Below, piece by piece: positions 1-61,842 of a DNA stretch of 61,842 bases. A model generated the notes under the pieces. The model was given only the letters and a program-made list of their open reading frames with translations. It was not told the DNA's origin and searched no databases. The first letter of the stretch is position 1; each line of letters opens with the position of its first letter. Source of the DNA: Actinomycetes bacterium (GTDB lineage: Bacteria > Actinomycetota > Acidimicrobiia > Acidimicrobiales > Microtrichaceae); contig JAUXGW010000001.1 of NCBI GenBank assembly GCA_030621865.1, forward strand, positions 1 to 61,842, in the 5' to 3' direction. The translations under genes and the position numbers were made by a program.

Positions 1-1
1 G

Positions 2-262
2 ACATTCACCTGGACCACCCCCACCGGCCACAACATCGCTAGCCAACGACACGGCCAACCCACCCCACCGACCGACACAAAACCCGAACCTGATCCCGAG
101 CCCGAACTCGAGCGCCTGGGCAACCCCAGCCACCAACACCACCACCGCGAAGACCCGCCGGCCTGGCCACCTCCCGGCAGCACACCTCCTGGCGTTACAC
201 CACCCGGTCATACCCGAGGGGATGATCCACCCCAACAACCAAGCCGCCACAACACGGCCTGA
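2..262 (+). CDS. C-terminal fragment of an HNH endonuclease of the actinobacterial DUF222/13E12-repeat type; the 5' part lies left of the window
   Basis: Frame 2 is open from the window edge to TGA at 260-262. It reads TFTWTTPTGHNIAS..., resembling the '...W.TPtGr.Y' tail of DUF222-HNH proteins, followed by a Pro/Thr/His-rich tail. Not in the ORF track because no start lies in the window. Confidence 0.35.
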   Translation, partial: TFTWTTPTGHNIASQRHGQPTPPTDTKPEPDPEPELERLGNPSHQHHHREDPPAWPPPGSTPPGVTPPGHTRGDDPPQQPSRHNTA

Positions 263-344
263 ACACCAGACAACAACCAGATCTGATCAGCAGAAACACC
301 GACCCCTGCCCAAGGATCGGCGCACCCGCGCGCCCGGGCATAAG

Positions 345-1577
345 TCAGTCGTCGAGGTGTTTGTGGATCAATTCCACACGCTGGCTGGACTTGTTGGCGT
401 CGGTGCCTTGTTCGTCGAGCAGCGCGGCGCGGTCCTTCTCGGCTTCTTTCGCAGCCTTCTCGGTGTCCACCCTTGCCAGCGCAGCATCGGTGCCATGTTC
501 GCTGATGAACTCGGCCCACTCCACCAGGGTTTCAACCATCTCGGATTCCTTCACCACGGCCACGTTCTGACCCTTGACGAAAAGGTGTCCGCGGTGGCGG
601 CCGGCAGCAATTCCCAGATCTGCGTCACGAGCCTCGCCCGGTCCGTTGACCACACAACCCATCACCGCCACCTGAAGGGGAAGCTCCTTGTCGGCGAGTT
701 CTTCTCTGACCTGCTGTGTCACTGCAATCACGTCTACTTCGGCCCGACCACAAGATGGGCAGGCGATCAGATCCACGTTCTTGCGTTCCCTCAATCCCAG
801 AGCCTCCAGCAGTACCCGGCCGGCCTTGGCTTCTTCCACTGGATCAGCGGTGAGTGAGAAACGGATCGTGTCGCCAATACCTTCCGCCAGCAGGGTGGCG
901 ATCCCGGCAGTCCCCTTGATCAGACCTTCGGGAAGCGGGCCGGCTTCGGTAACTCCGAGGTGCAGCGGCACGTCAGTGGCGTCGGCCAGCATTCGATAGG
1001 CCTCGATCATCAAAGGCACGTTGGACGCCTTCACCGAGATCTTCACCATGTCGAAGCCGACCTGGTCGAAGTAATCCAGTTCCTGCATGGCTGACTCGAC
1101 CATCGCCTCGGGTGTCACCCGCTGGCCGTACTTCTCGTACAGCGCGGGATCGAGCGAGCCGCCGTTGACACCAATTCGAATCGGCACATTGCGATCACGA
1201 GCTTCACTCGCGACGGCTTTGATGTGGTCAACCTTGCGAATGTTTCCCGGGTTCAGGCGCAAGCCCTGGACTCCGGCATCCAGAGCGGCCAGCGCCATTC
1301 GATACTGGTGATGAATGTCCGCAATGATCGGCACCGGGCTCCGGGGCACGATGTGCGCAAGTCCCTCGGCAGCCGCCACCTCATTGCAGGTGCAGCGGAC
1401 TATGTCGCAGCCAGCCGCCGCGAGTGCGTAGATCTGTTGCAGGGTCCCGTCCACGTCGGCAGTCTTCGTGGTCGTCATCGACTGAATGGAGATCGGCGCT
1501 CCCGCGCCGATCGGCACCCCGCCCACGGTTATCCGCTTCGTGTCTCGTCTCGGAAGTTGGATCGCGCCGGCATCCAT
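345..1577 (-). CDS. ispG: 4-hydroxy-3-methylbut-2-enyl diphosphate synthase (IspG/GcpE)
   Basis: 410 aa. N-terminus 'RRDTKRITVGGVPIGAGAPISIQSMTTT' and C-terminal 'ACPSCGR...MGCVVNGPGE' Fe-S motifs are typical of IspG. ATG at 1577 verified. Confidence 0.95.
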   Translation of the reverse strand: MDAGAIQLPRRDTKRITVGGVPIGAGAPISIQSMTTTKTADVDGTLQQIYALAAAGCDIVRCTCNEVAAAEGLAHIVPRSPVPIIADIHHQYRMALAALDAGVQGLRLNPGNIRKVDHIKAVASEARDRNVPIRIGVNGGSLDPALYEKYGQRVTPEAMVESAMQELDYFDQVGFDMVKISVKASNVPLMIEAYRMLADATDVPLHLGVTEAGPLPEGLIKGTAGIATLLAEGIGDTIRFSLTADPVEEAKAGRVLLEALGLRERKNVDLIACPSCGRAEVDVIAVTQQVREELADKELPLQVAVMGCVVNGPGEARDADLGIAAGRHRGHLFVKGQNVAVVKESEMVETLVEWAEFISEHGTDAALARVDTEKAAKEAEKDRAALLDEQGTDANKSSQRVELIHKHLDD

Positions 1578-1608
1578 GGCAAAAGGCTACTTGTCTTTGT
1601 GAGGTCGA

Positions 1609-3300
1609 CTACGCGGCCACACCCTGGGTGAGATCCAGATACATGGCCAGCAATCCGACCACGGCCAGCACCATCACCACTGTGTACGCAACGGGGATCA
1701 TGCGCGTGATGTCGGCGATGTAGCGATTCTTCTGTCCCCGGCGCATCTCCTGCGCCTTCTCATAGACAGCGATCGACACGTGTCCACCGTCGAACGGCAG
1801 CAGCGGAATCAGGTTGAAGACCCCGATGAAAATGTTGAGACCGATGAGGAAGGCGATCAGGTAGGAGGCGTTTTCCGAAGTCAGATCCGCGCCGTAGGAG
1901 ATTGCCCCGATGATCGACGTCGGCCTCGAGCCATCGCTGGAAACCGCAACTTCATCAGCCGGTGTGGGCACCTCGGAGACGTCCTTGGTGTCGCCGGTAA
2001 ATGAAGATGTTACAAAGGAAAGCAGATTCGGTGGCCAGAAGACCGTTCCGACACCCTCCACGCTGCGGTAGATGCCGGTGCCAAATCCGTTGACGCTCTC
2101 CCCCACGGCTCCGAGGGCCGAATGGGTGACCAGGTCCGAAGTGGCTCCGACACCCACAAAACTCGACGGCTCGGTGAATCCGACATCGCTGCCAAGGTCC
2201 ACGGCTGCCACGGCCGGCTGTGCGGCAACTTCGAACTCCACAATCCCACCACTGGATTCCTCCAGACCTGCAGGAACATCGTCGAGCGTTTCCACGTCCA
2301 CGCCGTTGATGGCGACAACTTCATCGCCTTCGGACAAGCCGGCGCGGGCTCCACGACCATTGTCACGCAGTCCGCCCACCAGCACACCGTTGGCTGTCTG
2401 GAGAAGGTTGACGTCGTCGCCCACCGTACCGATCACCGATGCACGCTTGGCCAGGTCGAGCTCGACCACGGTTTCGGTGCCATCACGTTCCACAACCAGT
2501 TCGGCCGGTCCGACCTCACTGTCCTTCACCACATCCCTGAAGTCGTCGAAGGAACCGATGGAAGTGCCGTTGAGGCTCACGAGACGGTCGCCCTCTTCGA
2601 TGCCGGCAGTCTCTGCAGGTGAACTCACCGAAATGGCCCCGACAGTCCAGTCGTCGGAATCCGGGCTGCCGATCAACGCGAACTGGATGAACAAGAGCAC
2701 GAATGCGATCAGGAAGTGCATCCCGCTACCGGCGACGGCAACGAGCATTCGATCCCGGAACGGTGCTTGCCTGTAGGTACGAGCCTCGTCGGCCGGATCA
2801 ACCTCTTCCAGGTTGTTCATGCCGATGATCTTCACGTAGGCACCGGCGGGTATGGCCTTGAGCCCGAACTCGGTTTCCCCGCGATTGAACGACCAGATCT
2901 TCGGTCCGAAACCAATGAAGAACTCTGTGACCATCATTCCCGCACGTTTCGCGGCCATGTAGTGACCGAGCTCGTGCAGGAAGATCATCAGGATCACCGC
3001 ACCAACAACAACCACCATCGAGGCCCCGCCCGCAAACCACATCCACACGATCAGGCCGATCCCCGCGGCGCTGCGGGCCCAGCGGGCCGCGTCTGCCTTG
3101 CCCATCTCGGCGAAGACAAGGGCCGCCGAGACCGGCAGGAACAGCGCCACCGACAGAAGGGTGCTGACCTCTCCGCTGATCGCCAGATAAGCGAACAGAC
3201 CGACGATCACCACAATTCCGGCAACCCTCACCCAGCGGTACTCCCACGGAGCATTGGGTTGCGGAGCCTCATCCGTGGATTCAATAATCGCCTCCGCCAT
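1609..3300 (-). CDS. Site-2 (RIP) zinc metalloprotease, RseP/Rip1 family, with PDZ domains and about 100 extra N-terminal membrane residues
   Basis: HELGHY (HExxH) in a TM segment, two PDZ-like segments ('GDRLVSLNG', 'GDEVVAINGV'), C-terminal 'NLIPLLPFDGGH'. Lies between dxr and ispG as in other actinobacteria. Confidence 0.9.
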   Translation of the reverse strand: MAEAIIESTDEAPQPNAPWEYRWVRVAGIVVIVGLFAYLAISGEVSTLLSVALFLPVSAALVFAEMGKADAARWARSAAGIGLIVWMWFAGGASMVVVVGAVILMIFLHELGHYMAAKRAGMMVTEFFIGFGPKIWSFNRGETEFGLKAIPAGAYVKIIGMNNLEEVDPADEARTYRQAPFRDRMLVAVAGSGMHFLIAFVLLFIQFALIGSPDSDDWTVGAISVSSPAETAGIEEGDRLVSLNGTSIGSFDDFRDVVKDSEVGPAELVVERDGTETVVELDLAKRASVIGTVGDDVNLLQTANGVLVGGLRDNGRGARAGLSEGDEVVAINGVDVETLDDVPAGLEESSGGIVEFEVAAQPAVAAVDLGSDVGFTEPSSFVGVGATSDLVTHSALGAVGESVNGFGTGIYRSVEGVGTVFWPPNLLSFVTSSFTGDTKDVSEVPTPADEVAVSSDGSRPTSIIGAISYGADLTSENASYLIAFLIGLNIFIGVFNLIPLLPFDGGHVSIAVYEKAQEMRRGQKNRYIADITRMIPVAYTVVMVLAVVGLLAMYLDLTQGVAA

Positions 3301-4451
3301 TACGAACGCTCCATCAGAACTTCGGTGGCAGCTTTTCGACCAGCCGCGTCAGCGGCGAGAACTGCATCCAGGGATGATGCGGGCAGTCCGTCCCAGCGAT
3401 CCAGCGCCGCCTCCAGCACTGCCGCGATGTCCACCCACGAGATTCGATCAGCAAGAAACGCCTCAACCACGACTTCGTTTGCTGCAGACAGCCATGCCGG
3501 AGCGGTGCCGCCCGAACGGCCTGCTGCATATGCCAGGTCGAGGCAGCGGAACGCAGCCCGATCCGGCGGTTCGAACTCGAGTGAGAACGCGTCGCCGAAG
3601 TTCATGGCACCGAAGGGGACTGCTCCCCGATCGGGATAGGCCAATGCGTAGGAAATGGGCAGGCGCATGTCGGGCAACGAAAGCTGCGCCATGGTGGTGC
3701 CGTCGCTGAAGCTCGCCATTGAATGAACGATCGACTGCGGATGAACCACAACGTCGATGTCGTCATAGTCAGCACCGAACAGTTCGTGAGCCTCGATCAC
3801 TTCGAGGCCCTTGTTCATGAGTGTGGATGAATCCACGGTGATCTTCGGACCCATTGACCAGGTCGGGTGTTCCAGGGCTTCGGCAACGGTGACCTGAGCC
3901 AGTTCCGCTGCGGTCCGCCCGCGAAATGGTCCACCGGAAGCAGTGAGCACAATCTCTGACAGACGCCGGGTGCCCTCCCCCGCTCGCAGGCACATGTGCA
4001 CAGCACAGTGTTCACTGTCCACCGGAATGAGTTCTGCACCCGGGGTCTGCCTCACCTCCTGGACCACTGGTCCGGCAGCGATCAATGATTCCTTGTTGGC
4101 CAGGGCCAGCCGCTTGCCGGCCTCGAGTGTGGCCAGGGTGACTCCGAGGCCGGCGAATCCGACAACTCCGTTGACGGCGACGTCGGCGGCGGTGGCAGCT
4201 TCGGCCAGTGCTGTCGGGCCGGCGAGCAGATCGGTGCCGGCAGGCAGCATTTCCTTCAGCTCGTGGGCACGGGAGTCATCCGCGATCGCCACCACGGCAG
4301 GGCGGACACGGTGCGCCTGCTCGGCCAGCAGTTCAACCGATGAGCCAGCGCCGATCGCCACGATCGAATAACGCTCCGGTTCGGCTTCAACAACCTCGAT
4401 TGTCTGGGTTCCGATGGAGCCTGTTGACCCCATGAGCGCGACCGACGTCAT
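3300..4451 (-). CDS. dxr: 1-deoxy-D-xylulose 5-phosphate reductoisomerase
   Basis: 'LMGSTGSIGTQT' NADPH motif and 'LANKESL', 'PVDSEH' motifs. ATG at 4451 preferred over the TTG at 4460 used by the track. Stop TAA overlaps the rseP ATG (TAATG). Confidence 0.95.
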   Translation of the reverse strand: MTSVALMGSTGSIGTQTIEVVEAEPERYSIVAIGAGSSVELLAEQAHRVRPAVVAIADDSRAHELKEMLPAGTDLLAGPTALAEAATAADVAVNGVVGFAGLGVTLATLEAGKRLALANKESLIAAGPVVQEVRQTPGAELIPVDSEHCAVHMCLRAGEGTRRLSEIVLTASGGPFRGRTAAELAQVTVAEALEHPTWSMGPKITVDSSTLMNKGLEVIEAHELFGADYDDIDVVVHPQSIVHSMASFSDGTTMAQLSLPDMRLPISYALAYPDRGAVPFGAMNFGDAFSLEFEPPDRAAFRCLDLAYAAGRSGGTAPAWLSAANEVVVEAFLADRISWVDIAAVLEAALDRWDGLPASSLDAVLAADAAGRKAATEVLMERS

Positions 4452-4508
4452 GACGACCAATCGTACCCGTGAGCCTGCACTTGGTCCGTAGCGGCCCTGA
4501 GAGTGGTG

Positions 4509-6194
4509 TCAGCCCCAGATGTCAAGAACCAGGGTGGCGAAATAGGCCGCCGGGAGCACGAACAGGAGCGAATCGAAACGATCCAGCACGCCTCCGTGGG
4601 CGGGCAACAGCGTGCCCATGTCCTTGATACCCAGATCCCGCTTCACGAATGACTCACTCAGGTCACCGATAGGTGCGGCGAGAGCGCAGACGACAGCGAA
4701 CACGACAACCCTGCCGAAATTGCCGCCGATCGGAGCAATTCCCACGAGTCCGACAATGATCACCACCGCTGCCAGGGCACTGACGAAGCCACCGACCAGA
4801 CCTTCTTGTGTCTTGTTGGGACTCACCTCGGAGAGCGGCGTCCTGCCCAGGCTGCGACCGATGAAGTAACCGCCGATGTCGTAGGCCACTGCGGCGATGA
4901 TCGCTGCGATCAAGACCCCGATTCCCGGGTTCGAGTCGAGGTCGCCGGCATCCTTGAGCACGTCACCCAGACCAAGGAACAACGCGGCGAACGATGCCAT
5001 GAAACCGATCCACATCACACCCAGCAATGTGACACCGAGGCTGGAAACCGATCCTTCCCCCGGGGAAATCCAGGCGTACCAGACCAGTCCGAGCATCATC
5101 GTGACGCCAAGAACCACCGGATAGGCGGCCAACCCTGTGAGGGCGGCGCCAACCACCAGGCCGAGCACGGAAACAAGGGCGACGAGACTCGCAGGGTTGT
5201 AACCAACAGACCGCACGGCAGTGAGGTACTCGAAGGTGGCCGCCAGGACCACCACTGCGATGAGCACCATCGTGGCGATCGTCCCGAGTTTGAAACAGAT
5301 CAGAGCGACCGCAACAAGGGCGACACCGACTCCTATGGCCACCGGAAGATTGCGATCCGGCGATCCGCCCGATCCGGATGGCGGTCCCGAATCGTCTCCA
5401 CCGGAATCACGGCGGCGCCTCGGCGGAGCGGAGTCGTCACGCGGGGCGAAGTCCTCTATGGGATCCGTCTCGGAATCGAAGAAATCGATCTCGGCGTCAG
5501 GATCATTGTCCGGTCCGAGTGCTCCCAAGCCGCTGGAAGCGTCGGCCAGATCATCAAAGCTTGAATCCATGGATCTCTCACCTTCATCACGCCAGCGAGG
5601 CTGTTCGCCTGCGCTCGCAAGGGGTTCGCCATCGTCATCAACCACAACCTTCGGAACCTGACCCGTTGCGGGTTCGGTCCAGTGCGGAAGGACGAATGAT
5701 TCGTCATCTCCCGAATCAACGTCCGGCGTGGCCGGCGGCCACAGCTTCTCCGGAGGCGTCTGCTCATCTGGGGGCGTCTGCTCATCTGGGGGCATCTGCG
5801 ACTCCTGTTTGTCGATTGGCTCAGAGGCCGGCTCAGGGGCCGGCTCGGGAACTGGTTCAGGGGCAGGCTCGGGAGCCCAGTCCGGTTCGGAAGGTGGAGG
5901 TGTGAGCGGACTCGGAGGAACGATGGGAATCTTTCCGAAATGATCCGGATCCGGTGACCTGGGTGTTTCGGTGCTCGAAATCGTGATTCGCGGAAGGTCA
6001 CCCTCTGGCTCCGGAGCATCCGGGCGGTCACCGAACCTCTTGTCAAAATCCCGCCTCTTCTGGACCGCGTCATGGCGACCAGTCAGTTCCGCGGCCTCCT
6101 GGGCGCCCAGAATCCGCACACCCTCGGTGGGACCCGGTGTCTTGTCTTGCTCCGGCGTCTCATCTTCGTCCGGGGTGTCCTCATCCGATGCCAT
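4509..6194 (-). CDS. cdsA: Phosphatidate cytidylyltransferase (CdsA) with an acidic, Pro-rich N-terminal extension of about 270 aa
   Basis: The C-terminal 280 aa is polytopic and ends in the CDP-diglyceride synthase signature 'SFVKRDLGIKDMGTLLPAHGGVLDRFDS'. The N-terminal part is low complexity. Confidence 0.85.
   Translation of the reverse strand: MASDEDTPDEDETPEQDKTPGPTEGVRILGAQEAAELTGRHDAVQKRRDFDKRFGDRPDAPEPEGDLPRITISSTETPRSPDPDHFGKIPIVPPSPLTPPPSEPDWAPEPAPEPVPEPAPEPASEPIDKQESQMPPDEQTPPDEQTPPEKLWPPATPDVDSGDDESFVLPHWTEPATGQVPKVVVDDDGEPLASAGEQPRWRDEGERSMDSSFDDLADASSGLGALGPDNDPDAEIDFFDSETDPIEDFAPRDDSAPPRRRRDSGGDDSGPPSGSGGSPDRNLPVAIGVGVALVAVALICFKLGTIATMVLIAVVVLAATFEYLTAVRSVGYNPASLVALVSVLGLVVGAALTGLAAYPVVLGVTMMLGLVWYAWISPGEGSVSSLGVTLLGVMWIGFMASFAALFLGLGDVLKDAGDLDSNPGIGVLIAAIIAAVAYDIGGYFIGRSLGRTPLSEVSPNKTQEGLVGGFVSALAAVVIIVGLVGIAPIGGNFGRVVVFAVVCALAAPIGDLSESFVKRDLGIKDMGTLLPAHGGVLDRFDSLLFVLPAAYFATLVLDIWG
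5755..5790. repeat. Perfect 18-nt tandem duplication (x2, plus a 9-nt partial third copy) inside cdsA
   Basis: ggcgtctgctcatctggg occurs at 5755-5772 and again at 5773-5790, then ggcatctgc. Encodes PPDEQT-PPDEQT-PPE in frame. Confidence 0.9.
5827..5874. repeat. 12-nt periodic repeat (x4) inside cdsA
   Basis: gccggctcaggg / gccggctcggga / actggttcaggg / gcaggctcggga. Encodes the (A/V)PEP run 'APEPAPEPVPEPAPEP'. Confidence 0.8.
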
Positions 6195-6199
6195 TGGGC

Positions 6200-6769
6200 C
6201 TAGGCCTCCATCAGTTCAGCCGTCTTGTGTTCGAGGGCTTCATCAATGGTTCCCTCGTTGCTTTTTGTGAGCCGGTCGAGCTCAGTTTCAAACCTGCGAA
6301 GTTCATCTTCGGAGACGTCACCGTCCTTTTCAAGGCTTTCAAGATCCTTGCGGGCATCGCGGCGCGCCGATCGAATCACGTTACGGCTCTCTTCGGCGCG
6401 ATTCTTGGCAAGTCTGACGAATTCTTTGCGGCGTTCCTCGGTGAGTTGAGGAAAAGCCAATCGGATTCCTGCTCCATCGTTGGAAGGATTGAGTCCCAGA
6501 TTGGCATCAATGATCGCCTTCTCGATTGCACCGATCGATGACTTGTCGAACGGACTGATCATCAACATTCGAGCGTCAGGAACCGAGAAGCTGGCGAGTT
6601 GCTGAAGTGGTGTTCTGACTCCGTAGTACTCGACGGGCAGTTTCTCCACCAGGCCAGGAGTGGCTCGACCCGTGCGGATGACCGAAAACTCGGAGCGGGC
6701 GTGCTCCACTGCATTGGCCATCCGCTCAGACGCGTCGTCAATGATCGCCTGGGCGAACTCATCACTCAT
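6200..6769 (-). CDS. frr: Ribosome recycling factor
   Basis: 189 aa, 'RTGRATPGLVE...V.YYG..TPL.Q.A' and 'P.LTEERRKE.V' motifs. pyrH-frr-cdsA order. Confidence 0.95.
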   Translation of the reverse strand: MSDEFAQAIIDDASERMANAVEHARSEFSVIRTGRATPGLVEKLPVEYYGVRTPLQQLASFSVPDARMLMISPFDKSSIGAIEKAIIDANLGLNPSNDGAGIRLAFPQLTEERRKEFVRLAKNRAEESRNVIRSARRDARKDLESLEKDGDVSEDELRRFETELDRLTKSNEGTIDEALEHKTAELMEA

Positions 6770-6782
6770 CTCCCCAGCTTAT

Positions 6783-7514
6783 TCAGGAGATGAAGGTCCC
6801 GACGTGCTCTCCGTCGAGCAGCGGGGAAATGTTGTGTCCCATGAGGTCAAAAACGCAGATTGGGAGTTGGTTGTCCATGCACAACGTGATGGCTGTGGAG
6901 TCCATCACCTTGAGTCCCTTCTGGAGGACTTCGAGGAAGCTGACCTCCGAAAGCAGCTCCGCTGCGGAGTCGGTTCGGGGATCTGCGGTGTATACCCCGT
7001 CCGTGCCGTACTTGCCCATGATCAGGGCGTCAGCGTCGATTTCGATTGCTCGCAACGCGGCGGTGGTGTCGGTGGTGAAAAAGGGATTCCCCGTGCCACC
7101 GGCGAAGATCACCACCCGGCCCTTTTCGAGGTGACGAATGGCCTTGCGCCGAATGTACGGCTCGGCGACCTGGGACATGTGAATGGCGCTCTGCACCCGC
7201 GTGGGTTGGCCCAGTCGCTCCAATGTCTCCTGCAGAGCCAAGGCGTTGAGCACCGTGGCCAGCATGCCCATGTAGTCGGCCTGGGCACGGTCCATGCCGG
7301 AGACCTCACCGGATATCCCGCGCCAGATGTTGCCGCCGCCCACAACCACGCCGAGATCCACGTCGAACGTGGACTTCACCTCGACGATCTCGCCGGCGAG
7401 GTCGTTGATCACATCACCTTCGATGCCGAATCCTGCGTCACCTGCAAAGGCCTCGCCCGACAGCTTCAGGAGAATCCGGGACCAACGGCCCGCCCTGAGG
7501 CCTGAATCAGTCAC
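6783..7514 (-). CDS. pyrH: UMP kinase
   Basis: '[11 protein letters not shown]', '[10 protein letters not shown]', '[16 protein letters not shown]' motifs. The track ORF is over-extended into tsf. GTG at 7514 gives 243 aa (ATG at 7550 is the alternative). Confidence 0.9.
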
Positions 7515-8298
7515 CGATGCGGGCCTGTGTGAAGCGAACGATTCGCGCATCACCCAGCTTGGCCTGGACAGTCTCCTTGTCACCGAAGAGTCCCTGCTCA
7601 GGCAGCACACGGTCGCCGTACCAGGAGTTGAGGCGACCCTCAACGATCTTCGGAACGGCCTGCTCCGGTTTGCCTTCCTTGCGGGTGAGTTCCTCGAAAC
7701 CGGCCCGGGCCTTCTCGACAAGATCGGAGTCGATCTCGTCACGCGAGAGCGCGTCGGGTTTCGCGAAGGCACAGTGCAGGGCGATTTCGTGGGCTGCGTC
7801 ATCATCGGCACCCTCGATCTCGATGATCACACCGTTGGAGCCGCGGCCGTCCTGGACGTGGACATAGGCATCCAGTCCATTGCCGTCGGCAGCCTCGTAA
7901 CGGGCAACCTTGCCGAGCTCGATGTTCTCCTTCTTGGAGATCTTCAGATCGTCGATGGCGCCTTCAAGGCCCGAAACTGCATCTTCTCCACCTTCGAGAA
8001 CGGCGTCGGCGAGCTGCTGGACCAGGTCCACGAAGTCCTGGGCCTTGGCCGAGAAGTCGGTTTCCGACTTCAACTCGACGAGCGCCACCACGTTGCCGCT
8101 GCGGGCAACCGCAACGGTGCCCTGCGAATTCTCGCGGTCCTCGAGAGTCGCAACCTTCGACAGACCCTTCTGGCGAAGGATCTGTGCGGCTGCGTCACGG
8201 TCCCCGTCGGCTTCGGTGAGCGCATTCTTGGTGTCCATCATTCCGGCACCGGTGGCGTCTCGAAGTGATTTCACATCCTTGGCTGTGAAATCAGGCAT
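7507..8298 (-). CDS. tsf: Elongation factor Ts
   Basis: '[33 protein letters not shown]' UBA-like N-terminus. ATG at 8298 verified and overlaps the rpsB stop by 8 nt. Confidence 0.95.
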
Positions 8299-9208
8299 CG
8301 GAAGCTCCCTTGGCAGGTGCTTCGGGCTCAGCGGCAGCTGGTGCTGCGGGGCGCCCTGGTGGCGGCGGAATCGGAGCGTCCTTGGCCGCAGCAACACGGG
8401 CTTCACGTTCCGCAGCGGCAGCCGCTGCTTCTGTGCGGGCCTTGTCCTGCTGTGCCTTGTGCTCGGCAACTTCGGTGGCCGAGCGCTCGACCGGGGCCGC
8501 GGCCTCAGGATGTTTCTTCGAACGCATGAATTTGCCCTCGATGACGGCGTCGGAGATGACGCGGCACATCAGGTCGCCCGCACGAATTGCATCGTCGTTG
8601 CCGGGGATCACGAAGTCGATCACATCGGGATCGCAGTTGGTGTCCACCACCGCGACCACGGGTATTCCAAGTTTGTTGGCCTCGGTGACGGCAATGCCCT
8701 CCTTATTGGTGTCCAGAATGAACACTGCGTCCGGAAGACGTTCGAGGTTGGCTATGCCGAGCAGATTCCGCTCCAACTTGGCCAACTCACGGCTTTTCAG
8801 GAGAGCTTCCTTCTTGGGCATCAGATCGAAGTCGCCACCGTCGCGCTCGCGCTGGAGGTTCTTCATCTTGGCGACGCGCTTGGAAATGGTCTCGAAGTTG
8901 GTGAGCATCCCGCCCAACCAGCGCTCATTGACGAACGGCATCCCGGACTTCTCGGCATAACTCTCGATGGAGTCCTGAGCCTGTTTCTTGGTGCCGACGA
9001 AGAGAACCGTTCCGCCGTCTGCGACAAGGTCGCGAACGTAGACGTACGACTTCTCGATGCCGCCCAGGGTCTGGTTCAGGTCGATCAGGTAGATGCCACC
9101 GCGATCTCCGTGGATGAATCGCTTCATCTTGGGATTCCAACGGCGTGTCTGGTGCCCGAAATGAACTCCGGATTCCAGCAACTGCTTCATGGTGACTACT
9201 GCGGTCAC
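8291..9208 (-). CDS. rpsB: 30S ribosomal protein S2 with an Ala/Pro-rich C-terminal tail
   Basis: '[22 protein letters not shown]'. GTG at 9208 is preceded by GGAAGGAG 5-6 nt upstream. Confidence 0.95.
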
Positions 9209-9304
9209 GGTTGCTCCTTCCCTTCGGTTTGACGAAACCCGCCTGCGTGCGCCCCGAGGGGCGACCGAAAGGTGCTGGCGAGCGGAATTTGGTGTGGAAT
9301 TTCT

Positions 9305-9338
9305 CCGGCCGAAGCCGGTGCGGCCCTTGATTGGGCCG
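9305..9338 (-). terminator. Two adjacent GC-rich stem-loops between the M23 peptidase stop and the rpsB start (candidate terminator or rpsB leader structure)
   Basis: ccggc-cgaa-gccgg (9305-9318) and cggccc-ttgatt-gggccg (9321-9338). No U-tract. Confidence 0.3.
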
Positions 9339-9365
9339 ACCTGTGAGTGTAGTTGGCTCCGCGTT

Positions 9366-9845
9366 CTACTGCGGAATCTCAACCAGGACCGCGTGGAGGT
9401 TCACCGACAGGACATCAGCAGGATCCAGATAGATCCCGCCACGACGGAAGCCCAGATGCAGTCGGCGAGAGGCGGTTCCGATCAACTCGCCACGGGCGAC
9501 GGTGTCTCCGGCGGTGACCCTGATGATCTGCATGCCTGTGAGGCTCGACCTGATGCCGTCGCGATGTTCGATGCTGATCACTCCCCTGCCCGCAACCGGA
9601 CCTGCAAAGGCAACAACACCGGCAGCAACGGCGGTGACCGGCTGACCCAGTGTCGTGGCGTACTCCCAACCGCGGTTACCGGCACCAAAGTCCGTGGCGG
9701 GTCGCCGGAACCAGTCGGTCACGTTGGCCTCAACCGGTTCCTCGTACACCACCGCTTCGTATGGCAACTCTCCGTGTGGTGATCCTTCATGTGGTGATGG
9801 ATTGCCGACCAACAGAAGCGGCAGCAGGGCCAGAATGGCCTTCAG
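9366..9845 (-). CDS. Secreted M23/LytM-family peptidase
   Basis: 'GNRGWEY...[16 protein letters not shown]...ISIEH.DG..S....M....V..GD.V..GE.IG' LytM fold. The track starts at TTG 9812, but an in-frame signal peptide (K)[12 protein letters not shown] lies upstream and is reachable only from CTG 9845-9843. Confidence 0.8.
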
Positions 9846-10591
9846 GGTGAATCCCCGAGCCGTGCCCGCAGATGCAACAGTGCCTTGGTGTGGATCTGGC
9901 TTGCCCGGGACTCGCTCACGTCGAGCACCCGGCCGATCTCCAGCAACGTCATGCCTTCGTAGTAGTAGAGCGCCAGAACGGTCTTCTCCCGTTCCGGGAG
10001 GTGTGCCACCTCTGATGCGAGGACCTGGCGGGTTTCGGCCAACTCAAACGGACTCATCGCCGTTGGTTGGCCATCCACGATCATGTCCGCCAGGGAACCG
10101 GAGTCATCAAGGGCAGCCATGCGGACCTGGGAGATCTCCGTGAGAGCCGTGTTCAGTTGGGATTCGGTCCACTCCAGCTCAGCCGCCAACTCGTTGTCGG
10201 CGGGCGATCGGTGCAGCGTGGATTCAAGTGCCGAAATGGCCCCGTGAATCAGTCGCATCTTGTGGCGTAATGCCCGCGGCACCCAGTCGACCCGACGAAG
10301 TTCGTCGAACATCGCACCTCGAATGCGACTCATGGCGTAGTTCTCGAATCTGATTCCTCGTGGCGGCTCAAATCTTTCGATCGCCTCGATCAAGCCGAAG
10401 ATGCCGTAGCTGAGCACGTCAGCCTGCTCCACTGACGACGGAAGGTTCGCCATCAAACGACCGGCCACGAACTTGACCAGGGGTGAATACCAGATGATCA
10501 GGGCATCACGGTCCTGATTGTCTCCGGATTCCTTGAATGTCGACCACAGACGGTCGATCTCTGAAGCATCGATCTCTGAAGCGGAGTCCAT
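9842..10591 (-). CDS. whiG: Group-3 sigma factor of the FliA/WhiG type
   Basis: 249 aa. Region 2 'LIIWYSPLVKFVAGRL...DVLSYGIFGLIEAIERFEP..GIRFENYAMSRIRGAMFDELR'. Region 4 'LPEREKTVLALYYYEGMTLLEIGRVLDVSESRASQIH'. Sits next to rpsB as whiG does, as I recall, in Streptomyces. The 569-aa track ORF is an artefactual extension. Confidence 0.85.
   Translation of the reverse strand: MDSASEIDASEIDRLWSTFKESGDNQDRDALIIWYSPLVKFVAGRLMANLPSSVEQADVLSYGIFGLIEAIERFEPPRGIRFENYAMSRIRGAMFDELRRVDWVPRALRHKMRLIHGAISALESTLHRSPADNELAAELEWTESQLNTALTEISQVRMAALDDSGSLADMIVDGQPTAMSPFELAETRQVLASEVAHLPEREKTVLALYYYEGMTLLEIGRVLDVSESRASQIHTKALLHLRARLGDSP
10555..10584. repeat. 15-nt tandem duplication (x2, 14/15 identity) at codons 3-12 of the sigma gene
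   Basis: cgatctctgaagcat (10555-10569) and cgatctctgaagcgg (10570-10584). Encodes ASEID-ASEID. Confidence 0.85.
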
Positions 10592-10593
10592 GG

Positions 10594-11481
10594 TCACTTC
10601 GAACGCGGATGGGTCTCGTTGTACACCGACTGGAGCCGTTCCCGACTGACATGGGTGTAGATCTGTGTGGTCGCCAGATCGGAATGCCCGAGCAACTCCT
10701 GCACCACTCGGAGGTCTGCTCCCCCATCCAGCAGATGTGTTGCAAACGAATGCCGCAGCGCATGTGGATGGGTGGGCACCGGCGACCGGGCGTCGAGCAC
10801 CCGCCGAACGTCGCGCGTTGTCACTGGATTGCCGCGCATGTTCATGAACAGCGTGTCTGCGCCCGAGTTCGTTCCGCCCATGAATTCGAAACGGGCGGAC
10901 CCCAACCACAACCCGAGTGTGCTCCGGGCCGGATCCGACATGGGAACAACCCGTTGCTTGGAACCCTTGCCCCATACGGTGAGCCGTCCCTGACGAAGAT
11001 CCACGTCCGAGGGAACGAGCTTGCAGAGTTCCGACACCCGAAGCCCCGATCCGTAGAGCAGTTCCAGGATCGCGGCGTCCCTCACGCGTTTCGGCTCCCA
11101 CTCCCCGGTGTCGGCGGGTTCGTCGAGCATCTGATGCAGTTCGTCGGCGCGCAGCACTTCCGGGAGCTTCGAGGGACCTGACGGCGAGCGCAGCGCCACC
11201 GAAGGATCCGAGTCGATCAGACCGCGCCGCTGGGCCCATCCGAAGTACCGTCGCAGCGAGGATGCCGAGCGAGACATGGTTCTGGCCGCCAGACCCAAGG
11301 TCTTCAGATAGGCCAGGTAACGACGGAGCACGGCCAGGTCGACCTGACTCGGCGAAGTGATGCTCCCTCGACCACACCACTCCTCGAACCGCCTGAGATC
11401 TCCCTGATACGCGTTCACCGTGCTCGCTGCCAATGCGAGCGAATCGGTGAATTTTTGGAATTCCCAGTCTGGAGCTGTCAC
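10594..11481 (-). CDS. xerC: Tyrosine recombinase XerC/XerD family
   Basis: 295 aa. N-terminal SAM-like domain, C-terminal 'HALRHSFATHLL..GADLR.VQELLGH....TTQIYTHV'. GTG start verified. Its stop lies 2 nt before the sigma ATG. Confidence 0.9.
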   Translation of the reverse strand: MTAPDWEFQKFTDSLALAASTVNAYQGDLRRFEEWCGRGSITSPSQVDLAVLRRYLAYLKTLGLAARTMSRSASSLRRYFGWAQRRGLIDSDPSVALRSPSGPSKLPEVLRADELHQMLDEPADTGEWEPKRVRDAAILELLYGSGLRVSELCKLVPSDVDLRQGRLTVWGKGSKQRVVPMSDPARSTLGLWLGSARFEFMGGTNSGADTLFMNMRGNPVTTRDVRRVLDARSPVPTHPHALRHSFATHLLDGGADLRVVQELLGHSDLATTQIYTHVSRERLQSVYNETHPRSK

Positions 11482-11547
11482 GGGTGATCCTGAACGTGAA
11501 TGACAAGCCTCGCAGATTGAGGCTCCTCACGGGGGAATCTCTGCCGG

Positions 11548-12675
11548 TCATCGGGTCGCCTCTATCCAGCCATCACGGTTCCGGGCGATCCTGGCTCGCT
11601 CCAGTTCTCCTGCTGCCGCAGCAATTCTGGCGAAGTCCATTCCCGTGGCTGACATCGCCGAGTCGAAAGCGAGTGGGGCTTCCATCAGTTGGTCCAGCAG
11701 CAGCCGGGCGTCAGTCGACAACGCGTCCTCAGCCGAATGCGTGCCAGTGGAAAGGGGATCGGGGGAAAGGGATTTCGTGTCGCTGGTTTCGGGTGCCACC
11801 AAACCCAGAAGGCTCAGCACGTCGGCCGCACCTGTGCACATGTGCGCGCCGTCACGAAGCAACTCCAGGCAGCCGGCCGAGGCTCTACGGTTGAGGGGAC
11901 CCGGCACCGCCATCACCTCAACACCGCGCTGCAAGGCCTCGCTGACGGTGAGCATCGAGCCGCCGGCAGGAGCCGACTCGATCACCACGACAACATCGGC
12001 AACTGCGGCGATGATCCGATTTCTGGCCGGATACCTCCAGGGCGCAGACGAGGTGCCCGGGGGAATCTCGGACCAGATCGCTCCGCGGTCCCGGACCTCC
12101 GAGGCGATTGCACGATTCCGGGCTGGACAAGGTCGGTGATGTCCCGCGCCCAGTATCGCGAGCGGCGCAGCGTGCCCGCACAGAGCACCACGGTGTGCGG
12201 CCGCATCGATTCCAAGCGCGAGACCGGAGACAACCGACACGCCGGCTTCGGACAGTTCCGCTCCAAGTGCCTCTGCAATGCCGAGACCGTACGGTGTGGC
12301 TTTGCGAGTTCCGACGATCGCAACCGTGGGTGTTTCCGGAGTCGGAAACTCATTGGCGAGTCCGCCCTGCACGAACAAAACCGACGGCGTGTCCACGCTG
12401 TTGCGCAGACGTTCCGGTATCTGTTGAACGGACAGTACCGCCACCTCCAGGCGTTCGAGCCTCTCTGTCATCAGTTCAGGTGGCGACTTCCGCGCCTGTT
12501 CCTTCCATCGGTCGGCGAAGTCCCGGAAGTCCCGCAACGATCCCGAGACGATGCGGGACCAGGTTTCCACCGGGTCTCCAAGTTCAGCGAACCGTTGCAG
12601 TCGGGCGGGACCCACTCCCTCCAACGCAGCCAGGGCGGCCCAGTGAACTCCGCTGATGTCGTTAAGGGGTTTCAT
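11548..12675 (-). CDS. dprA: DNA processing protein DprA (Smf)
   Basis: 'VAIVGTRKATPYG...A..L...GV.VVSGLALGIDAAAHRGAL'. Start taken at ATG 12675 (MKPLNDISGVHW), after the yifB stop. Confidence 0.9.
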   Translation of the reverse strand: MKPLNDISGVHWAALAALEGVGPARLQRFAELGDPVETWSRIVSGSLRDFRDFADRWKEQARKSPPELMTERLERLEVAVLSVQQIPERLRNSVDTPSVLFVQGGLANEFPTPETPTVAIVGTRKATPYGLGIAEALGAELSEAGVSVVSGLALGIDAAAHRGALCGHAAPLAILGAGHHRPCPARNRAIASEVRDRGAIWSEIPPGTSSAPWRYPARNRIIAAVADVVVVIESAPAGGSMLTVSEALQRGVEVMAVPGPLNRRASAGCLELLRDGAHMCTGAADVLSLLGLVAPETSDTKSLSPDPLSTGTHSAEDALSTDARLLLDQLMEAPLAFDSAMSATGMDFARIAAAAGELERARIARNRDGWIEATR

Positions 12676-12714
12676 GTGGTTGAGGGCTTCATGTGGTTGA
12701 GGGGTTTCATGTGA
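12666..12714. repeat. Triplicated 17-18 nt unit spanning the yifB stop and dprA start
   Basis: Plus strand: ggggtttcatgtggttga (12666-12683), gggcttcatgtggttga (12684-12700), ggggtttcatgtga (12701-12714). On the coding strand each copy carries ACATGA. Confidence 0.9.
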
Positions 12715-14209
12715 CAGACGCCAGAGCCGTGGTACCGCCACGGAGCGCGAGCGCCTGCTCCATGGTGATTGCGTCGATCGGGGGCTCAGCGCCGGCCAGA
12801 TCCACCAACGTGAGGGCCACGGCCCTGGAACGACTGGCACCCCTCATGGTGAGGGTGCCGGCGGCCAGTCTGGAGCGAAGTACGTCTTCGGCTTCCGGCA
12901 ACAGCGGCGCATGCTTCTCAAGTTCGCGACCACGCAGGAATCGATTGGCAGCCACCCCTCTCGCGTGGGCTCGCAGCCGAGCGGCTGACACGCGACTGCG
13001 AACACTTGCCGAGGATTCCCCCGGGGTGGGATCAAAAGCGGTGGCCGCGGCCGGTGGCGCAACACCGAGCCGCAAGTCGAAGCGATCGATCAACGGCCCG
13101 GACAACCGGCGGGCGTACCGGGCGAGCTGTGCCGTGGAACAGCGGCAGTCACCCCACTGGCCCACTCCGCAAGGGCAGGGGTTGGTGGCAGCCACCAGCA
13201 GAACCCGCGCCGGAAGCTCCACAGACACGGCTGCCCGGCTGATTCTGATCACGCCGCTCTCCAGGGGTTGTCGAAGTGCGTCGAGATGGGCTGCGGGGAA
13301 CTCACCGAGTTCATCAAGGAAGAGAACACCCGACGACGACAGGCTCACCTCGCCCGGGCGAACCATGGAGGTGCCACCACCCACGAGCGCCGTCAGCGAA
13401 GCCGTGTGATGCGGAGCGCGGTGTGGTGGGCGGGTCATGAGTGTGGTCGGCCCACTCAGGCGACCGGCGGCAGAGTGAATGCTCGTGACACCCAGGGCTT
13501 CGGAGTCCTCAAGGTCCGGAAGAAGACCACACAGACGCTCCGCCAGCATGGTCTTGCCTGCTCCGGGCGGGCCGACCATCAGAAGGTGGTGAGCTCCAGC
13601 TGCGGCAACCTCGAGAGCCACCCGTGCCACGGGCTGACCCCGAACCTCCGACAGATCTGACTCGGAAACACGTATTTCGGGTGCCGGAATCGGGTCTGGC
13701 TCATCCCACGGCTGTTCACCCGCAAGCCGCTCCAGGACTTCGACGAGAGATCGGGCACCCACAGCATCAGGGCGCACCAAGCGGGCTTCGGACAGGCTCT
13801 TCAGCGGCACCACGGGTCGGCCGTCGCAAACACTGGACAGTGGCAAGATCCCGGCAACCGGTCGGATGGAACCGTCGAGTCCCAACTCGCCGAGGAATCC
13901 CCAGCCTTGAAGGTCTTCCACCGGAATCTGTTTGTCGGCTGCCAGCAACGCGACAGCCATGGCCAGGTCGAGCGCCGAACCGACCTTGCGGGTATGCGAG
14001 GGCGCAAGGTTCACGGTCATCCGGGACTGGGGCCATGCCTTCCCCGATGAGATCATTGCGGAGCGGACCCGGTCCCTGGCTTCGCGGCAGGTGGTGTCGG
14101 GCAGGCCGACCACGGTGAACCCGGGAACCCCCGCGGAGGTGTGAGCCTCCACCTGGACTCGGTGACCATCCACTCCGAGGAGCGTGGCTGATGGAACGGT
14201 TGCGAGCAT
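12707..14209 (-). CDS. yifB: YifB/ComM family Mg-chelatase-like AAA+ ATPase
   Basis: N-terminal Lon-like domain 'LLGVDGHRVQVEAH...GLPDTTCREARDRV', Walker A 'MVGPPGAGKT', 'GVLFLDELGEF', C-terminal Mg-chelatase domain. ATG 14209 has GGAGG 6 nt upstream. Confidence 0.9.
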   Translation of the reverse strand: MLATVPSATLLGVDGHRVQVEAHTSAGVPGFTVVGLPDTTCREARDRVRSAMISSGKAWPQSRMTVNLAPSHTRKVGSALDLAMAVALLAADKQIPVEDLQGWGFLGELGLDGSIRPVAGILPLSSVCDGRPVVPLKSLSEARLVRPDAVGARSLVEVLERLAGEQPWDEPDPIPAPEIRVSESDLSEVRGQPVARVALEVAAAGAHHLLMVGPPGAGKTMLAERLCGLLPDLEDSEALGVTSIHSAAGRLSGPTTLMTRPPHRAPHHTASLTALVGGGTSMVRPGEVSLSSSGVLFLDELGEFPAAHLDALRQPLESGVIRISRAAVSVELPARVLLVAATNPCPCGVGQWGDCRCSTAQLARYARRLSGPLIDRFDLRLGVAPPAAATAFDPTPGESSASVRSRVSAARLRAHARGVAANRFLRGRELEKHAPLLPEAEDVLRSRLAAGTLTMRGASRSRAVALTLVDLAGAEPPIDAITMEQALALRGGTTALASVT

Positions 14210-14485
14210 TACTGCCTCCGGAACATGGAACGGGACATGAAAGCAGAGGATGCTGCGAGCCGAATCGAGTGATGATCGAGCCGGTGCCGCGACCCTATAG
14301 ACCTGTCGTGACAAACGTCGGCAACCGCCGCGGGTACCACTACCCGCTCACCAGCGTCGATAATGGAGCGTGGGATTCAATCCGCAGCGCCCCCAGAAGA
14401 AGTCCAAGTCTGATTACGTGTTTGTCGCAGGTGCCCTGATGGTGGCCGCAGCACTTCTCGTCTGGGCCTTCATCGGATAGGGAAC

Positions 14486-14704
14486 GTGGCGAAACATCTG
14501 GACTACACAGCTACCGCCGATTGTGATGTCCGGCGCGTACAACCTTACGAAGCCCACAAGGCCTACCTGTGTCCGGGCTGCAATCGGGATATCCCGCCCG
14601 GCATGGGCCACATGGTTGCGATACCCCTTGATGCACCGGACCTGAGGCGCCATTGGCACAGGGGCTGTTGGGACAAACGCCTGACCCGGGCACCGCGCCA
14701 CTGA
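14486..14704 (+). CDS. Small conserved-looking zinc-ribbon-like protein (72 aa)
   Basis: CPGC...H..H.GC ligand pattern ('YLCPGCNRDIPPGMGH...RRHWHRGCW'). GTG start. Coding-like composition. No family assigned. Confidence 0.5.
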   Translation: MAKHLDYTATADCDVRRVQPYEAHKAYLCPGCNRDIPPGMGHMVAIPLDAPDLRRHWHRGCWDKRLTRAPRH

Positions 14705-14722
14705 ATCCCAAGTCACTGATCC

Positions 14723-15079
14723 CTACTGGGCACCTTCGATGACGGTCACGTCCTTGCCGATGACCGCGGCGAGGTCGAGCCTGATCCGCTGGACTCCGGC
14801 CGGCCGTTCGGAGCGGACGAACGCGCCGGTGGCTGCGCGCAGTCGGGCCCAGCGTCTGGCGCTGATTGCCTCCAGTGGTGATCCGAAACGGGTTGATGAC
14901 CTCGTCTTCACCTCACAGGCAGCAAGGATCCCGTCCCTGATGACCACAACGTCGAGCTCGCCATCCGGACAACGCCAGTTCCGGGCCAGGATCTCGTAAC
15001 CGGCGCGGCGATACCACTCACAAACCCGGTCTTCACCCCAGCGGCCGAGTGCCAGATGATCGTGTTGGTGTCTGGACAT
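14723..15079 (-). CDS. yraN: YraN-family (UPF0102) endonuclease
   Basis: 'GRWGEDRVCEWYRRAGYEILARNWRC..GELDVV......L..CEVKTR' matches the YraN core. Confidence 0.85.
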   Translation of the reverse strand: MSRHQHDHLALGRWGEDRVCEWYRRAGYEILARNWRCPDGELDVVVIRDGILAACEVKTRSSTRFGSPLEAISARRWARLRAATGAFVRSERPAGVQRIRLDLAAVIGKDVTVIEGAQ

Positions 15080-15169
15080 GTGTTCCTGCTCCTGTCACGG
15101 CAGACGCGCCGAAAGAAGGTGAGGGAACGCAGTGCTCCGAGCAGAGGAAGAATCCGGGCTGGGAAGGAA

Positions 15170-15514
15170 CTAGTCGCGCAGTTCGCGAACGCGCGCGGCC
15201 TTGCCGATGCGGTCACGCAGGTAGAACAGCTTCGCCCGGCGGACATCGCCGCGGGTGAACAATTCGATCTTGTCGATGATCGGTGAATGCAACGGGAACG
15301 TGCGCTCCACGCCAACGCCGTTGGAAAGCTTGCGGACCTTGAAGGTCTCCTGGAGGCCACCGCCCTGACGGGCAATGACAACACCCTGGAACACCTGGAT
15401 GCGCTCCTTGTTGCCCTCGACCACCTTCACGTGCACCTTGAGCGTGTCCCCGGGTGAAAACTCGGGGATGTCGCTGCGCATGCTTGCCTGGTCGATGAGA
15501 TCGGTGGACTTCAT
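15170..15514 (-). CDS. rplS: 50S ribosomal protein L19
   Basis: '[59 protein letters not shown]'. Confidence 0.97.
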
Positions 15515-15601
15515 TTCGGTCTCCTGGTGCGGCTCACGTGGCCGCGTACACGAACGGGCAATGATAGCGCCGTGTGCTCCTGAGGCCCAAGCGGACGCCG
15601 G

Positions 15602-16336
15602 TCACCCGTCGAGATCATCCAACTCAGCCAGTAGATCCGACTCGGATTCGGTGAGACCACCCCGCGCCTCGATCAGTTCGGGACGCCGATCCAGTGTCCG
15701 CTGAAGCGCCTCTGCTCGACGCCAGCGCCCGATCCGGGCGTGATTGCCGCCGCGGAGAACCTCGGGAACGGTCCAACCCCGATACTCGGCGGGGCGGGTG
15801 TACTGCGGGTACTCGAGGAGACCATCGCTGAACGATTCGTCCTCCGTACTCGTTTCGTTGCCCATTGCGCCCCGCAGGAGTCGGGTCACCGATTCCAGGA
15901 TCACCATTGCTGCAACTTCGCCTCCGTTGAGGATGAAGTCACCAACCGAAACCTCACGATCAACGAGGTTCTGATGAACTCGTTCATCGATTCCCTCATA
16001 TCGACCGCAGATCAATGTGAATCCGTCGAGTGAGGCCAGCTCAGCCGCCATCGCCTGATCGAAGGTTTCGCCGGCCGGACCCAACAGGATCACCGGACGC
16101 GGAACTCCCTGGTTCTCGATGGTCCGACAGATTGGGTCCACCGTCATGATCATTCCGGCGCCGCCCCCGAATGGAGCATCGTCGACACTGCGGTGCGGGT
16201 CATCGGTTTCGTCGCGCAGATCGTGCAGACGCAGATCGACAATGCCGTTGGTGCGGGTTTTCCCGAGCAATCCCTCCGAAGCGAAGGAGTCGATCAACTG
16301 CGGAAAGATCGTCAGCACGTCAATGCGCATGGACAC
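15602..16336 (-). CDS. trmD: tRNA (guanine37-N1)-methyltransferase
   Basis: 'MRIDVLTIFP', 'DDAPFGGGAGM', 'LICGRYEGIDERV', 'SVGDFILNGGE', 'GGNHA.I..WR'. Confidence 0.96.
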   Translation of the reverse strand: MSMRIDVLTIFPQLIDSFASEGLLGKTRTNGIVDLRLHDLRDETDDPHRSVDDAPFGGGAGMIMTVDPICRTIENQGVPRPVILLGPAGETFDQAMAAELASLDGFTLICGRYEGIDERVHQNLVDREVSVGDFILNGGEVAAMVILESVTRLLRGAMGNETSTEDESFSDGLLEYPQYTRPAEYRGWTVPEVLRGGNHARIGRWRRAEALQRTLDRRPELIEARGGLTESESDLLAELDDLDG

Positions 16337-16354
16337 TCCTGTGGGTCTGACTGC

Positions 16355-16852
16355 TCAGAGATCGAACAAGCCGTCGGGTACGTCCACTGTCACTCGACCG
16401 TCGGTTGGGCCATCGATCAGGAACACCACGGGAACCAGCTTGCCCGATTCGAGCACGAGAAGGTCGGAGGCCGGATTCTGCTGCACCGAGATGACCTCTC
16501 CGCGTTCGGTCCCGTCAGGCTCCACCACCATCGAACCAACGAGTTCGTGAACCCAGAGTTCATCGGGGTCATCGAGGGGCGGGGCCCACAGGACTTCCCC
16601 CCGGTATCGCTCAGCGGACTCCTTCGAGTTGCAGCCGTCGAAACGGATCAGCCAGCGATTCTGATGACGGCGGGACTCCACGATCTCGGCCCGGCCGGAT
16701 GACAGCTCATAGATCGCCCCGGGAACCACACGTTCTGCACGGTCGCTGAGCATCTGCACGGCCACCTCGCCGCGCAGCCCATGTGGCTTGACAACTTTTC
16801 CGACCTCGAGCAGCCCGGCCTCGGGAGGTTCGGGATTCCTGGGAGGGTTCAA
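16355..16852 (-). CDS. rimM: 16S rRNA processing protein RimM
   Basis: 'LEVGKVVKPHGLRGEV' N-terminal barrel and PRC-barrel C-terminus. rpsP-KH-rimM-trmD-rplS order. Confidence 0.9.
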   Translation of the reverse strand: MNPPRNPEPPEAGLLEVGKVVKPHGLRGEVAVQMLSDRAERVVPGAIYELSSGRAEIVESRRHQNRWLIRFDGCNSKESAERYRGEVLWAPPLDDPDELWVHELVGSMVVEPDGTERGEVISVQQNPASDLLVLESGKLVPVVFLIDGPTDGRVTVDVPDGLFDL

Positions 16853-16875
16853 GAGCTGTCGATTCGCCGGAATCG

Positions 16876-17145
16876 TCAGTCGACGAATTCGATGTCGACC
16901 TCAATGCCGTCCCGGATGGCTGCTGCACGGGTGACGGTGCGGATCGCATTGGCCATGCGGCCACGCTTGCCTATCACCCGGCCCATGTCGCCGTCGGAAA
17001 CGGTTACGTTCAGCTGAACCCGGGAGTCGGCGTCGTCAACGCTCACGGACACACCATCGGGATCATCAACCACCGACCTGGTGACGTGTTCGAGGGTTGC
17101 CACCGCGTGGGACGGAACCCGATTTCCAACATCTGCATCACTCAT
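16876..17145 (-). CDS. KH-domain RNA-binding protein (UPF0109/YlqC-like)
   Basis: 'V...D......L.V...DMGRVIGKRGR.A.AIR'. ATG at 17145 verified, downstream of the rpsP stop. Confidence 0.85.
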   Translation of the reverse strand: MSDADVGNRVPSHAVATLEHVTRSVVDDPDGVSVSVDDADSRVQLNVTVSDGDMGRVIGKRGRMANAIRTVTRAAAIRDGIEVDIEFVD

Positions 17146-17152
17146 GGACAAC

Positions 17153-17425
17153 TCACTTCTTGGACTTGCTGGCCTGGAACTGATCCCAGGTGCCACTGAT
17201 CTCGAGGAGCTTCTGGACGCGCTCGGTCGGGAGTGCGCCCTCGGAAAGCCACTTCAATGCCTTCTCGTCGTCGACCTTGATCGCGGACGGCTCGAGCAGC
17301 GGGTCATAGGTGCCCAGGATCTCGAGGTAACGGCCGTCGCGGGGAGAACGCGAGTCAGCCGCCACGATGCGGTAGCTGGGTTGCTTTTTCTTTCCCACTC
17401 GGGTGAGGCGGAGTCGAACTGCCAC
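17153..17425 (-). CDS. rpsP: 30S ribosomal protein S16
   Basis: '(M)AVRLRLTRVGKKKQPSYRIVAADSRSPRDGRYLE.LG.YDP'. GTG at 17425 verified. The track ORF is over-extended. Confidence 0.95.
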   Translation of the reverse strand: MAVRLRLTRVGKKKQPSYRIVAADSRSPRDGRYLEILGTYDPLLEPSAIKVDDEKALKWLSEGALPTERVQKLLEISGTWDQFQASKSKK

Positions 17426-17533
17426 GGTCTTTGTCTTTCTTCTTCTGTCGATCTTGTTGTTCGGGCGCCTGTTTCCGGGCGACTGTCCATGATGGTCTGC
17501 CGGCACCGCCAAGGCAACTTGTGAGGCCGACCG

Positions 17534-19015
<1,482 letters not shown>

Positions 19016-19099
19016 CGACCCACGAACCTACAACCGATGAAACCACCGGCACTAGCTGCCTCCGGAACATGCGCCCCACGAACGGTGTTGACTTGGTGC

Positions 19100-19753
19100 A
19101 TGGAACAACTTGTTCTCGATATCTGGTCCGATGTGATCTGTCCGTGGTGCTACCTCGGACATGTCCGTCTCAAGGAAGCCATCGAGATCACGGGGCTGGG
19201 TGATGAGGTGTCCCTGCGGTGGCGGGCGTTCCAGCTGGATCCCCGGGCCACTTCGACGCCGGGCGACTTGCGGCAGGCGATCGAGCAGAAATACGGCCCG
19301 GGAGCCTTCGATGCGATGGCCACCCGACTGGATCAACTGGGGACCGAAGCCGGAATCAACTACCGGTTCGATCTCGCCCAGCGAGTCGGGACCATGGACG
19401 CACATCGCCTGATCCAGTGGGCACAGAACGAATCCGATCCACCTGACGCTCTCGTTGATCGCCTGTTCCGGGCTTACTTCACCGAAGGTGCCAACATCGC
19501 GGATCGCCATGACCTGGCCGACCTGGCCCAGGACGCGGGGCTGGACCGGGCCGGGGCTGTGGCAATGCTCGCCGGTGACGAGTACCGCGAGATCGTGGTG
19601 AACGACCATCAAGAAGCAATCGAGAACGGCATCACAGGTGTTCCAGCCCTGTTGTTCAGGGGCGCACTGATCATTCCGGGTGCCCAGGATGTGGACACCA
19701 TGGCCAGGATCCTCACCCGGGTCCACTCCAAGGTGACGACCGCGGTCCCCTGA
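19100..19753 (+). CDS. DsbA/FrnE-family thiol-disulfide oxidoreductase
   Basis: 'DIWSDVICPWCYLG' CxxC at the N-terminus, '..GVPA..F'. Start taken at the internal ATG 19100. Confidence 0.8.
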   Translation: MEQLVLDIWSDVICPWCYLGHVRLKEAIEITGLGDEVSLRWRAFQLDPRATSTPGDLRQAIEQKYGPGAFDAMATRLDQLGTEAGINYRFDLAQRVGTMDAHRLIQWAQNESDPPDALVDRLFRAYFTEGANIADRHDLADLAQDAGLDRAGAVAMLAGDEYREIVVNDHQEAIENGITGVPALLFRGALIIPGAQDVDTMARILTRVHSKVTTAVP

Positions 19754-19772
19754 ATCCGCGGTCCCCTGAATC
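19741..19772. repeat. Perfect 16-nt tandem duplication (x2) containing both stop codons of a convergent gene pair
   Basis: cgcggtcccctgaatc occurs at 19741-19756 and 19757-19772. The DsbA-like TGA is at 19751-19753. The MOSC stop (complement) is at 19771-19773. Confidence 0.95.
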
Positions 19773-20634
19773 AGGGCAGGATCCGCAGAGGGTCGCCCGC
19801 CTGTATGTCTCCCGGAACCAGCACCCATGCATAGGCACGCGCGCGGCCCGGATGCAGATCAAAGTCGAGGTGCCTGAACGACCCGTCGGAGAACGAACCC
19901 AGAATGTTCGTGCACGGCGGTGCCCACGAAGTGATTTCGAGAACCACAGGATCGTCGTTGTCCCCGATGACCAGTCGGGTCCCGGGTCTGATTCCAGACC
20001 AGTCGATGCCGCTCACGGTCAGATTCTCCCCGACCGACCCGGCGGTGATCGGATGGCCCTCGGAGCGGAGTTCTGAAATCACCTCGGCCGAGAACAGACA
20101 CACGGCCTGGAAGGGCCGACCGTGATGTCGGCGGGTCTTCTGCGTGTCATCTTCAAGGCCGCGGGCTCCGATGGAGGCGGAATCCGCGGACTTTTTGGGC
20201 ACTCCTCCGTCCGACACACCGATTCGATCCAGAATTCCGGTCTGTGGATGTGAGAAATGCCCGGCCACCGCCCGCCCGGCAGCAGACAGGAGGCTGTCGG
20301 TGGATTCCACGGCGAGGGCGAGCGGATCATCTGCGCCGAGAACTTCCACCATGTTCGTGCGAGCGCCGTGTTGGCGCACGAGGTTCCTGAGCTCCATCTC
20401 CGGGCCCAGCGCGAGCTCACCCAGATCGGTGCCTGTGCCGCCGGCGGACAGCAGCCCTTCGGACAGGTGCTCCAGCGCAATCAGGGCACCGCCGGGGATT
20501 TCTTCCAGGCCGTACATGATCCAGCGCCATCGATGAGGGATTCCACCGACCGTTCCGGCGGCGTCCTCCAGGTCAAAGATCGACGGATCAACCTTCAGGG
20601 GCAACGCCTTGAGTTCTGCGTTCGAGACCGTCAC
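19771..20634 (-). CDS. MOSC-domain protein with an uncharacterised N-terminal domain
   Basis: C-terminal 'GENLTVSGIDWSGIRPGTRL.IG....LEIT....PC' MOSC beta-barrel. GTG 20634 overlaps the SDR stop (GTGA). Confidence 0.7.
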   Translation of the reverse strand: MTVSNAELKALPLKVDPSIFDLEDAAGTVGGIPHRWRWIMYGLEEIPGGALIALEHLSEGLLSAGGTGTDLGELALGPEMELRNLVRQHGARTNMVEVLGADDPLALAVESTDSLLSAAGRAVAGHFSHPQTGILDRIGVSDGGVPKKSADSASIGARGLEDDTQKTRRHHGRPFQAVCLFSAEVISELRSEGHPITAGSVGENLTVSGIDWSGIRPGTRLVIGDNDDPVVLEITSWAPPCTNILGSFSDGSFRHLDFDLHPGRARAYAWVLVPGDIQAGDPLRILP

Positions 20635-21527
20635 GATCGATCCTTGCCGTTCATGTCTGCCGGCGGTCTGGCATTGATGAGCAGGTTCTCGATGATTTCT
20701 CCGGCGGCCAGGGGATCCTCCACGGCGTCCGCCGAGGGTCCCCGGTGCCAACCTTCCGCCACCGCCAACACCGCCCCGGAGGCTTCGATCACCCGGCCTG
20801 TCACGGCGCGAGAATGAGATGATGCCAACCAGGTGACAACTGGCGCGACCCAACGCGGCCCAAGCTTCTCCGCTGCGTCGCCGGGTGCGGCCATCTGCAG
20901 ATCCTCGGTCATTCGCGTGACAGCCGCCGGGGCAATGGCATTCACGGTCACGCCGTAGCGCTCCAGCTCCAGTGATGCGATGTAACTGAAGGCCGCAATC
21001 CCCGCCTTCGCGGTTCCGTAGTTGGATTGGCCGGCGTTGCCGTAGATGCCGGAGACCGACGTGGTGTTGATGATTCGGGCATCAACGTCCTCCCCGGCCT
21101 TGGCGAGTCCGCGCCAATGGGCGGCAGCGTGATGCGACGGGGCGAACGTACCTTTGAGGTGCACGTTGATCACTGCATCCCATTCAGCTTCCGACATGTT
21201 CGTGAGCATCCGGTCTCGCAGGATCCCGGCATTGTTGATCAACACGTCGAGCCGGCCAAAGGTCTCGACGGCCTGTTCGATCATCCCGAGCGCGCCGTCG
21301 AAGCTGGAGACGTCGGAATAGTTGGGTTCTGCCCGCCCACCGGAGGCGGTGATCTCAGCCACCACATCCTCGGCAGGGCTCAAATCGGTCCCGGAACCTT
21401 CGCGCGATCCCCCGAGGTCGTTCACCAGCACGCCGGCGCCCTCTGAAGCCAGCATGAGGGCGTACTCACGCCCGATGCCCCGGCCCGCGCCGGTCACTAT
21501 GCATACGCGGCCATCACAAATACCCAT
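20631..21527 (-). CDS. SDR-family oxidoreductase (MFE-2 / 3-hydroxyacyl-CoA dehydrogenase-like)
   Basis: 'VTGAGRGIGREYA', 'VNDLGGS..G.G......VV.EI...GG.A', 'NNAGI', 'Y..AK' catalytic pattern. Confidence 0.85.
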   Translation of the reverse strand: MGICDGRVCIVTGAGRGIGREYALMLASEGAGVLVNDLGGSREGSGTDLSPAEDVVAEITASGGRAEPNYSDVSSFDGALGMIEQAVETFGRLDVLINNAGILRDRMLTNMSEAEWDAVINVHLKGTFAPSHHAAAHWRGLAKAGEDVDARIINTTSVSGIYGNAGQSNYGTAKAGIAAFSYIASLELERYGVTVNAIAPAAVTRMTEDLQMAAPGDAAEKLGPRWVAPVVTWLASSHSRAVTGRVIEASGAVLAVAEGWHRGPSADAVEDPLAAGEIIENLLINARPPADMNGKDRS

Positions 21528-21547
21528 TGCAGATTTCCCCCTGCTGT

Positions 21548-22660
21548 CTAGGCGTCGAACAACGCTGCCACGAATTCCTCCGGATCGAAGTCCACCAGGT
21601 CGACCGCTGCCTCGCCGAGACCCACGAGCTTCACCGGCAGATCGAGTTCAGAGCGGATGGCAAACACGATTCCGCCCTTGGCAGACCCGTCGAGTTTGGT
21701 GAGCACCACACCCGTCACATCTGTGGCTTCAGCGAACTGGCGGGCCTGGATGAGGCCGTTCTGGCCGGTGGTGGCATCCATGACAAGCAGGACCTCGACC
21801 ACGGAGCCGGCGCCGCGGTCGGCCACACGTCTTACTTTGGAGAGTTCATCCATCAGGTTGCTCTTGGTGTGCAGACGCCCCGCGGTATCCGCGAGCACGT
21901 AGTCGGTGTCGCGGGCACCAGCCGCTTCCACGGCGTCGAATATCACGGACGAGGGATCCCCGCCCTCGCTTCCCCGGATCATCGTCGCACCGCAGCGCTG
22001 GGCCCAGGTGTCGAGTTGTTCGGCCGCGGCCGCCCGGAATGTGTCACCGGCCGCCATCACGATGGTGTTCCCCTCGCCGGCGAGACGGTGACCCAACTTG
22101 CCGATCGTGGTGGTCTTGCCCACTCCGTTCACACCCACGATCAGCCAGATGCTGGGCCCGTCGGGACTCGTGTTGAGCGGCGGCACATCACCCAGACGGC
22201 TGACCAGCTCGGACTTGAGTGATTCCATCAGTTCTTCCGATGTGGTCAGCTTCTCCGACTTCACCTGGGCCCGAACCGCATCGAGGACCTCCTGGGTGGA
22301 TCCGATTCCCAGGTCGGCAAGAATCAGGGCTTCCTCCAACTCCTCGTATGACGCTTCGGTGATCTCCGATCGGGACAGGACAGAACCGACATAACCGGAC
22401 AGGGCCGAGCGGGCTTTGCCCAGTCGGTCCCGGAAACGGGGCCGAATCAGCTCCTCGACGACCTCGGGTTCGACGACCTCGGGTGCAACTACCTCGGGTT
22501 CGGCGACCTCGGGTTCAAGCACCCCGGTTTCAACCGGCGGTTCCTCGATCAGCGTTTCGGAATCCTGATCCACGCTCCTTTGGGAAACGAAGAACACACC
22601 AGCGCCGATTACCAGCGCCAGCATGAGCAGTGTGACCAACAAGATGATGAGGAGCTCCAT
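21548..22660 (-). CDS. ftsY: SRP receptor FtsY with an N-terminal TM anchor and an acidic EPEVV repeat linker
   Basis: 'VGVNGVGKTTTIGKL', 'DTAGRLH', 'TKLDGSAKGG'. ATG 22660 (MELLIILLV...) verified. Confidence 0.95.
   Translation of the reverse strand: MELLIILLVTLLMLALVIGAGVFFVSQRSVDQDSETLIEEPPVETGVLEPEVAEPEVVAPEVVEPEVVEELIRPRFRDRLGKARSALSGYVGSVLSRSEITEASYEELEEALILADLGIGSTQEVLDAVRAQVKSEKLTTSEELMESLKSELVSRLGDVPPLNTSPDGPSIWLIVGVNGVGKTTTIGKLGHRLAGEGNTIVMAAGDTFRAAAAEQLDTWAQRCGATMIRGSEGGDPSSVIFDAVEAAGARDTDYVLADTAGRLHTKSNLMDELSKVRRVADRGAGSVVEVLLVMDATTGQNGLIQARQFAEATDVTGVVLTKLDGSAKGGIVFAIRSELDLPVKLVGLGEAAVDLVDFDPEEFVAALFDA
22457..22531. repeat. 15-nt tandem repeat (x5, degenerate) inside ftsY
   Basis: gacgacctcgggttc / gacgacctcgggtgc / aactacctcgggttc / ggcgacctcgggttc / aagcaccccggtttc. 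Encodes 'LEPEVAEPEVVAPEVVEPEVVE'. Confidence 0.85.
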
Positions 22661-22770
22661 GACAGGAGTGAGCCTACAAACTGAGCAGACCATCAGCGAT
22701 CTGGCGCCAGTGTCTGCGTCGGAGCGCCGCGCCATCTACCGTCGAGACGGTCCGACAATCGGGAGCAGGC

Positions 22771-23859
22771 GTGGACAACACCGGAAATGAATCAAAAATC
22801 GATGAGGCGGCCACCGGGGCTCCTCCGCCGTTCCTGGCCGAACCACACACCCCGGAACCGGACAAAGCACCTTCGGCGCGCATCGAGCAGCTCATGTTCG
22901 AGATGCGCAAGGTGATCGTTGGCCAGGATCGAGTACTCGAGCGCCTCCTGGTCTGCCTGATTTCGGGTGGCCACGTACTTCTGGAGAGTGTGCCCGGGCT
23001 GGCGAAGACGTTGTCCGTGGAGACTCTGGCCGACGCCGTCGGCGGATCGTTCTCCCGGGTTCAGTTCACACCCGACCTGTTGCCGGCAGACGTTGTCGGA
23101 ACCCGCATCTACCGCGCATCAACCGAGAAGTTCGACGTTGAGCTCGGTCCCGTTTTTGCCAACTTCGTTCTGGCCGACGAGATCAACCGTGCTCCTGCCA
23201 AGGTGCAGTCGGCGCTGCTCGAGATTATGGCAGAGCTACAGGTCACCATCGGCGGCCAACGTTTCGAGGCACCCACTCCATTCCTGGTCCTGGCGACACA
23301 GAATCCGATCGAATCCGAAGGTGTGTATCCACTGCCGGAGGCACAGCGGGACCGCTTCCTGATGAAAGTGGTCATCGACTACCCGGCCCCCGCCGAGGAG
23401 ATCGAGATCGTCCAGCGAATGGGCACCAATCCCCCCACTGCGTCCGAAGTGATCTCGCTCGACGATGTCGATCAACTCCAGCAGAAGGCCAGAGAGGTGT
23501 TCGTGGAGCGCTCCGTGATGGAGTACGCCGTGAATCTGGTCCTGTGCACCAGAACACCGGAGAACTTCGGTCTGCCCGAACTCCGCGACTACATCGAAGT
23601 GGGTGCCAGCCCGAGAGCATCACTCGGACTGGTCAGTGCCGGCCGTTCCCTCGCCCTGATTCGCGGCCGCGACTACCTGACACCCCAGGATGTCTTCGAC
23701 ATCGCTCCCGAAGTCCTCCGCCACCGACTCCTGCTTTCCTATGAAGCACTGGCCCGCGATGTGGATGCCGAGCAGATCCTCGCCCGGGTTCTCGGCACAG
23801 TTCCGGCACCACACGTGAGCATGCACACACCGCAGCAGCTCGGAACAATCCAGCCGTGA
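22771..23859 (+). CDS. moxR: MoxR-family AAA+ ATPase
   Basis: '[15 protein letters not shown]', '[15 protein letters not shown]', '[18 protein letters not shown]' MoxR signatures. Confidence 0.92.
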
Positions 23860-24797
23860 CCGGACTGAGCAACACGCTCGGGCTTGTTGGCGACCGGCCC
23901 GCGGAGGAGATCCTTCGCCGTTTGACCCTCGATGTGACGACGCGCCTCGACGGAGTGCTGCACGGCGACTTCATGGGTCTGGTTCCCGGCCGCGGAAGTG
24001 AACCCGGCGAGACCCGTCGATACGAGGCGGGTGACGACGTTCGCCGCATCGACTGGAACGTCACGGCCAGAACGCAGTATCCACACATCCGGGAAACCAT
24101 TGCCGATCGCGAACTGGAGGCGTGGCTGCTGCTCGACCGCTCATCCCGCCTCGATTTCGGTACTGCAACGTGTGAAAAACGCGATCTCGTGCTGGCAGCA
24201 GGAGCCGGCATCGGCCTGCTGGTGGCCAAAGGAGGAAACCGCGTCGGTGCCGTGATGCTCCGGGGTTCCGAGACGGAGACGGTACCGCCACGATCGGGTC
24301 GAAAGCATCTGCTCGGGCTGATGTCCAAAGTGATGAACACACCCCGCGAGGACGGCTCGGGTGCAGCCGACCTCGCCGCCGGGATGGCCGAGGTGGAATC
24401 CGTGGCCCGGCGCCGGGGACTCGTCACCGTGATCAGCGACTTCGCCACTCCCGTGGAGGAGTGGAAGAGCCGGCTGGGCACACTCGCGCAGCGCCACACC
24501 GTGTTGTGTGCACAGGTTCTCGATCCCCGTGATCTGGAACTTCCAAAGGTCGGGCACCTCCGGTTCGTTGATCCGGCCACCGGTTCCGTGCGTGAGGTGA
24601 ACACGGACAAGACAGCCATTCGCGAGAACTACGCTCGCCTCGCCGCCGAACAACAAACAGCGATTGACAGCGCCATTCGTGGTGACGGTGCAGACCATCT
24701 GGTGCTCCGCACCGACGAAGACTGGCTGATGGCCCTGGCGAAACACGTGTCAAAGCGTCGGCATCATGCCGGGCTTGCTGCGGGAATACCGAAATGA
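23856..24797 (+). CDS. DUF58-domain protein (MoxR partner)
   Basis: 'RRYEAGDDVRRIDWNVTART' DUF58 signature. GTGA overlap with moxR. Confidence 0.88.
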   Translation: MTGLSNTLGLVGDRPAEEILRRLTLDVTTRLDGVLHGDFMGLVPGRGSEPGETRRYEAGDDVRRIDWNVTARTQYPHIRETIADRELEAWLLLDRSSRLDFGTATCEKRDLVLAAGAGIGLLVAKGGNRVGAVMLRGSETETVPPRSGRKHLLGLMSKVMNTPREDGSGAADLAAGMAEVESVARRRGLVTVISDFATPVEEWKSRLGTLAQRHTVLCAQVLDPRDLELPKVGHLRFVDPATGSVREVNTDKTAIRENYARLAAEQQTAIDSAIRGDGADHLVLRTDEDWLMALAKHVSKRRHHAGLAAGIPK

Positions 24798-25765
24798 CCG
24801 AGAACTTCCTCTCACCGGACCGGCTCTGGCTGCTCGTGGCAGTGGCCGCCCTCGCGGGCGTTCACATTTTCCTGCAGTTCCGCAGTCCCAAGTATGCGGT
24901 GCGGATTTCCAGCATGGAGATGCTGGACAAGGTCGTCCCGAACCGCCCGGGTTGGCGGCGCCATGTGGTGGCGGGACTGTTCCTGGCCGGCCTCGCTCTC
25001 TCCGTGATCGCCTTCGCACAGCCGATTGCCACCACAAAGGTTCCCAGGGAACGGTCCACGATCGTGCTGGCCATTGACACCTCGCTGTCGATGATGGCCA
25101 CCGACGTTGCCCCGAGCCGACTGGAAGCAGCCCAGGAAGCTGCCACCAGTTTCGTGGAGTCCCTTCCCGAGGATCTGAACGTGGCCCTCATCGGTTTCGC
25201 CGGCAGCGCACAGTTGCTCGTGCCGCCCACACAGGACCGCGTGGCAGTGACCGAGGCGATCGACAATCTCGATCTCGAAGAGGCCACCGCCATCGGTGAT
25301 GCCGTGAAGTTGTCGGTGGAGGTCATCGAGGATCAGGCCCAGCGAACCGATGAAGGTGAACCCGACGCAGCCGTGGTGTTGATCTCCGACGGTGAAACCA
25401 CGGTTGGTTTGCCCGCCGAGGAGGCAGTGGACATCGCTGTCGAGGCCGCCGTGGCGGTGAACACGATCGCCTACGGCACACCCGATGGTGTCATCACGGT
25501 GGATGAGGACGGCGATGGAGTCGGTCAAACAGCACCGGTACCGGTGAACAGCGACGAACTCGCGGCAATCGCGGAACAGACCGGCGGCGTCAGCCGAACG
25601 GCCGAGTCCCTGGGGGATCTGGAACAGGTCTACGACGACTTCGGTTCAACAATCGGATTCGATTCCGAACCGAGTGACATCAGCTACCGGTTCGCGGGAG
25701 CGGCTTTCGTGATCCTCCTGCTGGGTGGCGGACTCTCGCTCTGGTGGCTGCAGCGGCTGCCCTGA
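24794..25765 (+). CDS. Membrane-anchored von Willebrand factor A (BatA-like) protein
   Basis: N- and C-terminal TM segments. MIDAS 'LAIDTSLSM'. 'VVLISDGETT'. ATGA overlap with the DUF58 gene. Confidence 0.88.
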   Translation: MTENFLSPDRLWLLVAVAALAGVHIFLQFRSPKYAVRISSMEMLDKVVPNRPGWRRHVVAGLFLAGLALSVIAFAQPIATTKVPRERSTIVLAIDTSLSMMATDVAPSRLEAAQEAATSFVESLPEDLNVALIGFAGSAQLLVPPTQDRVAVTEAIDNLDLEEATAIGDAVKLSVEVIEDQAQRTDEGEPDAAVVLISDGETTVGLPAEEAVDIAVEAAVAVNTIAYGTPDGVITVDEDGDGVGQTAPVPVNSDELAAIAEQTGGVSRTAESLGDLEQVYDDFGSTIGFDSEPSDISYRFAGAAFVILLLGGGLSLWWLQRLP

Positions 25766-25768
25766 GCT

Positions 25769-28700
25769 TCAGCTCCAGGCGCCTGCGCGCAGGTCCACAA
25801 CTTCGTCGGCCTGCTCGGAAACGACCTTGCTCGATCCGCCGGGATCCATCGAGACACCGAACAGCACATCAGCAGCCTCCATCGTGCGCTTCTGATGACT
25901 CACGATGAGCAGCTGGGCCGTGGTGCGGAACTCGCCGACCAGATCCAGGAACCGGTGCAGGTTCACATCGTCCAAGGCGGCCTCGACCTCATCCATCACA
26001 TAGAAGGGCGACGGACGGGAACGGAACACTGCAAACAGGTAGGCAAGAGCGGTGAGCGACCGTTCACCACCCGAAAGCAGCGAGAGCTTTCGAACGTTCT
26101 TGCCGGAGGGTTTCGCCTCGACTTCGATACCGGTGTTGAGCAGATCATCCGGATTGGTGAGGCGAAGCCGGCCACGCCCGCCGGGAAACAGGGTTTCGAA
26201 GAGTTGGGCAAAGTTCTCGCTCACGTCGGCGAAGGCCGAACTGAAAACCGCCACGATCTCGGCATCCACTGCCCGGATCACCTTGGAGAGCTCCCGCCGC
26301 GACGACTTGATGTCCTCGAGTTGGGACGTGAGGAACTCCTGGCGTTCGCTGAGTTCTTCGAATTCCACCAGGGCGAGCGGATTGATCTGCCCCATTCGCT
26401 TGAGTTCGGCTCGCAGGTCGCGGGCTCGACCAGCCGGGGTCGAGCCTTCGGGTGTTTCCGGTTCCGGTGCAGCCAGAGCTTCTTCGGGTTCACAATCGAG
26501 TTCATTGCGGATCAGCTCGGTCGCGGACTCCAGCCGAACGCCGACCTCGGCATTTTCGATCTCGGCACGCTGGAGTTTTTCGCGCAATACCTCCAGCCTT
26601 CCGGAAAGGTCATTTCGTTGGCCCCGAAGGCCGCTCAGGCGGTCCGAGATGCCCCTGGCAGCCTCGGACTGCTCACGTCGTTGACGGGAAACCTCTCCGT
26701 GGTGAGTTTCGATCGCGGCGCAGCGTTGTGTGAGGAACAGATGCAGGTGATCCACAGCGGCCAGTCGTGCCTCGAGAACTTCTCTCTTGCCTGCGGCTGC
26801 ATCGGCCTCCTGGCTGAGACCCTCCAGCTTTGCGTCCAGATGCTCGAGTCGGTCCCGAACGAACCTGCTGCGCTCGGATGCCGAGGCATTACGAAGATCG
26901 GCGTCGGTACGACGGGTCTGAACGTCGCCACTGAGGGCTTCCAGCTCGCGCCGGGCTTCCGACATCCGGCGAGTCCGTTGTGTGAGTTCTTGCTCCGCAG
27001 CTTCCGCGAGGGGAAGTGACTCGGCGATCTGAGCGAGTCGAGTTGTCTCGTCGGCGAGACGACTCTCCATCCCCGCGATCAGCTCATCCAGGCCACTCTG
27101 CTCCCCAGCGGCTTCGGTCATTTCGCTCGACAGGCGACCCTGTGCTTCAGAATGCCGCTGGAGCGCCGCCTCGCCTTCTTCAGCAGCCTGACGGGCCGCA
27201 TTTCCGCTCTCCCGAAGGAGATCGCGTTGTTTTCCGGCAGCATCGAGAGCCGATTGGGCTTGCGCCGATGCTTCAGCGGAGCGGGCGCCCTGAGTTTTCG
27301 CTTCTTCCAGAGCCGCGCCAGTGGCTCCGGTACCGGACGCCCTCAGACGCCAACCGCGGAGACCGAAACGGTGGCCATCTCTGGTGACAACGTTCTTCGT
27401 GGGAAAGTCCACCGCCACGCCCACGGCCTCGGACCAGCCACCGCCCACGACCACCGTGTCGACCAGGAGGACATCAAGCAACGAATCGATCTCCCGGGTG
27501 GTTGCAGAGTTGCCGGCCGAGGGACGCACATGTGATCGAAGGTGATCCGGGTCGGTTCTGTCATCAGATGCATTTGCCCCTGAGTGGCCTGCGCTCATTG
27601 ACTCGAGGGCGATTATTGCTCCGGAGTGGTCACCCGCTGCGAGCTCCGAAAGTGCCTGGCGAGCGTTTGCCGTGCCCGAGACCACCACTGCTCCCAGCGC
27701 CTCACCTGCTGCGGCCTCGAAGGCATCCTCCCAGCCGTCGTCGATCTGGAGCAGATCCAAAAGGGTGCCCAGCACGCCGTCCACATCGGCGAGGCGTTCA
27801 GCGCCGGCGCGGTGGCGGGCTTCGTCGAGTGCCAACGTGAGTGCATCCACCCGGGCCTGCCAGCCGGAATGTTCCGCACCACACGCACGCGCGTTTTCGG
27901 CGGCGGCGGTCAGGGAAGCTTCCGAGGCGACACTGTCCGAAGCAAGTTGGTCGGCGGAAGCTCGCAGCTGCGGTACCGCAGCCGATTGTTCGGCCTTGCC
28001 GGCTTCGGCGCCGCCCAAGCCTGCCGCCAAACGGTCGAGGCGTTGCTGGATCGTCTCTTTGCGGCGGAGGAGTTGCTCTCGGTCGCCTTCTCCCCGTGTT
28101 CTTGCGGATTCCAGAGCCGACTTTTCGCTCCGCTGGGCGGAAGCGTCACCGGTGGGCGCGGGAACACCCTCGCCCCATTCGTCTTCGAACGAGAGCCAAC
28201 GCCGGGCCAGTTCTGTTTCCGACTCCTGAAGGTCGCTATCGGCATCTGCCGCTTCTGTCACCGACCGATCGAGTTGATCCTGTTCGATGCGCAACTGCGC
28301 CCGCTCGGCCTCGAGTGATGCGACGAGTGCAGCGTCGACCGCAGCCTCGATTTCCCGACCCAGTCCCCTGCGCTGCTCCGCCAGCAGGGCCAGCAAGCCC
28401 CGGGACCGTTCTCGCAGGGTCTCGTAGCGGGAATGGAGTTCGCCAACCTCGGTTTCCCCGAGCGCAGCCAGTTCGGTCTCGGAGGCAATCAGTCTGGCAT
28501 CGGCATTTCCGAGTTCGGCCTTGACCCGTTGGGACTGATCCCGGAGATCGCCCTGAAGGCGAGTCGATTCTTCGAGGTTTCCGCGCAGCCGGGCCAACTC
28601 CCTGCCGGCCAGGTGCAGATCCAGAGCCCGTAGTTCACCAACAAGCGCCCCATGGCGACGAGCTGCATCGGCCTGCCTCTCGAGAGGCCTCAACTGGCGG

Positions 28701-29296
28701 CGGACCTCCCTCAGCAGGTCCTGCACCCGGATGAGGTTGGCCTCGGTGGAGGTCAACCTGCGCTCTGCACGCTCCTTGCGGCGGCGGAACTTGAGAACCC
28801 CGGCGGCCTCTTCGATGATCAGTCGGCGGTCCTCCGGGCGGGCATTGAGGACGGCATCGATGTTGCCCTGCGACACGATGACGTGTTGGTGGCGCCCGAC
28901 CCCGCTGTCGCTCAGGAGTTCCTGAATGTCCAGCAGGCGGCAGGGAACACCGTTTATTGCATATTCGCTGTCACCCGAGCGGAACAGCAGTCGGCTCAGG
29001 GTGACTTCGGTGAAGTCAATCGGCAGCATTCCCGACGAGTTGTCGATCGTGAGGGAAACCTCGGCGCGGCCGAGCGCCGGACGTTTGGATGTTCCGGCGA
29101 AGATGACATCATCCATCTTCTGTGAACGCACACTCGAGGGAGCCTGTGCACCCAGAACCCAACCGATCGCGTCGACCACATTGGACTTGCCCGATCCGTT
29201 CGGACCGACGACCACCGAGACGCCTGGCTGAAGCACGAGCGTGGCGCTGTCCGCAAAGGACTTGAATCCCTTGATCTCGAGGTTTTTCAGGAACAA
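25769..29296 (-). CDS. smc: Chromosome segregation protein SMC
   Basis: 1175 aa. 'GPNGSGKSN' Walker A, long coiled coils, hinge, 'LSGGE' signature and 'FYVMDEVEAALD' Walker B. TTG start verified. Confidence 0.97.
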   Translation of the reverse strand: MFLKNLEIKGFKSFADSATLVLQPGVSVVVGPNGSGKSNVVDAIGWVLGAQAPSSVRSQKMDDVIFAGTSKRPALGRAEVSLTIDNSSGMLPIDFTEVTLSRLLFRSGDSEYAINGVPCRLLDIQELLSDSGVGRHQHVIVSQGNIDAVLNARPEDRRLIIEEAAGVLKFRRRKERAERRLTSTEANLIRVQDLLREVRRQLRPLERQADAARRHGALVGELRALDLHLAGRELARLRGNLEESTRLQGDLRDQSQRVKAELGNADARLIASETELAALGETEVGELHSRYETLRERSRGLLALLAEQRRGLGREIEAAVDAALVASLEAERAQLRIEQDQLDRSVTEAADADSDLQESETELARRWLSFEDEWGEGVPAPTGDASAQRSEKSALESARTRGEGDREQLLRRKETIQQRLDRLAAGLGGAEAGKAEQSAAVPQLRASADQLASDSVASEASLTAAAENARACGAEHSGWQARVDALTLALDEARHRAGAERLADVDGVLGTLLDLLQIDDGWEDAFEAAAGEALGAVVVSGTANARQALSELAAGDHSGAIIALESMSAGHSGANASDDRTDPDHLRSHVRPSAGNSATTREIDSLLDVLLVDTVVVGGGWSEAVGVAVDFPTKNVVTRDGHRFGLRGWRLRASGTGATGAALEEAKTQGARSAEASAQAQSALDAAGKQRDLLRESGNAARQAAEEGEAALQRHSEAQGRLSSEMTEAAGEQSGLDELIAGMESRLADETTRLAQIAESLPLAEAAEQELTQRTRRMSEARRELEALSGDVQTRRTDADLRNASASERSRFVRDRLEHLDAKLEGLSQEADAAAGKREVLEARLAAVDHLHLFLTQRCAAIETHHGEVSRQRREQSEAARGISDRLSGLRGQRNDLSGRLEVLREKLQRAEIENAEVGVRLESATELIRNELDCEPEEALAAPEPETPEGSTPAGRARDLRAELKRMGQINPLALVEFEELSERQEFLTSQLEDIKSSRRELSKVIRAVDAEIVAVFSSAFADVSENFAQLFETLFPGGRGRLRLTNPDDLLNTGIEVEAKPSGKNVRKLSLLSGGERSLTALAYLFAVFRSRPSPFYVMDEVEAALDDVNLHRFLDLVGEFRTTAQLLIVSHQKRTMEAADVLFGVSMDPGGSSKVVSEQADEVVDLRAGAWS

Positions 29297-29303
29297 GGCT
29301 TCG

Positions 29304-30137
29304 CTACACCTGTGTCTGTTCGCAGAAGTAGGTAGTGATATTGCCGAATCGCGCTTTCACAATTGGCCCCCTTGCACGCGGACTCATTTCGCCGGCTCGG
29401 CGATAGACGGCCAGATGATCGACATAGTTGCCGGCCTCACCGCTGAGGTTCACCCAACCATCGTCCGAGAGCGTGGTTCCACCGTACTTCACTGCATCGT
29501 GCATGGTCTCGACCACTGCACGGTAAAGACGCCGAATCTCCGACGCCGCCAGGGAGTTGGGTGTGCGGTCGTACCGGAGCCCGGCATGGAAAAGGATTTC
29601 ATCGGAGTAGATCGGACCGATTCCCACGAGGAATGTGGGATCCATGAGAATCCCCTTCAGCTTGCCTGTGCGGCGCAACAGGCCCTCTCCGAACTTGGTC
29701 CACGAAATGGGCTCATCGACAGCGTCGAGTCCCCTTACCGCAAGCTCCGGGTGGACTTCGGGAAGATTCTCGATCTCAATCCACTCCACATTGCACTTCT
29801 TCTTGGGATCCACCAGACGGAGCTGACCACCCTGGGTGTAGGTCAGGATGAGCGCCGTACCCTTCTCCACCTCATTCTTGGCCTTGGCGCGCAGCAGGCG
29901 GCCGCCATCTCCGAGGGTTATGACGAGTTCGTGAGTTCCGGCAAATTTGAGCCCGAGGAGCATGCCGTGGCGCACAGCACCCGAACCCTTGAGGCCGACC
30001 ATCTCCTTCTCCAGATTCTTGCGGCTGATGCCCGACAGCACTCCGGCAACGGGGACCACAACCTCCTTGATCTTGCGGTCCCCCACTTCGCGTTCGAGTT
30101 CTCGGCGCAGCAACTCGATTTCAGGCAGTTCAGGCAT
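29304..30137 (-). CDS. mutM: Formamidopyrimidine-DNA glycosylase (Fpg/MutM) with a degenerate (zincless) finger
   Basis: 'MPELPEIE' catalytic N-terminus (Pro2, Glu3). H2TH region. The C-terminus 'GEMSPRARGPI...TTYFCEQTQV' keeps 1 of the 4 Cys. ATG 30137 verified. Confidence 0.85.
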   Translation of the reverse strand: MPELPEIELLRRELEREVGDRKIKEVVVPVAGVLSGISRKNLEKEMVGLKGSGAVRHGMLLGLKFAGTHELVITLGDGGRLLRAKAKNEVEKGTALILTYTQGGQLRLVDPKKKCNVEWIEIENLPEVHPELAVRGLDAVDEPISWTKFGEGLLRRTGKLKGILMDPTFLVGIGPIYSDEILFHAGLRYDRTPNSLAASEIRRLYRAVVETMHDAVKYGGTTLSDDGWVNLSGEAGNYVDHLAVYRRAGEMSPRARGPIVKARFGNITTYFCEQTQV

Positions 30138-30909
30138 CGTCATCTCCATTGGTCCCGTCCTGGCCGAGTTGGCCACCGGGTTCGAATATCTGGTCGTTGT
30201 ACAGGGCGTCCTCGGCTTGGCGAGCTGCGCCCTGTTCGGCTTCCTTCTTGGTTCGACCGACTCCTTCACCGAGAAGTCGGCCGGCCACACTCACCCTTGC
30301 GGTGAATACCTTGGCGTGTTCAGGGCCGTCCTCCGTGAGTTCATACCGGGGCAATTCCCTGTGGAGCCGGGCGGCCGTTTCCTGAAGTCGCGACTTGTGA
30401 TCGGTGCTCAGGTCCTCGCTTTCGACCTGATCTATGAGGTCAGACGAAAGGTCGAGGATGAAAGGTTTTGCGGCGGCGGAGCCACCGTCGAGGTAAACGG
30501 CTCCGATCAGAGCCTCGAGTGCATCGGCCAGAATCGAGTTCTTTTCCCGCCCGCCCGTGGACTCTTCTCCCTTGCCCAACTTGAGCATGGAACCGAGGTT
30601 GATCCGACGGGCCAGCATCGCCAGTACCGAGGAGTTCACCAGCTCGGCCCGGTAACGCGCCAGTACTCCCTCGGGTTCGTCCGGGGTGGAGCGGTACAAG
30701 TGATCCGTGATGACCAGGCCGAGGACTGCGTCTCCGAGAAACTCGAGACGTTCGTTGGATTCCACTCCGCCGTTTTCGGAGCACCAGGAGCGGTGACGCA
30801 GGGCCAACTTGAGCAGTGATGGGTCGCTGAACTCGTAGCGAAGCTCACCTGGAGCAGATTCCCGGGAAGAGTCGTGTTCAGAGACGGGCGACGATGTAGT
30901 CGGCGGCAT
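30130..30909 (-). CDS. rnc: Ribonuclease III
   Basis: 'NERLEFLGDAVLGLV' signature and C-terminal dsRBD '..FT..V.V.G...GEG.G.TKKEAEQ.AA'. Confidence 0.95.
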   Translation of the reverse strand: MPPTTSSPVSEHDSSRESAPGELRYEFSDPSLLKLALRHRSWCSENGGVESNERLEFLGDAVLGLVITDHLYRSTPDEPEGVLARYRAELVNSSVLAMLARRINLGSMLKLGKGEESTGGREKNSILADALEALIGAVYLDGGSAAAKPFILDLSSDLIDQVESEDLSTDHKSRLQETAARLHRELPRYELTEDGPEHAKVFTARVSVAGRLLGEGVGRTKKEAEQGAARQAEDALYNDQIFEPGGQLGQDGTNGDDDA

Positions 30910-31165
30910 CTCGCACGGTCTTCATGTCCTCGAGTTCCTCATCGTCGATGCGGAACCCGGCGCTACGTTCGCTGATTTCCTCTTCGAGAGCTTCCACCAG
31001 TTCGATCATGGCGAGTGAATCTGCGTGCAGATCCTCGGCGAATGAATCCCCTTCGTTGATCACGTCAGGATCGATCTCGAGAATGTCAGCCAGACGGTCA
31101 CGAATCAGTTGCACGATTTCGTCGCGGTCTACTGGACCCTGTTGCACATGCGTTTCTGCAGGCAC
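30878..31165 (-). CDS. acpP: Acyl carrier protein
   Basis: 'EDLHADSLAMIELVEALEEE' with the DSL phosphopantetheine site. GTG 31165 with GAGGAG upstream. rpmF-acpP-rnc-smc order as in Firmicutes. Confidence 0.8.
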   Translation of the reverse strand: MPAETHVQQGPVDRDEIVQLIRDRLADILEIDPDVINEGDSFAEDLHADSLAMIELVEALEEEISERSAGFRIDDEELEDMKTVRDAADYIVARL

Positions 31166-31197
31166 TTTCAGTGAACTCTCCTCGGGAGGGCCGACCT

Positions 31198-31227
31198 GGT
31201 GTTGGTTCGGCTGGTGTTGGCTCGGCT
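31198..31227. repeat. 15-nt tandem duplication (x2, 14/15) in the rpmF-acpP intergenic region
   Basis: ggtgttggttcggct (31198-31212) and ggtgttggctcggct (31213-31227). Confidence 0.85.
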
Positions 31228-31274
31228 TGTACTTGGGGAACCCTACCGCGCCCGGCAGGGGACATGCGGTGACG

Positions 31275-31454
31275 TCAGTCGACGTCGATCGCCTGCCTGC
31301 CGCCGTACCAGCCACAGTTGCTGCAGACCACATGTGGAGTCTTGCTCACGTTGCAGCGCGGGCAAACGCTGCGCGGTGCAGCCTTGAGCTGCCAGCTCGA
31401 TGCACGGCGGCTTCTGGTCTTGGATTTCGAGGTCTTCTTCTTCGGAACAGCCAT
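31275..31454 (-). CDS. rpmF: 50S ribosomal protein L32 (zinc-ribbon form)
   Basis: Hand translation gives MAVPKKKTSKSKTRSRRASSWQLKAAPRSVCPRCNVSKTPHVVCSNCGWYGGRQAIDVD*. 59 aa, so below the ORF-track cutoff. CxxC...CxxC present. Confidence 0.93.
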   Translation of the reverse strand: MAVPKKKTSKSKTRSRRASSWQLKAAPRSVCPRCNVSKTPHVVCSNCGWYGGRQAIDVD

Positions 31455-31547
31455 CGTTCTTCTCGGTCTTCTCAGTGCGTTTAGCTCGGGACGTGCTTCA
31501 GGTCAGCGGGCTTCAGGGCCAAAATGCCCGAAGGGAAATGATAGCCG

Positions 31548-32102
31548 CTAGCCCTGCTCCGGGTCGAGGCGGAGCTCCTGCAGCGACGCCCACCGGGGAT
31601 CAAGCGGCGCTTCAGAAGGTTCTTCGCCCTCCTGTTGAAGTGCCTCTTCGGTGCTCACCGGGAAGACATCGGGTGATGGTCCGGCGCAGTCCGCTGAACA
31701 GAGCGGAGAAAGCGGCAACGCCAGAAGGACCGAATCACGAACGGCGTCCGACAGGTCGATCCAGCCGTCCTCGATCAGGCTCGCTTCTTCGTCATCTGCA
31801 TCCAGAACACCGTGCTGATGAGCGAAGACCTCCGACACGGGGGTGATTGCGTCGCCTTCGGCAATCCCGAGGCAACGTCGGCATTGACCAACCCAGTGGA
31901 GGCTCACCTGACCTCGAACCTCGAGACCATCGTGTGTGGATTCGAATGCCACGGCGAGTTCGACGGGAGCCTCGCCCACGCCTGTTTCACCTACAGAGTC
32001 CCCTGCCCAGGATGAGACCGATCGACTGTGTTCCTCGGCATTGCCGACACTACGGGTGAGCGGACCCACCTTGAACCGAAGTGAATCTCCGGCGGCCTTC
32101 AT
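31548..32102 (-). CDS. yceD: DUF177 / YceD-family protein (large-subunit rRNA accumulation)
   Basis: Located just upstream of rpmF. C-terminal 'LALPLSPLCSADCAG' motif. ATGA overlap with the upstream gene. Confidence 0.85.
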   Translation of the reverse strand: MKAAGDSLRFKVGPLTRSVGNAEEHSRSVSSWAGDSVGETGVGEAPVELAVAFESTHDGLEVRGQVSLHWVGQCRRCLGIAEGDAITPVSEVFAHQHGVLDADDEEASLIEDGWIDLSDAVRDSVLLALPLSPLCSADCAGPSPDVFPVSTEEALQQEGEEPSEAPLDPRWASLQELRLDPEQG

Positions 32103-32689
32103 TCTCCAGCCTGATCGTACGGAGCTTGCTCCGCAGCCTGAGCGTCGATGCCCAGCTCAGACTCTTCGAGGCTCGGAGCAGCGAGGCGTTCGCGACCGGC
32201 GGCCACCGACTGCTGGATTCGCGCCATGATGTTCTCGAAGCTGGCCAGGCGCTGATCGCAGAAATCCTCGGTCTCGCGTCTCATCCGACGTGCCTGTACC
32301 TCTGCCTCCTCCACGATCTGCTGGGCGTGGTTCTCCGCCGCTTTCACCACTTCGGTGCGTTGAACCATCTGCGCAACCCTCGTTCGCGCCTCCGCGAGCA
32401 TTTCCTCGGCATCCCGACGAGTCTTCGCCCGGTACTCCTCGCGCTCCTTGAGGAGCCATCGGGCTTCGCGCATCTCCGACGGAAGCCGAGCCAGTGCTTC
32501 ATCCAGGACTTCCAGCAATTCGTCCCTGTTGACCCGAACGGAGGCTGACATCGGAATTCCGGGTGCATCCTCCAGCATCTTGATGCTGCGATCGAGGAGC
32601 TGTTCGACCTCCGGAGCGCGATCCGGACCAGCGCCATAACGGCTGCTGTGCTGGTCCTGCGGCTGGTTGTCCTCGGGGGGAGTGTTCAT
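32099..32689 (-). CDS. Coiled-coil DivIVA / ATP-synthase-b-like protein, in the position I recall for mycobacterial SepIVA
   Basis: Heptad-rich 'REARWLLKEREEYRAKTRRDAEEMLAEARTRVAQMVQRTEVVKAAE..AQQIVEEAE'. Lies between coaD and DUF177. Confidence 0.5.
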   Translation of the reverse strand: MNTPPEDNQPQDQHSSRYGAGPDRAPEVEQLLDRSIKMLEDAPGIPMSASVRVNRDELLEVLDEALARLPSEMREARWLLKEREEYRAKTRRDAEEMLAEARTRVAQMVQRTEVVKAAENHAQQIVEEAEVQARRMRRETEDFCDQRLASFENIMARIQQSVAAGRERLAAPSLEESELGIDAQAAEQAPYDQAGE

Positions 32690-32741
32690 ATGTTCACCAG
32701 TCTGGTTCGCGCAACGGTCTGTCCCGCGAATGAGCGTGTCG

Positions 32742-33215
32742 TCAGTATCGATCCTTGAGGTATTTGGCTACGGGGTCGGGAACCATGCTGTCCAGCGAAC
32801 CGCCGAATCTGGCCACTTCGCGGATCAACTTCGAAGCCAGGAAGGAGTTCTGCGACGCCGACGGAATGAACAGTGTGTCGACCTCGGAGATCGACCGGTT
32901 CATCTGGGCCATCTGGAGTTCGGATTCGAAATCCGACACGGCGCGGAGCCCCTTGACGATGAAGTCAGCGCCGATGTCACGAGCCAGATCAACCACCAAG
33001 CTCGAGAACATGGTGACGCGGACGTTCGGAAGGTGAGCCAGTGATTCCTCGATGAGGGTCTTGCGTTCATCGAGGGTGAACAGCGGTTCACCCTTCTGCG
33101 GGTTGCGCATCGCCGCCACGACCACCTCCCCGAACAGACGCGAGGCAGTTTCCACGATCTCGACATGTCCGTTGTGGATTGGGTCGAACGATCCCGGATA
33201 CAGGACGACGGTCAC
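32742..33215 (-). CDS. coaD: Phosphopantetheine adenylyltransferase
   Basis: 'YPGSFDPIHNGHVEIV', 'KGLRAVSDFE.E.QMA..N', 'SS..IRE'. GTGA overlap with rsmD. Confidence 0.95.
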   Translation of the reverse strand: MTVVLYPGSFDPIHNGHVEIVETASRLFGEVVVAAMRNPQKGEPLFTLDERKTLIEESLAHLPNVRVTMFSSLVVDLARDIGADFIVKGLRAVSDFESELQMAQMNRSISEVDTLFIPSASQNSFLASKLIREVARFGGSLDSMVPDPVAKYLKDRY

Positions 33216-33760
33216 AGAGCCTCCAAATCGACTACTTCAGCAATGACGACAACCGTAGCCCCATAGCTGCGCTCTCTGACCTTGATCCATCCCGGTGGGA
33301 GTTCAACGGCGTGTCCTGACTCGGCCACGACAAAGCGCGCCGGCACCGATTCAAGCAACTTGGCCCAATCGGTGAAGGTATACGGAGGATCCAGTATCGC
33401 AAGATCGAAAGTCTCGGAGGTCCGCGAAACGAAGGTCTCCCAGTCCTCCCGCCGAATCGTGGCGTCACCTGACAACTTCGTGATCGCCAGGTTCTCCTGC
33501 ACCGCCTGCACTGCCTCGGCATCGGTGTCCACGAAGACCGCCGACCGGGCGCCCCGGGACAATGCCTCGATCCCCATGGCACCGCTTCCGGCAAACAGGT
33601 CCAGCACGGTCATGTCCTCGATCAGGCCGAGGGAGCCGAGTGAGTTGAACACTGCTTCGCGGGTTCGCTGGGTGGTTGGGCGCACAGCGTCGCCTTCCGG
33701 AGTCACCAAATGGAGTCCCCGTGCCTCGCCTGCCACCACTCGAACGCGCGACTTCTTCAC
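33212..33760 (-). CDS. rsmD: 16S rRNA (guanine966-N2)-methyltransferase RsmD
   Basis: 'RVVAGEARG..L..P.....RPTT.RTREA.FN.L', 'DLFAGSGA.G.EALSRGA', 'DPPY'. Start is ambiguous: GTG 33760, GTG 33739 or ATG 33799. Confidence 0.85.
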   Translation of the reverse strand: MKKSRVRVVAGEARGLHLVTPEGDAVRPTTQRTREAVFNSLGSLGLIEDMTVLDLFAGSGAMGIEALSRGARSAVFVDTDAEAVQAVQENLAITKLSGDATIRREDWETFVSRTSETFDLAILDPPYTFTDWAKLLESVPARFVVAESGHAVELPPGWIKVRERSYGATVVVIAEVVDLEAL

Positions 33761-33797
33761 CTGTTCATTCTTGTACGAAATGTGCGAATGTTTCGCC

Positions 33798-34976
33798 ATG
33801 AGCCCCGACTCCACCGCCACCGCCCCAACCGGCACCTGGAATTCCCCGACGACACTTGGTCCGCTGACCCTGAAGAACCGGGTCGTGAAGTCCGCAACGT
33901 TCGAAGGTCGGTGTGAGCGCAATCAGGTGACCGACGGCCTCATCGAGTTCCACCGCGAGTACGCGGCGGGAGGTGTGGCCATGACCACACTGGCATTCTG
34001 TGCGGTCACCAGAAATGCCCGCGGGGCTCCCGACGAGCTGATCCTGGCCCCGGAATCGGTCGAAGGGCTGAGCAGGCTCGCCGATGCGGTGCATGCCGAG
34101 GGTGCACTGGTGAACGCCCAGATCGGGCACGCGGGCGCAGTGGCTGCCGCAACCGGAATCCGGGCGAAAGCTCCTTCGAAGTTGCCCTGGCCGCTGGCAA
34201 TGCGCCTCCAGGCCCTCACGGACTCCGAGATCCGCGAGATCATTTCTGACTTCGCCAAGGGCGCCCGGATCCTGCAGCAGGCCGGATTCGACGCTGTCGA
34301 ACTGCATTTCGGCCATGGTTACCTTCCGTCTGAGTTCCTCAGCCCGAAGCTCAACAAACGCAAGGACTCCTGGGGCGGGAGTTTGGAGAATCGCGCCCGA
34401 TTCTGTCGCGAAATCGCCCGGGCCGTCCGGGAGAGGGTCGGCACCTCCATGGCAATCACAGCGAAGCTGAACATGGATGACGGTGTCCCGGGTGGTCTCT
34501 GGCTGGAGGAATCAGTGGAGATCGGCCGGATGCTGGCCGCCGACGGACACCTGAATGCACTTCAGTTGACCTGTGGCAGCTCCCTGCAGAATCCGATGTA
34601 CCTGTTCCGCGGGGATGTTCCCCTCCACGAGATGGCCGACACCATGCCAAGGATCGTTCGGCCCGCAGTCAGGGCGATGGGCGGGATCTTCTTCAAGGAG
34701 TATCCGTTCACCGAGGCATACATGCTGACGATGGCGCGGCAGTTCCTGCACGCACTCGACATTCCACTGATGCTCCTCGGTGGAATCAACCGGGCAGAAA
34801 CGATCGACTCTGCGGTTGCGGAGGGCTTCGCAATGGTCGCGATCGGCAGGGCTCTGCTGAGGGACCCCGCGCTCCTTCTGAAGTTCTCCGCAGGCGAGGC
34901 AACCGAAGGCCTCTGCGTCCAGTGCAACAAGTGCATGCCCACGATCTACACGGGAACTCGCTGCGTCCTTCGCTGA
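33798..34976 (+). CDS. Old-yellow-enzyme family NADH:flavin oxidoreductase
   Basis: 'LKNRVVKSAT', 'GFDAVELHFGHGYLPSEFLSPKLNKRKDSWGGSLENR', 'LLGGI'. The ORF's upstream part is antisense to rsmD. Confidence 0.8.
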   Translation: MSPDSTATAPTGTWNSPTTLGPLTLKNRVVKSATFEGRCERNQVTDGLIEFHREYAAGGVAMTTLAFCAVTRNARGAPDELILAPESVEGLSRLADAVHAEGALVNAQIGHAGAVAAATGIRAKAPSKLPWPLAMRLQALTDSEIREIISDFAKGARILQQAGFDAVELHFGHGYLPSEFLSPKLNKRKDSWGGSLENRARFCREIARAVRERVGTSMAITAKLNMDDGVPGGLWLEESVEIGRMLAADGHLNALQLTCGSSLQNPMYLFRGDVPLHEMADTMPRIVRPAVRAMGGIFFKEYPFTEAYMLTMARQFLHALDIPLMLLGGINRAETIDSAVAEGFAMVAIGRALLRDPALLLKFSAGEATEGLCVQCNKCMPTIYTGTRCVLR

Positions 34977-34984
34977 GGCATCCT

Positions 34985-37162
34985 TCAGGACTTGGTCAGG
35001 AACTCTTCGTCTTCCGGAGCCAGAAGAACATCGATCTCCTGTTCCAGCAGGGGATGCTCTGCCAGTCCACGCTCGGGATCAACAAGCTCGAAAGCCACTT
35101 TCCGAGCCCGCTCCACCCACACCAGGTCCCGGCTGAGAGAAGCGAGCCTCAGGTCGCTGCGACCTTTCTGGCGCTCCCCCATCACCGTTCCTTCACCCCT
35201 GAGTTCGAGATCGACTTCCGCCAACGCGAAACCGTCGTTGGTACCGGCCAGTGCCTTGAGGCGTTGCTGACCATCGGGGGTGATCTCCTCGCCCGAAGAA
35301 CCGGCAACGAGAATGCAGTGGGACGCCGCCGCGCCTCGGCCGACGCGGCCCCGAAGCTGATGAAGCTGTGCGATTCCGAACCTGTCGGCATCCAGCACGA
35401 CCATCACGGTTGCTTCCGGCACATCCACACCCACTTCGATCACCGTGGTTGAGATCAGCACTTCGATTTCCCCGGACCGGAAATCGTCCATCACTGCCCG
35501 CTTCTCCTCCGAGCCCATCCGGCCGTGGAGGAGTCCGAGTCGGCAACCCGCCAACTCACCGGCAGAAAGCTCGGAGAACACTTCTTCAGCCGCGGCCGCA
35601 TCAACCTTGTCGCTTCCCTCGATCAGCGGGCACACCACATACGCTCGCCGGCCCGCCGCCAACTCGCTTCTGACCAGTTTCCAGGTTTCGGCAACCGCTT
35701 CCGGATCCCGGGCAACGGTGGTGACGACGGGAGTGCGCCCCGGCGGCAATTCGTCCAGCACGGTGACATCCAGATCTCCATAAACGGTCATCGCGGCAGT
35801 CCGCGGTATGGGGGTAGCAGTCATCACCAGCATGTCCGGCAACACGGCACCATCGTTGGTGTCCCTGAGCGCAGATCTCTGCTCGACGCCGAAACGGTGC
35901 TGCTCGTCGATCACCACGGCGCCGAGAGAGGAGAATTCAACCGAGTCCTGGATCAGTGCATGTGTGCCCACCACGATGTCCACGGAACCATCGGCCAACC
36001 CGGCCAACACACGCCTTCGTTCCGCAGCGGTGGCCCGACCGGTCAGCAACTGCACCGACAGGGTCCGGGAGCCGAAGAGGTTGACTGCACTCCCAATGGT
36101 CAGATCACCGAGCATCTCCCGAACCGAAGCGAAGTGCTGCTCGGCGAGCACCTCGGTTGGAGCCATGAAGGCACCCTGATGGCCACCCTGGACCGCACCC
36201 AGGAGTGTGGCAACAGCCACAACGGTTTTGCCGGAGCCCACATCCCCCTGCAGCAGACGGTGCATGGGAATCGAGCCGGCGAGATCTGACCCGACGGCTT
36301 CGATCGCCCTCGACTGGGCCGAAGTGAGTTCAAAGGGCAACGCTGCGAGGAATCCGGCGACCAAGCCCGAGGTGTCCAAGGCCTCGGACCACTGGTGCGT
36401 GATTCCCTTGGCCGTTCGCTCCAACTCCCGCTTGGTTCGCACCAGGGAAATCTGGATCCGGAGCAGTTCGTCGAACACGAGGCGCTTCCTGGACTCCTGC
36501 ACCTGCGCCATGGACGTTGGCGAGTGAATGCCCTCATAGGCCGCCCGCCGGTCGATCAGACCCATTGAGGAGAGAACGTCGGTCGGAACCGGGTCAGCCA
36601 GCGTCCTGCCGGCACACCGTCGCAGTGTCTGGGAAACCCAATCCCCCAACTCCCAACTCGACAGCCCTGCCTTCTCTGATTGCGGATAGATCGGGACGAT
36701 CTTCCCGGTGCGATCACCCAGCAAATCCACTACCGGGTTGGTCATCTGAAGTGTGCCCCGGTAGTCGGTGACCTTCCCGAAGACCGCCACGCTCATCGAT
36801 CCGTCAGCGGACTGAAGCTGCCTCGTCCTCCACGGCTGATTGAAGAAAGTGCACCGGAGGCGACCGGAGCCGTCCGAGATGGTTGCGGTAACCATTGACT
36901 TGCCGCCGCGCACACGCCGGGTGTCGACCCTCAACACTTCGCCAACCACAACGACCTCGGTGTCAGCAACAAGTTCCCGGATGTTCTCCTGGCGCGTCCG
37001 GTCCACGTAACGGCGGGGATAGTGGAACAACAGGTCGGCGAGGCTCCTGATCCCCATCTGTTCCAGGCCGGCCCGTTTCTTTGCGCCCACACCCTCCAGA
37101 CGCTCCAACGGGTACCCGGAGAGTTCTGCGAGCGTCACCGGACCGGATTCGGATGCGTTCAC
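34985..37162 (-). CDS. recG: ATP-dependent DNA helicase RecG
   Basis: Wedge domain, 'LLQGDVGSGKT', 'VIDEQHRFG', 'MTATPIPRT', 'QLHQLRGRVGRG'. GTG 37162 lies just after the upstream stop. Confidence 0.95.
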   Translation of the reverse strand: MNASESGPVTLAELSGYPLERLEGVGAKKRAGLEQMGIRSLADLLFHYPRRYVDRTRQENIRELVADTEVVVVGEVLRVDTRRVRGGKSMVTATISDGSGRLRCTFFNQPWRTRQLQSADGSMSVAVFGKVTDYRGTLQMTNPVVDLLGDRTGKIVPIYPQSEKAGLSSWELGDWVSQTLRRCAGRTLADPVPTDVLSSMGLIDRRAAYEGIHSPTSMAQVQESRKRLVFDELLRIQISLVRTKRELERTAKGITHQWSEALDTSGLVAGFLAALPFELTSAQSRAIEAVGSDLAGSIPMHRLLQGDVGSGKTVVAVATLLGAVQGGHQGAFMAPTEVLAEQHFASVREMLGDLTIGSAVNLFGSRTLSVQLLTGRATAAERRRVLAGLADGSVDIVVGTHALIQDSVEFSSLGAVVIDEQHRFGVEQRSALRDTNDGAVLPDMLVMTATPIPRTAAMTVYGDLDVTVLDELPPGRTPVVTTVARDPEAVAETWKLVRSELAAGRRAYVVCPLIEGSDKVDAAAAEEVFSELSAGELAGCRLGLLHGRMGSEEKRAVMDDFRSGEIEVLISTTVIEVGVDVPEATVMVVLDADRFGIAQLHQLRGRVGRGAAASHCILVAGSSGEEITPDGQQRLKALAGTNDGFALAEVDLELRGEGTVMGERQKGRSDLRLASLSRDLVWVERARKVAFELVDPERGLAEHPLLEQEIDVLLAPEDEEFLTKS

Positions 37163-37166
37163 GACT

Positions 37167-38132
37167 TCACAGCTGGGTGGACTCGGGTTCCCGATCTGAT
37201 TCGACCATGACGCGCAGTCCACTCAATCCACCGAACTCCAACAGCGACTCGATCAGGACGCCGGCGTCATAGGTCCGAAGATCCAGGAAGACCAACCCGG
37301 AAGCGCTGTCCCCGCTGGTGGCGGTGGACGAATGATTCATCCGGTCGATGCGGCAAAGTCGTTCGAGTTCACCTCGAAGCCTTCCCGAAGAAATGACTTG
37401 GGGATCGGAAAGTTCGAGGTGGCAGGCAACGCGGATTTCCACAACCGGAGGCGCACTCCTTCCAGAAGCCATCGCGGGCGCAGTTGGCACCGAAGTGCCG
37501 TTCACCACTGCGGCAAGGGCATCCAGGATCAGCAGGAACCCGGCTGCAGATGCGTCCACGACACCGCGCGCTGCGAGACCGGCGTTGACCACCGGACCAC
37601 GTTCGAGTTCCTCGAGCCCGGCGTCGGCAGCGGAAACGATCGTTTCGCCCAGGGTTGCACCGCGGTCCGCAGCGGAGAGGGCATCGTCGGCGGCTTCGGC
37701 CAGCACCGCTCTCAATTCCCCTGCGTGTTTGCCGTCATCGGTGGGTGAAACACGTTCCGCGGCCGACTCCAGCGCGAACGAGAAACGCTGCGCATCCAGC
37801 AGATCGGCGTTGGCCAGCACTTCTGTCAGACCGTCAATCACCTGAGCCAGCAAGCGCCCGTTGCGGCTGACACTCGCTTCGTGGGCGCCACGGGCCAGCG
37901 CAGAAGACAATGTCGAGTAGTCCCGGGCGCCGGCAGCGGAGTTCACCGCAGACAACAGGATCAGGGCCATTTCCGTGCCCACTCCGGGTTCACTCTGCAC
38001 CGCCGCGTCGCTCAGGTCCTCTTCGATGCCCGACAGGCTGTCCAGAGCCGAAGCGTGGTCCTCGAGCACTTCGGCGGTCACCCTCAAAGCATCGAGAAAC
38101 TCCTCGGGGCGCAGTTGATCGGGGGAGGACAT
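37167..38132 (-). CDS. DAK2-domain (YloV-like) protein, short form
   Basis: Lies upstream of recG and divergent from rpmB, as I recall for actinobacterial DAK2 genes. 'LDSL......GVGTEM' resembles a degenerate 'DGDTGTNM' motif. Confidence 0.55.
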
Positions 38133-38282
38133 GGAGCAATTCTACCCGTCCCGGGCTCCGGTGGGACGCCCGGAGGTGTTGCCGTGTTGGCCCGCCGCGG
38201 TGGGTCGTCTACCATTGCCAGTCGGCCCGCCACTGCTCGGTTGGCCCGGATCGCACCCGCATCACGAGCACAGAGGAATCAA

Positions 38283-38498
38283 ATGTCTTCGATCTGCGAA
38301 GTCTGTGGCAAGAAGCCCCAGTTCGGAATGAATGTCAGCCACTCCCACCGCCGCACCAAGCGACGCTGGAATCCCAACGTCCAGCGTGTGCGGGTGATGA
38401 GCAATGGAGCAGCCAAGCGCATGAATGTGTGCACCCGCTGCATCAAGGCCGGCAAGGTCACCAAGGCTCGCCGCAATCCGGCACCGTCAACATCCTGA
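38283..38498 (+). CDS. rpmB: 50S ribosomal protein L28
   Basis: '[38 protein letters not shown]...[14 protein letters not shown]'. ATG 38283 verified inside a longer spurious track ORF. Confidence 0.93.
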
Positions 38499-38539
38499 CC
38501 GGGTCAGTCAACATCCTGACCGGCAACATCCTGAACCGG
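38486..38539. repeat. Three copies of the last 16-17 nt of rpmB, including its TGA
   Basis: gtcaacatcctgaccgg (38486-38502), then gtca, then gtcaacatcctgaccgg (38507-38523), then caacatcctgaaccgg (38524-38539). The true stop is at 38496-38498. Confidence 0.9.
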
Positions 38540-38560
38540 TAGCCGAATCAGATTCGATGC

Positions 38561-38586
38561 AATGGCGGATCGCGAGATCCGCCATT
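38561..38586 (+). terminator. Perfect 11-bp stem / 4-nt loop hairpin downstream of rpmB (U-tract-less terminator candidate)
   Basis: aatggcggatc-gcga-gatccgccatt. No following T-run. Confidence 0.5.
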
Positions 38587-38722
38587 GGCGCGTACTGAGC
38601 CGCATGTCACTCCCCTTTTTGCCGCCCAGCAGTGCCCTAAGTACGATCTTGTTACTGCGTTCACAAGCGGGCGACACCTCAGTTCCGCCTGTGGTGTGCA
38701 TCAACATCGAGGAGCAAACAAG

Positions 38723-38977
38723 GTGCAAGGCGTCATCAAGTCCTTTGATCCTTCAACGGGCGACGGAATCGTCGTTCAGGACACGGACTTCAGTGAATAC
38801 GACTTGGCTGCCGACGCCCTCGAAGGTTCGATTCTCAGAATGCTCAGACAAGGGCAACGAGTCCGATTCGAACTCAACGGTGACGGTTTGGCCACCGGGC
38901 TCAACCTCGGCTCGGAGATCGACATGGGCACACCCGAGTTCAAGGGACACGCGGAGCCCGCACCCGAAATCTCCTGA
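38723..38977 (+). CDS. Small cold-shock-domain-like beta-barrel protein with degenerate RNP motifs
   Basis: '(M)QGVIKSFDPSTGDGIVV......DL.....L......L..GQRVRFEL' parallels CspA 'GxVKWFNxxKGFGFI' but lacks the aromatic residues. GTG 38723 has GAGGAG 8 nt upstream. Confidence 0.45.
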   Translation: MQGVIKSFDPSTGDGIVVQDTDFSEYDLAADALEGSILRMLRQGQRVRFELNGDGLATGLNLGSEIDMGTPEFKGHAEPAPEIS

Positions 38978-39016
38978 CCGCGACGGCGGAAACAACTCAG
39001 CTGGAGGAACAGCACA

Positions 39017-40816
39017 ATGCCAGGATCCACTACCAACCAGAAGCTTCTCGACTGGGTTTCCGAATGGGAAGCCATTCTCGAACCGAGCGATGTCTACTGG
39101 TGCGACGGCACCGCGCAGGAATATGACCGGCTGGCCCAGATGCTCGTCGACGGCGGAACCTTCGAGAAGCTGGACGACGCCAAGCGTCCGAACAGCTACC
39201 TCGCCCTGTCGGATCCCTCCGACGTGGCTCGCGTGGAGGATCGAACGTTCATTGCCTGCGAGAACGAAATCGATGCCGGACCCACCAACAACTGGCGCGC
39301 GCCCAACGAACTCCGCGCCGAGATGCTGGAGTTGTACAAGGGCTCCATGAAGGGTCGCACCATGTATGTGGTGCCTTTCTCGATGGGTCCGCTCGGATCC
39401 CCGATCGCCCACATCGGTGTCGAACTCACCGACTCGCCATATGTGGTCGTGTCGATGTGCATCATGACCCGCATGGGACAGGGTGCGCTGGACGCCCTCG
39501 GCGACGGCGAGTTCGTGCCATGTGTCCACTCGGTCGGTTACCCGCTGGTGGATGCTGACGGCAACGAGCGCGCCGACGTGCCCTGGCCCTGCAACGACGA
39601 GAAGTACATCTCGCACTTCCCCGAGACCCGCGAGATCTGGAGCTACGGCTCCGGATACGGCGGCAACGCCCTGCTGGGCAAGAAGTGCTTTGCGTTGCGA
39701 ATCGCATCCACAATGGCCAGGGACGAAGGCTGGATGGCCGAGCACATGCTGATCCTCGGAATCACTCCCCCCGAGGGCGAGACCACATACGTGGCGGCAG
39801 CGTTCCCGTCCGCTTGCGGCAAGACCAACATGGCGATGCTCGTCCCGACGCTGCCCGGCTGGAAGGTCGAAACCATTGGCGACGACATTGCATGGATGAA
39901 GTTCGGCGAGGACGGCCGCCTGTACGCGATCAACCCTGAAGCCGGGTTCTTCGGTGTGGCACCCGGAACCTCGAATGAGTCCAACCTCAACGCCATGGTT
40001 TCCCTGGAAAGCAATTCCATATTCACCAACGTGGCCAAGACCGATGACGGTGACATCTGGTGGGAAGAGATGTCCTATCCGCCCGAGCATCTGATCGACT
40101 GGAAGGGCAACGACTGGAGTCCTGATTCGGAAACCCCGGCGGCACATCCCAACGCTCGTTTCACAGCCCCGGCCTCGCAGTGCCCGTCGATATCGCCGAA
40201 GTGGGAAGACCCGGCGGGTGTTCCCATCTCGGCGATCCTCTTCGGTGGTCGCCGTGCAACCAACGTGCCTCTGGTGACCGAGGCGCGCGACTGGACGCAC
40301 GGCACATTCCTCGGAGCCATCATGAGCTCGGAGAAGACCGCAGCCGCAGCCGGAGCAATCGGTCAGGTCCGGTTCGATCCGTACGCAATGTTGCCCTTCA
40401 TGGGATACAACGTGGGCGATTTCATCCAGAACTACCTGGACATCGGAGCTTCAACCGACGCCGACAACCTTCCCAGGATCTACTGGGTCAACTGGTTCCG
40501 CAAGGACGGCGAGGGCAACTTCATCTGGCCGGGATTCGGCGAGAACAGCCGGGTCCTGGAGTGGATCGTCGACCGCGTCAACGGCGATGCCGATGCCACC
40601 GAGACCGCCATCGGACTTGTTCCGACGGCTGACTCCCTCGACACCGACGGCATCGACATCGCGGATCAGGACCTCGAAACCCTCCTCAGCGTGGACAACG
40701 ATGCCTGGAAGGGCGAGCTGGAACTGATCGAGGATCACTTCAACTTCATCGGTGAACGCCTGCCGGCCGAGATGCGTGAGCAACTCGACGACCTGCGTAC
40801 CCGCCTGTCGCAGTAG
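39017..40816 (+). CDS. pckG: Phosphoenolpyruvate carboxykinase (GTP)
   Basis: 599 aa. 'FSMGPLGSP', '[18 protein letters not shown]', '[12 protein letters not shown]' P-loop, '[21 protein letters not shown]'. Confidence 0.97.
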
Positions 40817-40830
40817 CCCTGTCGTAATAG
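40804..40830. repeat. Degenerate tandem copy of the pckG 3' end, including the stop
   Basis: cctgtcgcagtag (40804-40816), then c, then cctgtcgtaatag (40818-40830). 11/13 identity, 14-nt offset. Confidence 0.6.
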
Positions 40831-40883
40831 TCGAGCGCGGAGAACCTGACCCAAATACCGTTGGGTTGGGATGGCGGGGCGGA

Positions 40884-41897
40884 TCAGCCAAGCGGGAGCC
40901 GCTCGGACAGGATCCTCCACAGTTCAGGCTTGGCATCCGGGTCCAGGAGGTTGAGGGCCTTCACACCGGTCAAGCGCTCCACCAGTGTCACAGCAGCCTG
41001 TGTGCTGGTGGCCTTGCCCGCAATGAGGTCCGGCGTTATCCCGAAAGCCGACATCACGCCTTGTGCCGCGTATGGGTCGGTCGCGCAAAGGATCACGCAA
41101 CGGGTGTGGGGTTGCAGCCGCCGCACACAGGCGTCACCGTTGTACGGCTCGAGAGGCGATGCACCGGCCTCCACCACGGAGACGTCTGGTTCCAGAGCCG
41201 CGATAGAGGAAAGCAGCGGTTCCAACGCGCGCCCGTACTCTTGCGCCGGCACGACTGTGGACGGCAGTCCCGCGTCGCAGAAGTCGAACACCTGCTCCGC
41301 CCCCGCATCACGCATGGACAACACGTCGCGATAGCGGCCCACGCCGGTGAGCTTGCTGGCCACCACGCGGTAACCCCGCTTGTTGAGCGAGCGGATCACC
41401 TTCTGGGCAGCAAAGGTCTTCCCTGCATCCATCGAGGTTCCGATGATCAGTACCGTCGGCACGTCGTAGGTCTGCGGTTGCGGACTCAGTGCGAACTGGT
41501 CCATTGCCAGCGGCCCGTCCGCCCCGCGCAGATGCCCCTGGTACTCCAGCGGGATCACGGGCCGTGCAAAGGGGGACCGCGACGTGCAGCGACCTATCAC
41601 ACCCGCCATGCTCAAGGCCTCGAGGCGAAGGTCGTCGCCGATGGCGGTCCAGTCACCGACACACTCGAGCGTGGCGGCGCGGGTACCCAGCGCGCCGATG
41701 ATGAGGTCTCCGGGCACCACCGAGCTGACACGGCCGTCGACGAGTTCGATCTCGTACGGCAAAACCTCATCGCCGACGACTGTGGCCGCCAGGTACTGAC
41801 CGCGCCGCCACGATCCCCGCTCAAGTGCGGCAATCTCAAAGTTGCCGGGAGTCAGATCGGCGATCCGAGTGACACTCGTGAAGTGGAAGTAGGTCAT
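40884..41897 (-). CDS. Uncharacterised protein: N-terminal beta-rich domain plus a DTBS/CobQ-like P-loop NTPase domain
   Basis: 'VLIIGTSMDAGKTFAAQKVIRSLNKRGYRVVASKLTGVG' parallels BioD/CobQ 'GTxTxVGKT....L.....G......KPVasG'. ATG 41897 overlaps the M20 stop (ATGA). The 791-aa track ORF is an artefact. Confidence 0.45.
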   Translation of the reverse strand: MTYFHFTSVTRIADLTPGNFEIAALERGSWRRGQYLAATVVGDEVLPYEIELVDGRVSSVVPGDLIIGALGTRAATLECVGDWTAIGDDLRLEALSMAGVIGRCTSRSPFARPVIPLEYQGHLRGADGPLAMDQFALSPQPQTYDVPTVLIIGTSMDAGKTFAAQKVIRSLNKRGYRVVASKLTGVGRYRDVLSMRDAGAEQVFDFCDAGLPSTVVPAQEYGRALEPLLSSIAALEPDVSVVEAGASPLEPYNGDACVRRLQPHTRCVILCATDPYAAQGVMSAFGITPDLIAGKATSTQAAVTLVERLTGVKALNLLDPDAKPELWRILSERLPLG

Positions 41898-43108
41898 TGC
41901 CGGTCTTCCTGATCTTGTCCGTTCGATTCTTGCCGGCCTGCACCATCTGGTACCGGTGATGCCAACAGGAGGGTGAGCAGGGAGGCGCGTTCGGGCATCT
42001 TCGAGAGTCGGATGTGTTCGTGGGGAGCATGTGCACCATCGCCCACGCCACCGAGGCCGTCCAGGGTGGCGGTGTGCTGGCTGGTGAGGTTGCCGTCGGA
42101 TGCGCCACCCACGAACGCCTCCCCGAGGTCCAGTCCCAGCTCCTTGGCGGCTTTCTCCGCCGTGTGCCACAGATGACGATTGCGGCGGGTCGGCTCCATC
42201 GGTGGCCGTCCGAATCCACCTTCCACCTCGATCTCGATTCCCTCCTGGATGGGCTCCAGGGCCCCCAGAGCCTCCTCGATGCGGTGGGCGTCGCCGTGTG
42301 TGGGGACCCGGCAGTCGATCTCGGCGCTGGCCTCGGGGGCGACGACGTTCGGCCGTAGTCCACCATCCACGGTTCCCACGTTCACGGTGACACCCCGTTC
42401 GGGGTCGTTCAGTTCGAACAGGCGTTGGATCTGCTGGGAGATCTCGAGTACGGCGCTGACGCCGCTGTCGGGATCCAGTCCGGCATGCGCGGCGACTCCC
42501 TTGACCCTCAAGCGGAAGCGCCCGACTCCCTTGCGGGCCGTCTTCAGGTCGCCGCCAGGACCCAGGGAACCTTCGAGGACGAAGGCGCGCACTGCGACGC
42601 TCGCCAGCTCGGCGATCAGTTGCCCCGACTCGGGTGACCCGATCTCCTCGTCGCTGTTTATCAGAACCACGGGTTCGGCGGGAACAGCGATACCGAGGTC
42701 CCGGAGGCATCGCAACGAGAAGAGCATCTGGACCAGTCCCGACTTCATGTCGAAGGTCCCGGGCCCGGCCAGCACGTCGTCGGTTCGCTCCACCGGCATG
42801 GTCTGAAGGGTCCCCAGTGGCCACACCGTGTCGAGGTGTCCGAGCAGCAGCTGCGTGGGGGAGTCGGCTCGGGTGTGCTCGGGTCGCGCCATCAGGTGGT
42901 CTCCGCTGTCTTGACCGGAAACGATTTCGGGGCGCATGCCGGCTTCCTGCAACTGGGTCTCGAGGAGGTCTCGGACCCCGTGGTGCGATGTTGGATCGTT
43001 GGTGGGGGATTCCTGTCCGGCCAGATCGATCAGGAGCGCCGCCATCTCGTCGGCCCGTTCCTGCATCCACGACCGCACCGCGGCAGGGTCTGCGCGCGTT
43101 GTGGTCAT
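41894..43108 (-). CDS. M20-family metallopeptidase (carboxypeptidase G2 / ArgE-DapE-like)
   Basis: 'LLLGHLDTVWP', 'GPGTFDMKSG', 'NSDEEIGSP', dimerisation insert, 'GGASDGN'. ATG 43108 overlaps the upstream stop (ATGA). Confidence 0.85.
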   Translation of the reverse strand: MTTTRADPAAVRSWMQERADEMAALLIDLAGQESPTNDPTSHHGVRDLLETQLQEAGMRPEIVSGQDSGDHLMARPEHTRADSPTQLLLGHLDTVWPLGTLQTMPVERTDDVLAGPGTFDMKSGLVQMLFSLRCLRDLGIAVPAEPVVLINSDEEIGSPESGQLIAELASVAVRAFVLEGSLGPGGDLKTARKGVGRFRLRVKGVAAHAGLDPDSGVSAVLEISQQIQRLFELNDPERGVTVNVGTVDGGLRPNVVAPEASAEIDCRVPTHGDAHRIEEALGALEPIQEGIEIEVEGGFGRPPMEPTRRNRHLWHTAEKAAKELGLDLGEAFVGGASDGNLTSQHTATLDGLGGVGDGAHAPHEHIRLSKMPERASLLTLLLASPVPDGAGRQESNGQDQEDRQ

Positions 43109-43698
43109 CGATGGAATCCGGCCGGGAACGGGAAGGAGAACGTGTCTGCGATGCTGGCGAACCGGTTGGGTGACACGAAAGCGAGCAGGGGCGAGTGCTC
43201 CAGCTGTTCGGCACCGTCCATGTCCGGTGAGCGCACCGAGTCGCGTGCGCACGCGGCACGTACTATCCGGCCGACTATGAGGCCGTGGCGCCCGAACCCG
43301 TCGACGATCCGATCCAGTGTGCACTCCAGGTGCAGGTAGGAACCGGCGAGGTGAATACCGCCCACCTCGGTGGCGGGGAAGGTCTCAAGTAGCTCCAGCG
43401 TGAGCTTCTCTCCTTCCACACGCGCCCCTGCCGACTGCCCGATCATGACCACGCTGTCGGGACGCAAATAGCTGACGGTGAACTCCCGGTACGCCTCGAT
43501 ATTGGTCCAGGTGTGGTGCTCGGGGGTGCAGGCGAAAGTGAAGAATTCGCCGAAACCGATCGGCATTGCCAAGTGCTTGGGAGCGAGGTCGTAGCCGTCA
43601 CCCTCCTTCGTGCCGACGAGCACCAGGGGTGCCACAGTGTGGACCTCGTCCCAAATCGAGCGGCCGGGGTCGAGTTCGACGAGTTCTGGTTCGTTCAC
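43105..43698 (-). CDS. Flavin-reductase-like (FMN-binding split-barrel) protein
   Basis: 'VAPLVLVGT..GDGYDLAPKHLAMPIG....FTFAC.P..HT..NI....EFTVSYL' pattern of the PF01613-type family, judged by eye. GTG start. Confidence 0.55.
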   Translation of the reverse strand: MNEPELVELDPGRSIWDEVHTVAPLVLVGTKEGDGYDLAPKHLAMPIGFGEFFTFACTPEHHTWTNIEAYREFTVSYLRPDSVVMIGQSAGARVEGEKLTLELLETFPATEVGGIHLAGSYLHLECTLDRIVDGFGRHGLIVGRIVRAACARDSVRSPDMDGAEQLEHSPLLAFVSPNRFASIADTFSFPFPAGFHR

Positions 43699-43789
43699 AC
43701 TCCAAGTACAGCACAGCCCCTACTGGCAAGGCTTGCCGGGAGCGCGCCCGAAACCACCGTCCCACGAACCAGACTCACCGGTATCGTGT

Positions 43790-45040
43790 CTAACCCCGGC
43801 CCATCGTGGATTCCGCGGCGTTGTAAGCGGTCTCGGCGTGCTGGGACAGATCCAGGCCCGTTACTTCTTCCTCTTCGGACACCCGAACACCGATGATTGC
43901 GTCGAGCACCTTCAAGATGATCACCGTGACCACGAACGAGAACACGATGGTGACTGCGTTGGCGATGGCCTGCTCCCCGAGCAGTCCCGCGCCGCCACCG
44001 TGGAACAGACCGGCTTCGTTGTCCTGACCAAGAGCACCGGGCTCGGCGAAGAGTCCGATGAGCAGCGAACCAACGAGTCCGCCCACCAGGTGGATTCCCA
44101 CCACATCGAGGCTGTCGTCATAACCAACCTTGAACTTCAGGCTCACGGCGAACGCACAGATGATCCCGGCGGCCGCCCCGATCAGCATCGAAGAAGTTCC
44201 CGTCACGAAACCGGCGGCAGGAGTGATGGCCACCAGGCCGGCCACGATGCCCGAAGCGGCACCGAGATTGGTTATGTGGCCGTCCTTGACCTTCTCCAGG
44301 AGTGCCCAGGCCAGACCGCCGGCGGCAGCGGCAAAGAATGTGTTGGCGAACGCCTGCACGGCAATGCCGTCGGCGGCAAGCGCAGACCCGGCGTTGAAGC
44401 CGAACCAGCCGAACCAGAGGATGCCCGTACCGATCATCACCAGGGGCATGGAGTGCGGTGGATGACCTTCGGACGGCCAACCCTTCCGTTTGCCGACCAC
44501 CAACGCGGCGGCCAACGCGGCGATGCCGGCGTTGACGTGAATTGCGGTTCCACCGGCGAAGTCGAGTGAGCCACGAGCGCCGAGCCAGCCAGTGACGCCT
44601 TCATCACCAGAACCTCCATAGACCCAGAAGACGACCGGCACATAGACGAACAGACTCCAGAGGGGAACGAACCAGGCCCAGGCGGAGAACTTCATGCGGT
44701 CGGCCACGGCACCGGAAATCAGCGCAGGTGTGATCGAGGCGAACGTACCGAGATATACGAGGATCAGGAGCGTTTCGCCGCCGTCCTCGGTGACGTCCAT
44801 GCCCCGCAAGAAGGCGAAGTCGAAGTTTCCGATGATGGTGCCGCTGCCACCGAAGGCCAACGAGTAGCCCAGCAGTCCCCACACGATCGGGATGATGAGG
44901 ACACACCAGAAGCTCATCATCAACATGTTGAGGACGTTGCGACCCCGGTCCATTCCCCCGTAGAAGAAGGCCAGGCCGGGTGTCATGAACAAAACCATCG
45001 CTGCTGAGATGAGCAGCCACGCAGTAGTACCTGAATCCAT
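43790..45040 (-). CDS. amt: Ammonium transporter
   Basis: 416 aa. 'MTPGLAFFYGGM', 'DFAGGTAIH', 'LDVVGIHLVGG' Amt/MEP signatures. About 11 TM segments. Confidence 0.95.
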   Translation of the reverse strand: MDSGTTAWLLISAAMVLFMTPGLAFFYGGMDRGRNVLNMLMMSFWCVLIIPIVWGLLGYSLAFGGSGTIIGNFDFAFLRGMDVTEDGGETLLILVYLGTFASITPALISGAVADRMKFSAWAWFVPLWSLFVYVPVVFWVYGGSGDEGVTGWLGARGSLDFAGGTAIHVNAGIAALAAALVVGKRKGWPSEGHPPHSMPLVMIGTGILWFGWFGFNAGSALAADGIAVQAFANTFFAAAAGGLAWALLEKVKDGHITNLGAASGIVAGLVAITPAAGFVTGTSSMLIGAAAGIICAFAVSLKFKVGYDDSLDVVGIHLVGGLVGSLLIGLFAEPGALGQDNEAGLFHGGGAGLLGEQAIANAVTIVFSFVVTVIILKVLDAIIGVRVSEEEEVTGLDLSQHAETAYNAAESTMGRG

Positions 45041-45135
45041 GTCTGAGAGATCCCCCTGATCTGCCGTTGATCGGCGCCTGTGAAGCTATCCGATCAGAGG
45101 GAGGGGACACGCCGATTCCGGCTCGGATCCGATGG

Positions 45136-45175
45136 ACTCAGCCGACCAGCATGGCTGTACTCAGCCGACCAGCAT
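45136..45175. repeat. 17-nt direct duplication (6-nt spacer) of the 3' end plus stop of the small membrane-protein gene
   Basis: actcagccgaccagcat occurs at 45136-45152 and 45159-45175. The real stop (complement) is at 45161-45163. Offset 23 nt. Confidence 0.9.
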
Positions 45176-45526
45176 CGCCCGGATTCCCAAACCCATCAGG
45201 AACAAGCCCCCGAACCCGTACAGGAGGTATTGCCATGCCCGAATCTGGAATCGGTAGCTGTAGAGAAGGGCGACCGTGATCAGAGCCACGAACCCATAGA
45301 ACATGTGGAACTGCGGGGCCTTGATGCCCTCGCCGGCGACCATGATCACCCCGAGAACCACTTGCACGGCGATCGTCGTCTCGGCGAGGCCGACGAACCA
45401 CCACAGGGCCTTGACCCGCAGGGCCGGCAACCAGTGGGCTCCCAGGCACCACAATCCGGCGAGGGCGTTGGAGAAGATGACCATCCACGCCCATTCGGTG
45501 TGGAATTGAAGAACACTGGCGAACAC
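45161..45526 (-). CDS. Small polytopic membrane protein, family unknown
   Basis: About 4 hydrophobic segments ('VFASVLQFHTEWAWMVIFSNALAGLWCLG...'). GTG 45526 is placed after the PIG-L stop. Start uncertain. Confidence 0.5.
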   Translation of the reverse strand: MFASVLQFHTEWAWMVIFSNALAGLWCLGAHWLPALRVKALWWFVGLAETTIAVQVVLGVIMVAGEGIKAPQFHMFYGFVALITVALLYSYRFQIRAWQYLLYGFGGLFLMGLGIRAMLVG

Positions 45527-45554
45527 GGATGGCGAGCCTATAGGTGAGCCGGCA

Positions 45555-46394
45555 TCACCAGACAGCTGGGCGCAGAGGTTCGCCCTCTGTGCGGGGTTTG
45601 CCCGTTTCGATGAACCACTCGGTTCCGAACGCCCTGAGGAACATCTCATCCTCCATTTTCAGGAACCAGGAGTCGGCTGAGATCTGACTCTCGTGGGCCA
45701 CCATTGCTGCCCGTTTGGCGGCGATGAAGTCGGACACGTCGAGGCCGTGGGTGATCTCCGCTTCCGGTGTTCCCATGTTCTCATCGGGCTCGGGAACGTC
45801 CACACCATCGGCAGCTTCTTCCGCGGCAAGGGTGGCGACCTCAGCGAGGGCGTTGCGGATCTGGTCACGGTTCATCGTGGCCTCGAACACCCGCTGGACT
45901 CCGGCTTTCTCAGCTGCGGCCAGACCGACGCGATGAACCTGGATGTGATCCGGATGCCCGTATCCACCATGGTCGTCATAGACGGTGAGGATATCGGCCT
46001 GTTCTTCTTCGAGGATCGCAGCCAGTCGATTGGATGCCTGATCCACATCGGCCTGCCAGAAGCAATAGGGGAAGTCATTGCTCGGCTCCCCCATCATCCC
46101 CGAGTCGACGTACCCGAGGAATTCCACACGATCCGCGCCGAGCACCTCAGCCGACTTGAACGTCTCCGGAATGCGCCGCTCCCACAGGGCCTCGCCGTCG
46201 CCAAGAACTCCGGGCTGGGGTTCGCCCCGCTCCCCTCGCGTTGCAATCACGAGGACAACCCGGCCGCCGGCGGCGCTTGTCTGGGCCATGAAGCCACCAG
46301 TGATTATGGCCTCATCGTCCGGGTGAGCGTGGAAGCAAACGAGAGTTGACACACCGGGAACGCTACACGGCCGGAATCGCTCAACTCTGTGCAT
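45555..46394 (-). CDS. PIG-L/LmbE-family deacetylase (MshB/Mca-like)
   Basis: 'LVCFHAHPDDEAI..GG', 'H.DH' motifs. Start ambiguous: ATG 46394 or GTG 46352. Confidence 0.8.
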   Translation of the reverse strand: MHRVERFRPCSVPGVSTLVCFHAHPDDEAIITGGFMAQTSAAGGRVVLVIATRGERGEPQPGVLGDGEALWERRIPETFKSAEVLGADRVEFLGYVDSGMMGEPSNDFPYCFWQADVDQASNRLAAILEEEQADILTVYDDHGGYGHPDHIQVHRVGLAAAEKAGVQRVFEATMNRDQIRNALAEVATLAAEEAADGVDVPEPDENMGTPEAEITHGLDVSDFIAAKRAAMVAHESQISADSWFLKMEDEMFLRAFGTEWFIETGKPRTEGEPLRPAVW

Positions 46395-47652
46395 GGTGAT
46401 CGCGGGCACGGTCTGCCTGCGCCATCACTTCGAAGCGTCGACTGAACCACAACACGGCAGTTGCAATCACCAGCAGCACCCCTGAGGCCACCGTGACCGC
46501 CCGCAGGCCGATCCGTTCCGCAATCAGTCCCCAGAAGAACAGGCCAATCGGCAATGAACCCGTGAGGCACATCAGGTACAGCGCAATCACTCTGCCGCGA
46601 AGGTCATCGCGAACCACCAGTTGGATCGTCGTGTTGATCGTGGATGCGATACCCAGGTAGCTCCCTCCGAAGACCATGAGGGCAATGATCGCAAACCAGT
46701 ATCCGGGTGAGAGCCCGACCAGGGCGGTGGCGATTCCGTAGAGCCCCATGGAACCGGCAAGCAACCGCGCTCGGGGCATCCGGGGTGCCACCTTGAGGAA
46801 CAAGGGTGCAAAGAGCAGGGACCCGATTCCGGCTGCACCGAAGAGAAGGCCGAGGGTGAATCCGGTGGTGGTGAATTCTTCTTCCCCGTACACCGCAAGA
46901 AAACTGAACAGTGGGGAACCAAGACCGGCCACGATGATTATCGAGATGCAGCACGCCACGATCGCCGGCTGGGAACGCATGTAGCGCGCCGCCCGGAGCA
47001 GAGACGCCATGGCGCGCTCCCCCACCTGTGATCCGGGCGGCGCCTCATTGCCTGCGGAGCGAATGACAATCAACACACCGACCACGGCCACGAAAGTGAC
47101 CATGTTGATCAGAAAGGCCATCTCAACCCCGCCCGCGGCGATCACCAGGCCGGCCAGAAACGGTCCCAGTGCCCGTGCGGCATTGAACTGCGTGCTGTTC
47201 AGCGTGACGGCGCCCAGCAGCAGGCTCCGGGGGACCAGTTCGGCCACGAACGCCTGCCATACCGGCACCGACAATCCACCGAGCAGACCGGACAAGAACG
47301 CAACAGCTGTGATGGAGGCCACCGACGCGGCATCCGAGGACACCAGAATCCACAATGCTCCCGCAGTGACCATCAGGAGAATCTGCGTGAGGAGCAACAA
47401 CTTCCGACGGGCATACCGGTCGGCAAGAGTTCCGCCGACCGCCCCCATCACCATGAATGGCAGATACTGAAACAGTCCGGTCGTGCCTACAGCCGCAGTT
47501 TTGCCGGAGATTTCGAAGACGGCGAAGGGGATGGCCGCGTTCTGCATCCAGGTGCCAGTATTGGAAATGAGTGCGGCGATCCAGAATCTGCGGAAGTCGC
47601 GGACCCCGAGAGCTGTTCCCGGTGATTCGCTCAGCGCCGGAGAATCAGTCAG
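46381..47652 (-). CDS. MFS transporter (EntS/DUF894-like)
   Basis: 12-TM pattern. The conserved TM1 motif 'FRRFWIAALISNTGTWM' lies upstream of the track's ATG 47547 and is reachable only from CTG 47652 (or CTG 47634). Confidence 0.8.
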   Translation of the reverse strand: MTDSPALSESPGTALGVRDFRRFWIAALISNTGTWMQNAAIPFAVFEISGKTAAVGTTGLFQYLPFMVMGAVGGTLADRYARRKLLLLTQILLMVTAGALWILVSSDAASVASITAVAFLSGLLGGLSVPVWQAFVAELVPRSLLLGAVTLNSTQFNAARALGPFLAGLVIAAGGVEMAFLINMVTFVAVVGVLIVIRSAGNEAPPGSQVGERAMASLLRAARYMRSQPAIVACCISIIIVAGLGSPLFSFLAVYGEEEFTTTGFTLGLLFGAAGIGSLLFAPLFLKVAPRMPRARLLAGSMGLYGIATALVGLSPGYWFAIIALMVFGGSYLGIASTINTTIQLVVRDDLRGRVIALYLMCLTGSLPIGLFFWGLIAERIGLRAVTVASGVLLVIATAVLWFSRRFEVMAQADRARDHHAQS

Positions 47653-48521
47653 AGAAGGTCACCGACCGCACCGACAACCTGATCCCAATAACGGGGTGGC
47701 AGATCATGAGCCATACCCTCGAGGATCCGCAGTTGGGCACCGGGAATCAACTCGGCGGTCCGGACCCCTCCACTCATGGTGACGAGTCGGTCCTTGTCGC
47801 CGTGCATCACAACGGTCGGCATTTCCACAAACGGCAGCGACTCCGCACGAGAACCGGAGGACAGCATTGCCAGAGCCTGGCGGGACGCACCGTCGGGATC
47901 ATAGGAGCGGTCCACGAACAACTCGGCCCGGCGGCGGACTGCGTGTGAATCCCAGCCGCCGATGGTTCCAATCACGTCCTGCAGGTCGATGTCGGACTGA
48001 ATCCTCTCCTCACGGGTGACCGCAGGAGTCATGCCGGCCATGAGGGCTGCCAGGCAGTCAGGTTCAGGACTTCCATATTCGGGTTCCCCGGTGTTCGACA
48101 TGACAGAGGTCAACGACGTGACCCGCGACCCGTGCTCTGTGGCGATCGTCTGGGCGATCATTCCGCCCATTGAAGTGCCGAATATGTGTGCTTCGGACAC
48201 ATCGAGGGAGTCCATCAATCCGATGGCGTCACCGGCCATTTCCGACAGGCCGTAGGTCGCTTCGGTCTGTCCGCCACCGAGGGCTGCCACCAGCGCCTCC
48301 GCGACGTCGCCGAATGGTGTGCCCAGATGTGTGGACAGACCCGCATCCCGGTTGTCGAAGCGGATCACCCGCAGACCCAGGGCGGCAAACTTCCTGCACA
48401 GGTCATCCTCAAAGCCGATGCACTGCGCTCCGAGGCCACACACGAGCAGCAACGCCGGATCCGATTCCTCCCCGAACGATTCGAAGTAGATGTCGACCTC
48501 GCCGACAGTGGTGGTCGGCAT
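47649..48521 (-). CDS. Alpha/beta-fold hydrolase
   Basis: 'HIFGTSMGGMIAQ' nucleophile elbow and a C-terminal '..G.AH' histidine. The start ATG shares one base with the upstream TGA. Confidence 0.8.
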   Translation of the reverse strand: MPTTTVGEVDIYFESFGEESDPALLLVCGLGAQCIGFEDDLCRKFAALGLRVIRFDNRDAGLSTHLGTPFGDVAEALVAALGGGQTEATYGLSEMAGDAIGLMDSLDVSEAHIFGTSMGGMIAQTIATEHGSRVTSLTSVMSNTGEPEYGSPEPDCLAALMAGMTPAVTREERIQSDIDLQDVIGTIGGWDSHAVRRRAELFVDRSYDPDGASRQALAMLSSGSRAESLPFVEMPTVVMHGDKDRLVTMSGGVRTAELIPGAQLRILEGMAHDLPPRYWDQVVGAVGDLL

Positions 48522-49684
48522 CAGGCCACCGTTCCCTCTTCGCGCAGCGTCTTGACCGCCGTGTCGTCGATGCTCAACCAGTCGGCAAGCACCTCATCGG
48601 TGTGTTGACCGGCGAATGCAGGAGGGCGCTGGACCGATCCCGGGGTACGACTGAATCGGGGCGAGGGAGCCGGCTGCGGAATCCCCGCAACCTCGATGAA
48701 CGTACCGCGCTCCACGTTGTGGGGATGCTCGGCCGCCTCGCTCATGGTGAGGACCGGAGCGAAGCACACATCGCTTCCCTCCATGATGCCGCACCACTCA
48801 TCGCGGGTCTTTCCGGCGAAGATCTCCGTGAGGGCATCCTTGAGCATCGGCCACTGCGATTTGTCGTGCTGGTAAGGCAGCTCCGTGCCCTTTGCCTCGA
48901 GATGATCCTCGAGGCCGGTGAGCTGCAGGAGCTCATCGTAGAACTGCGGTTCGATGGATCCGATCGACACGTACTTTCCGTCGCTGGTTTCATAGGTGTC
49001 GTAGAAATGCGCTCCCGTGTCGAGCAGGTTCTCACCCTTGGTGTCACTCCAGATACCCATGGCGGAGAACGACCAGATCATCGTCATCAGGGTCGCCGCA
49101 CCGTCAACCATTGCGGCGTCCACAACCTGGCCCGAGCCAGATTTCTGGGCTTCGAGCAGTGCACAAACCACACCGAACGCCTGGAGCATTCCACCGCCGC
49201 CGAAGTCGCCGACAAGGTTGATCGGGGGAGTCGGCTTCTCGCCCTTGCGGCCGAGGTGGGCGAGGGCTCCGCCGAGCGCTATGTAGTTGATGTCGTGGCC
49301 GGCGGTGGAGGCATATGGTCCGTCCTGTCCCCAGCCGGTCATCCGGCTGTAGACCAGTTTCGGATTTCGTTCGAGGCAGACATCCGGCCCGAACCCAAGG
49401 CGTTCGGCGACCCCCGGCCGAAAACCCTCGATGATGGCATCGGCGGAACCCACCAGATCGAGCAGCACACTCACTCCGGCCTCCGACTTGAGGTCCAGCC
49501 CCACCGAGCGTCGACCCCGGTTGAGCAAGTCCGCCGGCGGAGCATCAGGGTCCCCGCCCACAGCGTTGCCCGCCCGATCGATGCGGATCACATCCGCGCC
49601 CATGTCGGACAGCATCATTGCCGTGAAGGGTCCCGGCCCGATGCCGGCAACCTCGATGATCTTGAATCCGTTGAGTGGTCCCAT
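48521..49684 (-). CDS. mcr: Family III CoA-transferase / alpha-methylacyl-CoA racemase-like
   Basis: '[36 protein letters not shown]' closely resembles the CaiB/BaiF/Mcr N-terminus. Confidence 0.75.
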
Positions 49685-49826
49685 CGGTTTCCCCCTTTGA
49701 TTGGTTCACGAAGTGTTCCCGCGCTGTCCATCCCGGTCAAGACGGGAGGCGCCCCGACCGGGGACGGGAGCAGCCTGCAGGCTCTGGATCCGCAGTTTCG
49801 GTCGGGCGTGGGACAATCGGTCACGC

Positions 49827-50693
49827 ATGACCGAACGCCTCACCGAAACGGACAAGCGAGTCGACTCACTCACCGGCGCCGAGTCGGTGATGGTGCCCAC
49901 ACGGCAAGTGCGGCCCAATCTTCCCGACAGCGGCTGCCCATTTTGCCCGGGCGGGCTGGAGACTCCACGGGACTACCGCACCCTTGCGATTCCCAACCGC
50001 TGGCCGGCAATGCCCGATGATCGCTGCGAGGTACTCCTGTACACCTCTGTCCACAACAAGGCCTTCTGGCAACTGGGTACCTCCCAGGTGTTGCATGTGG
50101 TCGACCTCTGGACAGACCGCAGCCGAGTTCTGGGAGCCCGGCCCGATGTGGATTACGTGCTCATATTCGAGAATCGCGGCCGGTTGTCCGGCACCACGAT
50201 CGATCATCCCCACGGCCAGTTGTACGCGCTGGCGGAGACACCCGCGGAACCACTGAACGAATTGGTCAATGGCTACATGCCCTCACCTCCGCCCGACCTC
50301 ATCGTGAGCGAGGACCGCAACTGGCAGGCATGGGTCCCCGAGGCAGCCAAATGGCCATTCGAACTCCTCATCGCCACCAACGACGGAAGCCGGCGACTGT
50401 CCGACGCGGGCATGGATCGTGTGGGTCTGGCCAACATTCTCGTGGATTGCCTGGCCCGACTCGACCAGGTGTTCGACCAACCGATGCCGTACATGATGTG
50501 GATTCACCAGCGGCCCTTCACCGACGAGGCATTCGCCCCGATGCCGCTGCACATACACATCGCCGGAATGCTGCGGAGCGCGCACACACAACGATTCATG
50601 GCTGCAGCCGAGGTTGGAGGTGGCCTCTACTTCAACACCGTGGATCCGGCGCTGGCTGCGAGGAAGCTGTCCGACCTTGCGGGACACCGATGA
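49827..50693 (+). CDS. galT: Galactose-1-phosphate uridylyltransferase
   Basis: 'CPFCPG' zinc site and 'DHPHGQLYA' HxHxQ active site. ATG 49827 verified. Confidence 0.9.
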   Translation: MTERLTETDKRVDSLTGAESVMVPTRQVRPNLPDSGCPFCPGGLETPRDYRTLAIPNRWPAMPDDRCEVLLYTSVHNKAFWQLGTSQVLHVVDLWTDRSRVLGARPDVDYVLIFENRGRLSGTTIDHPHGQLYALAETPAEPLNELVNGYMPSPPPDLIVSEDRNWQAWVPEAAKWPFELLIATNDGSRRLSDAGMDRVGLANILVDCLARLDQVFDQPMPYMMWIHQRPFTDEAFAPMPLHIHIAGMLRSAHTQRFMAAAEVGGGLYFNTVDPALAARKLSDLAGHR

Positions 50694-51727
50694 AGATCTG
50701 GGCGCCAGGGCGGGTCAACCTGATCGGCGACCACGTGGACTACATGGGCGGCCACGTGTTGCCCATGGCCATTCAGCTCGGTCTGACGCTCGAAGCGGAC
50801 CGGGTAGGGCGCGGGATTCACCTCACGTCTGATCGCGAGAACGAACCGGCGGTTTTCGGCGAAGCTGCGGTGGACCCCTCAGTGCTGCAACCGCCCTGGG
50901 CCCGCCTCGTGGCGGCCGTGGCCAACGAAGTGGCACATGAAGCCAACGAAGTCGCAGACGAAAAGGGCCCGATCGCCCTGACGGGCCGGATTTCCTCTTC
51001 GCTGCCGGTCGGAGCCGGATTGTCCTCCAGCGCCGCGCTTTGTGTTGCGGTTGCATTGGCGCTGCGGCCCAGCTTCGGCAATGGCACGCCGGGATCACAA
51101 CTGGCCCTGGCGGAACTGGCACAACGCGCTGAGCACGCTGCCACCGACGTGCCATGCGGAATCATGGATCAACTCGCCATCACCGCCGCTGTCGAGGGAG
51201 CCGCCACCCTCATCGACTGCACCACCCGCGAAGTCACTGCCCTTGCGATTCCGGGCGATTGGAGCATCTGGGTGATCGACTCCGGAACACGCAGGGACCT
51301 GCGTGACTCCGAATACGCCGATCGCCGCCGACAAGCAGAGGCTGCGGCAGCGCTTGTGGGGCCACTGCCGGATGCCACCGCTGCCGACATCACAGCTATC
51401 AACGACCCCACGATTCGGCGACGGGCAAGGCATGTGCATGCCGAGTCCCGGCGGGTACTCGACTTCGCCGGGGCCATGACGGCGGGCGATGCACGGGTGG
51501 CCGGAGAACTCATGGACGAAAGCCATCGGTCACTTCGCGACGATTTCGAGGTGTCGATTCCGGCGCTCGACGACCTCTGCGAGGAGCTGCGTTCGATGCC
51601 TGGCGTGCACGGCGCTCGCCTCACTGGTGCCGGATTCGGAGGTTGCGTGGTGGCCCTCGCGGATGAGGGCGCAGAAGTCCCGGGAACGCGCCTGATTCCC
51701 TCGGGACCGGCCTGCCTCCGGCAGTGA
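50690..51727 (+). CDS. galK: Galactokinase
   Basis: 'APGRVNLIGDHVDYMGG' signature, 'PVGAGLSSSAAL' GHMP motif, 'GARLTGAGFGGC'. ATGA overlap with galT. Confidence 0.93.
   Translation: MKIWAPGRVNLIGDHVDYMGGHVLPMAIQLGLTLEADRVGRGIHLTSDRENEPAVFGEAAVDPSVLQPPWARLVAAVANEVAHEANEVADEKGPIALTGRISSSLPVGAGLSSSAALCVAVALALRPSFGNGTPGSQLALAELAQRAEHAATDVPCGIMDQLAITAAVEGAATLIDCTTREVTALAIPGDWSIWVIDSGTRRDLRDSEYADRRRQAEAAAALVGPLPDATAADITAINDPTIRRRARHVHAESRRVLDFAGAMTAGDARVAGELMDESHRSLRDDFEVSIPALDDLCEELRSMPGVHGARLTGAGFGGCVVALADEGAEVPGTRLIPSGPACLRQ
50921..50962. repeat. 21-nt in-frame tandem duplication (x2, 18/21) inside galK
   Basis: gccaacgaagtggcacatgaa and gccaacgaagtcgcagacgaa. Encodes ANEVAHE-ANEVADE. Confidence 0.8.
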
Positions 51728-51739
51728 CGGTCGTGGTCC

Positions 51740-51784
51740 TCCGCAGAAGTTGAGTCCGCAGAAGCTGGGCCCGCAGAAGTCCGG
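51740..51784. repeat. 15-nt tandem repeat (x3) filling most of the galK / PH-SHOCT convergent intergenic gap
   Basis: tccgcagaagttgag / tccgcagaagctggg / cccgcagaagtccgg. Confidence 0.85.
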
Positions 51785-52420
51785 TCAGTCGGGAGATTTG
51801 AAGAGTTTCGCCTTTTCGGACTCGAACTCTTCGGTGCTGATGTGACCCTGCTCCCGCAACTCGACCAGCTTGGCGATCTCGTCGGCGGTTGAAAGCAGCG
51901 CATCTCCGCCACGAACCCGATCGAACTTGCGGTTCTCGTTGTCTTCCATCTCCTGGTACAGAACGTTCTGCACGTGCACCGGATCACGAACGTCTTCGAA
52001 GATCTGGCGGCCCATCTCTCCCGCCGACTCGATCACCAGCGTTCCGGCGCCCACCATGCGATCCAGAATTCCCTGTTCGAAGAAGATCGTGTTGATGCGA
52101 TCCAGGGGAATCTCGATACCGCGCTTGGCGAAGACTCCGGAGCGATAGATGCAGCGGTCCGTGGTGACCACGAACTCGGTGGAGTACCACTTGATCCAGG
52201 TCACACCCACCCAGGCGAGGCTCGACACGATGCCAACCACGACGATCACCCGCAGAATGGCCGAAAGGGTGTCGTTCGAGTCCGCCCAGACCAGCAGCGC
52301 CACACCGATCGCGGTGGTGAACACGAGGGCAAGGATGGATTTCACCAGCATGATCCAGTGCGGATGAAGATCCAGCACCATCTCTTCGTTTCGATGAAGA
52401 TTGCTTTCGTTGTATCCCAC
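51785..52420 (-). CDS. Membrane bPH_2 (YdbS/YdbT-like PH) domain protein with a C-terminal SHOCT domain
   Basis: 'LHPHW..L' plus 2 TM segments, then 'T.R.I.RSG.F...G.EIPL.RI..I...Q...DR..G.G.L.IES'. C-terminal 'ADEIAKLVELREQGHISTEEFESEKAKL'. Start uncertain (GTG 52420 or ATG 52381). Confidence 0.6.
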   Translation of the reverse strand: MGYNESNLHRNEEMVLDLHPHWIMLVKSILALVFTTAIGVALLVWADSNDTLSAILRVIVVVGIVSSLAWVGVTWIKWYSTEFVVTTDRCIYRSGVFAKRGIEIPLDRINTIFFEQGILDRMVGAGTLVIESAGEMGRQIFEDVRDPVHVQNVLYQEMEDNENRKFDRVRGGDALLSTADEIAKLVELREQGHISTEEFESEKAKLFKSPD

Positions 52421-52455
52421 AGCGCAACCGTAATGGCCGCCGGCACGACGAAACG

Positions 52456-54453
52456 ATGTCTCAGGGCGCTGATAGGTTCGCCACGATGAGCGGCATGGAT
52501 CAAGACCCCGGCGGCGATTCGCCATCCAGACTCCTGACCGGACTCAACGAAGCCCAGCGGGAGGCGGTCACCTCGGACTCCGATCCGCTGCGGATCCTGG
52601 CTGGCGCCGGATCCGGGAAGACCCGCGTGCTGACTCAGCGGATCGCCTGGCGGGCTGCCAACGGGGCGGAGGATCCCAACAAGGTTCTCGCAGTGACATT
52701 CACGCGCAAGGCTGCCTCCGAACTCAGGGATCGGCTCTGGAAACTCGGGCTGAGCGAGGGCGTTCGGGCTGGAACCTTCCACGCCATCGCCCATGCACAA
52801 CTTCGTCAACGCTGGGAAGAACGCGGTGTGCAACCCGCGGAGTTGCTGGAACGAAAGTACACCTTCGTTTCGCGACTCATGAGGACACGTAGTTCCACAC
52901 TTCCCCTCGACGTGATCGGTGAGATCGAGTGGGCTGCCGCTCGAATGATCACACCCGAGGATTACGAGAACGCGGCCGAACGCGCCCAGCGAACTCCTCC
53001 GATGGACCTGTCGAAGGTGGCGGCGACATATGAGCAATACCAGCAGGCAAAACTCAAGAAGCGCCTGGTGGACTTCGATGACATACTCCGCCTCGCTGCC
53101 CGTGACCTCATGGGCGATCCTGTCTACGCGAGTGCACGGCGCTGGCGATACCGCCACCTCTATGTCGACGAATTCCAGGACGTGAACCCACTTCAGCATC
53201 ACCTCCTGAGTCTCTGGATGGGCACCGAGTCCACGTTCTGCGCCGTCGGGGATCCCAATCAGGCGATCTACGCCTGGAACGGAGCCAACTCCGACTATCT
53301 CGTGAACTTCGAGAAGCACTTCGGAGGCTCAGCGACTGTTGAACTCACCAGGAACTACCGCTCCACCCCCGAGATACTGACTGCCGCAAACGCGGTGCTC
53401 GCCGGCTCCCCGGCCACACCATTTCGTCTTTCCGCCACCCGTCCATCCGGGCCGGCAGCCGAGATCCGGTCCCACGCCGACGAAGTCGCCGAAGCAAAGG
53501 CGATCGCTCGTGCCTGCAGAGTCAAACACCGACCCAACACCGCGTGGCGCGCCCAGGCAGTGTTGGTTCGCACCAACTCCCAGTCAGCTGCGATCGCCGA
53601 GGCGCTGTCGGATGCCGGAATCCCCCACCGCGTTCGAGGTTCGGCCTCCCTCCTGCAACAACCCGAGGTCAAGGACGCGCTCCGGACCCTGCACCAGAGT
53701 CCGGCCGTTTCCTCCTTCATCAAGGACACCGAAGCAGTGATTCTGGATCCCACCCCGGAACTCACCGAGGACCGTCTGGCCAATCTCGCCGAACTGATCA
53801 GACTCGCCAACGAATTCCTGACGATGGAGCCGGAAGGATCACCCGAGAACTTCTCCCGCTGGCTCACCGCCGCTCTGCGCAACGATGACGGCATGGGTGG
53901 TGACGCCGTGGAAGTCACCACCTTTCACGCAGCCAAGGGTCTTGAGTGGTCAATTGTCCACGTTGCGGGACTCGAGAACGGCCTTGTCCCGATTCATCAC
54001 GCCAAAGACGATCCGGACGCCATCGAGGAGGAACGTCGACTGCTCTACGTGGCACTCACCCGCGCCCGGGATGAGTTGAGTTGCACGTGGGCACGGAAAC
54101 GCACTTTCGGCACCCGGGCACTGAAACGCTCCCCATCACCGTGGCTCTCCGCCATCAAAGGGGTTGGCGAATCAGCCGAAGAGCCATCAGGTCGGCCCCG
54201 GAGGCGGACCAGAACTGCTGCGACCACACCTGCTGGATCGGAGCTGTTCCAATCCCTGCGGGCCTGGCGCATGAAACGGGCTCAAGCCGCCGACGTACCG
54301 GCCTTCGTGATCCTCAACGACGCCACGCTCCATGCCCTTGTCGAAACCAGGCCCCGGAAGCAGATCGATCTTCTCGACGTGGCCGGGATCGGACCGGTCA
54401 AAGCCGATCGATTCGGTGCGGAGATCCTCAACATCATCAAAGAAGCCGAGTGA
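52456..54453 (+). CDS. UvrD/PcrA-family helicase with a C-terminal HRDC domain (UvrD2-like)
   Basis: 'LAGAGSGKTRVL', 'VDEFQDVNP', 'NYRS', 'T.H.AKGLEW..V', 'EEERRLLYVALTRA'. C-terminal 'LRAWR...A....VPAFVILND.TL..L....P......L..V.GIG..K...FG' HRDC. Confidence 0.88.
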   Translation: MSQGADRFATMSGMDQDPGGDSPSRLLTGLNEAQREAVTSDSDPLRILAGAGSGKTRVLTQRIAWRAANGAEDPNKVLAVTFTRKAASELRDRLWKLGLSEGVRAGTFHAIAHAQLRQRWEERGVQPAELLERKYTFVSRLMRTRSSTLPLDVIGEIEWAAARMITPEDYENAAERAQRTPPMDLSKVAATYEQYQQAKLKKRLVDFDDILRLAARDLMGDPVYASARRWRYRHLYVDEFQDVNPLQHHLLSLWMGTESTFCAVGDPNQAIYAWNGANSDYLVNFEKHFGGSATVELTRNYRSTPEILTAANAVLAGSPATPFRLSATRPSGPAAEIRSHADEVAEAKAIARACRVKHRPNTAWRAQAVLVRTNSQSAAIAEALSDAGIPHRVRGSASLLQQPEVKDALRTLHQSPAVSSFIKDTEAVILDPTPELTEDRLANLAELIRLANEFLTMEPEGSPENFSRWLTAALRNDDGMGGDAVEVTTFHAAKGLEWSIVHVAGLENGLVPIHHAKDDPDAIEEERRLLYVALTRARDELSCTWARKRTFGTRALKRSPSPWLSAIKGVGESAEEPSGRPRRRTRTAATTPAGSELFQSLRAWRMKRAQAADVPAFVILNDATLHALVETRPRKQIDLLDVAGIGPVKADRFGAEILNIIKEAE

Positions 54454-54471
54454 ATCAAAGAAGCTGGATGA
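54436..54471. repeat. 18-nt tandem copy (15/18) of the helicase 3' end plus stop, forming the entire convergent intergenic gap
   Basis: atcaaagaagccgagtga (54436-54453) and atcaaagaagctggatga (54454-54471). The second TGA is in frame. Confidence 0.85.
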
Positions 54472-55224
54472 TCACGTGTCACGCTGCTCCAGCATGTGAG
54501 CGAATCCACCTTCACGGAACGCCACGAACAACGCCTGGGACGTCACACAAATACGATCACCGTGACGGAGTTCGGCGCTCGCCCAGATCTTCCGGCCATC
54601 CCGGGACTTCAGCCAGCCACGCATGTCCAGTCGTTCCCCCAGAGGAGTCGGACTCTTGTAGTCAACGTCGATGTGCGCAGTCATCCCCTGGGTTCCGGAC
54701 AGGGACTGGGTAGCACCAAGCAGCTCGTCGAGAACAGCTGCCACATACCCACCATGGACAAATCCGGGAGGCCCTTCGTAGGCCGGGCCGAACGTGACGT
54801 GACCCAGAATCTGCTCGTCATTGTCCGGATCGTGGCGCATCGCCAGCGGCGGGGACAGTGGATTTGCCAACCCGATCATCGGACTGTGATCGAAGAAGGC
54901 CAGCCGCTCCGGATCAATCGCCATGGCGGCTCCGGCGTTGGCCGCCTCGGCGAAACCTTCATAGGTTGCTCCAGCGGGAAACTCCGCGAACTGCCTTGCC
55001 AGCGCCTCCAGTTCATCGGCGGCTTCAGTGAGCTGCTCCACCTCGGCCGATGTGTTGACGAGGTGAGTGATGATCTCGCGGATTGCCGCTGCCAGCCGGC
55101 GGGACTCGCCACGCCTGGGTGTGAGCTCCAGGCGCTCGAAGCCCTCGATCCGAGAACTCCGTGGAGCATCTGATTCTGTTTCCTCCGGGTTCGTCCCGTT
55201 CTGCGGGTTCGAGTTGCTGCTCAC
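54472..55224 (-). CDS. PaaI-family hot-dog thioesterase with an N-terminal extension
   Basis: 'GFVHGGYVAAVLDELLG' hot-dog core. GTGA overlap with xthA. Confidence 0.7.
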   Translation of the reverse strand: MSSNSNPQNGTNPEETESDAPRSSRIEGFERLELTPRRGESRRLAAAIREIITHLVNTSAEVEQLTEAADELEALARQFAEFPAGATYEGFAEAANAGAAMAIDPERLAFFDHSPMIGLANPLSPPLAMRHDPDNDEQILGHVTFGPAYEGPPGFVHGGYVAAVLDELLGATQSLSGTQGMTAHIDVDYKSPTPLGERLDMRGWLKSRDGRKIWASAELRHGDRICVTSQALFVAFREGGFAHMLEQRDT

Positions 55225-56015
55225 TTGTTCTCCTCACTCGGGCCAACCTCATAGACGGCCATGACCGGCGCGTGGTCCGAAGGTTTCTTGCCTTTTCTGG
55301 CGTTGCGGTCGATCAGGTCAGCAGTGCATGTCGAAGCCAACGGAGCTGACGAGAGCAGGAAATCGATCCGCATGCCGCGACGTTTGTGGAAGTCGCCGTT
55401 GCGGTAATCCCAGTAGCTGTAGATGCCGGGCTCCGGGAATCGGTCGCGGAGGGTATCGATGAGACCCCAGTCCTTGACGTGATCGAGAGCGTCGCGCTCC
55501 GGCTTGCTCACATGCGTCATTTCCTGGAAGTGAGCGGTGCTCCAGACATCGTCATCGGCAGGTGCAATGTTCCAGTCTCCAAGCACGACCAACTGCTCGT
55601 CGGGCGAATGGTTCCTGTCGAGATGTGAACGAAGCCGGTGTAACCAATCCAGTTTGTAGCGGTAGTGATCGTGGCCGAGTTCACGGCCGTTGGGTACGTA
55701 CACGGATGCAACCCGGATCCCTCCACACGTGGCCCAGACCACTCTCGCGTCAGGATCGGGTTCGCCGCCGTCGTCGAATCCCCTGACCTCATCCTCCAGG
55801 CCCACCTTGGAGAGAATCGCCACACCATTCCAGCGACCTTCCCCATGGTGAACAGACTCGTAACCGAGGGCAGTGAAGGCCATCGTCGGAAACTTCTCAT
55901 CTGAAAGTTTCGTTTCCTGCATGCACAACACGTCCGGCGACACGGCCTCCAGCCATTCGGTGACTCTCGGCATCCGGGCGTTGAGTGAGTTGACGTTCCA
56001 TGTGGCGACCAGCAC
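55221..56015 (-). CDS. xthA: Exodeoxyribonuclease III
   Basis: 'VATWNVNSLNAR', 'DVLCMQETK', 'GDWNIAP', 'RIDF.L.S', 'SDHAPV'. GTG 56015 verified. Confidence 0.92.
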   Translation of the reverse strand: MLVATWNVNSLNARMPRVTEWLEAVSPDVLCMQETKLSDEKFPTMAFTALGYESVHHGEGRWNGVAILSKVGLEDEVRGFDDGGEPDPDARVVWATCGGIRVASVYVPNGRELGHDHYRYKLDWLHRLRSHLDRNHSPDEQLVVLGDWNIAPADDDVWSTAHFQEMTHVSKPERDALDHVKDWGLIDTLRDRFPEPGIYSYWDYRNGDFHKRRGMRIDFLLSSAPLASTCTADLIDRNARKGKKPSDHAPVMAVYEVGPSEENK

Positions 56016-56080
56016 GTTCAGAAATCTAGCTCTGTTGCCTTTGAGAGGGCCGACCACACCAAGTCGGTAGGATCCACTGG

Positions 56081-59000
56081 GTGACCGACACCACATCTCC
56101 CAAGCCGGACGCACACCGCTCACAGCAGGAAGTCGGCCAGAACCAATGGCTGGTTGACGAGGTCTACGAGCGTTATCTGGCGGACCCGGCGTCGGTCAGC
56201 GTGAGTTGGCAGGAATTCTTCGACGGCTACCAGCCACCGGGCCGCCACGGTGCCCGTTCCACCCAGGCGCCACCGGAGGCCGAAACACCATCGGCGGCCG
56301 GACCAGAACCATTCAAGGAGTCCCAGAAGCCAGTCGACTCCCAGGAGGAAGAAGGCGAACCAATCCGGGGTGTTGGCGCTCGGATCGTGGCAAACATGGA
56401 AGCCAGCCTCGAAGTGCCCACGGCCACTTCCTACCGTGAGGTGCCGGCAAAACTGCTGGAGATCAACCGCAAGGTCATCAACGGGTATCTGGGACGCACC
56501 CGCGGCGGCAAGGTCAGCTTCACCCACTTGATCGGCTACGCACTCGTCACGGCACTCAGCGAGAGCGTTCCGTCACTCAACAACTCCTACGTTGAGGGAG
56601 CAGATGGCAAACCGCGCATCATCCGCAACAGCCATGTCGGTCTGGGCCTCGCGATCGACATGGAGAAGCCAGACGGCTCCAGGACGTTGCTGGTTCCGGT
56701 GATCAGGGACGCCGACACACTCGACTTCGCAGAATTCGTCGCCGCCTACGACGAGATGATCCGCAAGGCCAAGCGCAACAAGCTCGGGATCGACGACTTC
56801 AGCGGCGGCACGGTAACCCTCACCAACCCGGGAACGATCGGGACCGAACGATCGGTTCCGCGACTCATGCCGGGGCAGGGTGTGATCATCGGAGTGGGCA
56901 GTCTCGGTTACCCGACCGCTTTTGCCGGAGCGGATCCCCACACCCTCGCCGACCTCGGCGTGTCCAAGGTGATGACGATTTCGTCCACCTATGACCACCG
57001 GATAATTCAGGGCGCCGAATCGGGGCTGCTCCTCAAGAAACTCCATGACCTGCTGCTCGGCGACGACGAGTTCTACGACGAGATCTTCGCCGCTCTGGGC
57101 GTTCCGTACGAGGCGGTCATGTGGCGCCGCGATGTACACGCCGGCGACAGGGAGGACACCCAGGTCGCCAAGCAGATGCAGGTCTCCACGCTGATCAACA
57201 TGCACCGAGTGCGCGGCCATCTGATCGCCGACCTGGATCCGCTGTCAGCCCAGCCACCCGAAATGCACCCGGAGCTGGATCCCGCAACCTACGGCCTGAC
57301 CATCTGGGACCTGGATCGCGAGTTCCTGACCGGCGGTGAAGTGGGCATCTACGCCCCCGTTGGAGGTGTGACCCGTCAGGCACTCGGCGATCTGTTGCAC
57401 GTACTCCGCGATGCCTACTGCCGCACCGTGGGCATCGAATACATGCACATTCAGGAGCCAGAGGAGAAACGCTGGATCCAGGAACACGTCGAAGGCACAC
57501 CGATACGACTGACCAACGAAGACCAACGCCACATCCTGTCGATGCTCAACGGGGCCGAAGCCCTCGAGAAGTTCCTCGGCACCAAGTACCTGGGCCAGAA
57601 GCGATTCGGGCTCGAGGGTGCCGAGTCGCTGGTACCGATGCTTGACGCTCTACTCGAGGAAGCCGCCGACGATCATCTGGACTCAGCCGTGCTGGGCATG
57701 CCACACCGTGGTCGACTCAACGTGCTCGTCAACATCATCGGCAAGAAGTACAGCCAACTCTTCAGGGAGTTCGAAGGATACGTGGACCCGGAATCCATTC
57801 AGGGTTCAGGCGACGTCAAGTATCACCTCGGCCAGGAAGGCACATTCACCTCCCGCTCCGGTGCTGAACTGCCAGTTGAACTGGCTGCGAACCCATCACA
57901 TCTCGAAGCGGTCGGTCCCGTGGTGGAGGGAATCACCAGAGCTCGCATGGACCTGATTCCGAGCGACCCTGAGCGCAGGTTTCCGGTGCTGCCGGTACTC
58001 ATGCACGGTGACGCGGCGTTCGCGGGCCAGGGGGTGGTCGCAGAAACGCTCGCCATGTCCGACATCAAGGGATATCGCGTGGGTGGCACGGTCCACTTGA
58101 TCGTGAACAACCAGTTGGGCTTCACCACTCCGCCGGAATCGGCACGTTCCTCCGAATATTGCACGGACATCGCCAAGGGAGTTCAGGCACCCATATTCCA
58201 TGTGAACGGTGATGACCCAGAGGCCTGCGTCCGAGTCGCCCGCCTCGCCTATGCGTACCGCCAGCGATTCCACAAGGACGTGGTGATCGACATGGTTTGT
58301 TATCGCCGCCAGGGCCACAACGAAGGCGACGATCCCAGTTACACCCAGCCGGTCATGTATCGCACCATCGAAGCGAAGCGCCGCGTTCGCCAGACCTATG
58401 TGGAGAATCTGGTACGCAGGGGCGACATCAACCTTTCCGAAGCAGAGACTGCGCTCACCGACTTCCGCGAGCAATTGCAGACCGCTCTGGATGAGACCCG
58501 CGAAGCTGCACCCGAAGAAGACATCGTCGCCGCCCCGCATCCCCCCAACGTGGGTGTGCTGTCGCACATCGACACGGGTGTCACTCGTCCGGAACTGGAT
58601 CGTATCTTCGAAGTCATCGAGGGTGTCCCCGAAGACTTCACGATCCATCCCAAACTGGAGAAGCAGTTCAAGACCAGAAACGCCATGTACAACAGCGGCG
58701 AAATCGACTGGTCTCTGGCGGAGAACCTGGCCCTGGGCTCACTTCTCGCCGAAGGCACATCGGCTCGAGTAGCCGGCCAGGACACTCGGCGAGGCACTTT
58801 CTCCCACCGCCATTCCGCACTGTTCGACTACGTCAACGGCAAGGAGTTCACTCCCCTGTGTGGATTCACGAATGAGGAGACTCACCTGTGGATCTACGAC
58901 TCCCTGCTGTCGGAATATGCGGCGCTGGGGTTCGAGTACGGCTACTCGGTTGAGAATCAGGATGCACTGGTGATCTGGGAAGCTCAGTTCGGCGACTTCG

Positions 59001-59737
59001 CCAACGGAGCCCAGATCGTGATCGACCAATTCATCGTGGCTGCAGAGGACAAGTGGAAGCAGACTTCGGGCCTTGTCATGTTGTTGCCCCACGGTTTCGA
59101 GGGACAAGGACCGGAACACTCATCTGCACGACTGGAGCGATTCCTCACGCTCAGCGCCGAAGACAACATCCAGGTCTGCCAACCGACCACCCCGGCACAG
59201 TACTTCCATCTGCTGCGCCGGCAGGTCAACCGCAGCATCCGCAAACCTCTGGTGATTGCGACTCCCAAATCCGGGCTGCGCGACAAGCGATGGAAGTCGA
59301 GTGTGACGGACCTCGAAACCGGATCTTTCGAAGAGGTACTACCCGATCGGTCCGGACTGGACGCAGATTCGGTCACCCGGGTGGTTCTCGCCAGCGGAAA
59401 GATCGCCGTGGAGGCGATCACCAAACGCGACGCCCTGGGATTGAACATCCCGGTGATCCGCGTGGAGCAGCTCTACCCGTGGCCGGTTGACGCTCTGCGG
59501 GTCGAGCTGGCCAGGTTCGCGAATCTGGCAGAAGTGGTCTGGCTCCAGGAGGAGCCGAAGAACATGGGCGCGTGGAACTCCTCGAAGGGATATCTCTACG
59601 ACAACTTCGGAGACGATCTTGTGGTCCGCCGGGCCGGTCGCCCCGACGAAGGTTCTCCTGCCACGGGCAGCCATGCGATCCACGTGCAGGAACAGGAAAT
59701 GATTCTGGACGCCGCGTTCGCTCCACTGGAGGACTGA
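56081..59737 (+). CDS. kgd: Multifunctional 2-oxoglutarate dehydrogenase/decarboxylase E1 with an N-terminal E2-like acyltransferase domain (Kgd/OdhA type)
   Basis: 1218 aa. 'NQWLVDEVYERYL', an E2 catalytic-type 'SSTYDHRIIQGAESG', then E1o 'GMPHRGRLNVL', 'HGDAAFAGQGVV', 'NNQ.GFTT', 'LLPHGFEGQGPEHSSARLERFL'. Confidence 0.96.
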   Translation: MTDTTSPKPDAHRSQQEVGQNQWLVDEVYERYLADPASVSVSWQEFFDGYQPPGRHGARSTQAPPEAETPSAAGPEPFKESQKPVDSQEEEGEPIRGVGARIVANMEASLEVPTATSYREVPAKLLEINRKVINGYLGRTRGGKVSFTHLIGYALVTALSESVPSLNNSYVEGADGKPRIIRNSHVGLGLAIDMEKPDGSRTLLVPVIRDADTLDFAEFVAAYDEMIRKAKRNKLGIDDFSGGTVTLTNPGTIGTERSVPRLMPGQGVIIGVGSLGYPTAFAGADPHTLADLGVSKVMTISSTYDHRIIQGAESGLLLKKLHDLLLGDDEFYDEIFAALGVPYEAVMWRRDVHAGDREDTQVAKQMQVSTLINMHRVRGHLIADLDPLSAQPPEMHPELDPATYGLTIWDLDREFLTGGEVGIYAPVGGVTRQALGDLLHVLRDAYCRTVGIEYMHIQEPEEKRWIQEHVEGTPIRLTNEDQRHILSMLNGAEALEKFLGTKYLGQKRFGLEGAESLVPMLDALLEEAADDHLDSAVLGMPHRGRLNVLVNIIGKKYSQLFREFEGYVDPESIQGSGDVKYHLGQEGTFTSRSGAELPVELAANPSHLEAVGPVVEGITRARMDLIPSDPERRFPVLPVLMHGDAAFAGQGVVAETLAMSDIKGYRVGGTVHLIVNNQLGFTTPPESARSSEYCTDIAKGVQAPIFHVNGDDPEACVRVARLAYAYRQRFHKDVVIDMVCYRRQGHNEGDDPSYTQPVMYRTIEAKRRVRQTYVENLVRRGDINLSEAETALTDFREQLQTALDETREAAPEEDIVAAPHPPNVGVLSHIDTGVTRPELDRIFEVIEGVPEDFTIHPKLEKQFKTRNAMYNSGEIDWSLAENLALGSLLAEGTSARVAGQDTRRGTFSHRHSALFDYVNGKEFTPLCGFTNEETHLWIYDSLLSEYAALGFEYGYSVENQDALVIWEAQFGDFANGAQIVIDQFIVAAEDKWKQTSGLVMLLPHGFEGQGPEHSSARLERFLTLSAEDNIQVCQPTTPAQYFHLLRRQVNRSIRKPLVIATPKSGLRDKRWKSSVTDLETGSFEEVLPDRSGLDADSVTRVVLASGKIAVEAITKRDALGLNIPVIRVEQLYPWPVDALRVELARFANLAEVVWLQEEPKNMGAWNSSKGYLYDNFGDDLVVRRAGRPDEGSPATGSHAIHVQEQEMILDAAFAPLED

Positions 59738-59784
59738 CTCGGCAACAACCAGTTCCGGACACAGCGCCCGACCGCGCCGTCAGG

Positions 59785-60447
59785 TCAGCCATCCAGTGGT
59801 ATCCCCGTGATCTCCTCCAACTCGGCCAGGGCAACTGAGGGATCCACGACCTTGATGGTGTGCATACCCATTTCGCGTGCCGGTTTGAGGTTCACACCCA
59901 GGTCATCCAGGAACACCGATTGCCGCGGATCCACTCCGAGTTCGGTGATCGCGATCTCGTAGAACCGTCGCTCGGGTTTGCGCACTCCGACCACCGAGGA
60001 CTCGACAACCACGTCGAACAATCCCAGGAGATCACCGAAGCTCCCACCGCTCGACCAATCGGGATTACCCGATACGAAGTTGTTGGTGAGCAGGGCAATC
60101 TTGTGCGAGTCCTTCAGAGCCTCGATGGCATTCACCATCGCCGGCCGAAGCTCACCTTGCAGACAGCCAAGCACCTCCGCACCGGACAATTCGTGGCCGG
60201 CCAACGCCGCCTCCGCCTCGAACAGCTCCGCGAACTCCGCCAACCCGACGTCGGATCGCTCCAGCTGTGCCCAGGCGTTCGTATCCGGATTCGTGGCATT
60301 GATGGAGCGGATCGCGCCGTGCGGCAAACCCCTGCGAACCTCCAGATCATTGAAGGCATCAAAGGGGCTGCTGAGGATCACTCCACCGAAATCGAACAGG
60401 ACCGCGTTGGTTTCCACCAGAGAATCGTAAAGGAGTCCGCCATCCAC
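59785..60447 (-). CDS. HAD-superfamily hydrolase (subfamily IA)
   Basis: 'VLFDFGGVIL' motif I, 'LTNN' motif II, 'FLDDLG.N' motif III. Confidence 0.8.
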   Translation of the reverse strand: MDGGLLYDSLVETNAVLFDFGGVILSSPFDAFNDLEVRRGLPHGAIRSINATNPDTNAWAQLERSDVGLAEFAELFEAEAALAGHELSGAEVLGCLQGELRPAMVNAIEALKDSHKIALLTNNFVSGNPDWSSGGSFGDLLGLFDVVVESSVVGVRKPERRFYEIAITELGVDPRQSVFLDDLGVNLKPAREMGMHTIKVVDPSVALAELEEITGIPLDG

Positions 60448-60477
60448 CCTCCGCGAGGTGATTCACTTGAGTCCGAG

Positions 60478-61842
60478 ATGGACACTTCTCACCTGGTCGT
60501 AGACGGATCAAACATCGCCACTGAAGGGCGGTCCACCCCATCACTCGCGCAATTGAACGAGTCGGTCACGCAGTTCCTTGGCGAGGAACACTTCGACAAT
60601 GTGGTCGTGGTGGTGGATGCCAGCTTCCCCAATCGCATTGCAGATTCGGAGAAGGGGGAATTCGAAGAAGCGATCGTGGCGGGCGAGATTCTCACTCCTC
60701 CGGCAGGAACAATCGGGCGCGGTGACGCATTCGTGTTGACCATCGCCGAACGTTCCGGGGCCACGGTGCTGTCCAATGATTCGTTCCAGGAGTTCCACGG
60801 CGAACACCCCTGGTTGTTCGACGAGGGACGACTGATCGGCGGCAAGCCAGTTCCCGGAATCGGATGGGTGTTCACCGGCCGCATGCCGGTGAGGGGACCC
60901 AAGAGCAAACGGGCGGTTCGTGAGGCGAACGGCACTGACGGCCGGAAAAAGGCGAGCCCCGCCAAGAAAGTACCGGCAAAGAAGACACCGGCAAAGAAGA
61001 AGAGTTCCACCAAGAAGAAATCGTCCAGGAGCGAAGGTGCGAAGAAGTCGGCCGGGAAGTCACCGGCCAGGAGCGAAGAGGCCAAGGGGACTCCCTCCAG
61101 CAAGGGCCGACAGGGGCAGAAGAAGCAGGAGCGCAGGGCAACGAGTCAGCGCACGGGACCTGAGCCGACCAACAGTCCTGAAGCCTTCCTGGCGTTCATC
61201 TCCACTCACCAACCGGGCGCAGAGATCGACGGCGAAGTAGTGGAGTTCGCCTCACACGGCGCCTATGTGATGGCCGAGAGCACCCGCTGCTACGTGCCGT
61301 TGAAACTTCTCGGCTCACCACCTCCCCGCAGCGCGAAAGACGTGCTCACGATGGGTGAGGTGCGCCAATTTGTTGTGCAGGAATATGACCAACCTCGACG
61401 AGGTGTTGTTCTCCTGCCGACCGGGGTCGGACCATCCGATACCCATACCCGACAATCCGTGCCTTCTGACCAATCGGTCGGCGGCTCAGGTGTCGGATCC
61501 GACAACCACCCCGCCGAGGAGGCATCAGTGGCTACCAAGAAGAAAGCTCCAGCAAAGAAGAAGGCACCAGCCAAGAAGAAGGCAACCGCCAAGAAGGCAA
61601 CAACCAAGAAAGCCCCGGCAAAGAAAGCACCAGCCAAGAAGAAGGCAACCGCCAAGAAAGCCACCACCAAGAAAGCCCCGGCAAAGAAGGCACCCGCCAA
61701 GAAGAAGGCACCCGCCAAGAAGAAGGCAACGGCCAAAAAGGCAGCCACCAAGAAAGCACCCGCCAAGAAAGCACCAGCCAAGAAGAAGGCAACCGCCAAG
61801 AAGAAGGCCCCGGCAAAGAAGGCACCCGCCAAGAAGGCCCCG
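60478..61842 (+). CDS. Multidomain protein: Zc3h12a/Regnase-like NYN ribonuclease, Lys-rich linker, S1/OB domain and (A/P/T)AKK histone-H1-like tail. The 3' end is cut by the window
   Basis: Hand translation from ATG 60478 is open for 455 codons to the window edge, so there is no stop and it is absent from the track. 'HLVVDGSNIA', 'VVVVVDAS', 'GRGDAFVLTIAERSGATVLSNDSFQEF', 'LFDEGRLIGG'. 'GAEIDGEVVEFASHGAYVMAE...MGEVRQFVVQEYD'. Then AKKKAPAKKKATAKK... repeats. Confidence 0.8.
   Translation, partial: MDTSHLVVDGSNIATEGRSTPSLAQLNESVTQFLGEEHFDNVVVVVDASFPNRIADSEKGEFEEAIVAGEILTPPAGTIGRGDAFVLTIAERSGATVLSNDSFQEFHGEHPWLFDEGRLIGGKPVPGIGWVFTGRMPVRGPKSKRAVREANGTDGRKKASPAKKVPAKKTPAKKKSSTKKKSSRSEGAKKSAGKSPARSEEAKGTPSSKGRQGQKKQERRATSQRTGPEPTNSPEAFLAFISTHQPGAEIDGEVVEFASHGAYVMAESTRCYVPLKLLGSPPPRSAKDVLTMGEVRQFVVQEYDQPRRGVVLLPTGVGPSDTHTRQSVPSDQSVGGSGVGSDNHPAEEASVATKKKAPAKKKAPAKKKATAKKATTKKAPAKKAPAKKKATAKKATTKKAPAKKAPAKKKAPAKKKATAKKAATKKAPAKKAPAKKKATAKKKAPAKKAPAKKAP
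61531..61842. repeat. Coding tandem repeats: about 63-nt higher-order units built from 12/15-nt gcn-ccn-gcc-aag-aag(-aag) subunits
   Basis: 61564-61626 and 61627-61689 are near-identical 63-mers (APAKKKATAKKATTKKAPAKK). The pattern continues to the window end. Confidence 0.85.

Follow-up and report, generated by a model that had tools for sequence, protein, structure and literature searches.

Short tandem duplications in an uncultured Acidimicrobiia genome, probably ordinary mutations filtered by selection

Coding minisatellites and low-complexity linkers are familiar in bacterial proteins, among them the repeats of the FtsY A domain and the PAKKA-type basic tails of actinobacteria. Such coding low-complexity repeats are usually treated as features of the protein. 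At the DNA level, microhomology-mediated tandem duplication (MTD) has been described in S. pombe, with reports of it in bacteria, archaea and fungi as well (bioRxiv 10.64898/2026.02.28.708716; PMC8639346). The preprint links the process to Rad27/FEN1, and for bacterial duplications it gives no microhomology in 25–30% of cases and at least 3 nt in about 50% (bioRxiv 10.64898/2026.02.28.708716). In the sections of it that we consulted, we found neither a filter on period modulo 3 or stop-spanning duplications nor any difference in density among bacterial classes. In the Actinomycetota, MIRU-VNTR loci have tandem units at gene junctions, strain-variable copy number and a short ORF with a −4 overlap to the downstream gene; MIRUs form a dispersed family of related 40–100 bp units and are apparently mobile (PMC12548453).

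We analyzed a 61,842-nt stretch (the window; GCA_030621865.1, JAUXGW010000001.1:1-61842) of an uncultured Acidimicrobiia genome carrying about 15 recent head-to-tail duplications of 12–23 bases, and compared it with a sister genome (GCA_020027385.1, 88–89% nucleotide identity). Ordinary tandem-duplication mutation (MTD or slippage) filtered by selection explains these repeats with a probability of about 0.82. This is a known kind of mutation that is unusually clear in the window.

As in MTD, local single-copy segments have been duplicated head to tail, and the ancestral single copy is seen at the sister sites and, at the rpmB tail, in strain contig L089. The variable, reversible copy number and multi-copy expansion of MTD are also found at the rpmB tail (1, 2 and 3 copies). 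Tandem units at gene junctions whose copy number differs between strains resemble MIRU loci, and at one site, comM/dprA, a 12-codon mini-ORF is coupled by ATGA to both genes. In contrast to MIRUs, the units in the window are 12–23 nt long, unique to their site and derived from flanking sequence, and they form no repeat family. The in-frame 12–21-nt units, the disordered segments and the concerted evolution of FtsY (EPEVV)n, the CdsA extension and the KKAP tail recall coding minisatellites, but here the same process also acts at silent sites, which exposes the mutational origin of the coding repeats.

Census of duplications and arrays inside genes

Over positions 1–61500, which exclude the lysine-rich tail, there were 11 near-perfect tandem duplications (period 12–30, at most one mismatch), against 0.48 expected by the same criterion both in dinucleotide shuffles and in within-gene codon shuffles. 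Seven had periods of 14–30 (at most one mismatch; 0.02–0.03 in shuffles) and three were perfect (0–0.03 in shuffles). Tandem duplications therefore exceed chance at least 20-fold with two types of shuffle. The first-pass annotation had listed 14 repeats and proposed a shuffle control for their number, which bears it out (11 against about 0.5). Twelve of the 14 are solid where they were placed; the repeat at 54436 is marginal (15/18), and the one at 40804 (11/14) is at chance level.

The census added three 12-nt repeats at 17750, 44499 and 57063. The first two were ruled out as recent events because both are kept in the sister loci without any indel, and the third is identical in a strain-level contig (L175; strain-level comparison only). 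A 14-nt match at 56833 is at chance level. Repeat units of different sites share no sequence, each being a copy of its own neighborhood, and MIRU-type dispersal of related units over many loci was not found: the consensus units are unrelated and each matches its own flank.

The arrays inside genes are as follows.

5755–5799, minus strand: 18-nt tandem repeat, about 2.2–2.5 copies, two of them identical; in frame, CdsA N-terminal extension
5818–5877, minus strand: degenerate 12-nt units, TCAGGGGCCGGC-like; in frame, CdsA N-terminal extension
10554–10583, minus strand: 15-nt duplication giving ASEID-ASEID, codons 4–13 of a group-3-type sigma factor (gene 9842–10591)
22455–22516, minus strand: 15-nt repeat, 4.1 copies, giving (EPEVV)n in the FtsY linker after the N-terminal membrane anchor (ftsY 21548–22660)
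50921–50962, plus strand: 21-nt in-frame duplication (18/21) giving ANEVAHE-ANEVADE in galK (50690–51727)
60972–61001, plus strand: 15-nt in-frame duplication (14/15) in the gene of the NYN-S1 protein, with TGKED as one of its copies; absent from the first-pass list
61531–61842, plus strand: KKAPAKK-type basic-tail array of the NYN-S1 protein, periods 15/18/63 nt; the window ends within it

The CdsA gene (4509–6194) encodes an N-terminal extension of roughly 280 aa. Its 5755 array is also present in the sister locus (L172), where the copies match at only 13/18 positions, so the array predates the split and has been homogenized or re-duplicated in the window. The FtsY array is likewise shared and is 6 nt longer in the sister, and its copies are more alike within a genome than across the two genomes. 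Concerted evolution is seen in both the FtsY and the CdsA array. Three strain-level proteins have the ASEID-ASEID duplication; the sister, with MDS-----ASDID, lacks it. A 569-aa ‘sigma’ ORF at this place is an artefact: a XerC-type recombinase lies at 10594–11481 in another frame, and the sigma factor starts at the ATG at 10591. The tail of the NYN-S1 protein matches Pfam HC2 (histone H1-like) at residues 538–640; it is a protein-level repeat, a class apart from the short duplications.

Recent origin and strain variation

Eight further arrays lie at stop codons and in spacers.

12656–12713, minus strand: comM-stop/dprA-start junction in three copies (18/17/18 nt), one end copy containing the comM stop and the opposite one the dprA start
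19740–19772, no strand assigned: perfect 16-nt duplication of the last codons and TGA of a DsbA-like gene ending at 19753
31196–31227, minus strand: 15-nt duplication in the spacer of rpmF (31275–31454) and an acyl carrier protein gene (30878–31147)
38478–38539, plus strand: rpmB last codons and TGA in three copies (21/21/16 nt), of which the first alone is translated
40803–40830, plus strand: weak 14-nt repeat (11/14) at the PEPCK gene end (gene 39017–40816), including its TAG
45136–45181, minus strand: 23-nt duplication (21/23) at the end of a small unnamed gene, covering its last four codons, TGA and 8 nt of downstream sequence
51740–51784, no strand assigned: three diverged 15-nt copies making up most of the 57-nt spacer between the convergent galK and bPH/SHOCT-domain genes
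54436–54471, plus strand: 18-nt duplication (15/18, marginal score) of the last five codons and TGA of a UvrD/HRDC helicase gene (52486–54453)

The first-pass annotation had suggested polarizing the events against a sister genome, and at six sites the sister has a single copy (10554, 12661, 19740, 31196, 45136) or a shorter run (36 nt, or 3 × 12, shorter in the 5818–5877 region, with the gap placed at 5829). The sister has one junction copy, with a 4-nt overlap of comM and dprA. The window is 35 nt longer there; comM ends at 12707, and the mini-ORF (12672–12710) has ATGA overlaps to both genes. The convergent stops of the DsbA-like and MOSC genes are 1 nt apart in the sister, and the duplication creates a 17-nt spacer before the MOSC stop (19771–19773). 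The 31196 unit is single in sister locus L174, and the 45136 unit, from a gene upstream of amt that ends at 45161, is single in L173 and L174, making the window 23 nt longer. Over the same aligned DNA, the window has gained six clear tandem events since the split and the sister none or one.

At 38478 the gene that ends in the array is, by corrected annotation, rpmB (38283–38498). Contigs with otherwise near-identical flanks (98–99% identity) have one copy of its tail (L089) or two (L091), against three in the window; the sister has two in L174 and three in L173, the latter with a perfect 17-nt duplication of the sister's own. Single copies in the sister, together with one, two or three copies among strains about 99% identical, mark these repeats as recent mutations and not conserved motifs. 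The other five strain-covered sites are all fixed. The PEPCK repeat is indistinguishable from chance: in relatives, about 1.7% of gene ends reach an equal score. Its neighboring genes differ in the sister and the flank cannot be aligned.

Assembly or sequencing error, or chance matching, could in principle produce such repeats, and contig L090 does break exactly at the rpmB array, with the 40804 and 56833 matches at chance level. Yet the repeats recur base for base in independent assemblies of three other sequencing runs, and shuffles of both types yield 0.5 where 11 were observed. Four repeats are exact in independent assemblies and a fifth has one base change. Among these Logan assemblies of other runs, 50921 and 51740 (both in L181) and 54436 (L175) are exact, and 19740 differs by one SNP (L180). 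The repeats are therefore not artefacts. For the strong repeats the artefact reading is already refuted, and overall we give it next to no credence.

A second alternative is that the non-coding arrays are functional repeats under selection, such as protein-binding iterons, terminators or translational-coupling elements. The multi-copy arrays at 12656, 38478 and 51740 would suit this, as would the presence of the rpmB-tail array in both window and sister and the second in-frame stops 18 nt (54436) and 21 nt (38478) past the first. However, no unit sequence is common between sites, six sites have no extra copies in the sister, one strain has the rpmB tail in single copy, and periods and frames vary from site to site. 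The units are also directly adjacent direct repeats rather than hairpins or spacer-separated elements. We consider a functional origin very improbable.

Reading frame and stop codons

That repeats inside genes keep the frame, as first proposed from the window, holds for all nine credible ones, whose periods are multiples of 3 (P = 5 × 10⁻⁵ at 1/3 each). All six intragenic duplications examined lie in linkers or N-terminal regions. In relatives, periods were multiples of 3 for 141/160 arrays inside called genes vs 27/56 elsewhere; the gene calls came from a crude caller, which explains part of the 19 ‘internal’ arrays that seem out of frame. At positions where proteins are unaffected by a duplication, array density is about 9 times higher.

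The first-pass annotation had also stated that six of eight non-genic repeats copy the last codons and stop of a gene, with translation ending in the first copy. Both statements are correct. The first was verified for each gene individually, namely comM (12707), the DsbA-like gene (19753), rpmB (38498), PEPCK (40816, weak), the gene ending at 45161 and the UvrD/HRDC helicase (54453). The helicase duplication forms the entire 18-nt spacer to a convergent thioesterase gene (stop 54472–54474), and the 51740 copies contain neither stop, that of the bPH/SHOCT-domain gene lying at 51785.

Five of the seven credible non-genic arrays span a stop with proteins unchanged, vs 19% predicted by uniform placement of protein-neutral duplications (P = 0.004). 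Gene ends in relatives showed no excess, with 10/1249 carrying an array, equal to internal control codons. Given this contrast, the neutral filter alone may not explain where stop-spanning arrays sit, and translation ending in the first copy does not by itself explain the share. Such duplications might be favored, or arise preferentially, at gene 3′ ends, through spacer relief of overlaps or at mutational hot spots such as termination-linked structures. Consistent with this, 5/57 gene ends in the window have one, vs 0.8% in relatives and 1/41 in the sister; three events occurred at ancestral spacings of −4, 1 and apparently 0 nt, and the 35-nt comM/dprA insertion happens to restore the ATGA overlap chain. 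On the other side, the numbers are small, the window was selected for this feature, relatives have no such enrichment, and the frame of the mini-ORF arises by chance 1 time in 3. With about 92% of the genome coding, much of the true intergenic DNA is probably regulatory and not neutral, which raises the expected stop-spanning share, and a selected copy keeps a stop-spanning pair recognizable for longer. A gene-end preference is unlikely on balance.

Mechanism and duplication density

Microhomology was scored in 61 perfect two-copy duplications of period at least 12, pooled from the window and relatives. At least 3 nt was present in 52%, vs 6% expected (P about 10⁻²²), and none in 26%, vs 53% expected; these are the proportions reported for bacteria in the MTD preprint. 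The excess belongs to the pooled class data and not to the window, whose three perfect duplications have 3, 1 and 0 nt and, with so little microhomology, differ from MTD. Plausible arms read by eye are CCGG flanking the rpmB unit and ATGT flanking the comM/dprA unit.

Under the favored explanation, a local 12–23-nt segment would be copied head to tail at replication, often between short microhomologies (MTD or slippage), and copies already present would then expand, contract and homogenize. The step itself would be replication slippage or flap processing, and the high density would come from more input instead of less removal. Selection would set which duplications stay visible: within genes, in-frame events in tolerant segments (membrane-anchor linkers, N-terminal extensions, first codons); outside genes, every period. 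A duplicated stop or stop/start junction spares all proteins, the upstream gene ending in the first copy and the downstream gene starting in the last. What the data show directly is the recent origin, the polymorphism in copy number, the filter on frame, the intact proteins and, for the class as a whole, the microhomology. The core of the original reading, slippage or microhomology mutations under purifying selection rather than functional motifs, agrees with the sister single copies, the variation from one to three copies, the frame and the microhomology excess.

The original reading had further called the repeats a high-rate signature of the lineage, and this part is only partly shown. Near-perfect duplications of period 14–30 number 11.4 per 100 kb in the window, 11.3 in the sister, 5.5–5.9 in 160 Acidimicrobiia loci (2.2 Mb) and about 0.7 in six other bacteria (550 kb, mostly secondary replicons), an order that shows density to vary between lineages. 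By this strict measure the window, far above shuffles, has about 2 times the class-mean density and about 4 times that of relatives with matching G+C. The class is at about 5–8 times the six-bacteria baseline, which is small and mostly of secondary replicons. By TRF, in contrast, the window does not stand out (16.3 per 100 kb, against 12.5–15.5 in the 160 other loci). A genome count measures retained duplications, not rate, so density confounds input with retention.

A truly raised duplication input in this lineage or in the class Acidimicrobiia, from a replication or repair peculiarity such as weak 5′-flap processing in Okazaki-fragment maturation, is possible though not favored; the density would then be a mutator-like signature that goes beyond the universal background. 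Besides the strict densities, it would fit the six clear events in the window vs 0–1 in the sister, the overdispersion of counts among lineages (variance/mean about 2), the 1.0–7.4 per 100 kb spanned by G+C classes within Acidimicrobiia, and the tie of MTD to Rad27/FEN1 in the preprint. However, by TRF score the window equals the class mean, and two replicons of the baseline, Rhodococcus pRHL1 and the Ralstonia megaplasmid, reach 10.7–11 per 100 kb. All relatives were sampled at one syntenic region (comM ± 10 kb) that in the window is 3 times denser than the rest, and the window was chosen for looking repeat-rich. Retention differences (population size, deletion bias) would look alike.

The 62-kb window contains recG, a uvrD-like helicase gene, dprA, comM, xerC and smc, which are uninformative on the repair complement.

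We tentatively suggest, as an improbable extension, that some Acidimicrobiia lineages, including this genus-level pair, may generate or retain short duplications several-fold faster than other bacteria, through a difference in how lagging-strand flaps are processed or in another, related step of replication. Stop-spanning duplications would then be a protein-neutral recorder of the rate, maybe favored at abutting gene ends. If this is true, a stop-spanning census would offer a simple, annotation-anchored comparison of duplication rates in uncultured lineages.

Repeat census and gene context

We located repeats with Tandem Repeats Finder (TRF) and an exact census. With the lysine-rich array that begins at 61531 (the KKAP tail) left out, the window held 11 tandem pairs with a period of 12–30 nt and at most one mismatch, 7 with a period of at least 14 nt, and 3 that were perfect. 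The first-pass annotation had proposed shuffled sequence as a control, and the observed counts far exceed it: dinucleotide shuffles gave 0.48, 0.03 and 0.03 for the three classes, and within-gene codon shuffles gave 0.48, 0.02 and 0. Twelve of the 14 short tandem duplications that it had listed proved solid; the pair at 54436 (15/18) is marginal and the one at 40804 (11/14) is at chance level, a score like the latter's arising by chance at 1–2% of gene ends. It had overlooked an in-frame 15-nt pair at 60972. A single uniform-threshold scan of the window returned 17 pairs.

Genes were called with a self-trained codon-usage caller and then curated by hand, using Pfam and the gene calls of the sister genome. 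The window has a G+C content of 62% and an actinobacterial gene order. Its minus strand carries rpsB-tsf-pyrH-frr-cdsA, an XerC-type recombinase, a sigma factor, dprA, comM, ffh, ftsY and smc; the other genes include a GTP-dependent PEPCK, amt, galT-galK, a UvrD/HRDC helicase, a fused OdhA-type 2-oxoglutarate dehydrogenase and an NYN-S1 protein with a KKAP-repeat tail. ComM was compared with a species-representative genome collection and with JGI metagenomes. Its top relatives there belong to Acidimicrobiia and share 63–71% amino-acid identity; neither scan found a close relative (best 71% in the metagenomes, 68% in the genome collection). A 569-aa "sigma" ORF (9842–11551, minus strand) turned out to be a sigma factor merged with an open frame that runs across the recombinase gene in a different frame, and at this high G+C further false long ORFs are likely elsewhere in the window. 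Curated features that bear on the repeats are as follows.

10594–11481, minus strand: XerC-type recombinase gene, in a frame different from that of the 569-aa ORF
ATG at 10591, minus strand: sigma factor start; the 15-nt duplication encodes ASEID-ASEID, codons 4–13
22660: FtsY start; the (EPEVV)n repeat is a linker after the membrane anchor
31196: pair in the spacer between rpmF and the acyl carrier protein gene
38283–38498: rpmB, whose tail is triplicated at 38478–38539

CdsA (4509–6194, minus strand) has an N-terminal extension of about 280 residues before its cytidylyltransferase domain, as does the sister protein (551 aa), and both CdsA repeat arrays fall within it. The NYN (Zc3h12a-like) ribonuclease and S1 domain protein (59920–61842) has a long, basic KKAPAKK-type C-terminal tail that matches a histone H1-like HC2 profile; the window ends inside this tail. 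Between the PEPCK gene and amt lie about 2.9 kb (40884–43698) with a DUF1611-like ORF, an M20 peptidase and one further ORF. This segment is missing from the sister, where PEPCK and amt are directly convergent.

Polarity and turnover of the repeats

Relatives at two distances were reached by cluster look-ups: Logan contigs of other sequencing runs at 98–99.4% nucleotide identity and, at sister level, GCA_020027385.1 and one Logan contig (88–89% identity). The sister genome came up by this route only. Exact-protein look-ups for the DsbA-like gene (tried from either of two starts), for the acyl carrier protein and for the small unnamed gene at 45161 upstream of amt returned no match, in the DsbA-like case because the strain contig differs by an amino acid. 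The repeats at 50921, 51740 and 54436 are identical in strain-level contigs, and that at 19740 is the same but for one SNP, so assembly error is excluded.

Gap sites against the sister that BLAST had split were assessed from explicit alignments. Polarising events with sister genomes was another check that had been suggested, and here the sister is single-copy at 10554, 12661 (−35 nt), 19740 (−16 nt), 31196 and 45136 (−23 nt) and lacks 36 nt (3 × 12) at 5829. Its gene map gives the ancestral states: a 4-nt overlap of comM and dprA, and convergent MOSC and DsbA genes 1 nt apart. The 12-nt repeats at 17750 and 44499 are kept in the sister without indels and are therefore not recent events. A further 12-nt repeat, at 57063 in a region without sister coverage, is identical in a strain-level contig.

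Three arrays are older than the split from the sister yet are still turning over. Copies of the CdsA 18-mer are identical in the window and match at 13/18 positions in the sister, and copies of the FtsY 15-mer are more alike within one genome than between genomes. Three near-identical strains differ at the rpmB tail, with 1, 2 and 3 copies; the two sister-level contigs have 3 and 2, and one of these has its own perfect 17-nt duplication there. Judged from these alignments, nothing points to conserved functional motifs.

Several side observations concern the same sites. One Logan contig (L090, 3336–3551, SRR29278633) ends exactly at the rpmB stop codon, where the first repeat copy finishes, which suggests that the assembler stopped where copy number was heterogeneous within the sample. 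At the DsbA tail, strain-level contig L180 (1446–1556) has GCC (Ala, as in the sister) in the first copy and GTC in the second, and the window (19740–19772) has GTC in both; either a back mutation or conversion of one copy by the other could give this pattern. Sister-level contigs have independent duplications of their own: the 17-nt rpmB-tail pair and, upstream of the same gene, one of 14 nt in L173 (7361–7400 and 7620–7647), a 15-nt array in the CdsA extension in L172 (18370–18411), and a 14-nt pair between yceD and rpmF in L174 (12726–12757). Duplication has recurred at the same hot spots in both lineages.

Reading frame, gene ends and mechanism

Repeats inside genes had been described as in frame, and all 9 credible in-gene repeats in the window do have a period that is a multiple of 3 (P = 5e-5). 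Each of those examined (5755, 5818, 10554, 22455, 60972 and 50921) is part of an N-terminal extension or a linker, or shows up as extra residues. The same tendency is seen across 1.4 Mb of relatives, where, by the gene calls of our own crude caller, 141/160 arrays inside genes have such a period vs 27/56 elsewhere. Protein-neutral positions make up only 7.4% of the window yet hold 7 of the 17 arrays, a roughly 9-fold higher density. A tandem duplication of the form A-X-X-B leaves both A-X and X-B whole, and therefore a gene ending or starting in X is unaffected, whatever the period. Gene ends or starts left untouched in this way are found at comM/dprA, DsbA, rpmB, the 45161 gene and the helicase. 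At comM/dprA, the 35-nt insertion makes the comM stop overlap the ATG (ATGA) of a 12-codon mini-ORF, MKPLNHMKPSTT* (12672–12710, minus strand), whose TGA overlaps the dprA start (ATGA). This chain of two −4 overlaps resembles the coupling of mycobacterial interspersed repetitive units (MIRUs) to downstream genes.

With the uniform threshold, a stop codon lies within 5 of the 7 non-genic arrays, vs 19% predicted if protein-neutral duplications were placed uniformly on the curated gene map (P = 0.004). Stop-spanning arrays occur at 5/57 gene ends in the window, 1/41 in the sister and 10/1249 in relatives, the last share being the same as at internal control codons. Likely contributors to the excess are non-neutral intergenic DNA (the genome is 92% coding), the slower decay of a pair in which selection acts on one copy, and the first-pass annotation's choice of window. 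A real bias to gene ends, or a benefit of moving abutting genes apart, is a less likely reading. The copies are in frame in only two stop-spanning cases, and we rejected a role as backup stop codons. No publication on bacterial duplications that span a stop codon, or on tandem duplication in Acidimicrobiia, turned up in the literature searches.

An origin as footprints of transposon excision or as target-site duplications was also rejected, as the units range in length from 12 to 23 nt without any element being involved. Loss of mismatch repair was likewise rejected as the cause, since MutS-type repair does not reach loops as large as 12–23 nt.

We pooled 61 perfect two-copy duplications with a period of at least 12 nt from the window and 80 relatives. 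Junctional microhomology was absent in 26% (53% expected) and at least 3 nt long in 52% (6% expected). In the window itself, microhomology at the three perfect events measures 3, 1 and 0 nt, so the signature is shown by the class and not by the window alone. For polymorphic bacterial duplications, a 2026 preprint gives 25–30% without microhomology and about 50% with at least 3 nt; it also describes how microhomology-mediated tandem duplications (MTDs) expand to multi-copy repeats, and it points to the processing of Okazaki-fragment flaps (bioRxiv 10.64898/2026.02.28.708716). We infer that a replication step would lie behind the duplications. Duplication filtered by purifying selection, as originally proposed, is supported by polarity, polymorphism, frame statistics and microhomology.

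Density among relatives and significance

Repeat density per 100 kb; densities mix rate and retention, the window was chosen for its repeat-rich look, and relative loci were all sampled around comM, the window's richest region.
Window: near-perfect, period 14–30, 11.4; TRF score at least 50, 16.3
Sister: near-perfect, 11.3
80 Acidimicrobiia genome loci: near-perfect, 5.9; TRF, 12.5–15.5 (range of both locus sets)
80 Acidimicrobiia metagenome loci: near-perfect, 5.5; TRF, 12.5–15.5 (range of both locus sets)
Six other bacteria, 550 kb: near-perfect, 0.7; TRF, 0–11

The outside baseline (E. coli, S. meliloti pSymB, Rhodococcus pRHL1, a Ralstonia megaplasmid, Thermus pTT27 and a Paracoccus plasmid) consists mostly of secondary replicons. 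The window's density is far above chance, above this small baseline, and at the high end of its own class but within it. The high lineage-level rate first proposed is supported in part, as a possible class- or genus-level tendency. Per-locus counts are overdispersed among Acidimicrobiia loci. By G+C content, these loci (L001–L080 and L092–L171) have 1.0 near-perfect duplications per 100 kb below 0.55, 2.9 at 0.60–0.65 (the window's class) and 6.5–7.4 in the other classes, which hold most of the higher-G+C loci. Duplication is reported to depend on G+C-rich microhomology, which may explain the scarcity at low G+C, as may lineage differences.

The repeats are of a kind already known: short tandem repeats and VNTRs that derive from MTD. 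A known process is seen cleanly in one window: duplication, expansion, loss and homogenisation of short units, together with the positions that tolerate them. Annotators of such genomes should beware of long open frames and of repeated gene tails, which mislead ORF calling; the 569-aa "sigma" and the doubled stops are cases in point. Duplications across stop codons and gene junctions are silent markers that can be polarised with sister genomes and used to tell strains apart, as at the rpmB tail. The window also raises the testable question of several-fold differences between bacterial classes in the rate of short tandem duplication, and of their cause.

Follow-up and report, generated by a model that had tools for sequence, protein, structure and literature searches.

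The right-hand end of the window, i.e., the whole 61,842-nt stretch of DNA analyzed here, carries a real gene for a probable RNA-cutting enzyme composed of a Regnase-type NYN domain, an S1 domain and a lysine-repeat tail. Translation of the window showed that the plus strand is open from the ATG at 60478 to position 61842, i.e., for 455 codons without a stop up to the window edge, in agreement with the original prediction. The ORF list held only other-frame and antisense entries at this place (e.g., 60489-61103 and 61290-61832, both on the minus strand), because open-ended ORFs were left unreported there. All of the motifs that had been quoted from this frame were recovered in the translation, namely VVDGSNIA, VVVVVDAS, GRGDAFVLTIAERSGATVLSNDSFQEF, LFDEGRLIGG, an S1-like stretch and (A/P/T)AKK repeats. 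The features of the locus are as follows:

60459..60467, plus strand: conserved upstream element TGATTCACT (family consensus TG[C/G]TT[G/C]ACT), the hexamer of which begins 16 nt before the ATG
60478..60945, plus strand: Zc3h12a/Regnase-type NYN (PIN-like) nuclease domain, residues 1-156 (PF11977, AlphaFold2, Foldseek)
60502..60513, plus strand: codons of D9-G-S-N12, equivalent to Regnase-1 D141 and N144, invariant in 121 sequences
60616..60618, plus strand: codon of D47, a family-specific Asp invariant in 121 sequences where Regnase-1 has Pro
60721..60726, plus strand: codons of G82-D83, equivalent to Regnase-1 D225-D226, the first acid being replaced by an invariant Gly (G82)
60772..60792, plus strand: codons of S99-N100-D101-S-F-Q-E105, equivalent to Regnase-1 S242-N243-D244 and D248, invariant in 121 sequences
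60946..61161, plus strand: linker 1, disordered and Lys/Ser/Arg-rich, approximately residues 157-228 (pLDDT <50 over residues 168-220)
61162..61425, plus strand: RNA-binding OB fold of the S1 type, capped by an N-terminal helix, residues 229-316 (PF00575, profile, Foldseek)
61426..61533, plus strand: linker 2, residues 317-352, net charge -4 (pLDDT <50)
61513-61533, plus strand: conserved acidic motif AEEASVA at the end of linker 2, residues 346-352
61534..61842, plus strand: lysine-repeat tail of the (A/P/T)AKK type, polycationic, residues 353-455, interrupted by the window edge

The ATG at 60478 agrees with the start of more than 100 homologues, which begin with MxxSHLVVDGSN, and the order NYN domain, basic linker, S1 domain, linker and lysine tail is common to 121 aligned homologues. 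The ORF is therefore not a chance reading frame, a chimera or a frameshift product, and we found no frameshift or stop that splits it into unrelated pieces. The real C-terminus of the protein lies beyond the window, as the contig ends inside the gene; complete close relatives are 384-493 aa in length. AlphaFold2 modeled the protein as two confident domains with a disordered basic linker between them.

The NYN domain and its acidic residues

The N-terminal domain scored 34.4 bits against PF11977 (RNase_Zc3h12a) over residues 5-111, above the Pfam gathering cut-off of 23, and its homologues also exceeded this cut-off. Using NYN-only profiles, matches were obtained to KHNYN (E = 1.3e-5) and ZC3H12A (E = 6e-5). 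The AlphaFold2 model of the domain (pLDDT ~96), the C-terminal part of which consists of a beta-hairpin (119-134) and a helix (141-156), was matched by Foldseek to ZC3H12C (7ndj), MCPIP1 (3v34, 3v33 and 5h9v) and ZC3H12B (6sjd), with target-normalised TM values of 0.60-0.67 and a probability of 1.00 for 7ndj, 3v34, 6sjd and 5h9v. The assignment of a Regnase-like NYN domain in the original prediction is thus upheld by the PF11977 score, by profile matches to KHNYN and ZC3H12A (E = 1e-5 to 1e-4) and by the folds of ZC3H12A/B/C. In a Pfam scan, neither NYN_YacP/Rae1 (PF05991) nor the LabA-type NYN family (PF01936) was matched at E <= 1.

The second-best fold match of the NYN domain was PRORP (5diz and 4g23; E about 2e-5 to 4e-5, Foldseek), which has been placed in one structural group with RNase_Zc3h12a (Matelska et al., PMC5499597). 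Unlike PRORP, the window protein possesses neither PPR nor zinc-binding domains, does not match PF16953 and shows no link to tRNA 5' processing.

HMMER yielded the same motif-by-motif alignment with Regnase-1 as had been proposed. D9-G-S-N12 pairs with VIDGSNVA of ZC3H12A, while the stretch from S99 to E105 aligns to VSNDTYRDL, Regnase-1 D248 being conservatively replaced by Glu (E105). Equivalents were found for Regnase-1 D141, N144, D226, S242, D244 and D248, so that the DGSN, D and SND...D/E motifs are common to both proteins. The expectation that the acidic positions would be retained held for D9, D83, D101 and E105, i.e., four of the five Regnase-1 acids, one of them as Glu, but not for D225, which is Gly here. 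D47 aligns to the P of 'VFVPSW' (HMMER) and, in the model, sits within 'VVVVVDAS' right after the beta-2 strand (41-45). D9, N12, D47, D83, S99-N100-D101 and E105 were invariant in the 121 homologues, despite an overall identity of ~50%. Judging from this alignment and the model, D47 probably belongs to the active site, where it would replace Regnase D225.

The NYN/PIN-like fold is shared with the eukaryotic proteins Regnase-1/MCPIP1 (ZC3H12A), ZC3H12B-D, KHNYN and N4BP1 (PF11977). In both cases, a nuclease is combined with a separate RNA-binding module, i.e., CCCH or KH in Regnase/KHNYN and S1 here. The window protein differs from the Regnase group, however, in having no CCCH zinc finger, KH, UBA or CUE-like domain, its only Cys being C271 in the S1 domain. 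A beta-hairpin and helix occur where Regnase has its zinc finger, and identity is ~20-24%. Further differences from Regnase are the Gly at D225, the extra invariant Asp (D47) and the attached S1 and lysine-repeat segments. Given the absence of a CCCH finger, the protein is a member of the domain family and not a Regnase orthologue.

The S1 domain, the basic linker and the lysine-repeat tail

The S1/OB fold that had been proposed for the second domain was corroborated. The domain scored 24.8 bits against PF00575 (S1), above the Pfam gathering cut-off of 22; the family profile matched E. coli bS1 (ribosomal protein S1) with E = 1.5e-12; and the AlphaFold2 model (pLDDT ~97), which has five strands within residues 249-314, was matched to S1 structures in the PDB, including M. 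tuberculosis RpsA (4nni) with an rmsd of 1.3 A across 81 columns (Foldseek). The F/Y-G-A-F-V aromatic motif of the beta2-beta3 nucleic-acid face was present in the profile alignment, with H260-G261-A262-Y263-V264 aligning to Y-G-A-F-V of E. coli bS1 (Y/F-G-A-F motif). Across 121 sequences, S259, H260 and G261 did not vary and Y263 hardly did. RNA is the typical ligand of S1 domains. The S1 domains of RNase II and PNPase were also among the Foldseek matches. Like the window protein, RNase E/G, RNase II/R and PNPase join a nuclease to an S1 OB fold that serves to capture single-stranded RNA, but their catalytic domains, which are DNase I-like/RNase H-like, RNB and PH, are unrelated to NYN.

Linker 1 differs in length and sequence among homologues, and the composition of residues 147-228 gives a net charge of +21. 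Directly ahead of the tail, an AEEAxVA consensus was evident in two alignments, with the strict pattern matched by 59 of 134 sequences. The claim that at least 100 aa of (A/P/T)AKK repeats come last was borne out, in that 103 residues of tail are visible so far (46 K, 35 A, 12 P and 10 T; net charge +46). The tail DNA contains tandem repeats with periods of 15, 18, 63 and 81 nt, each divisible by 3. Most homologues (118/134) have at least 20 K/R residues beyond the S1 domain.

The tail had been likened to histone H1, a comparison that stands for composition but not for homology. It scored 32.5 bits against PF07382 (Hc2; cut-off 40), 43.5 against NF038053 (Burkholderia H1-like; cut-off 80) and 11.2 against NF038052 (Hc2; cut-off 135). 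Weak compositional matches were obtained to HrdB, uL22, PF07382 and NF038053. Since the H1-like, HrdB and uL22 scores all fell below the family cut-offs, the tail represents convergent low-complexity sequence and not a homologue of these proteins.

An (A/P)AKK-type composition is shared with the tails of TopA, HupS/HupB, FtsK, Ku and HrdB, as well as with chlamydial Hc2 and the Burkholderia H1-like protein. Lysine repeats are over-represented in DNA-binding proteins of actinobacteria (Streptomyces), e.g., TopA, HupS, FtsK, Ku and HrdB, and they have been reported to stabilize nucleic-acid complexes and to raise the processivity of actinobacterial topoisomerase I (TopA) (PMC5714199). By analogy, the lysine repeat of the window protein probably confers non-specific nucleic-acid affinity. 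Unlike in the TopA/Hc2-type proteins, it is attached here to a predicted RNase.

Distribution of the family and its genomic setting

Homologues number in the thousands, with at least 584 matching stretches confirmed in species-representative genomes; the best 80 of these at least 584 matches all came from Acidimicrobiia-type genomes, and all of the 120-150 matches listed were in-family. NYN-domain identity was 60-74% across representative clusters, indicating strong purifying selection. Across NYN plus S1, the window protein was 50-61% identical to its database relatives. The copy in the window is a new orthologue, with no more than 61% identity to anything in the collections and 59-61% to its best homologue.

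The family is thus conserved across Acidimicrobiia, already catalogued and experimentally uncharacterized. RefSeq and JGI entries are named by their domains, e.g., 'Zc3h12a-like Ribonuclease NYN domain/S1 RNA binding domain', and entries of the same family include WP_153758908.1 / A0A5Q2RLR8 (Actinomarinicola tropica) and MAG proteins called 'S1 RNA-binding domain-containing protein'. In comparison with WP_153758908.1 and the bacterial RNase_Zc3h12a group, the window protein belongs to the same family and has the same architecture and syntenic neighbors, with nothing of substance different. This group was catalogued in 2017 with the entry 'Unknown function in bacteria' (Matelska et al., PMC5499597). 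Our literature search found no experimental study, biochemical or genetic, of any family member. The view that this architecture is uncharacterized in bacteria therefore holds in the experimental sense, as no paper was found, but not for the databases, in which it is abundant and named.

Gene neighbors were scored by targeted tblastn of named proteins, as overlapping shadow ORFs in high-GC DNA confound ORF-based clustering. The gene lies within a conserved core-genome block comprising UvrD, Xth, KGD, HAD or M20, NYN-S1, and EttA or Xth. HAD or M20 lies upstream of the NYN-S1 gene. EttA (TIGR03719, 925 bits) is the immediate downstream gene in about half of the loci, its place being taken by Xth in a second arrangement; for the present contig, the gene order predicts a stop about 0-100 codons beyond the window edge and then, 70-110 nt further on and in the same orientation, ettA. 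Xth (exodeoxyribonuclease III) and the UvrD/HRDC helicase were consistently close by in both arrangements. The remainder of the window is chromosomal core and includes Ffh, SMC and RecG, among others. The gene order may reflect nothing more than vertical inheritance within one class. No defence family was detected with the PADLOC-DB models (0 families at E <= 0.01), phage and plasmid searches gave no homologue of the NYN-S1 protein, there was no Pfam match to the PIN-toxin VapC (PF01850) and no small antitoxin-like partner was present among the neighbors. No match was obtained when the whole window was scanned against Rfam and for tRNAs.

Apparent NYN-S1-Xth fusions (loci L037 and L052) and an apparent NYN-S1-EttA fusion (L009) were rejected as Rosetta-stone evidence. 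These are assembly artefacts, because their junctions hold N runs or a frame-shifted AKK repeat (PPRRHRP..., LRRARRPQP...). Frame-shifted tails were also seen in L023, L027, L044 and L061. The lysine-repeat coding region disrupts or corrupts assemblies through contig ends, N gaps and frameshifts, and this leads to false 'fusion' proteins and truncated gene models in MAG databases.

Upstream of the gene, 48 of 80 related loci carried the TGCTTGACT element at 16 +/- 1 nt 5' of the start codon, when compared with 0.11 loci expected from background frequencies, and 50 of 80 carried it at 14-24 nt. The element may serve as part of a promoter or as an operator. TTGACT was rejected as a -35 box, because the corresponding -10 box would land within codons 3-4 and the invariant N-terminus would then stay unencoded. 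Scanning of positions 60150-60560 for sigma-70 promoters and terminators found nothing. A conserved RNA structure at the start codon and upstream motif was also rejected (RNAalifold consensus energy -0.16 kcal/mol, 3 trivial pairs), and single-sequence folding around the start codon gave no structure signal (z-score 0.36).

Proposed function and alternative explanations

We favor the explanation that the family is a housekeeping endoribonuclease, probably dependent on a divalent metal (Mg2+), the S1 and polycationic segments of which would retain it on RNA, ribosomes or the nucleoid. In such an enzyme, the active site would be formed by D9, D83, D101 and E105 of the NYN domain, with N12 and S99 in supporting roles and D47 standing in for Regnase D225 (Gly here). 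RNA, and not DNA, would be the substrate, with the S1 OB fold binding single-stranded RNA beside the cleavage site. Through linker 1 (+21) and the tail (at least +46), the protein would gain a strong, non-specific affinity for polyanions, which may prevent the enzyme from leaving its substrate or lead to its enrichment on ribosomes, in RNA-rich bodies or on the nucleoid. The tail could act here in a manner analogous to the lysine repeats that make actinobacterial topoisomerase I more processive. Tethering to the nucleoid or to ribosomes, as put forward in the original prediction, is plausible.

Acidimicrobiia are abundant members of communities in soil, fresh water, the sea and wastewater. To our knowledge, work on RNA decay in Actinomycetota has dealt almost exclusively with Mycobacterium, Streptomyces and Corynebacterium (RNase E, RNase J and PNPase), and we know of essentially no RNA-biology work on Acidimicrobiia. 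If a lineage-specific RNA-processing enzyme is sought there, a strongly conserved, class-wide predicted nuclease whose active site is intact would be a sensible one to consider first, and the family would offer a bacterial system in which the NYN mechanism of the Regnase type can be studied in the absence of a zinc finger. More tentatively, and with the odds against the proposal as a whole, the family may be a major endoribonuclease of Acidimicrobiia that has so far been overlooked: an enzyme of the Regnase type whose acidic site has been rewired (D47 for D225), concentrated by its S1 domain and lysine-repeat disorder on ribosomes, the nucleoid or RNA-rich condensates, with TGCTTGACT in dedicated, perhaps autoregulatory control, and ranking among the closest prokaryotic relatives of the Regnase/KHNYN domain.

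It is rather unlikely that the protein is instead a nucleoid-tethered nuclease acting on DNA-associated substrates, i.e., R-loops, RNA primers, flaps or nascent transcripts, with the tail binding chromosomal DNA and the OB fold binding ssDNA or RNA. FEN-type 5' nucleases belong to the PIN-like superfamily (PMC5499597), and the proximity in both arrangements of Xth and UvrD/HRDC, which are DNA repair proteins, would fit such a role, as would the over-representation of lysine repeats in actinobacterial DNA-binding proteins. The characterized Zc3h12a-type and NYN enzymes are all RNases, however, and the other frequent neighbor is the translation factor EttA. Moreover, S1 domains typically bind RNA and the nearest structures are ribosomal S1 domains. 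Similar tails also occur on ribosomal proteins, e.g., mycobacterial uL22, and synteny within one class is weak functional evidence.

An mRNA surveillance nuclease associated with the ribosome, which would dock on the ribosome or rRNA through its S1 domain and tail and cleave mRNA during translation, is really a special case of the endoribonuclease explanation, and in this specific form we regard it as having a rather low likelihood. The analogy is with Bacillus subtilis Rae1/YacP, a bacterial NYN-type endoribonuclease that is reported to cleave mRNA in a ribosome-dependent manner (cited in PMC11346440) and could plausibly be its functional counterpart in mRNA decay linked to the ribosome. In about half of the loci, the next gene downstream encodes EttA, an ABC-F factor that binds ribosomes, and the S1 domain is nearest to ribosomal protein S1, both of which are consistent with this possibility. 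Against it, Rae1/YacP is a single-domain protein of a different NYN subfamily (PF05991, not matched here at E <= 1) without an S1 domain or polycationic tail, and adjacency to EttA is lost in the second arrangement, where Xth is found instead.

A further alternative, which we judge to be quite improbable, is that the protein is a non-catalytic structural protein or chaperone that binds RNA or the nucleoid and uses the NYN fold as a binding module only. In its favor, Regnase D225 is Gly in every member and polycationic disordered segments make up more than 40% of the protein. In addition, 0-5 active-site residues are listed across the RNase_Zc3h12a family, so inactive members exist (Matelska et al., PMC5499597). 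In the present family, however, four of the five acids as well as N12 and S99 are invariant in 121 sequences, and D47 occupies the C-terminal end of beta-2, the acid position of canonical PIN domains; the pattern is therefore that of a live active site.

Finally, although toxins and CRISPR/defence accessory nucleases are numerous among the PIN-like and NYN proteins of bacteria, a role as a PIN-like toxin, anti-phage defence or mobile-element nuclease is highly improbable, given the negative PADLOC, phage and plasmid searches, the missing antitoxin-like partner, the class-wide syntenic core block (KGD, HAD or M20, EttA or Xth) and a high sequence conservation that looks vertical.

Domain composition and predicted active site

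The plus strand is open for 455 codons, without a single stop, from the ATG at 60478 right up to the window's end (61842), and alignments of more than 100 homologues place the same start at the N-terminus MxxSHLVVDGSN. ORFs that run off an end are omitted by the ORF listing, so only antisense and other-frame ORFs appear over 60478-61842. Translation and listing thus bear out the original prediction of an edge ORF visible only through its shadows, and every peptide motif quoted there was found in the translation.

A Pfam scan of the encoded protein (NYN-S1) identified RNase_Zc3h12a (PF11977; 34.4 bits, cut-off 23, residues 5-111) and S1 (PF00575; 24.8 bits, cut-off 22, residues 244-312), placing it in both domain families, with no match to LabA-type NYN, NYN_YacP or PIN (VapC); its NYN domain is not of the YacP/Rae1 type. 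Against the PDB, an NYN-only family profile matched KHNYN (E = 1.3e-5) and ZC3H12A (E = 6e-5), and the NYN-plus-S1 profile matched E. coli ribosomal protein S1 (bS1; E = 1.5e-12). An AlphaFold2 model, computed from a 121-sequence alignment, contained two confident domains (residues 1-156, pLDDT about 96; residues 234-314, about 97) with a disordered linker in between. By Foldseek against the PDB, the first domain matched the nuclease domains of ZC3H12C, MCPIP1 and ZC3H12B (target-normalised TM 0.60-0.67), then PRORP. The second matched S1 domains, including M. tuberculosis RpsA (4nni; rmsd 1.3 A over 81 columns), and its conserved H260-G-A-Y263-V aligned with Y-G-A-F-V, the motif through which bS1 binds nucleic acid. 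Both the Regnase-like NYN domain and the downstream S1/OB fold proposed from the sequence are thereby corroborated.

The active site was mapped by HMMER alignment to ZC3H12A (Regnase-1; 3v32), using the published Regnase-1 site list, i.e., D141, D225, D226, D244 and D248 (PMC5499597).

Regnase-1 residues and their NYN-S1 equivalents in the HMMER alignment
D141, N144: D9, N12
D225: G82
D226: D83
S242-N243-D244: S99-N100-D101
D248: E105

The D..N, D and SND positions proposed as retained are thus D9 with N12, D83 and S99-N100-D101. A further acid is kept as Glu in place of Asp (E105), and the D225 equivalent is G82. All mapped residues, G82 included, were invariant among 121 homologues of only about 50% overall identity. 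Also invariant in the family is D47, which directly follows strand beta-2 and is aligned with a Pro of Regnase. In canonical PIN domains this strand ends in an acidic residue, so the alignment and model suggest that D47 may substitute for D225. As NYN-S1 lacks both a CCCH finger and a D225 equivalent, it is not a Regnase orthologue.

The lysine-repeat tail and its effect on assemblies

The remaining segments of the protein are as follows.

Residues 147-228: linker 1, K/S/A/R-rich, net charge +21
Residues 316-352: linker 2, slightly acidic, with a conserved AEEAxVA motif at its end
Residues 353-455 (61534-61842, plus strand): tail, 46 K, 35 A, 12 P and 10 T, net charge +46, cut by the window edge

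The predicted histone-H1-like tail is indeed lysine-rich, but scores for HC2 (PF07382; 32.5 bits, cut-off 40) and, by a wide margin, for the NCBIfam histone-H1-like models were below their cut-offs, which places NYN-S1 outside the H1/Hc2 families. At least 20 K/R followed the S1 domain in 118 of the 134 homologues with a locatable S1 end; tail length varied widely. The three-part NYN/S1/lysine-tail architecture is real and conserved. The acidic AEEAxVA (here AEEASVA, residues 346-352, 61513-61533) is kept directly before the tail in many family members, within an otherwise variable linker, and may serve as a short linear motif for interactions.

The tail is encoded by a tandem repeat array whose periods (15, 18, 63 and 81 nt) are all multiples of three, so that changes in repeat number preserve the reading frame. 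This array is the cause of broken assemblies. Among the 80 best related loci from species-representative genomes (L001-L080), contigs end inside the tail, as the window does, in L001, L005-L008, L011, L015, L019, L021, L030 and L042, among others; N runs or scaffold gaps interrupt it in L009 and L037, and frameshifts in L023, L027, L044, L052 and L061. Apparent NYN-S1-Xth and NYN-S1-EttA fusions in several relatives had N runs or frame-shifted repeat at their junctions and were rejected as assembly errors. Public MAGs broken at the array therefore carry truncated gene models and false fusion ORFs.

Distribution and proposed function

A word-indexed protein search (E <= 1e-3) returned 6,724 proteins, the top match merely 59% identical, most with the same Pfam combination and 375-530 aa long. 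An exhaustive HMMER search with the NYN domain alone yielded 829 clusters (50% identity) at E <= 1e-3, 294 of them at E <= 1e-30, with NYN identity of 59-74% among the best 150 of the 829. Species-representative genomes contained at least 584 confirmed matching stretches, the best 80 of which were all Acidimicrobiia-type, from Microthrixaceae (closest among the matches listed, 61%), Iamiaceae, Acidimicrobiaceae and others. A cultured species, Actinomarinicola tropica, has a full-length orthologue (WP_153758908.1 / A0A5Q2RLR8, 471 aa).

Three records with an Acidimicrobiia-type gene, L008 (CAMDLX010000080.1), L040 (CAMAQM010000013.1) and L033 (JAGWYK010000012.1), bear implausible titles (two 'Bifidobacterium breve', one 'Acidobacteria bacterium') that are probably wrong. 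L008 and L033 have the full block of Xth, KGD, HAD or M20 and NYN-S1, L033 also EttA; L040 has KGD, HAD and EttA as neighbours.

The architecture had been described as not characterised in bacteria. Literature searches indeed found no published experimental work on any family member, and a PIN-superfamily catalogue lists the bacterial RNase_Zc3h12a group as 'Unknown function in bacteria' (PMC5499597). The family is nonetheless already in public databases in many copies under domain-based names, e.g., 'S1 RNA-binding domain-containing protein', 'histone H1-like repetitive region-containing protein' and 'Zc3h12a-like Ribonuclease NYN domain/S1 RNA binding domain', and would not surprise a specialist familiar with Pfam architectures. 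It is uncharacterised and makes a good experimental target, being a candidate RNase found across the class whose Regnase-type site is slightly rewired.

On balance, we favour NYN-S1 being a housekeeping metal-dependent endoribonuclease that is retained at RNA, ribosomes or the nucleoid via its S1 domain and polycationic segments. The analysis shows domain identity, fold, conservation, spread and context, and from these we infer its activity, its RNA substrate, the part played by D47 and the cellular target. The NYN site (D9, D47, D83, D101, E105) would cleave RNA, with single-stranded RNA held by the S1 domain. The disordered, polycationic linker 1 and tail would confer high non-specific affinity for polyanions, which would keep the enzyme bound to its RNA or enrich it at ribosomes, RNA-rich bodies or the nucleoid. 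In actinobacterial TopA, lysine repeats do something comparable with DNA (PMC5714199). We consider it unlikely that NYN-S1 is tethered to the nucleoid and acts as a nuclease on R-loops or DNA-linked substrates, and give equally little weight to a Rae1-like, ribosome-coupled surveillance nuclease, which is a narrower form of the main model. A binding protein devoid of catalysis, against which the invariant site residues speak, is quite improbable. A toxin or defence nuclease is the least credible: no antitoxin-like partner gene lies beside NYN-S1, no PADLOC model matched the protein, and phage and plasmid sequence searches yielded no homologue.

Gene neighbourhood and upstream element

The window is chromosomal core, encoding IspG, RseP, Ffh, SMC, RecG, PEPCK, UvrD, Xth and KGD-type 2-oxoglutarate dehydrogenase. 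Elements adjoining NYN-S1 are listed below.

52456-60447: syntenic block, compared across L001-L080
56081-59737, plus strand: KGD, 2-oxoglutarate dehydrogenase (1218 aa)
59785-60447, minus strand: HAD-family phosphatase (TIGR02247)
60459-60467, plus strand: upstream element, TGATTCACT

Targeted tblastn over the 80 loci revealed two arrangements: UvrD(+), Xth(-), KGD(+), HAD or M20(-), NYN-S1(+), EttA(+), CysC/CysN(-), as in the window, and EttA(-), KGD(+), HAD or M20(-), NYN-S1(+), Xth(+), UvrD(-). EttA and the Xth-UvrD pair thus trade sides, and the breakpoint falls at the NYN-S1 3' end. The closest relatives that share the window's gene order have the ettA start 67-113 nt past the NYN-S1 stop codon; we therefore predict ettA about 70-110 nt beyond that stop, just outside the window. 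KGD, an actinobacterial Kgd/OdhA-type fusion with the E2 acyltransferase domain ahead of E1, lies upstream of NYN-S1 in 64 of the 80 loci.

The hexamer of an element TG[C/G]TT[G/C]ACT starts 16 +/- 1 nt before the start codon in 48 of the 80 loci, and the element lies 14-24 nt before it in 50; chance would give about 0.1 loci. L001-L005, L009, L019, L023, L029 and L030, among others, carry the element at the equivalent position. No conserved RNA fold including it was found, and no Shine-Dalgarno is visible between TGATTCACT and the NYN-S1 ATG. Its position does not fit a -35 box. The element may instead be of an extended -10-like kind, serving a near-leaderless transcript, or it may act as an operator between the closely spaced divergent genes. 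Only about 30 bp (10-40 bp in relatives) separate the HAD and NYN-S1 starts, so that both promoters must overlap each other or neighbouring coding sequence.
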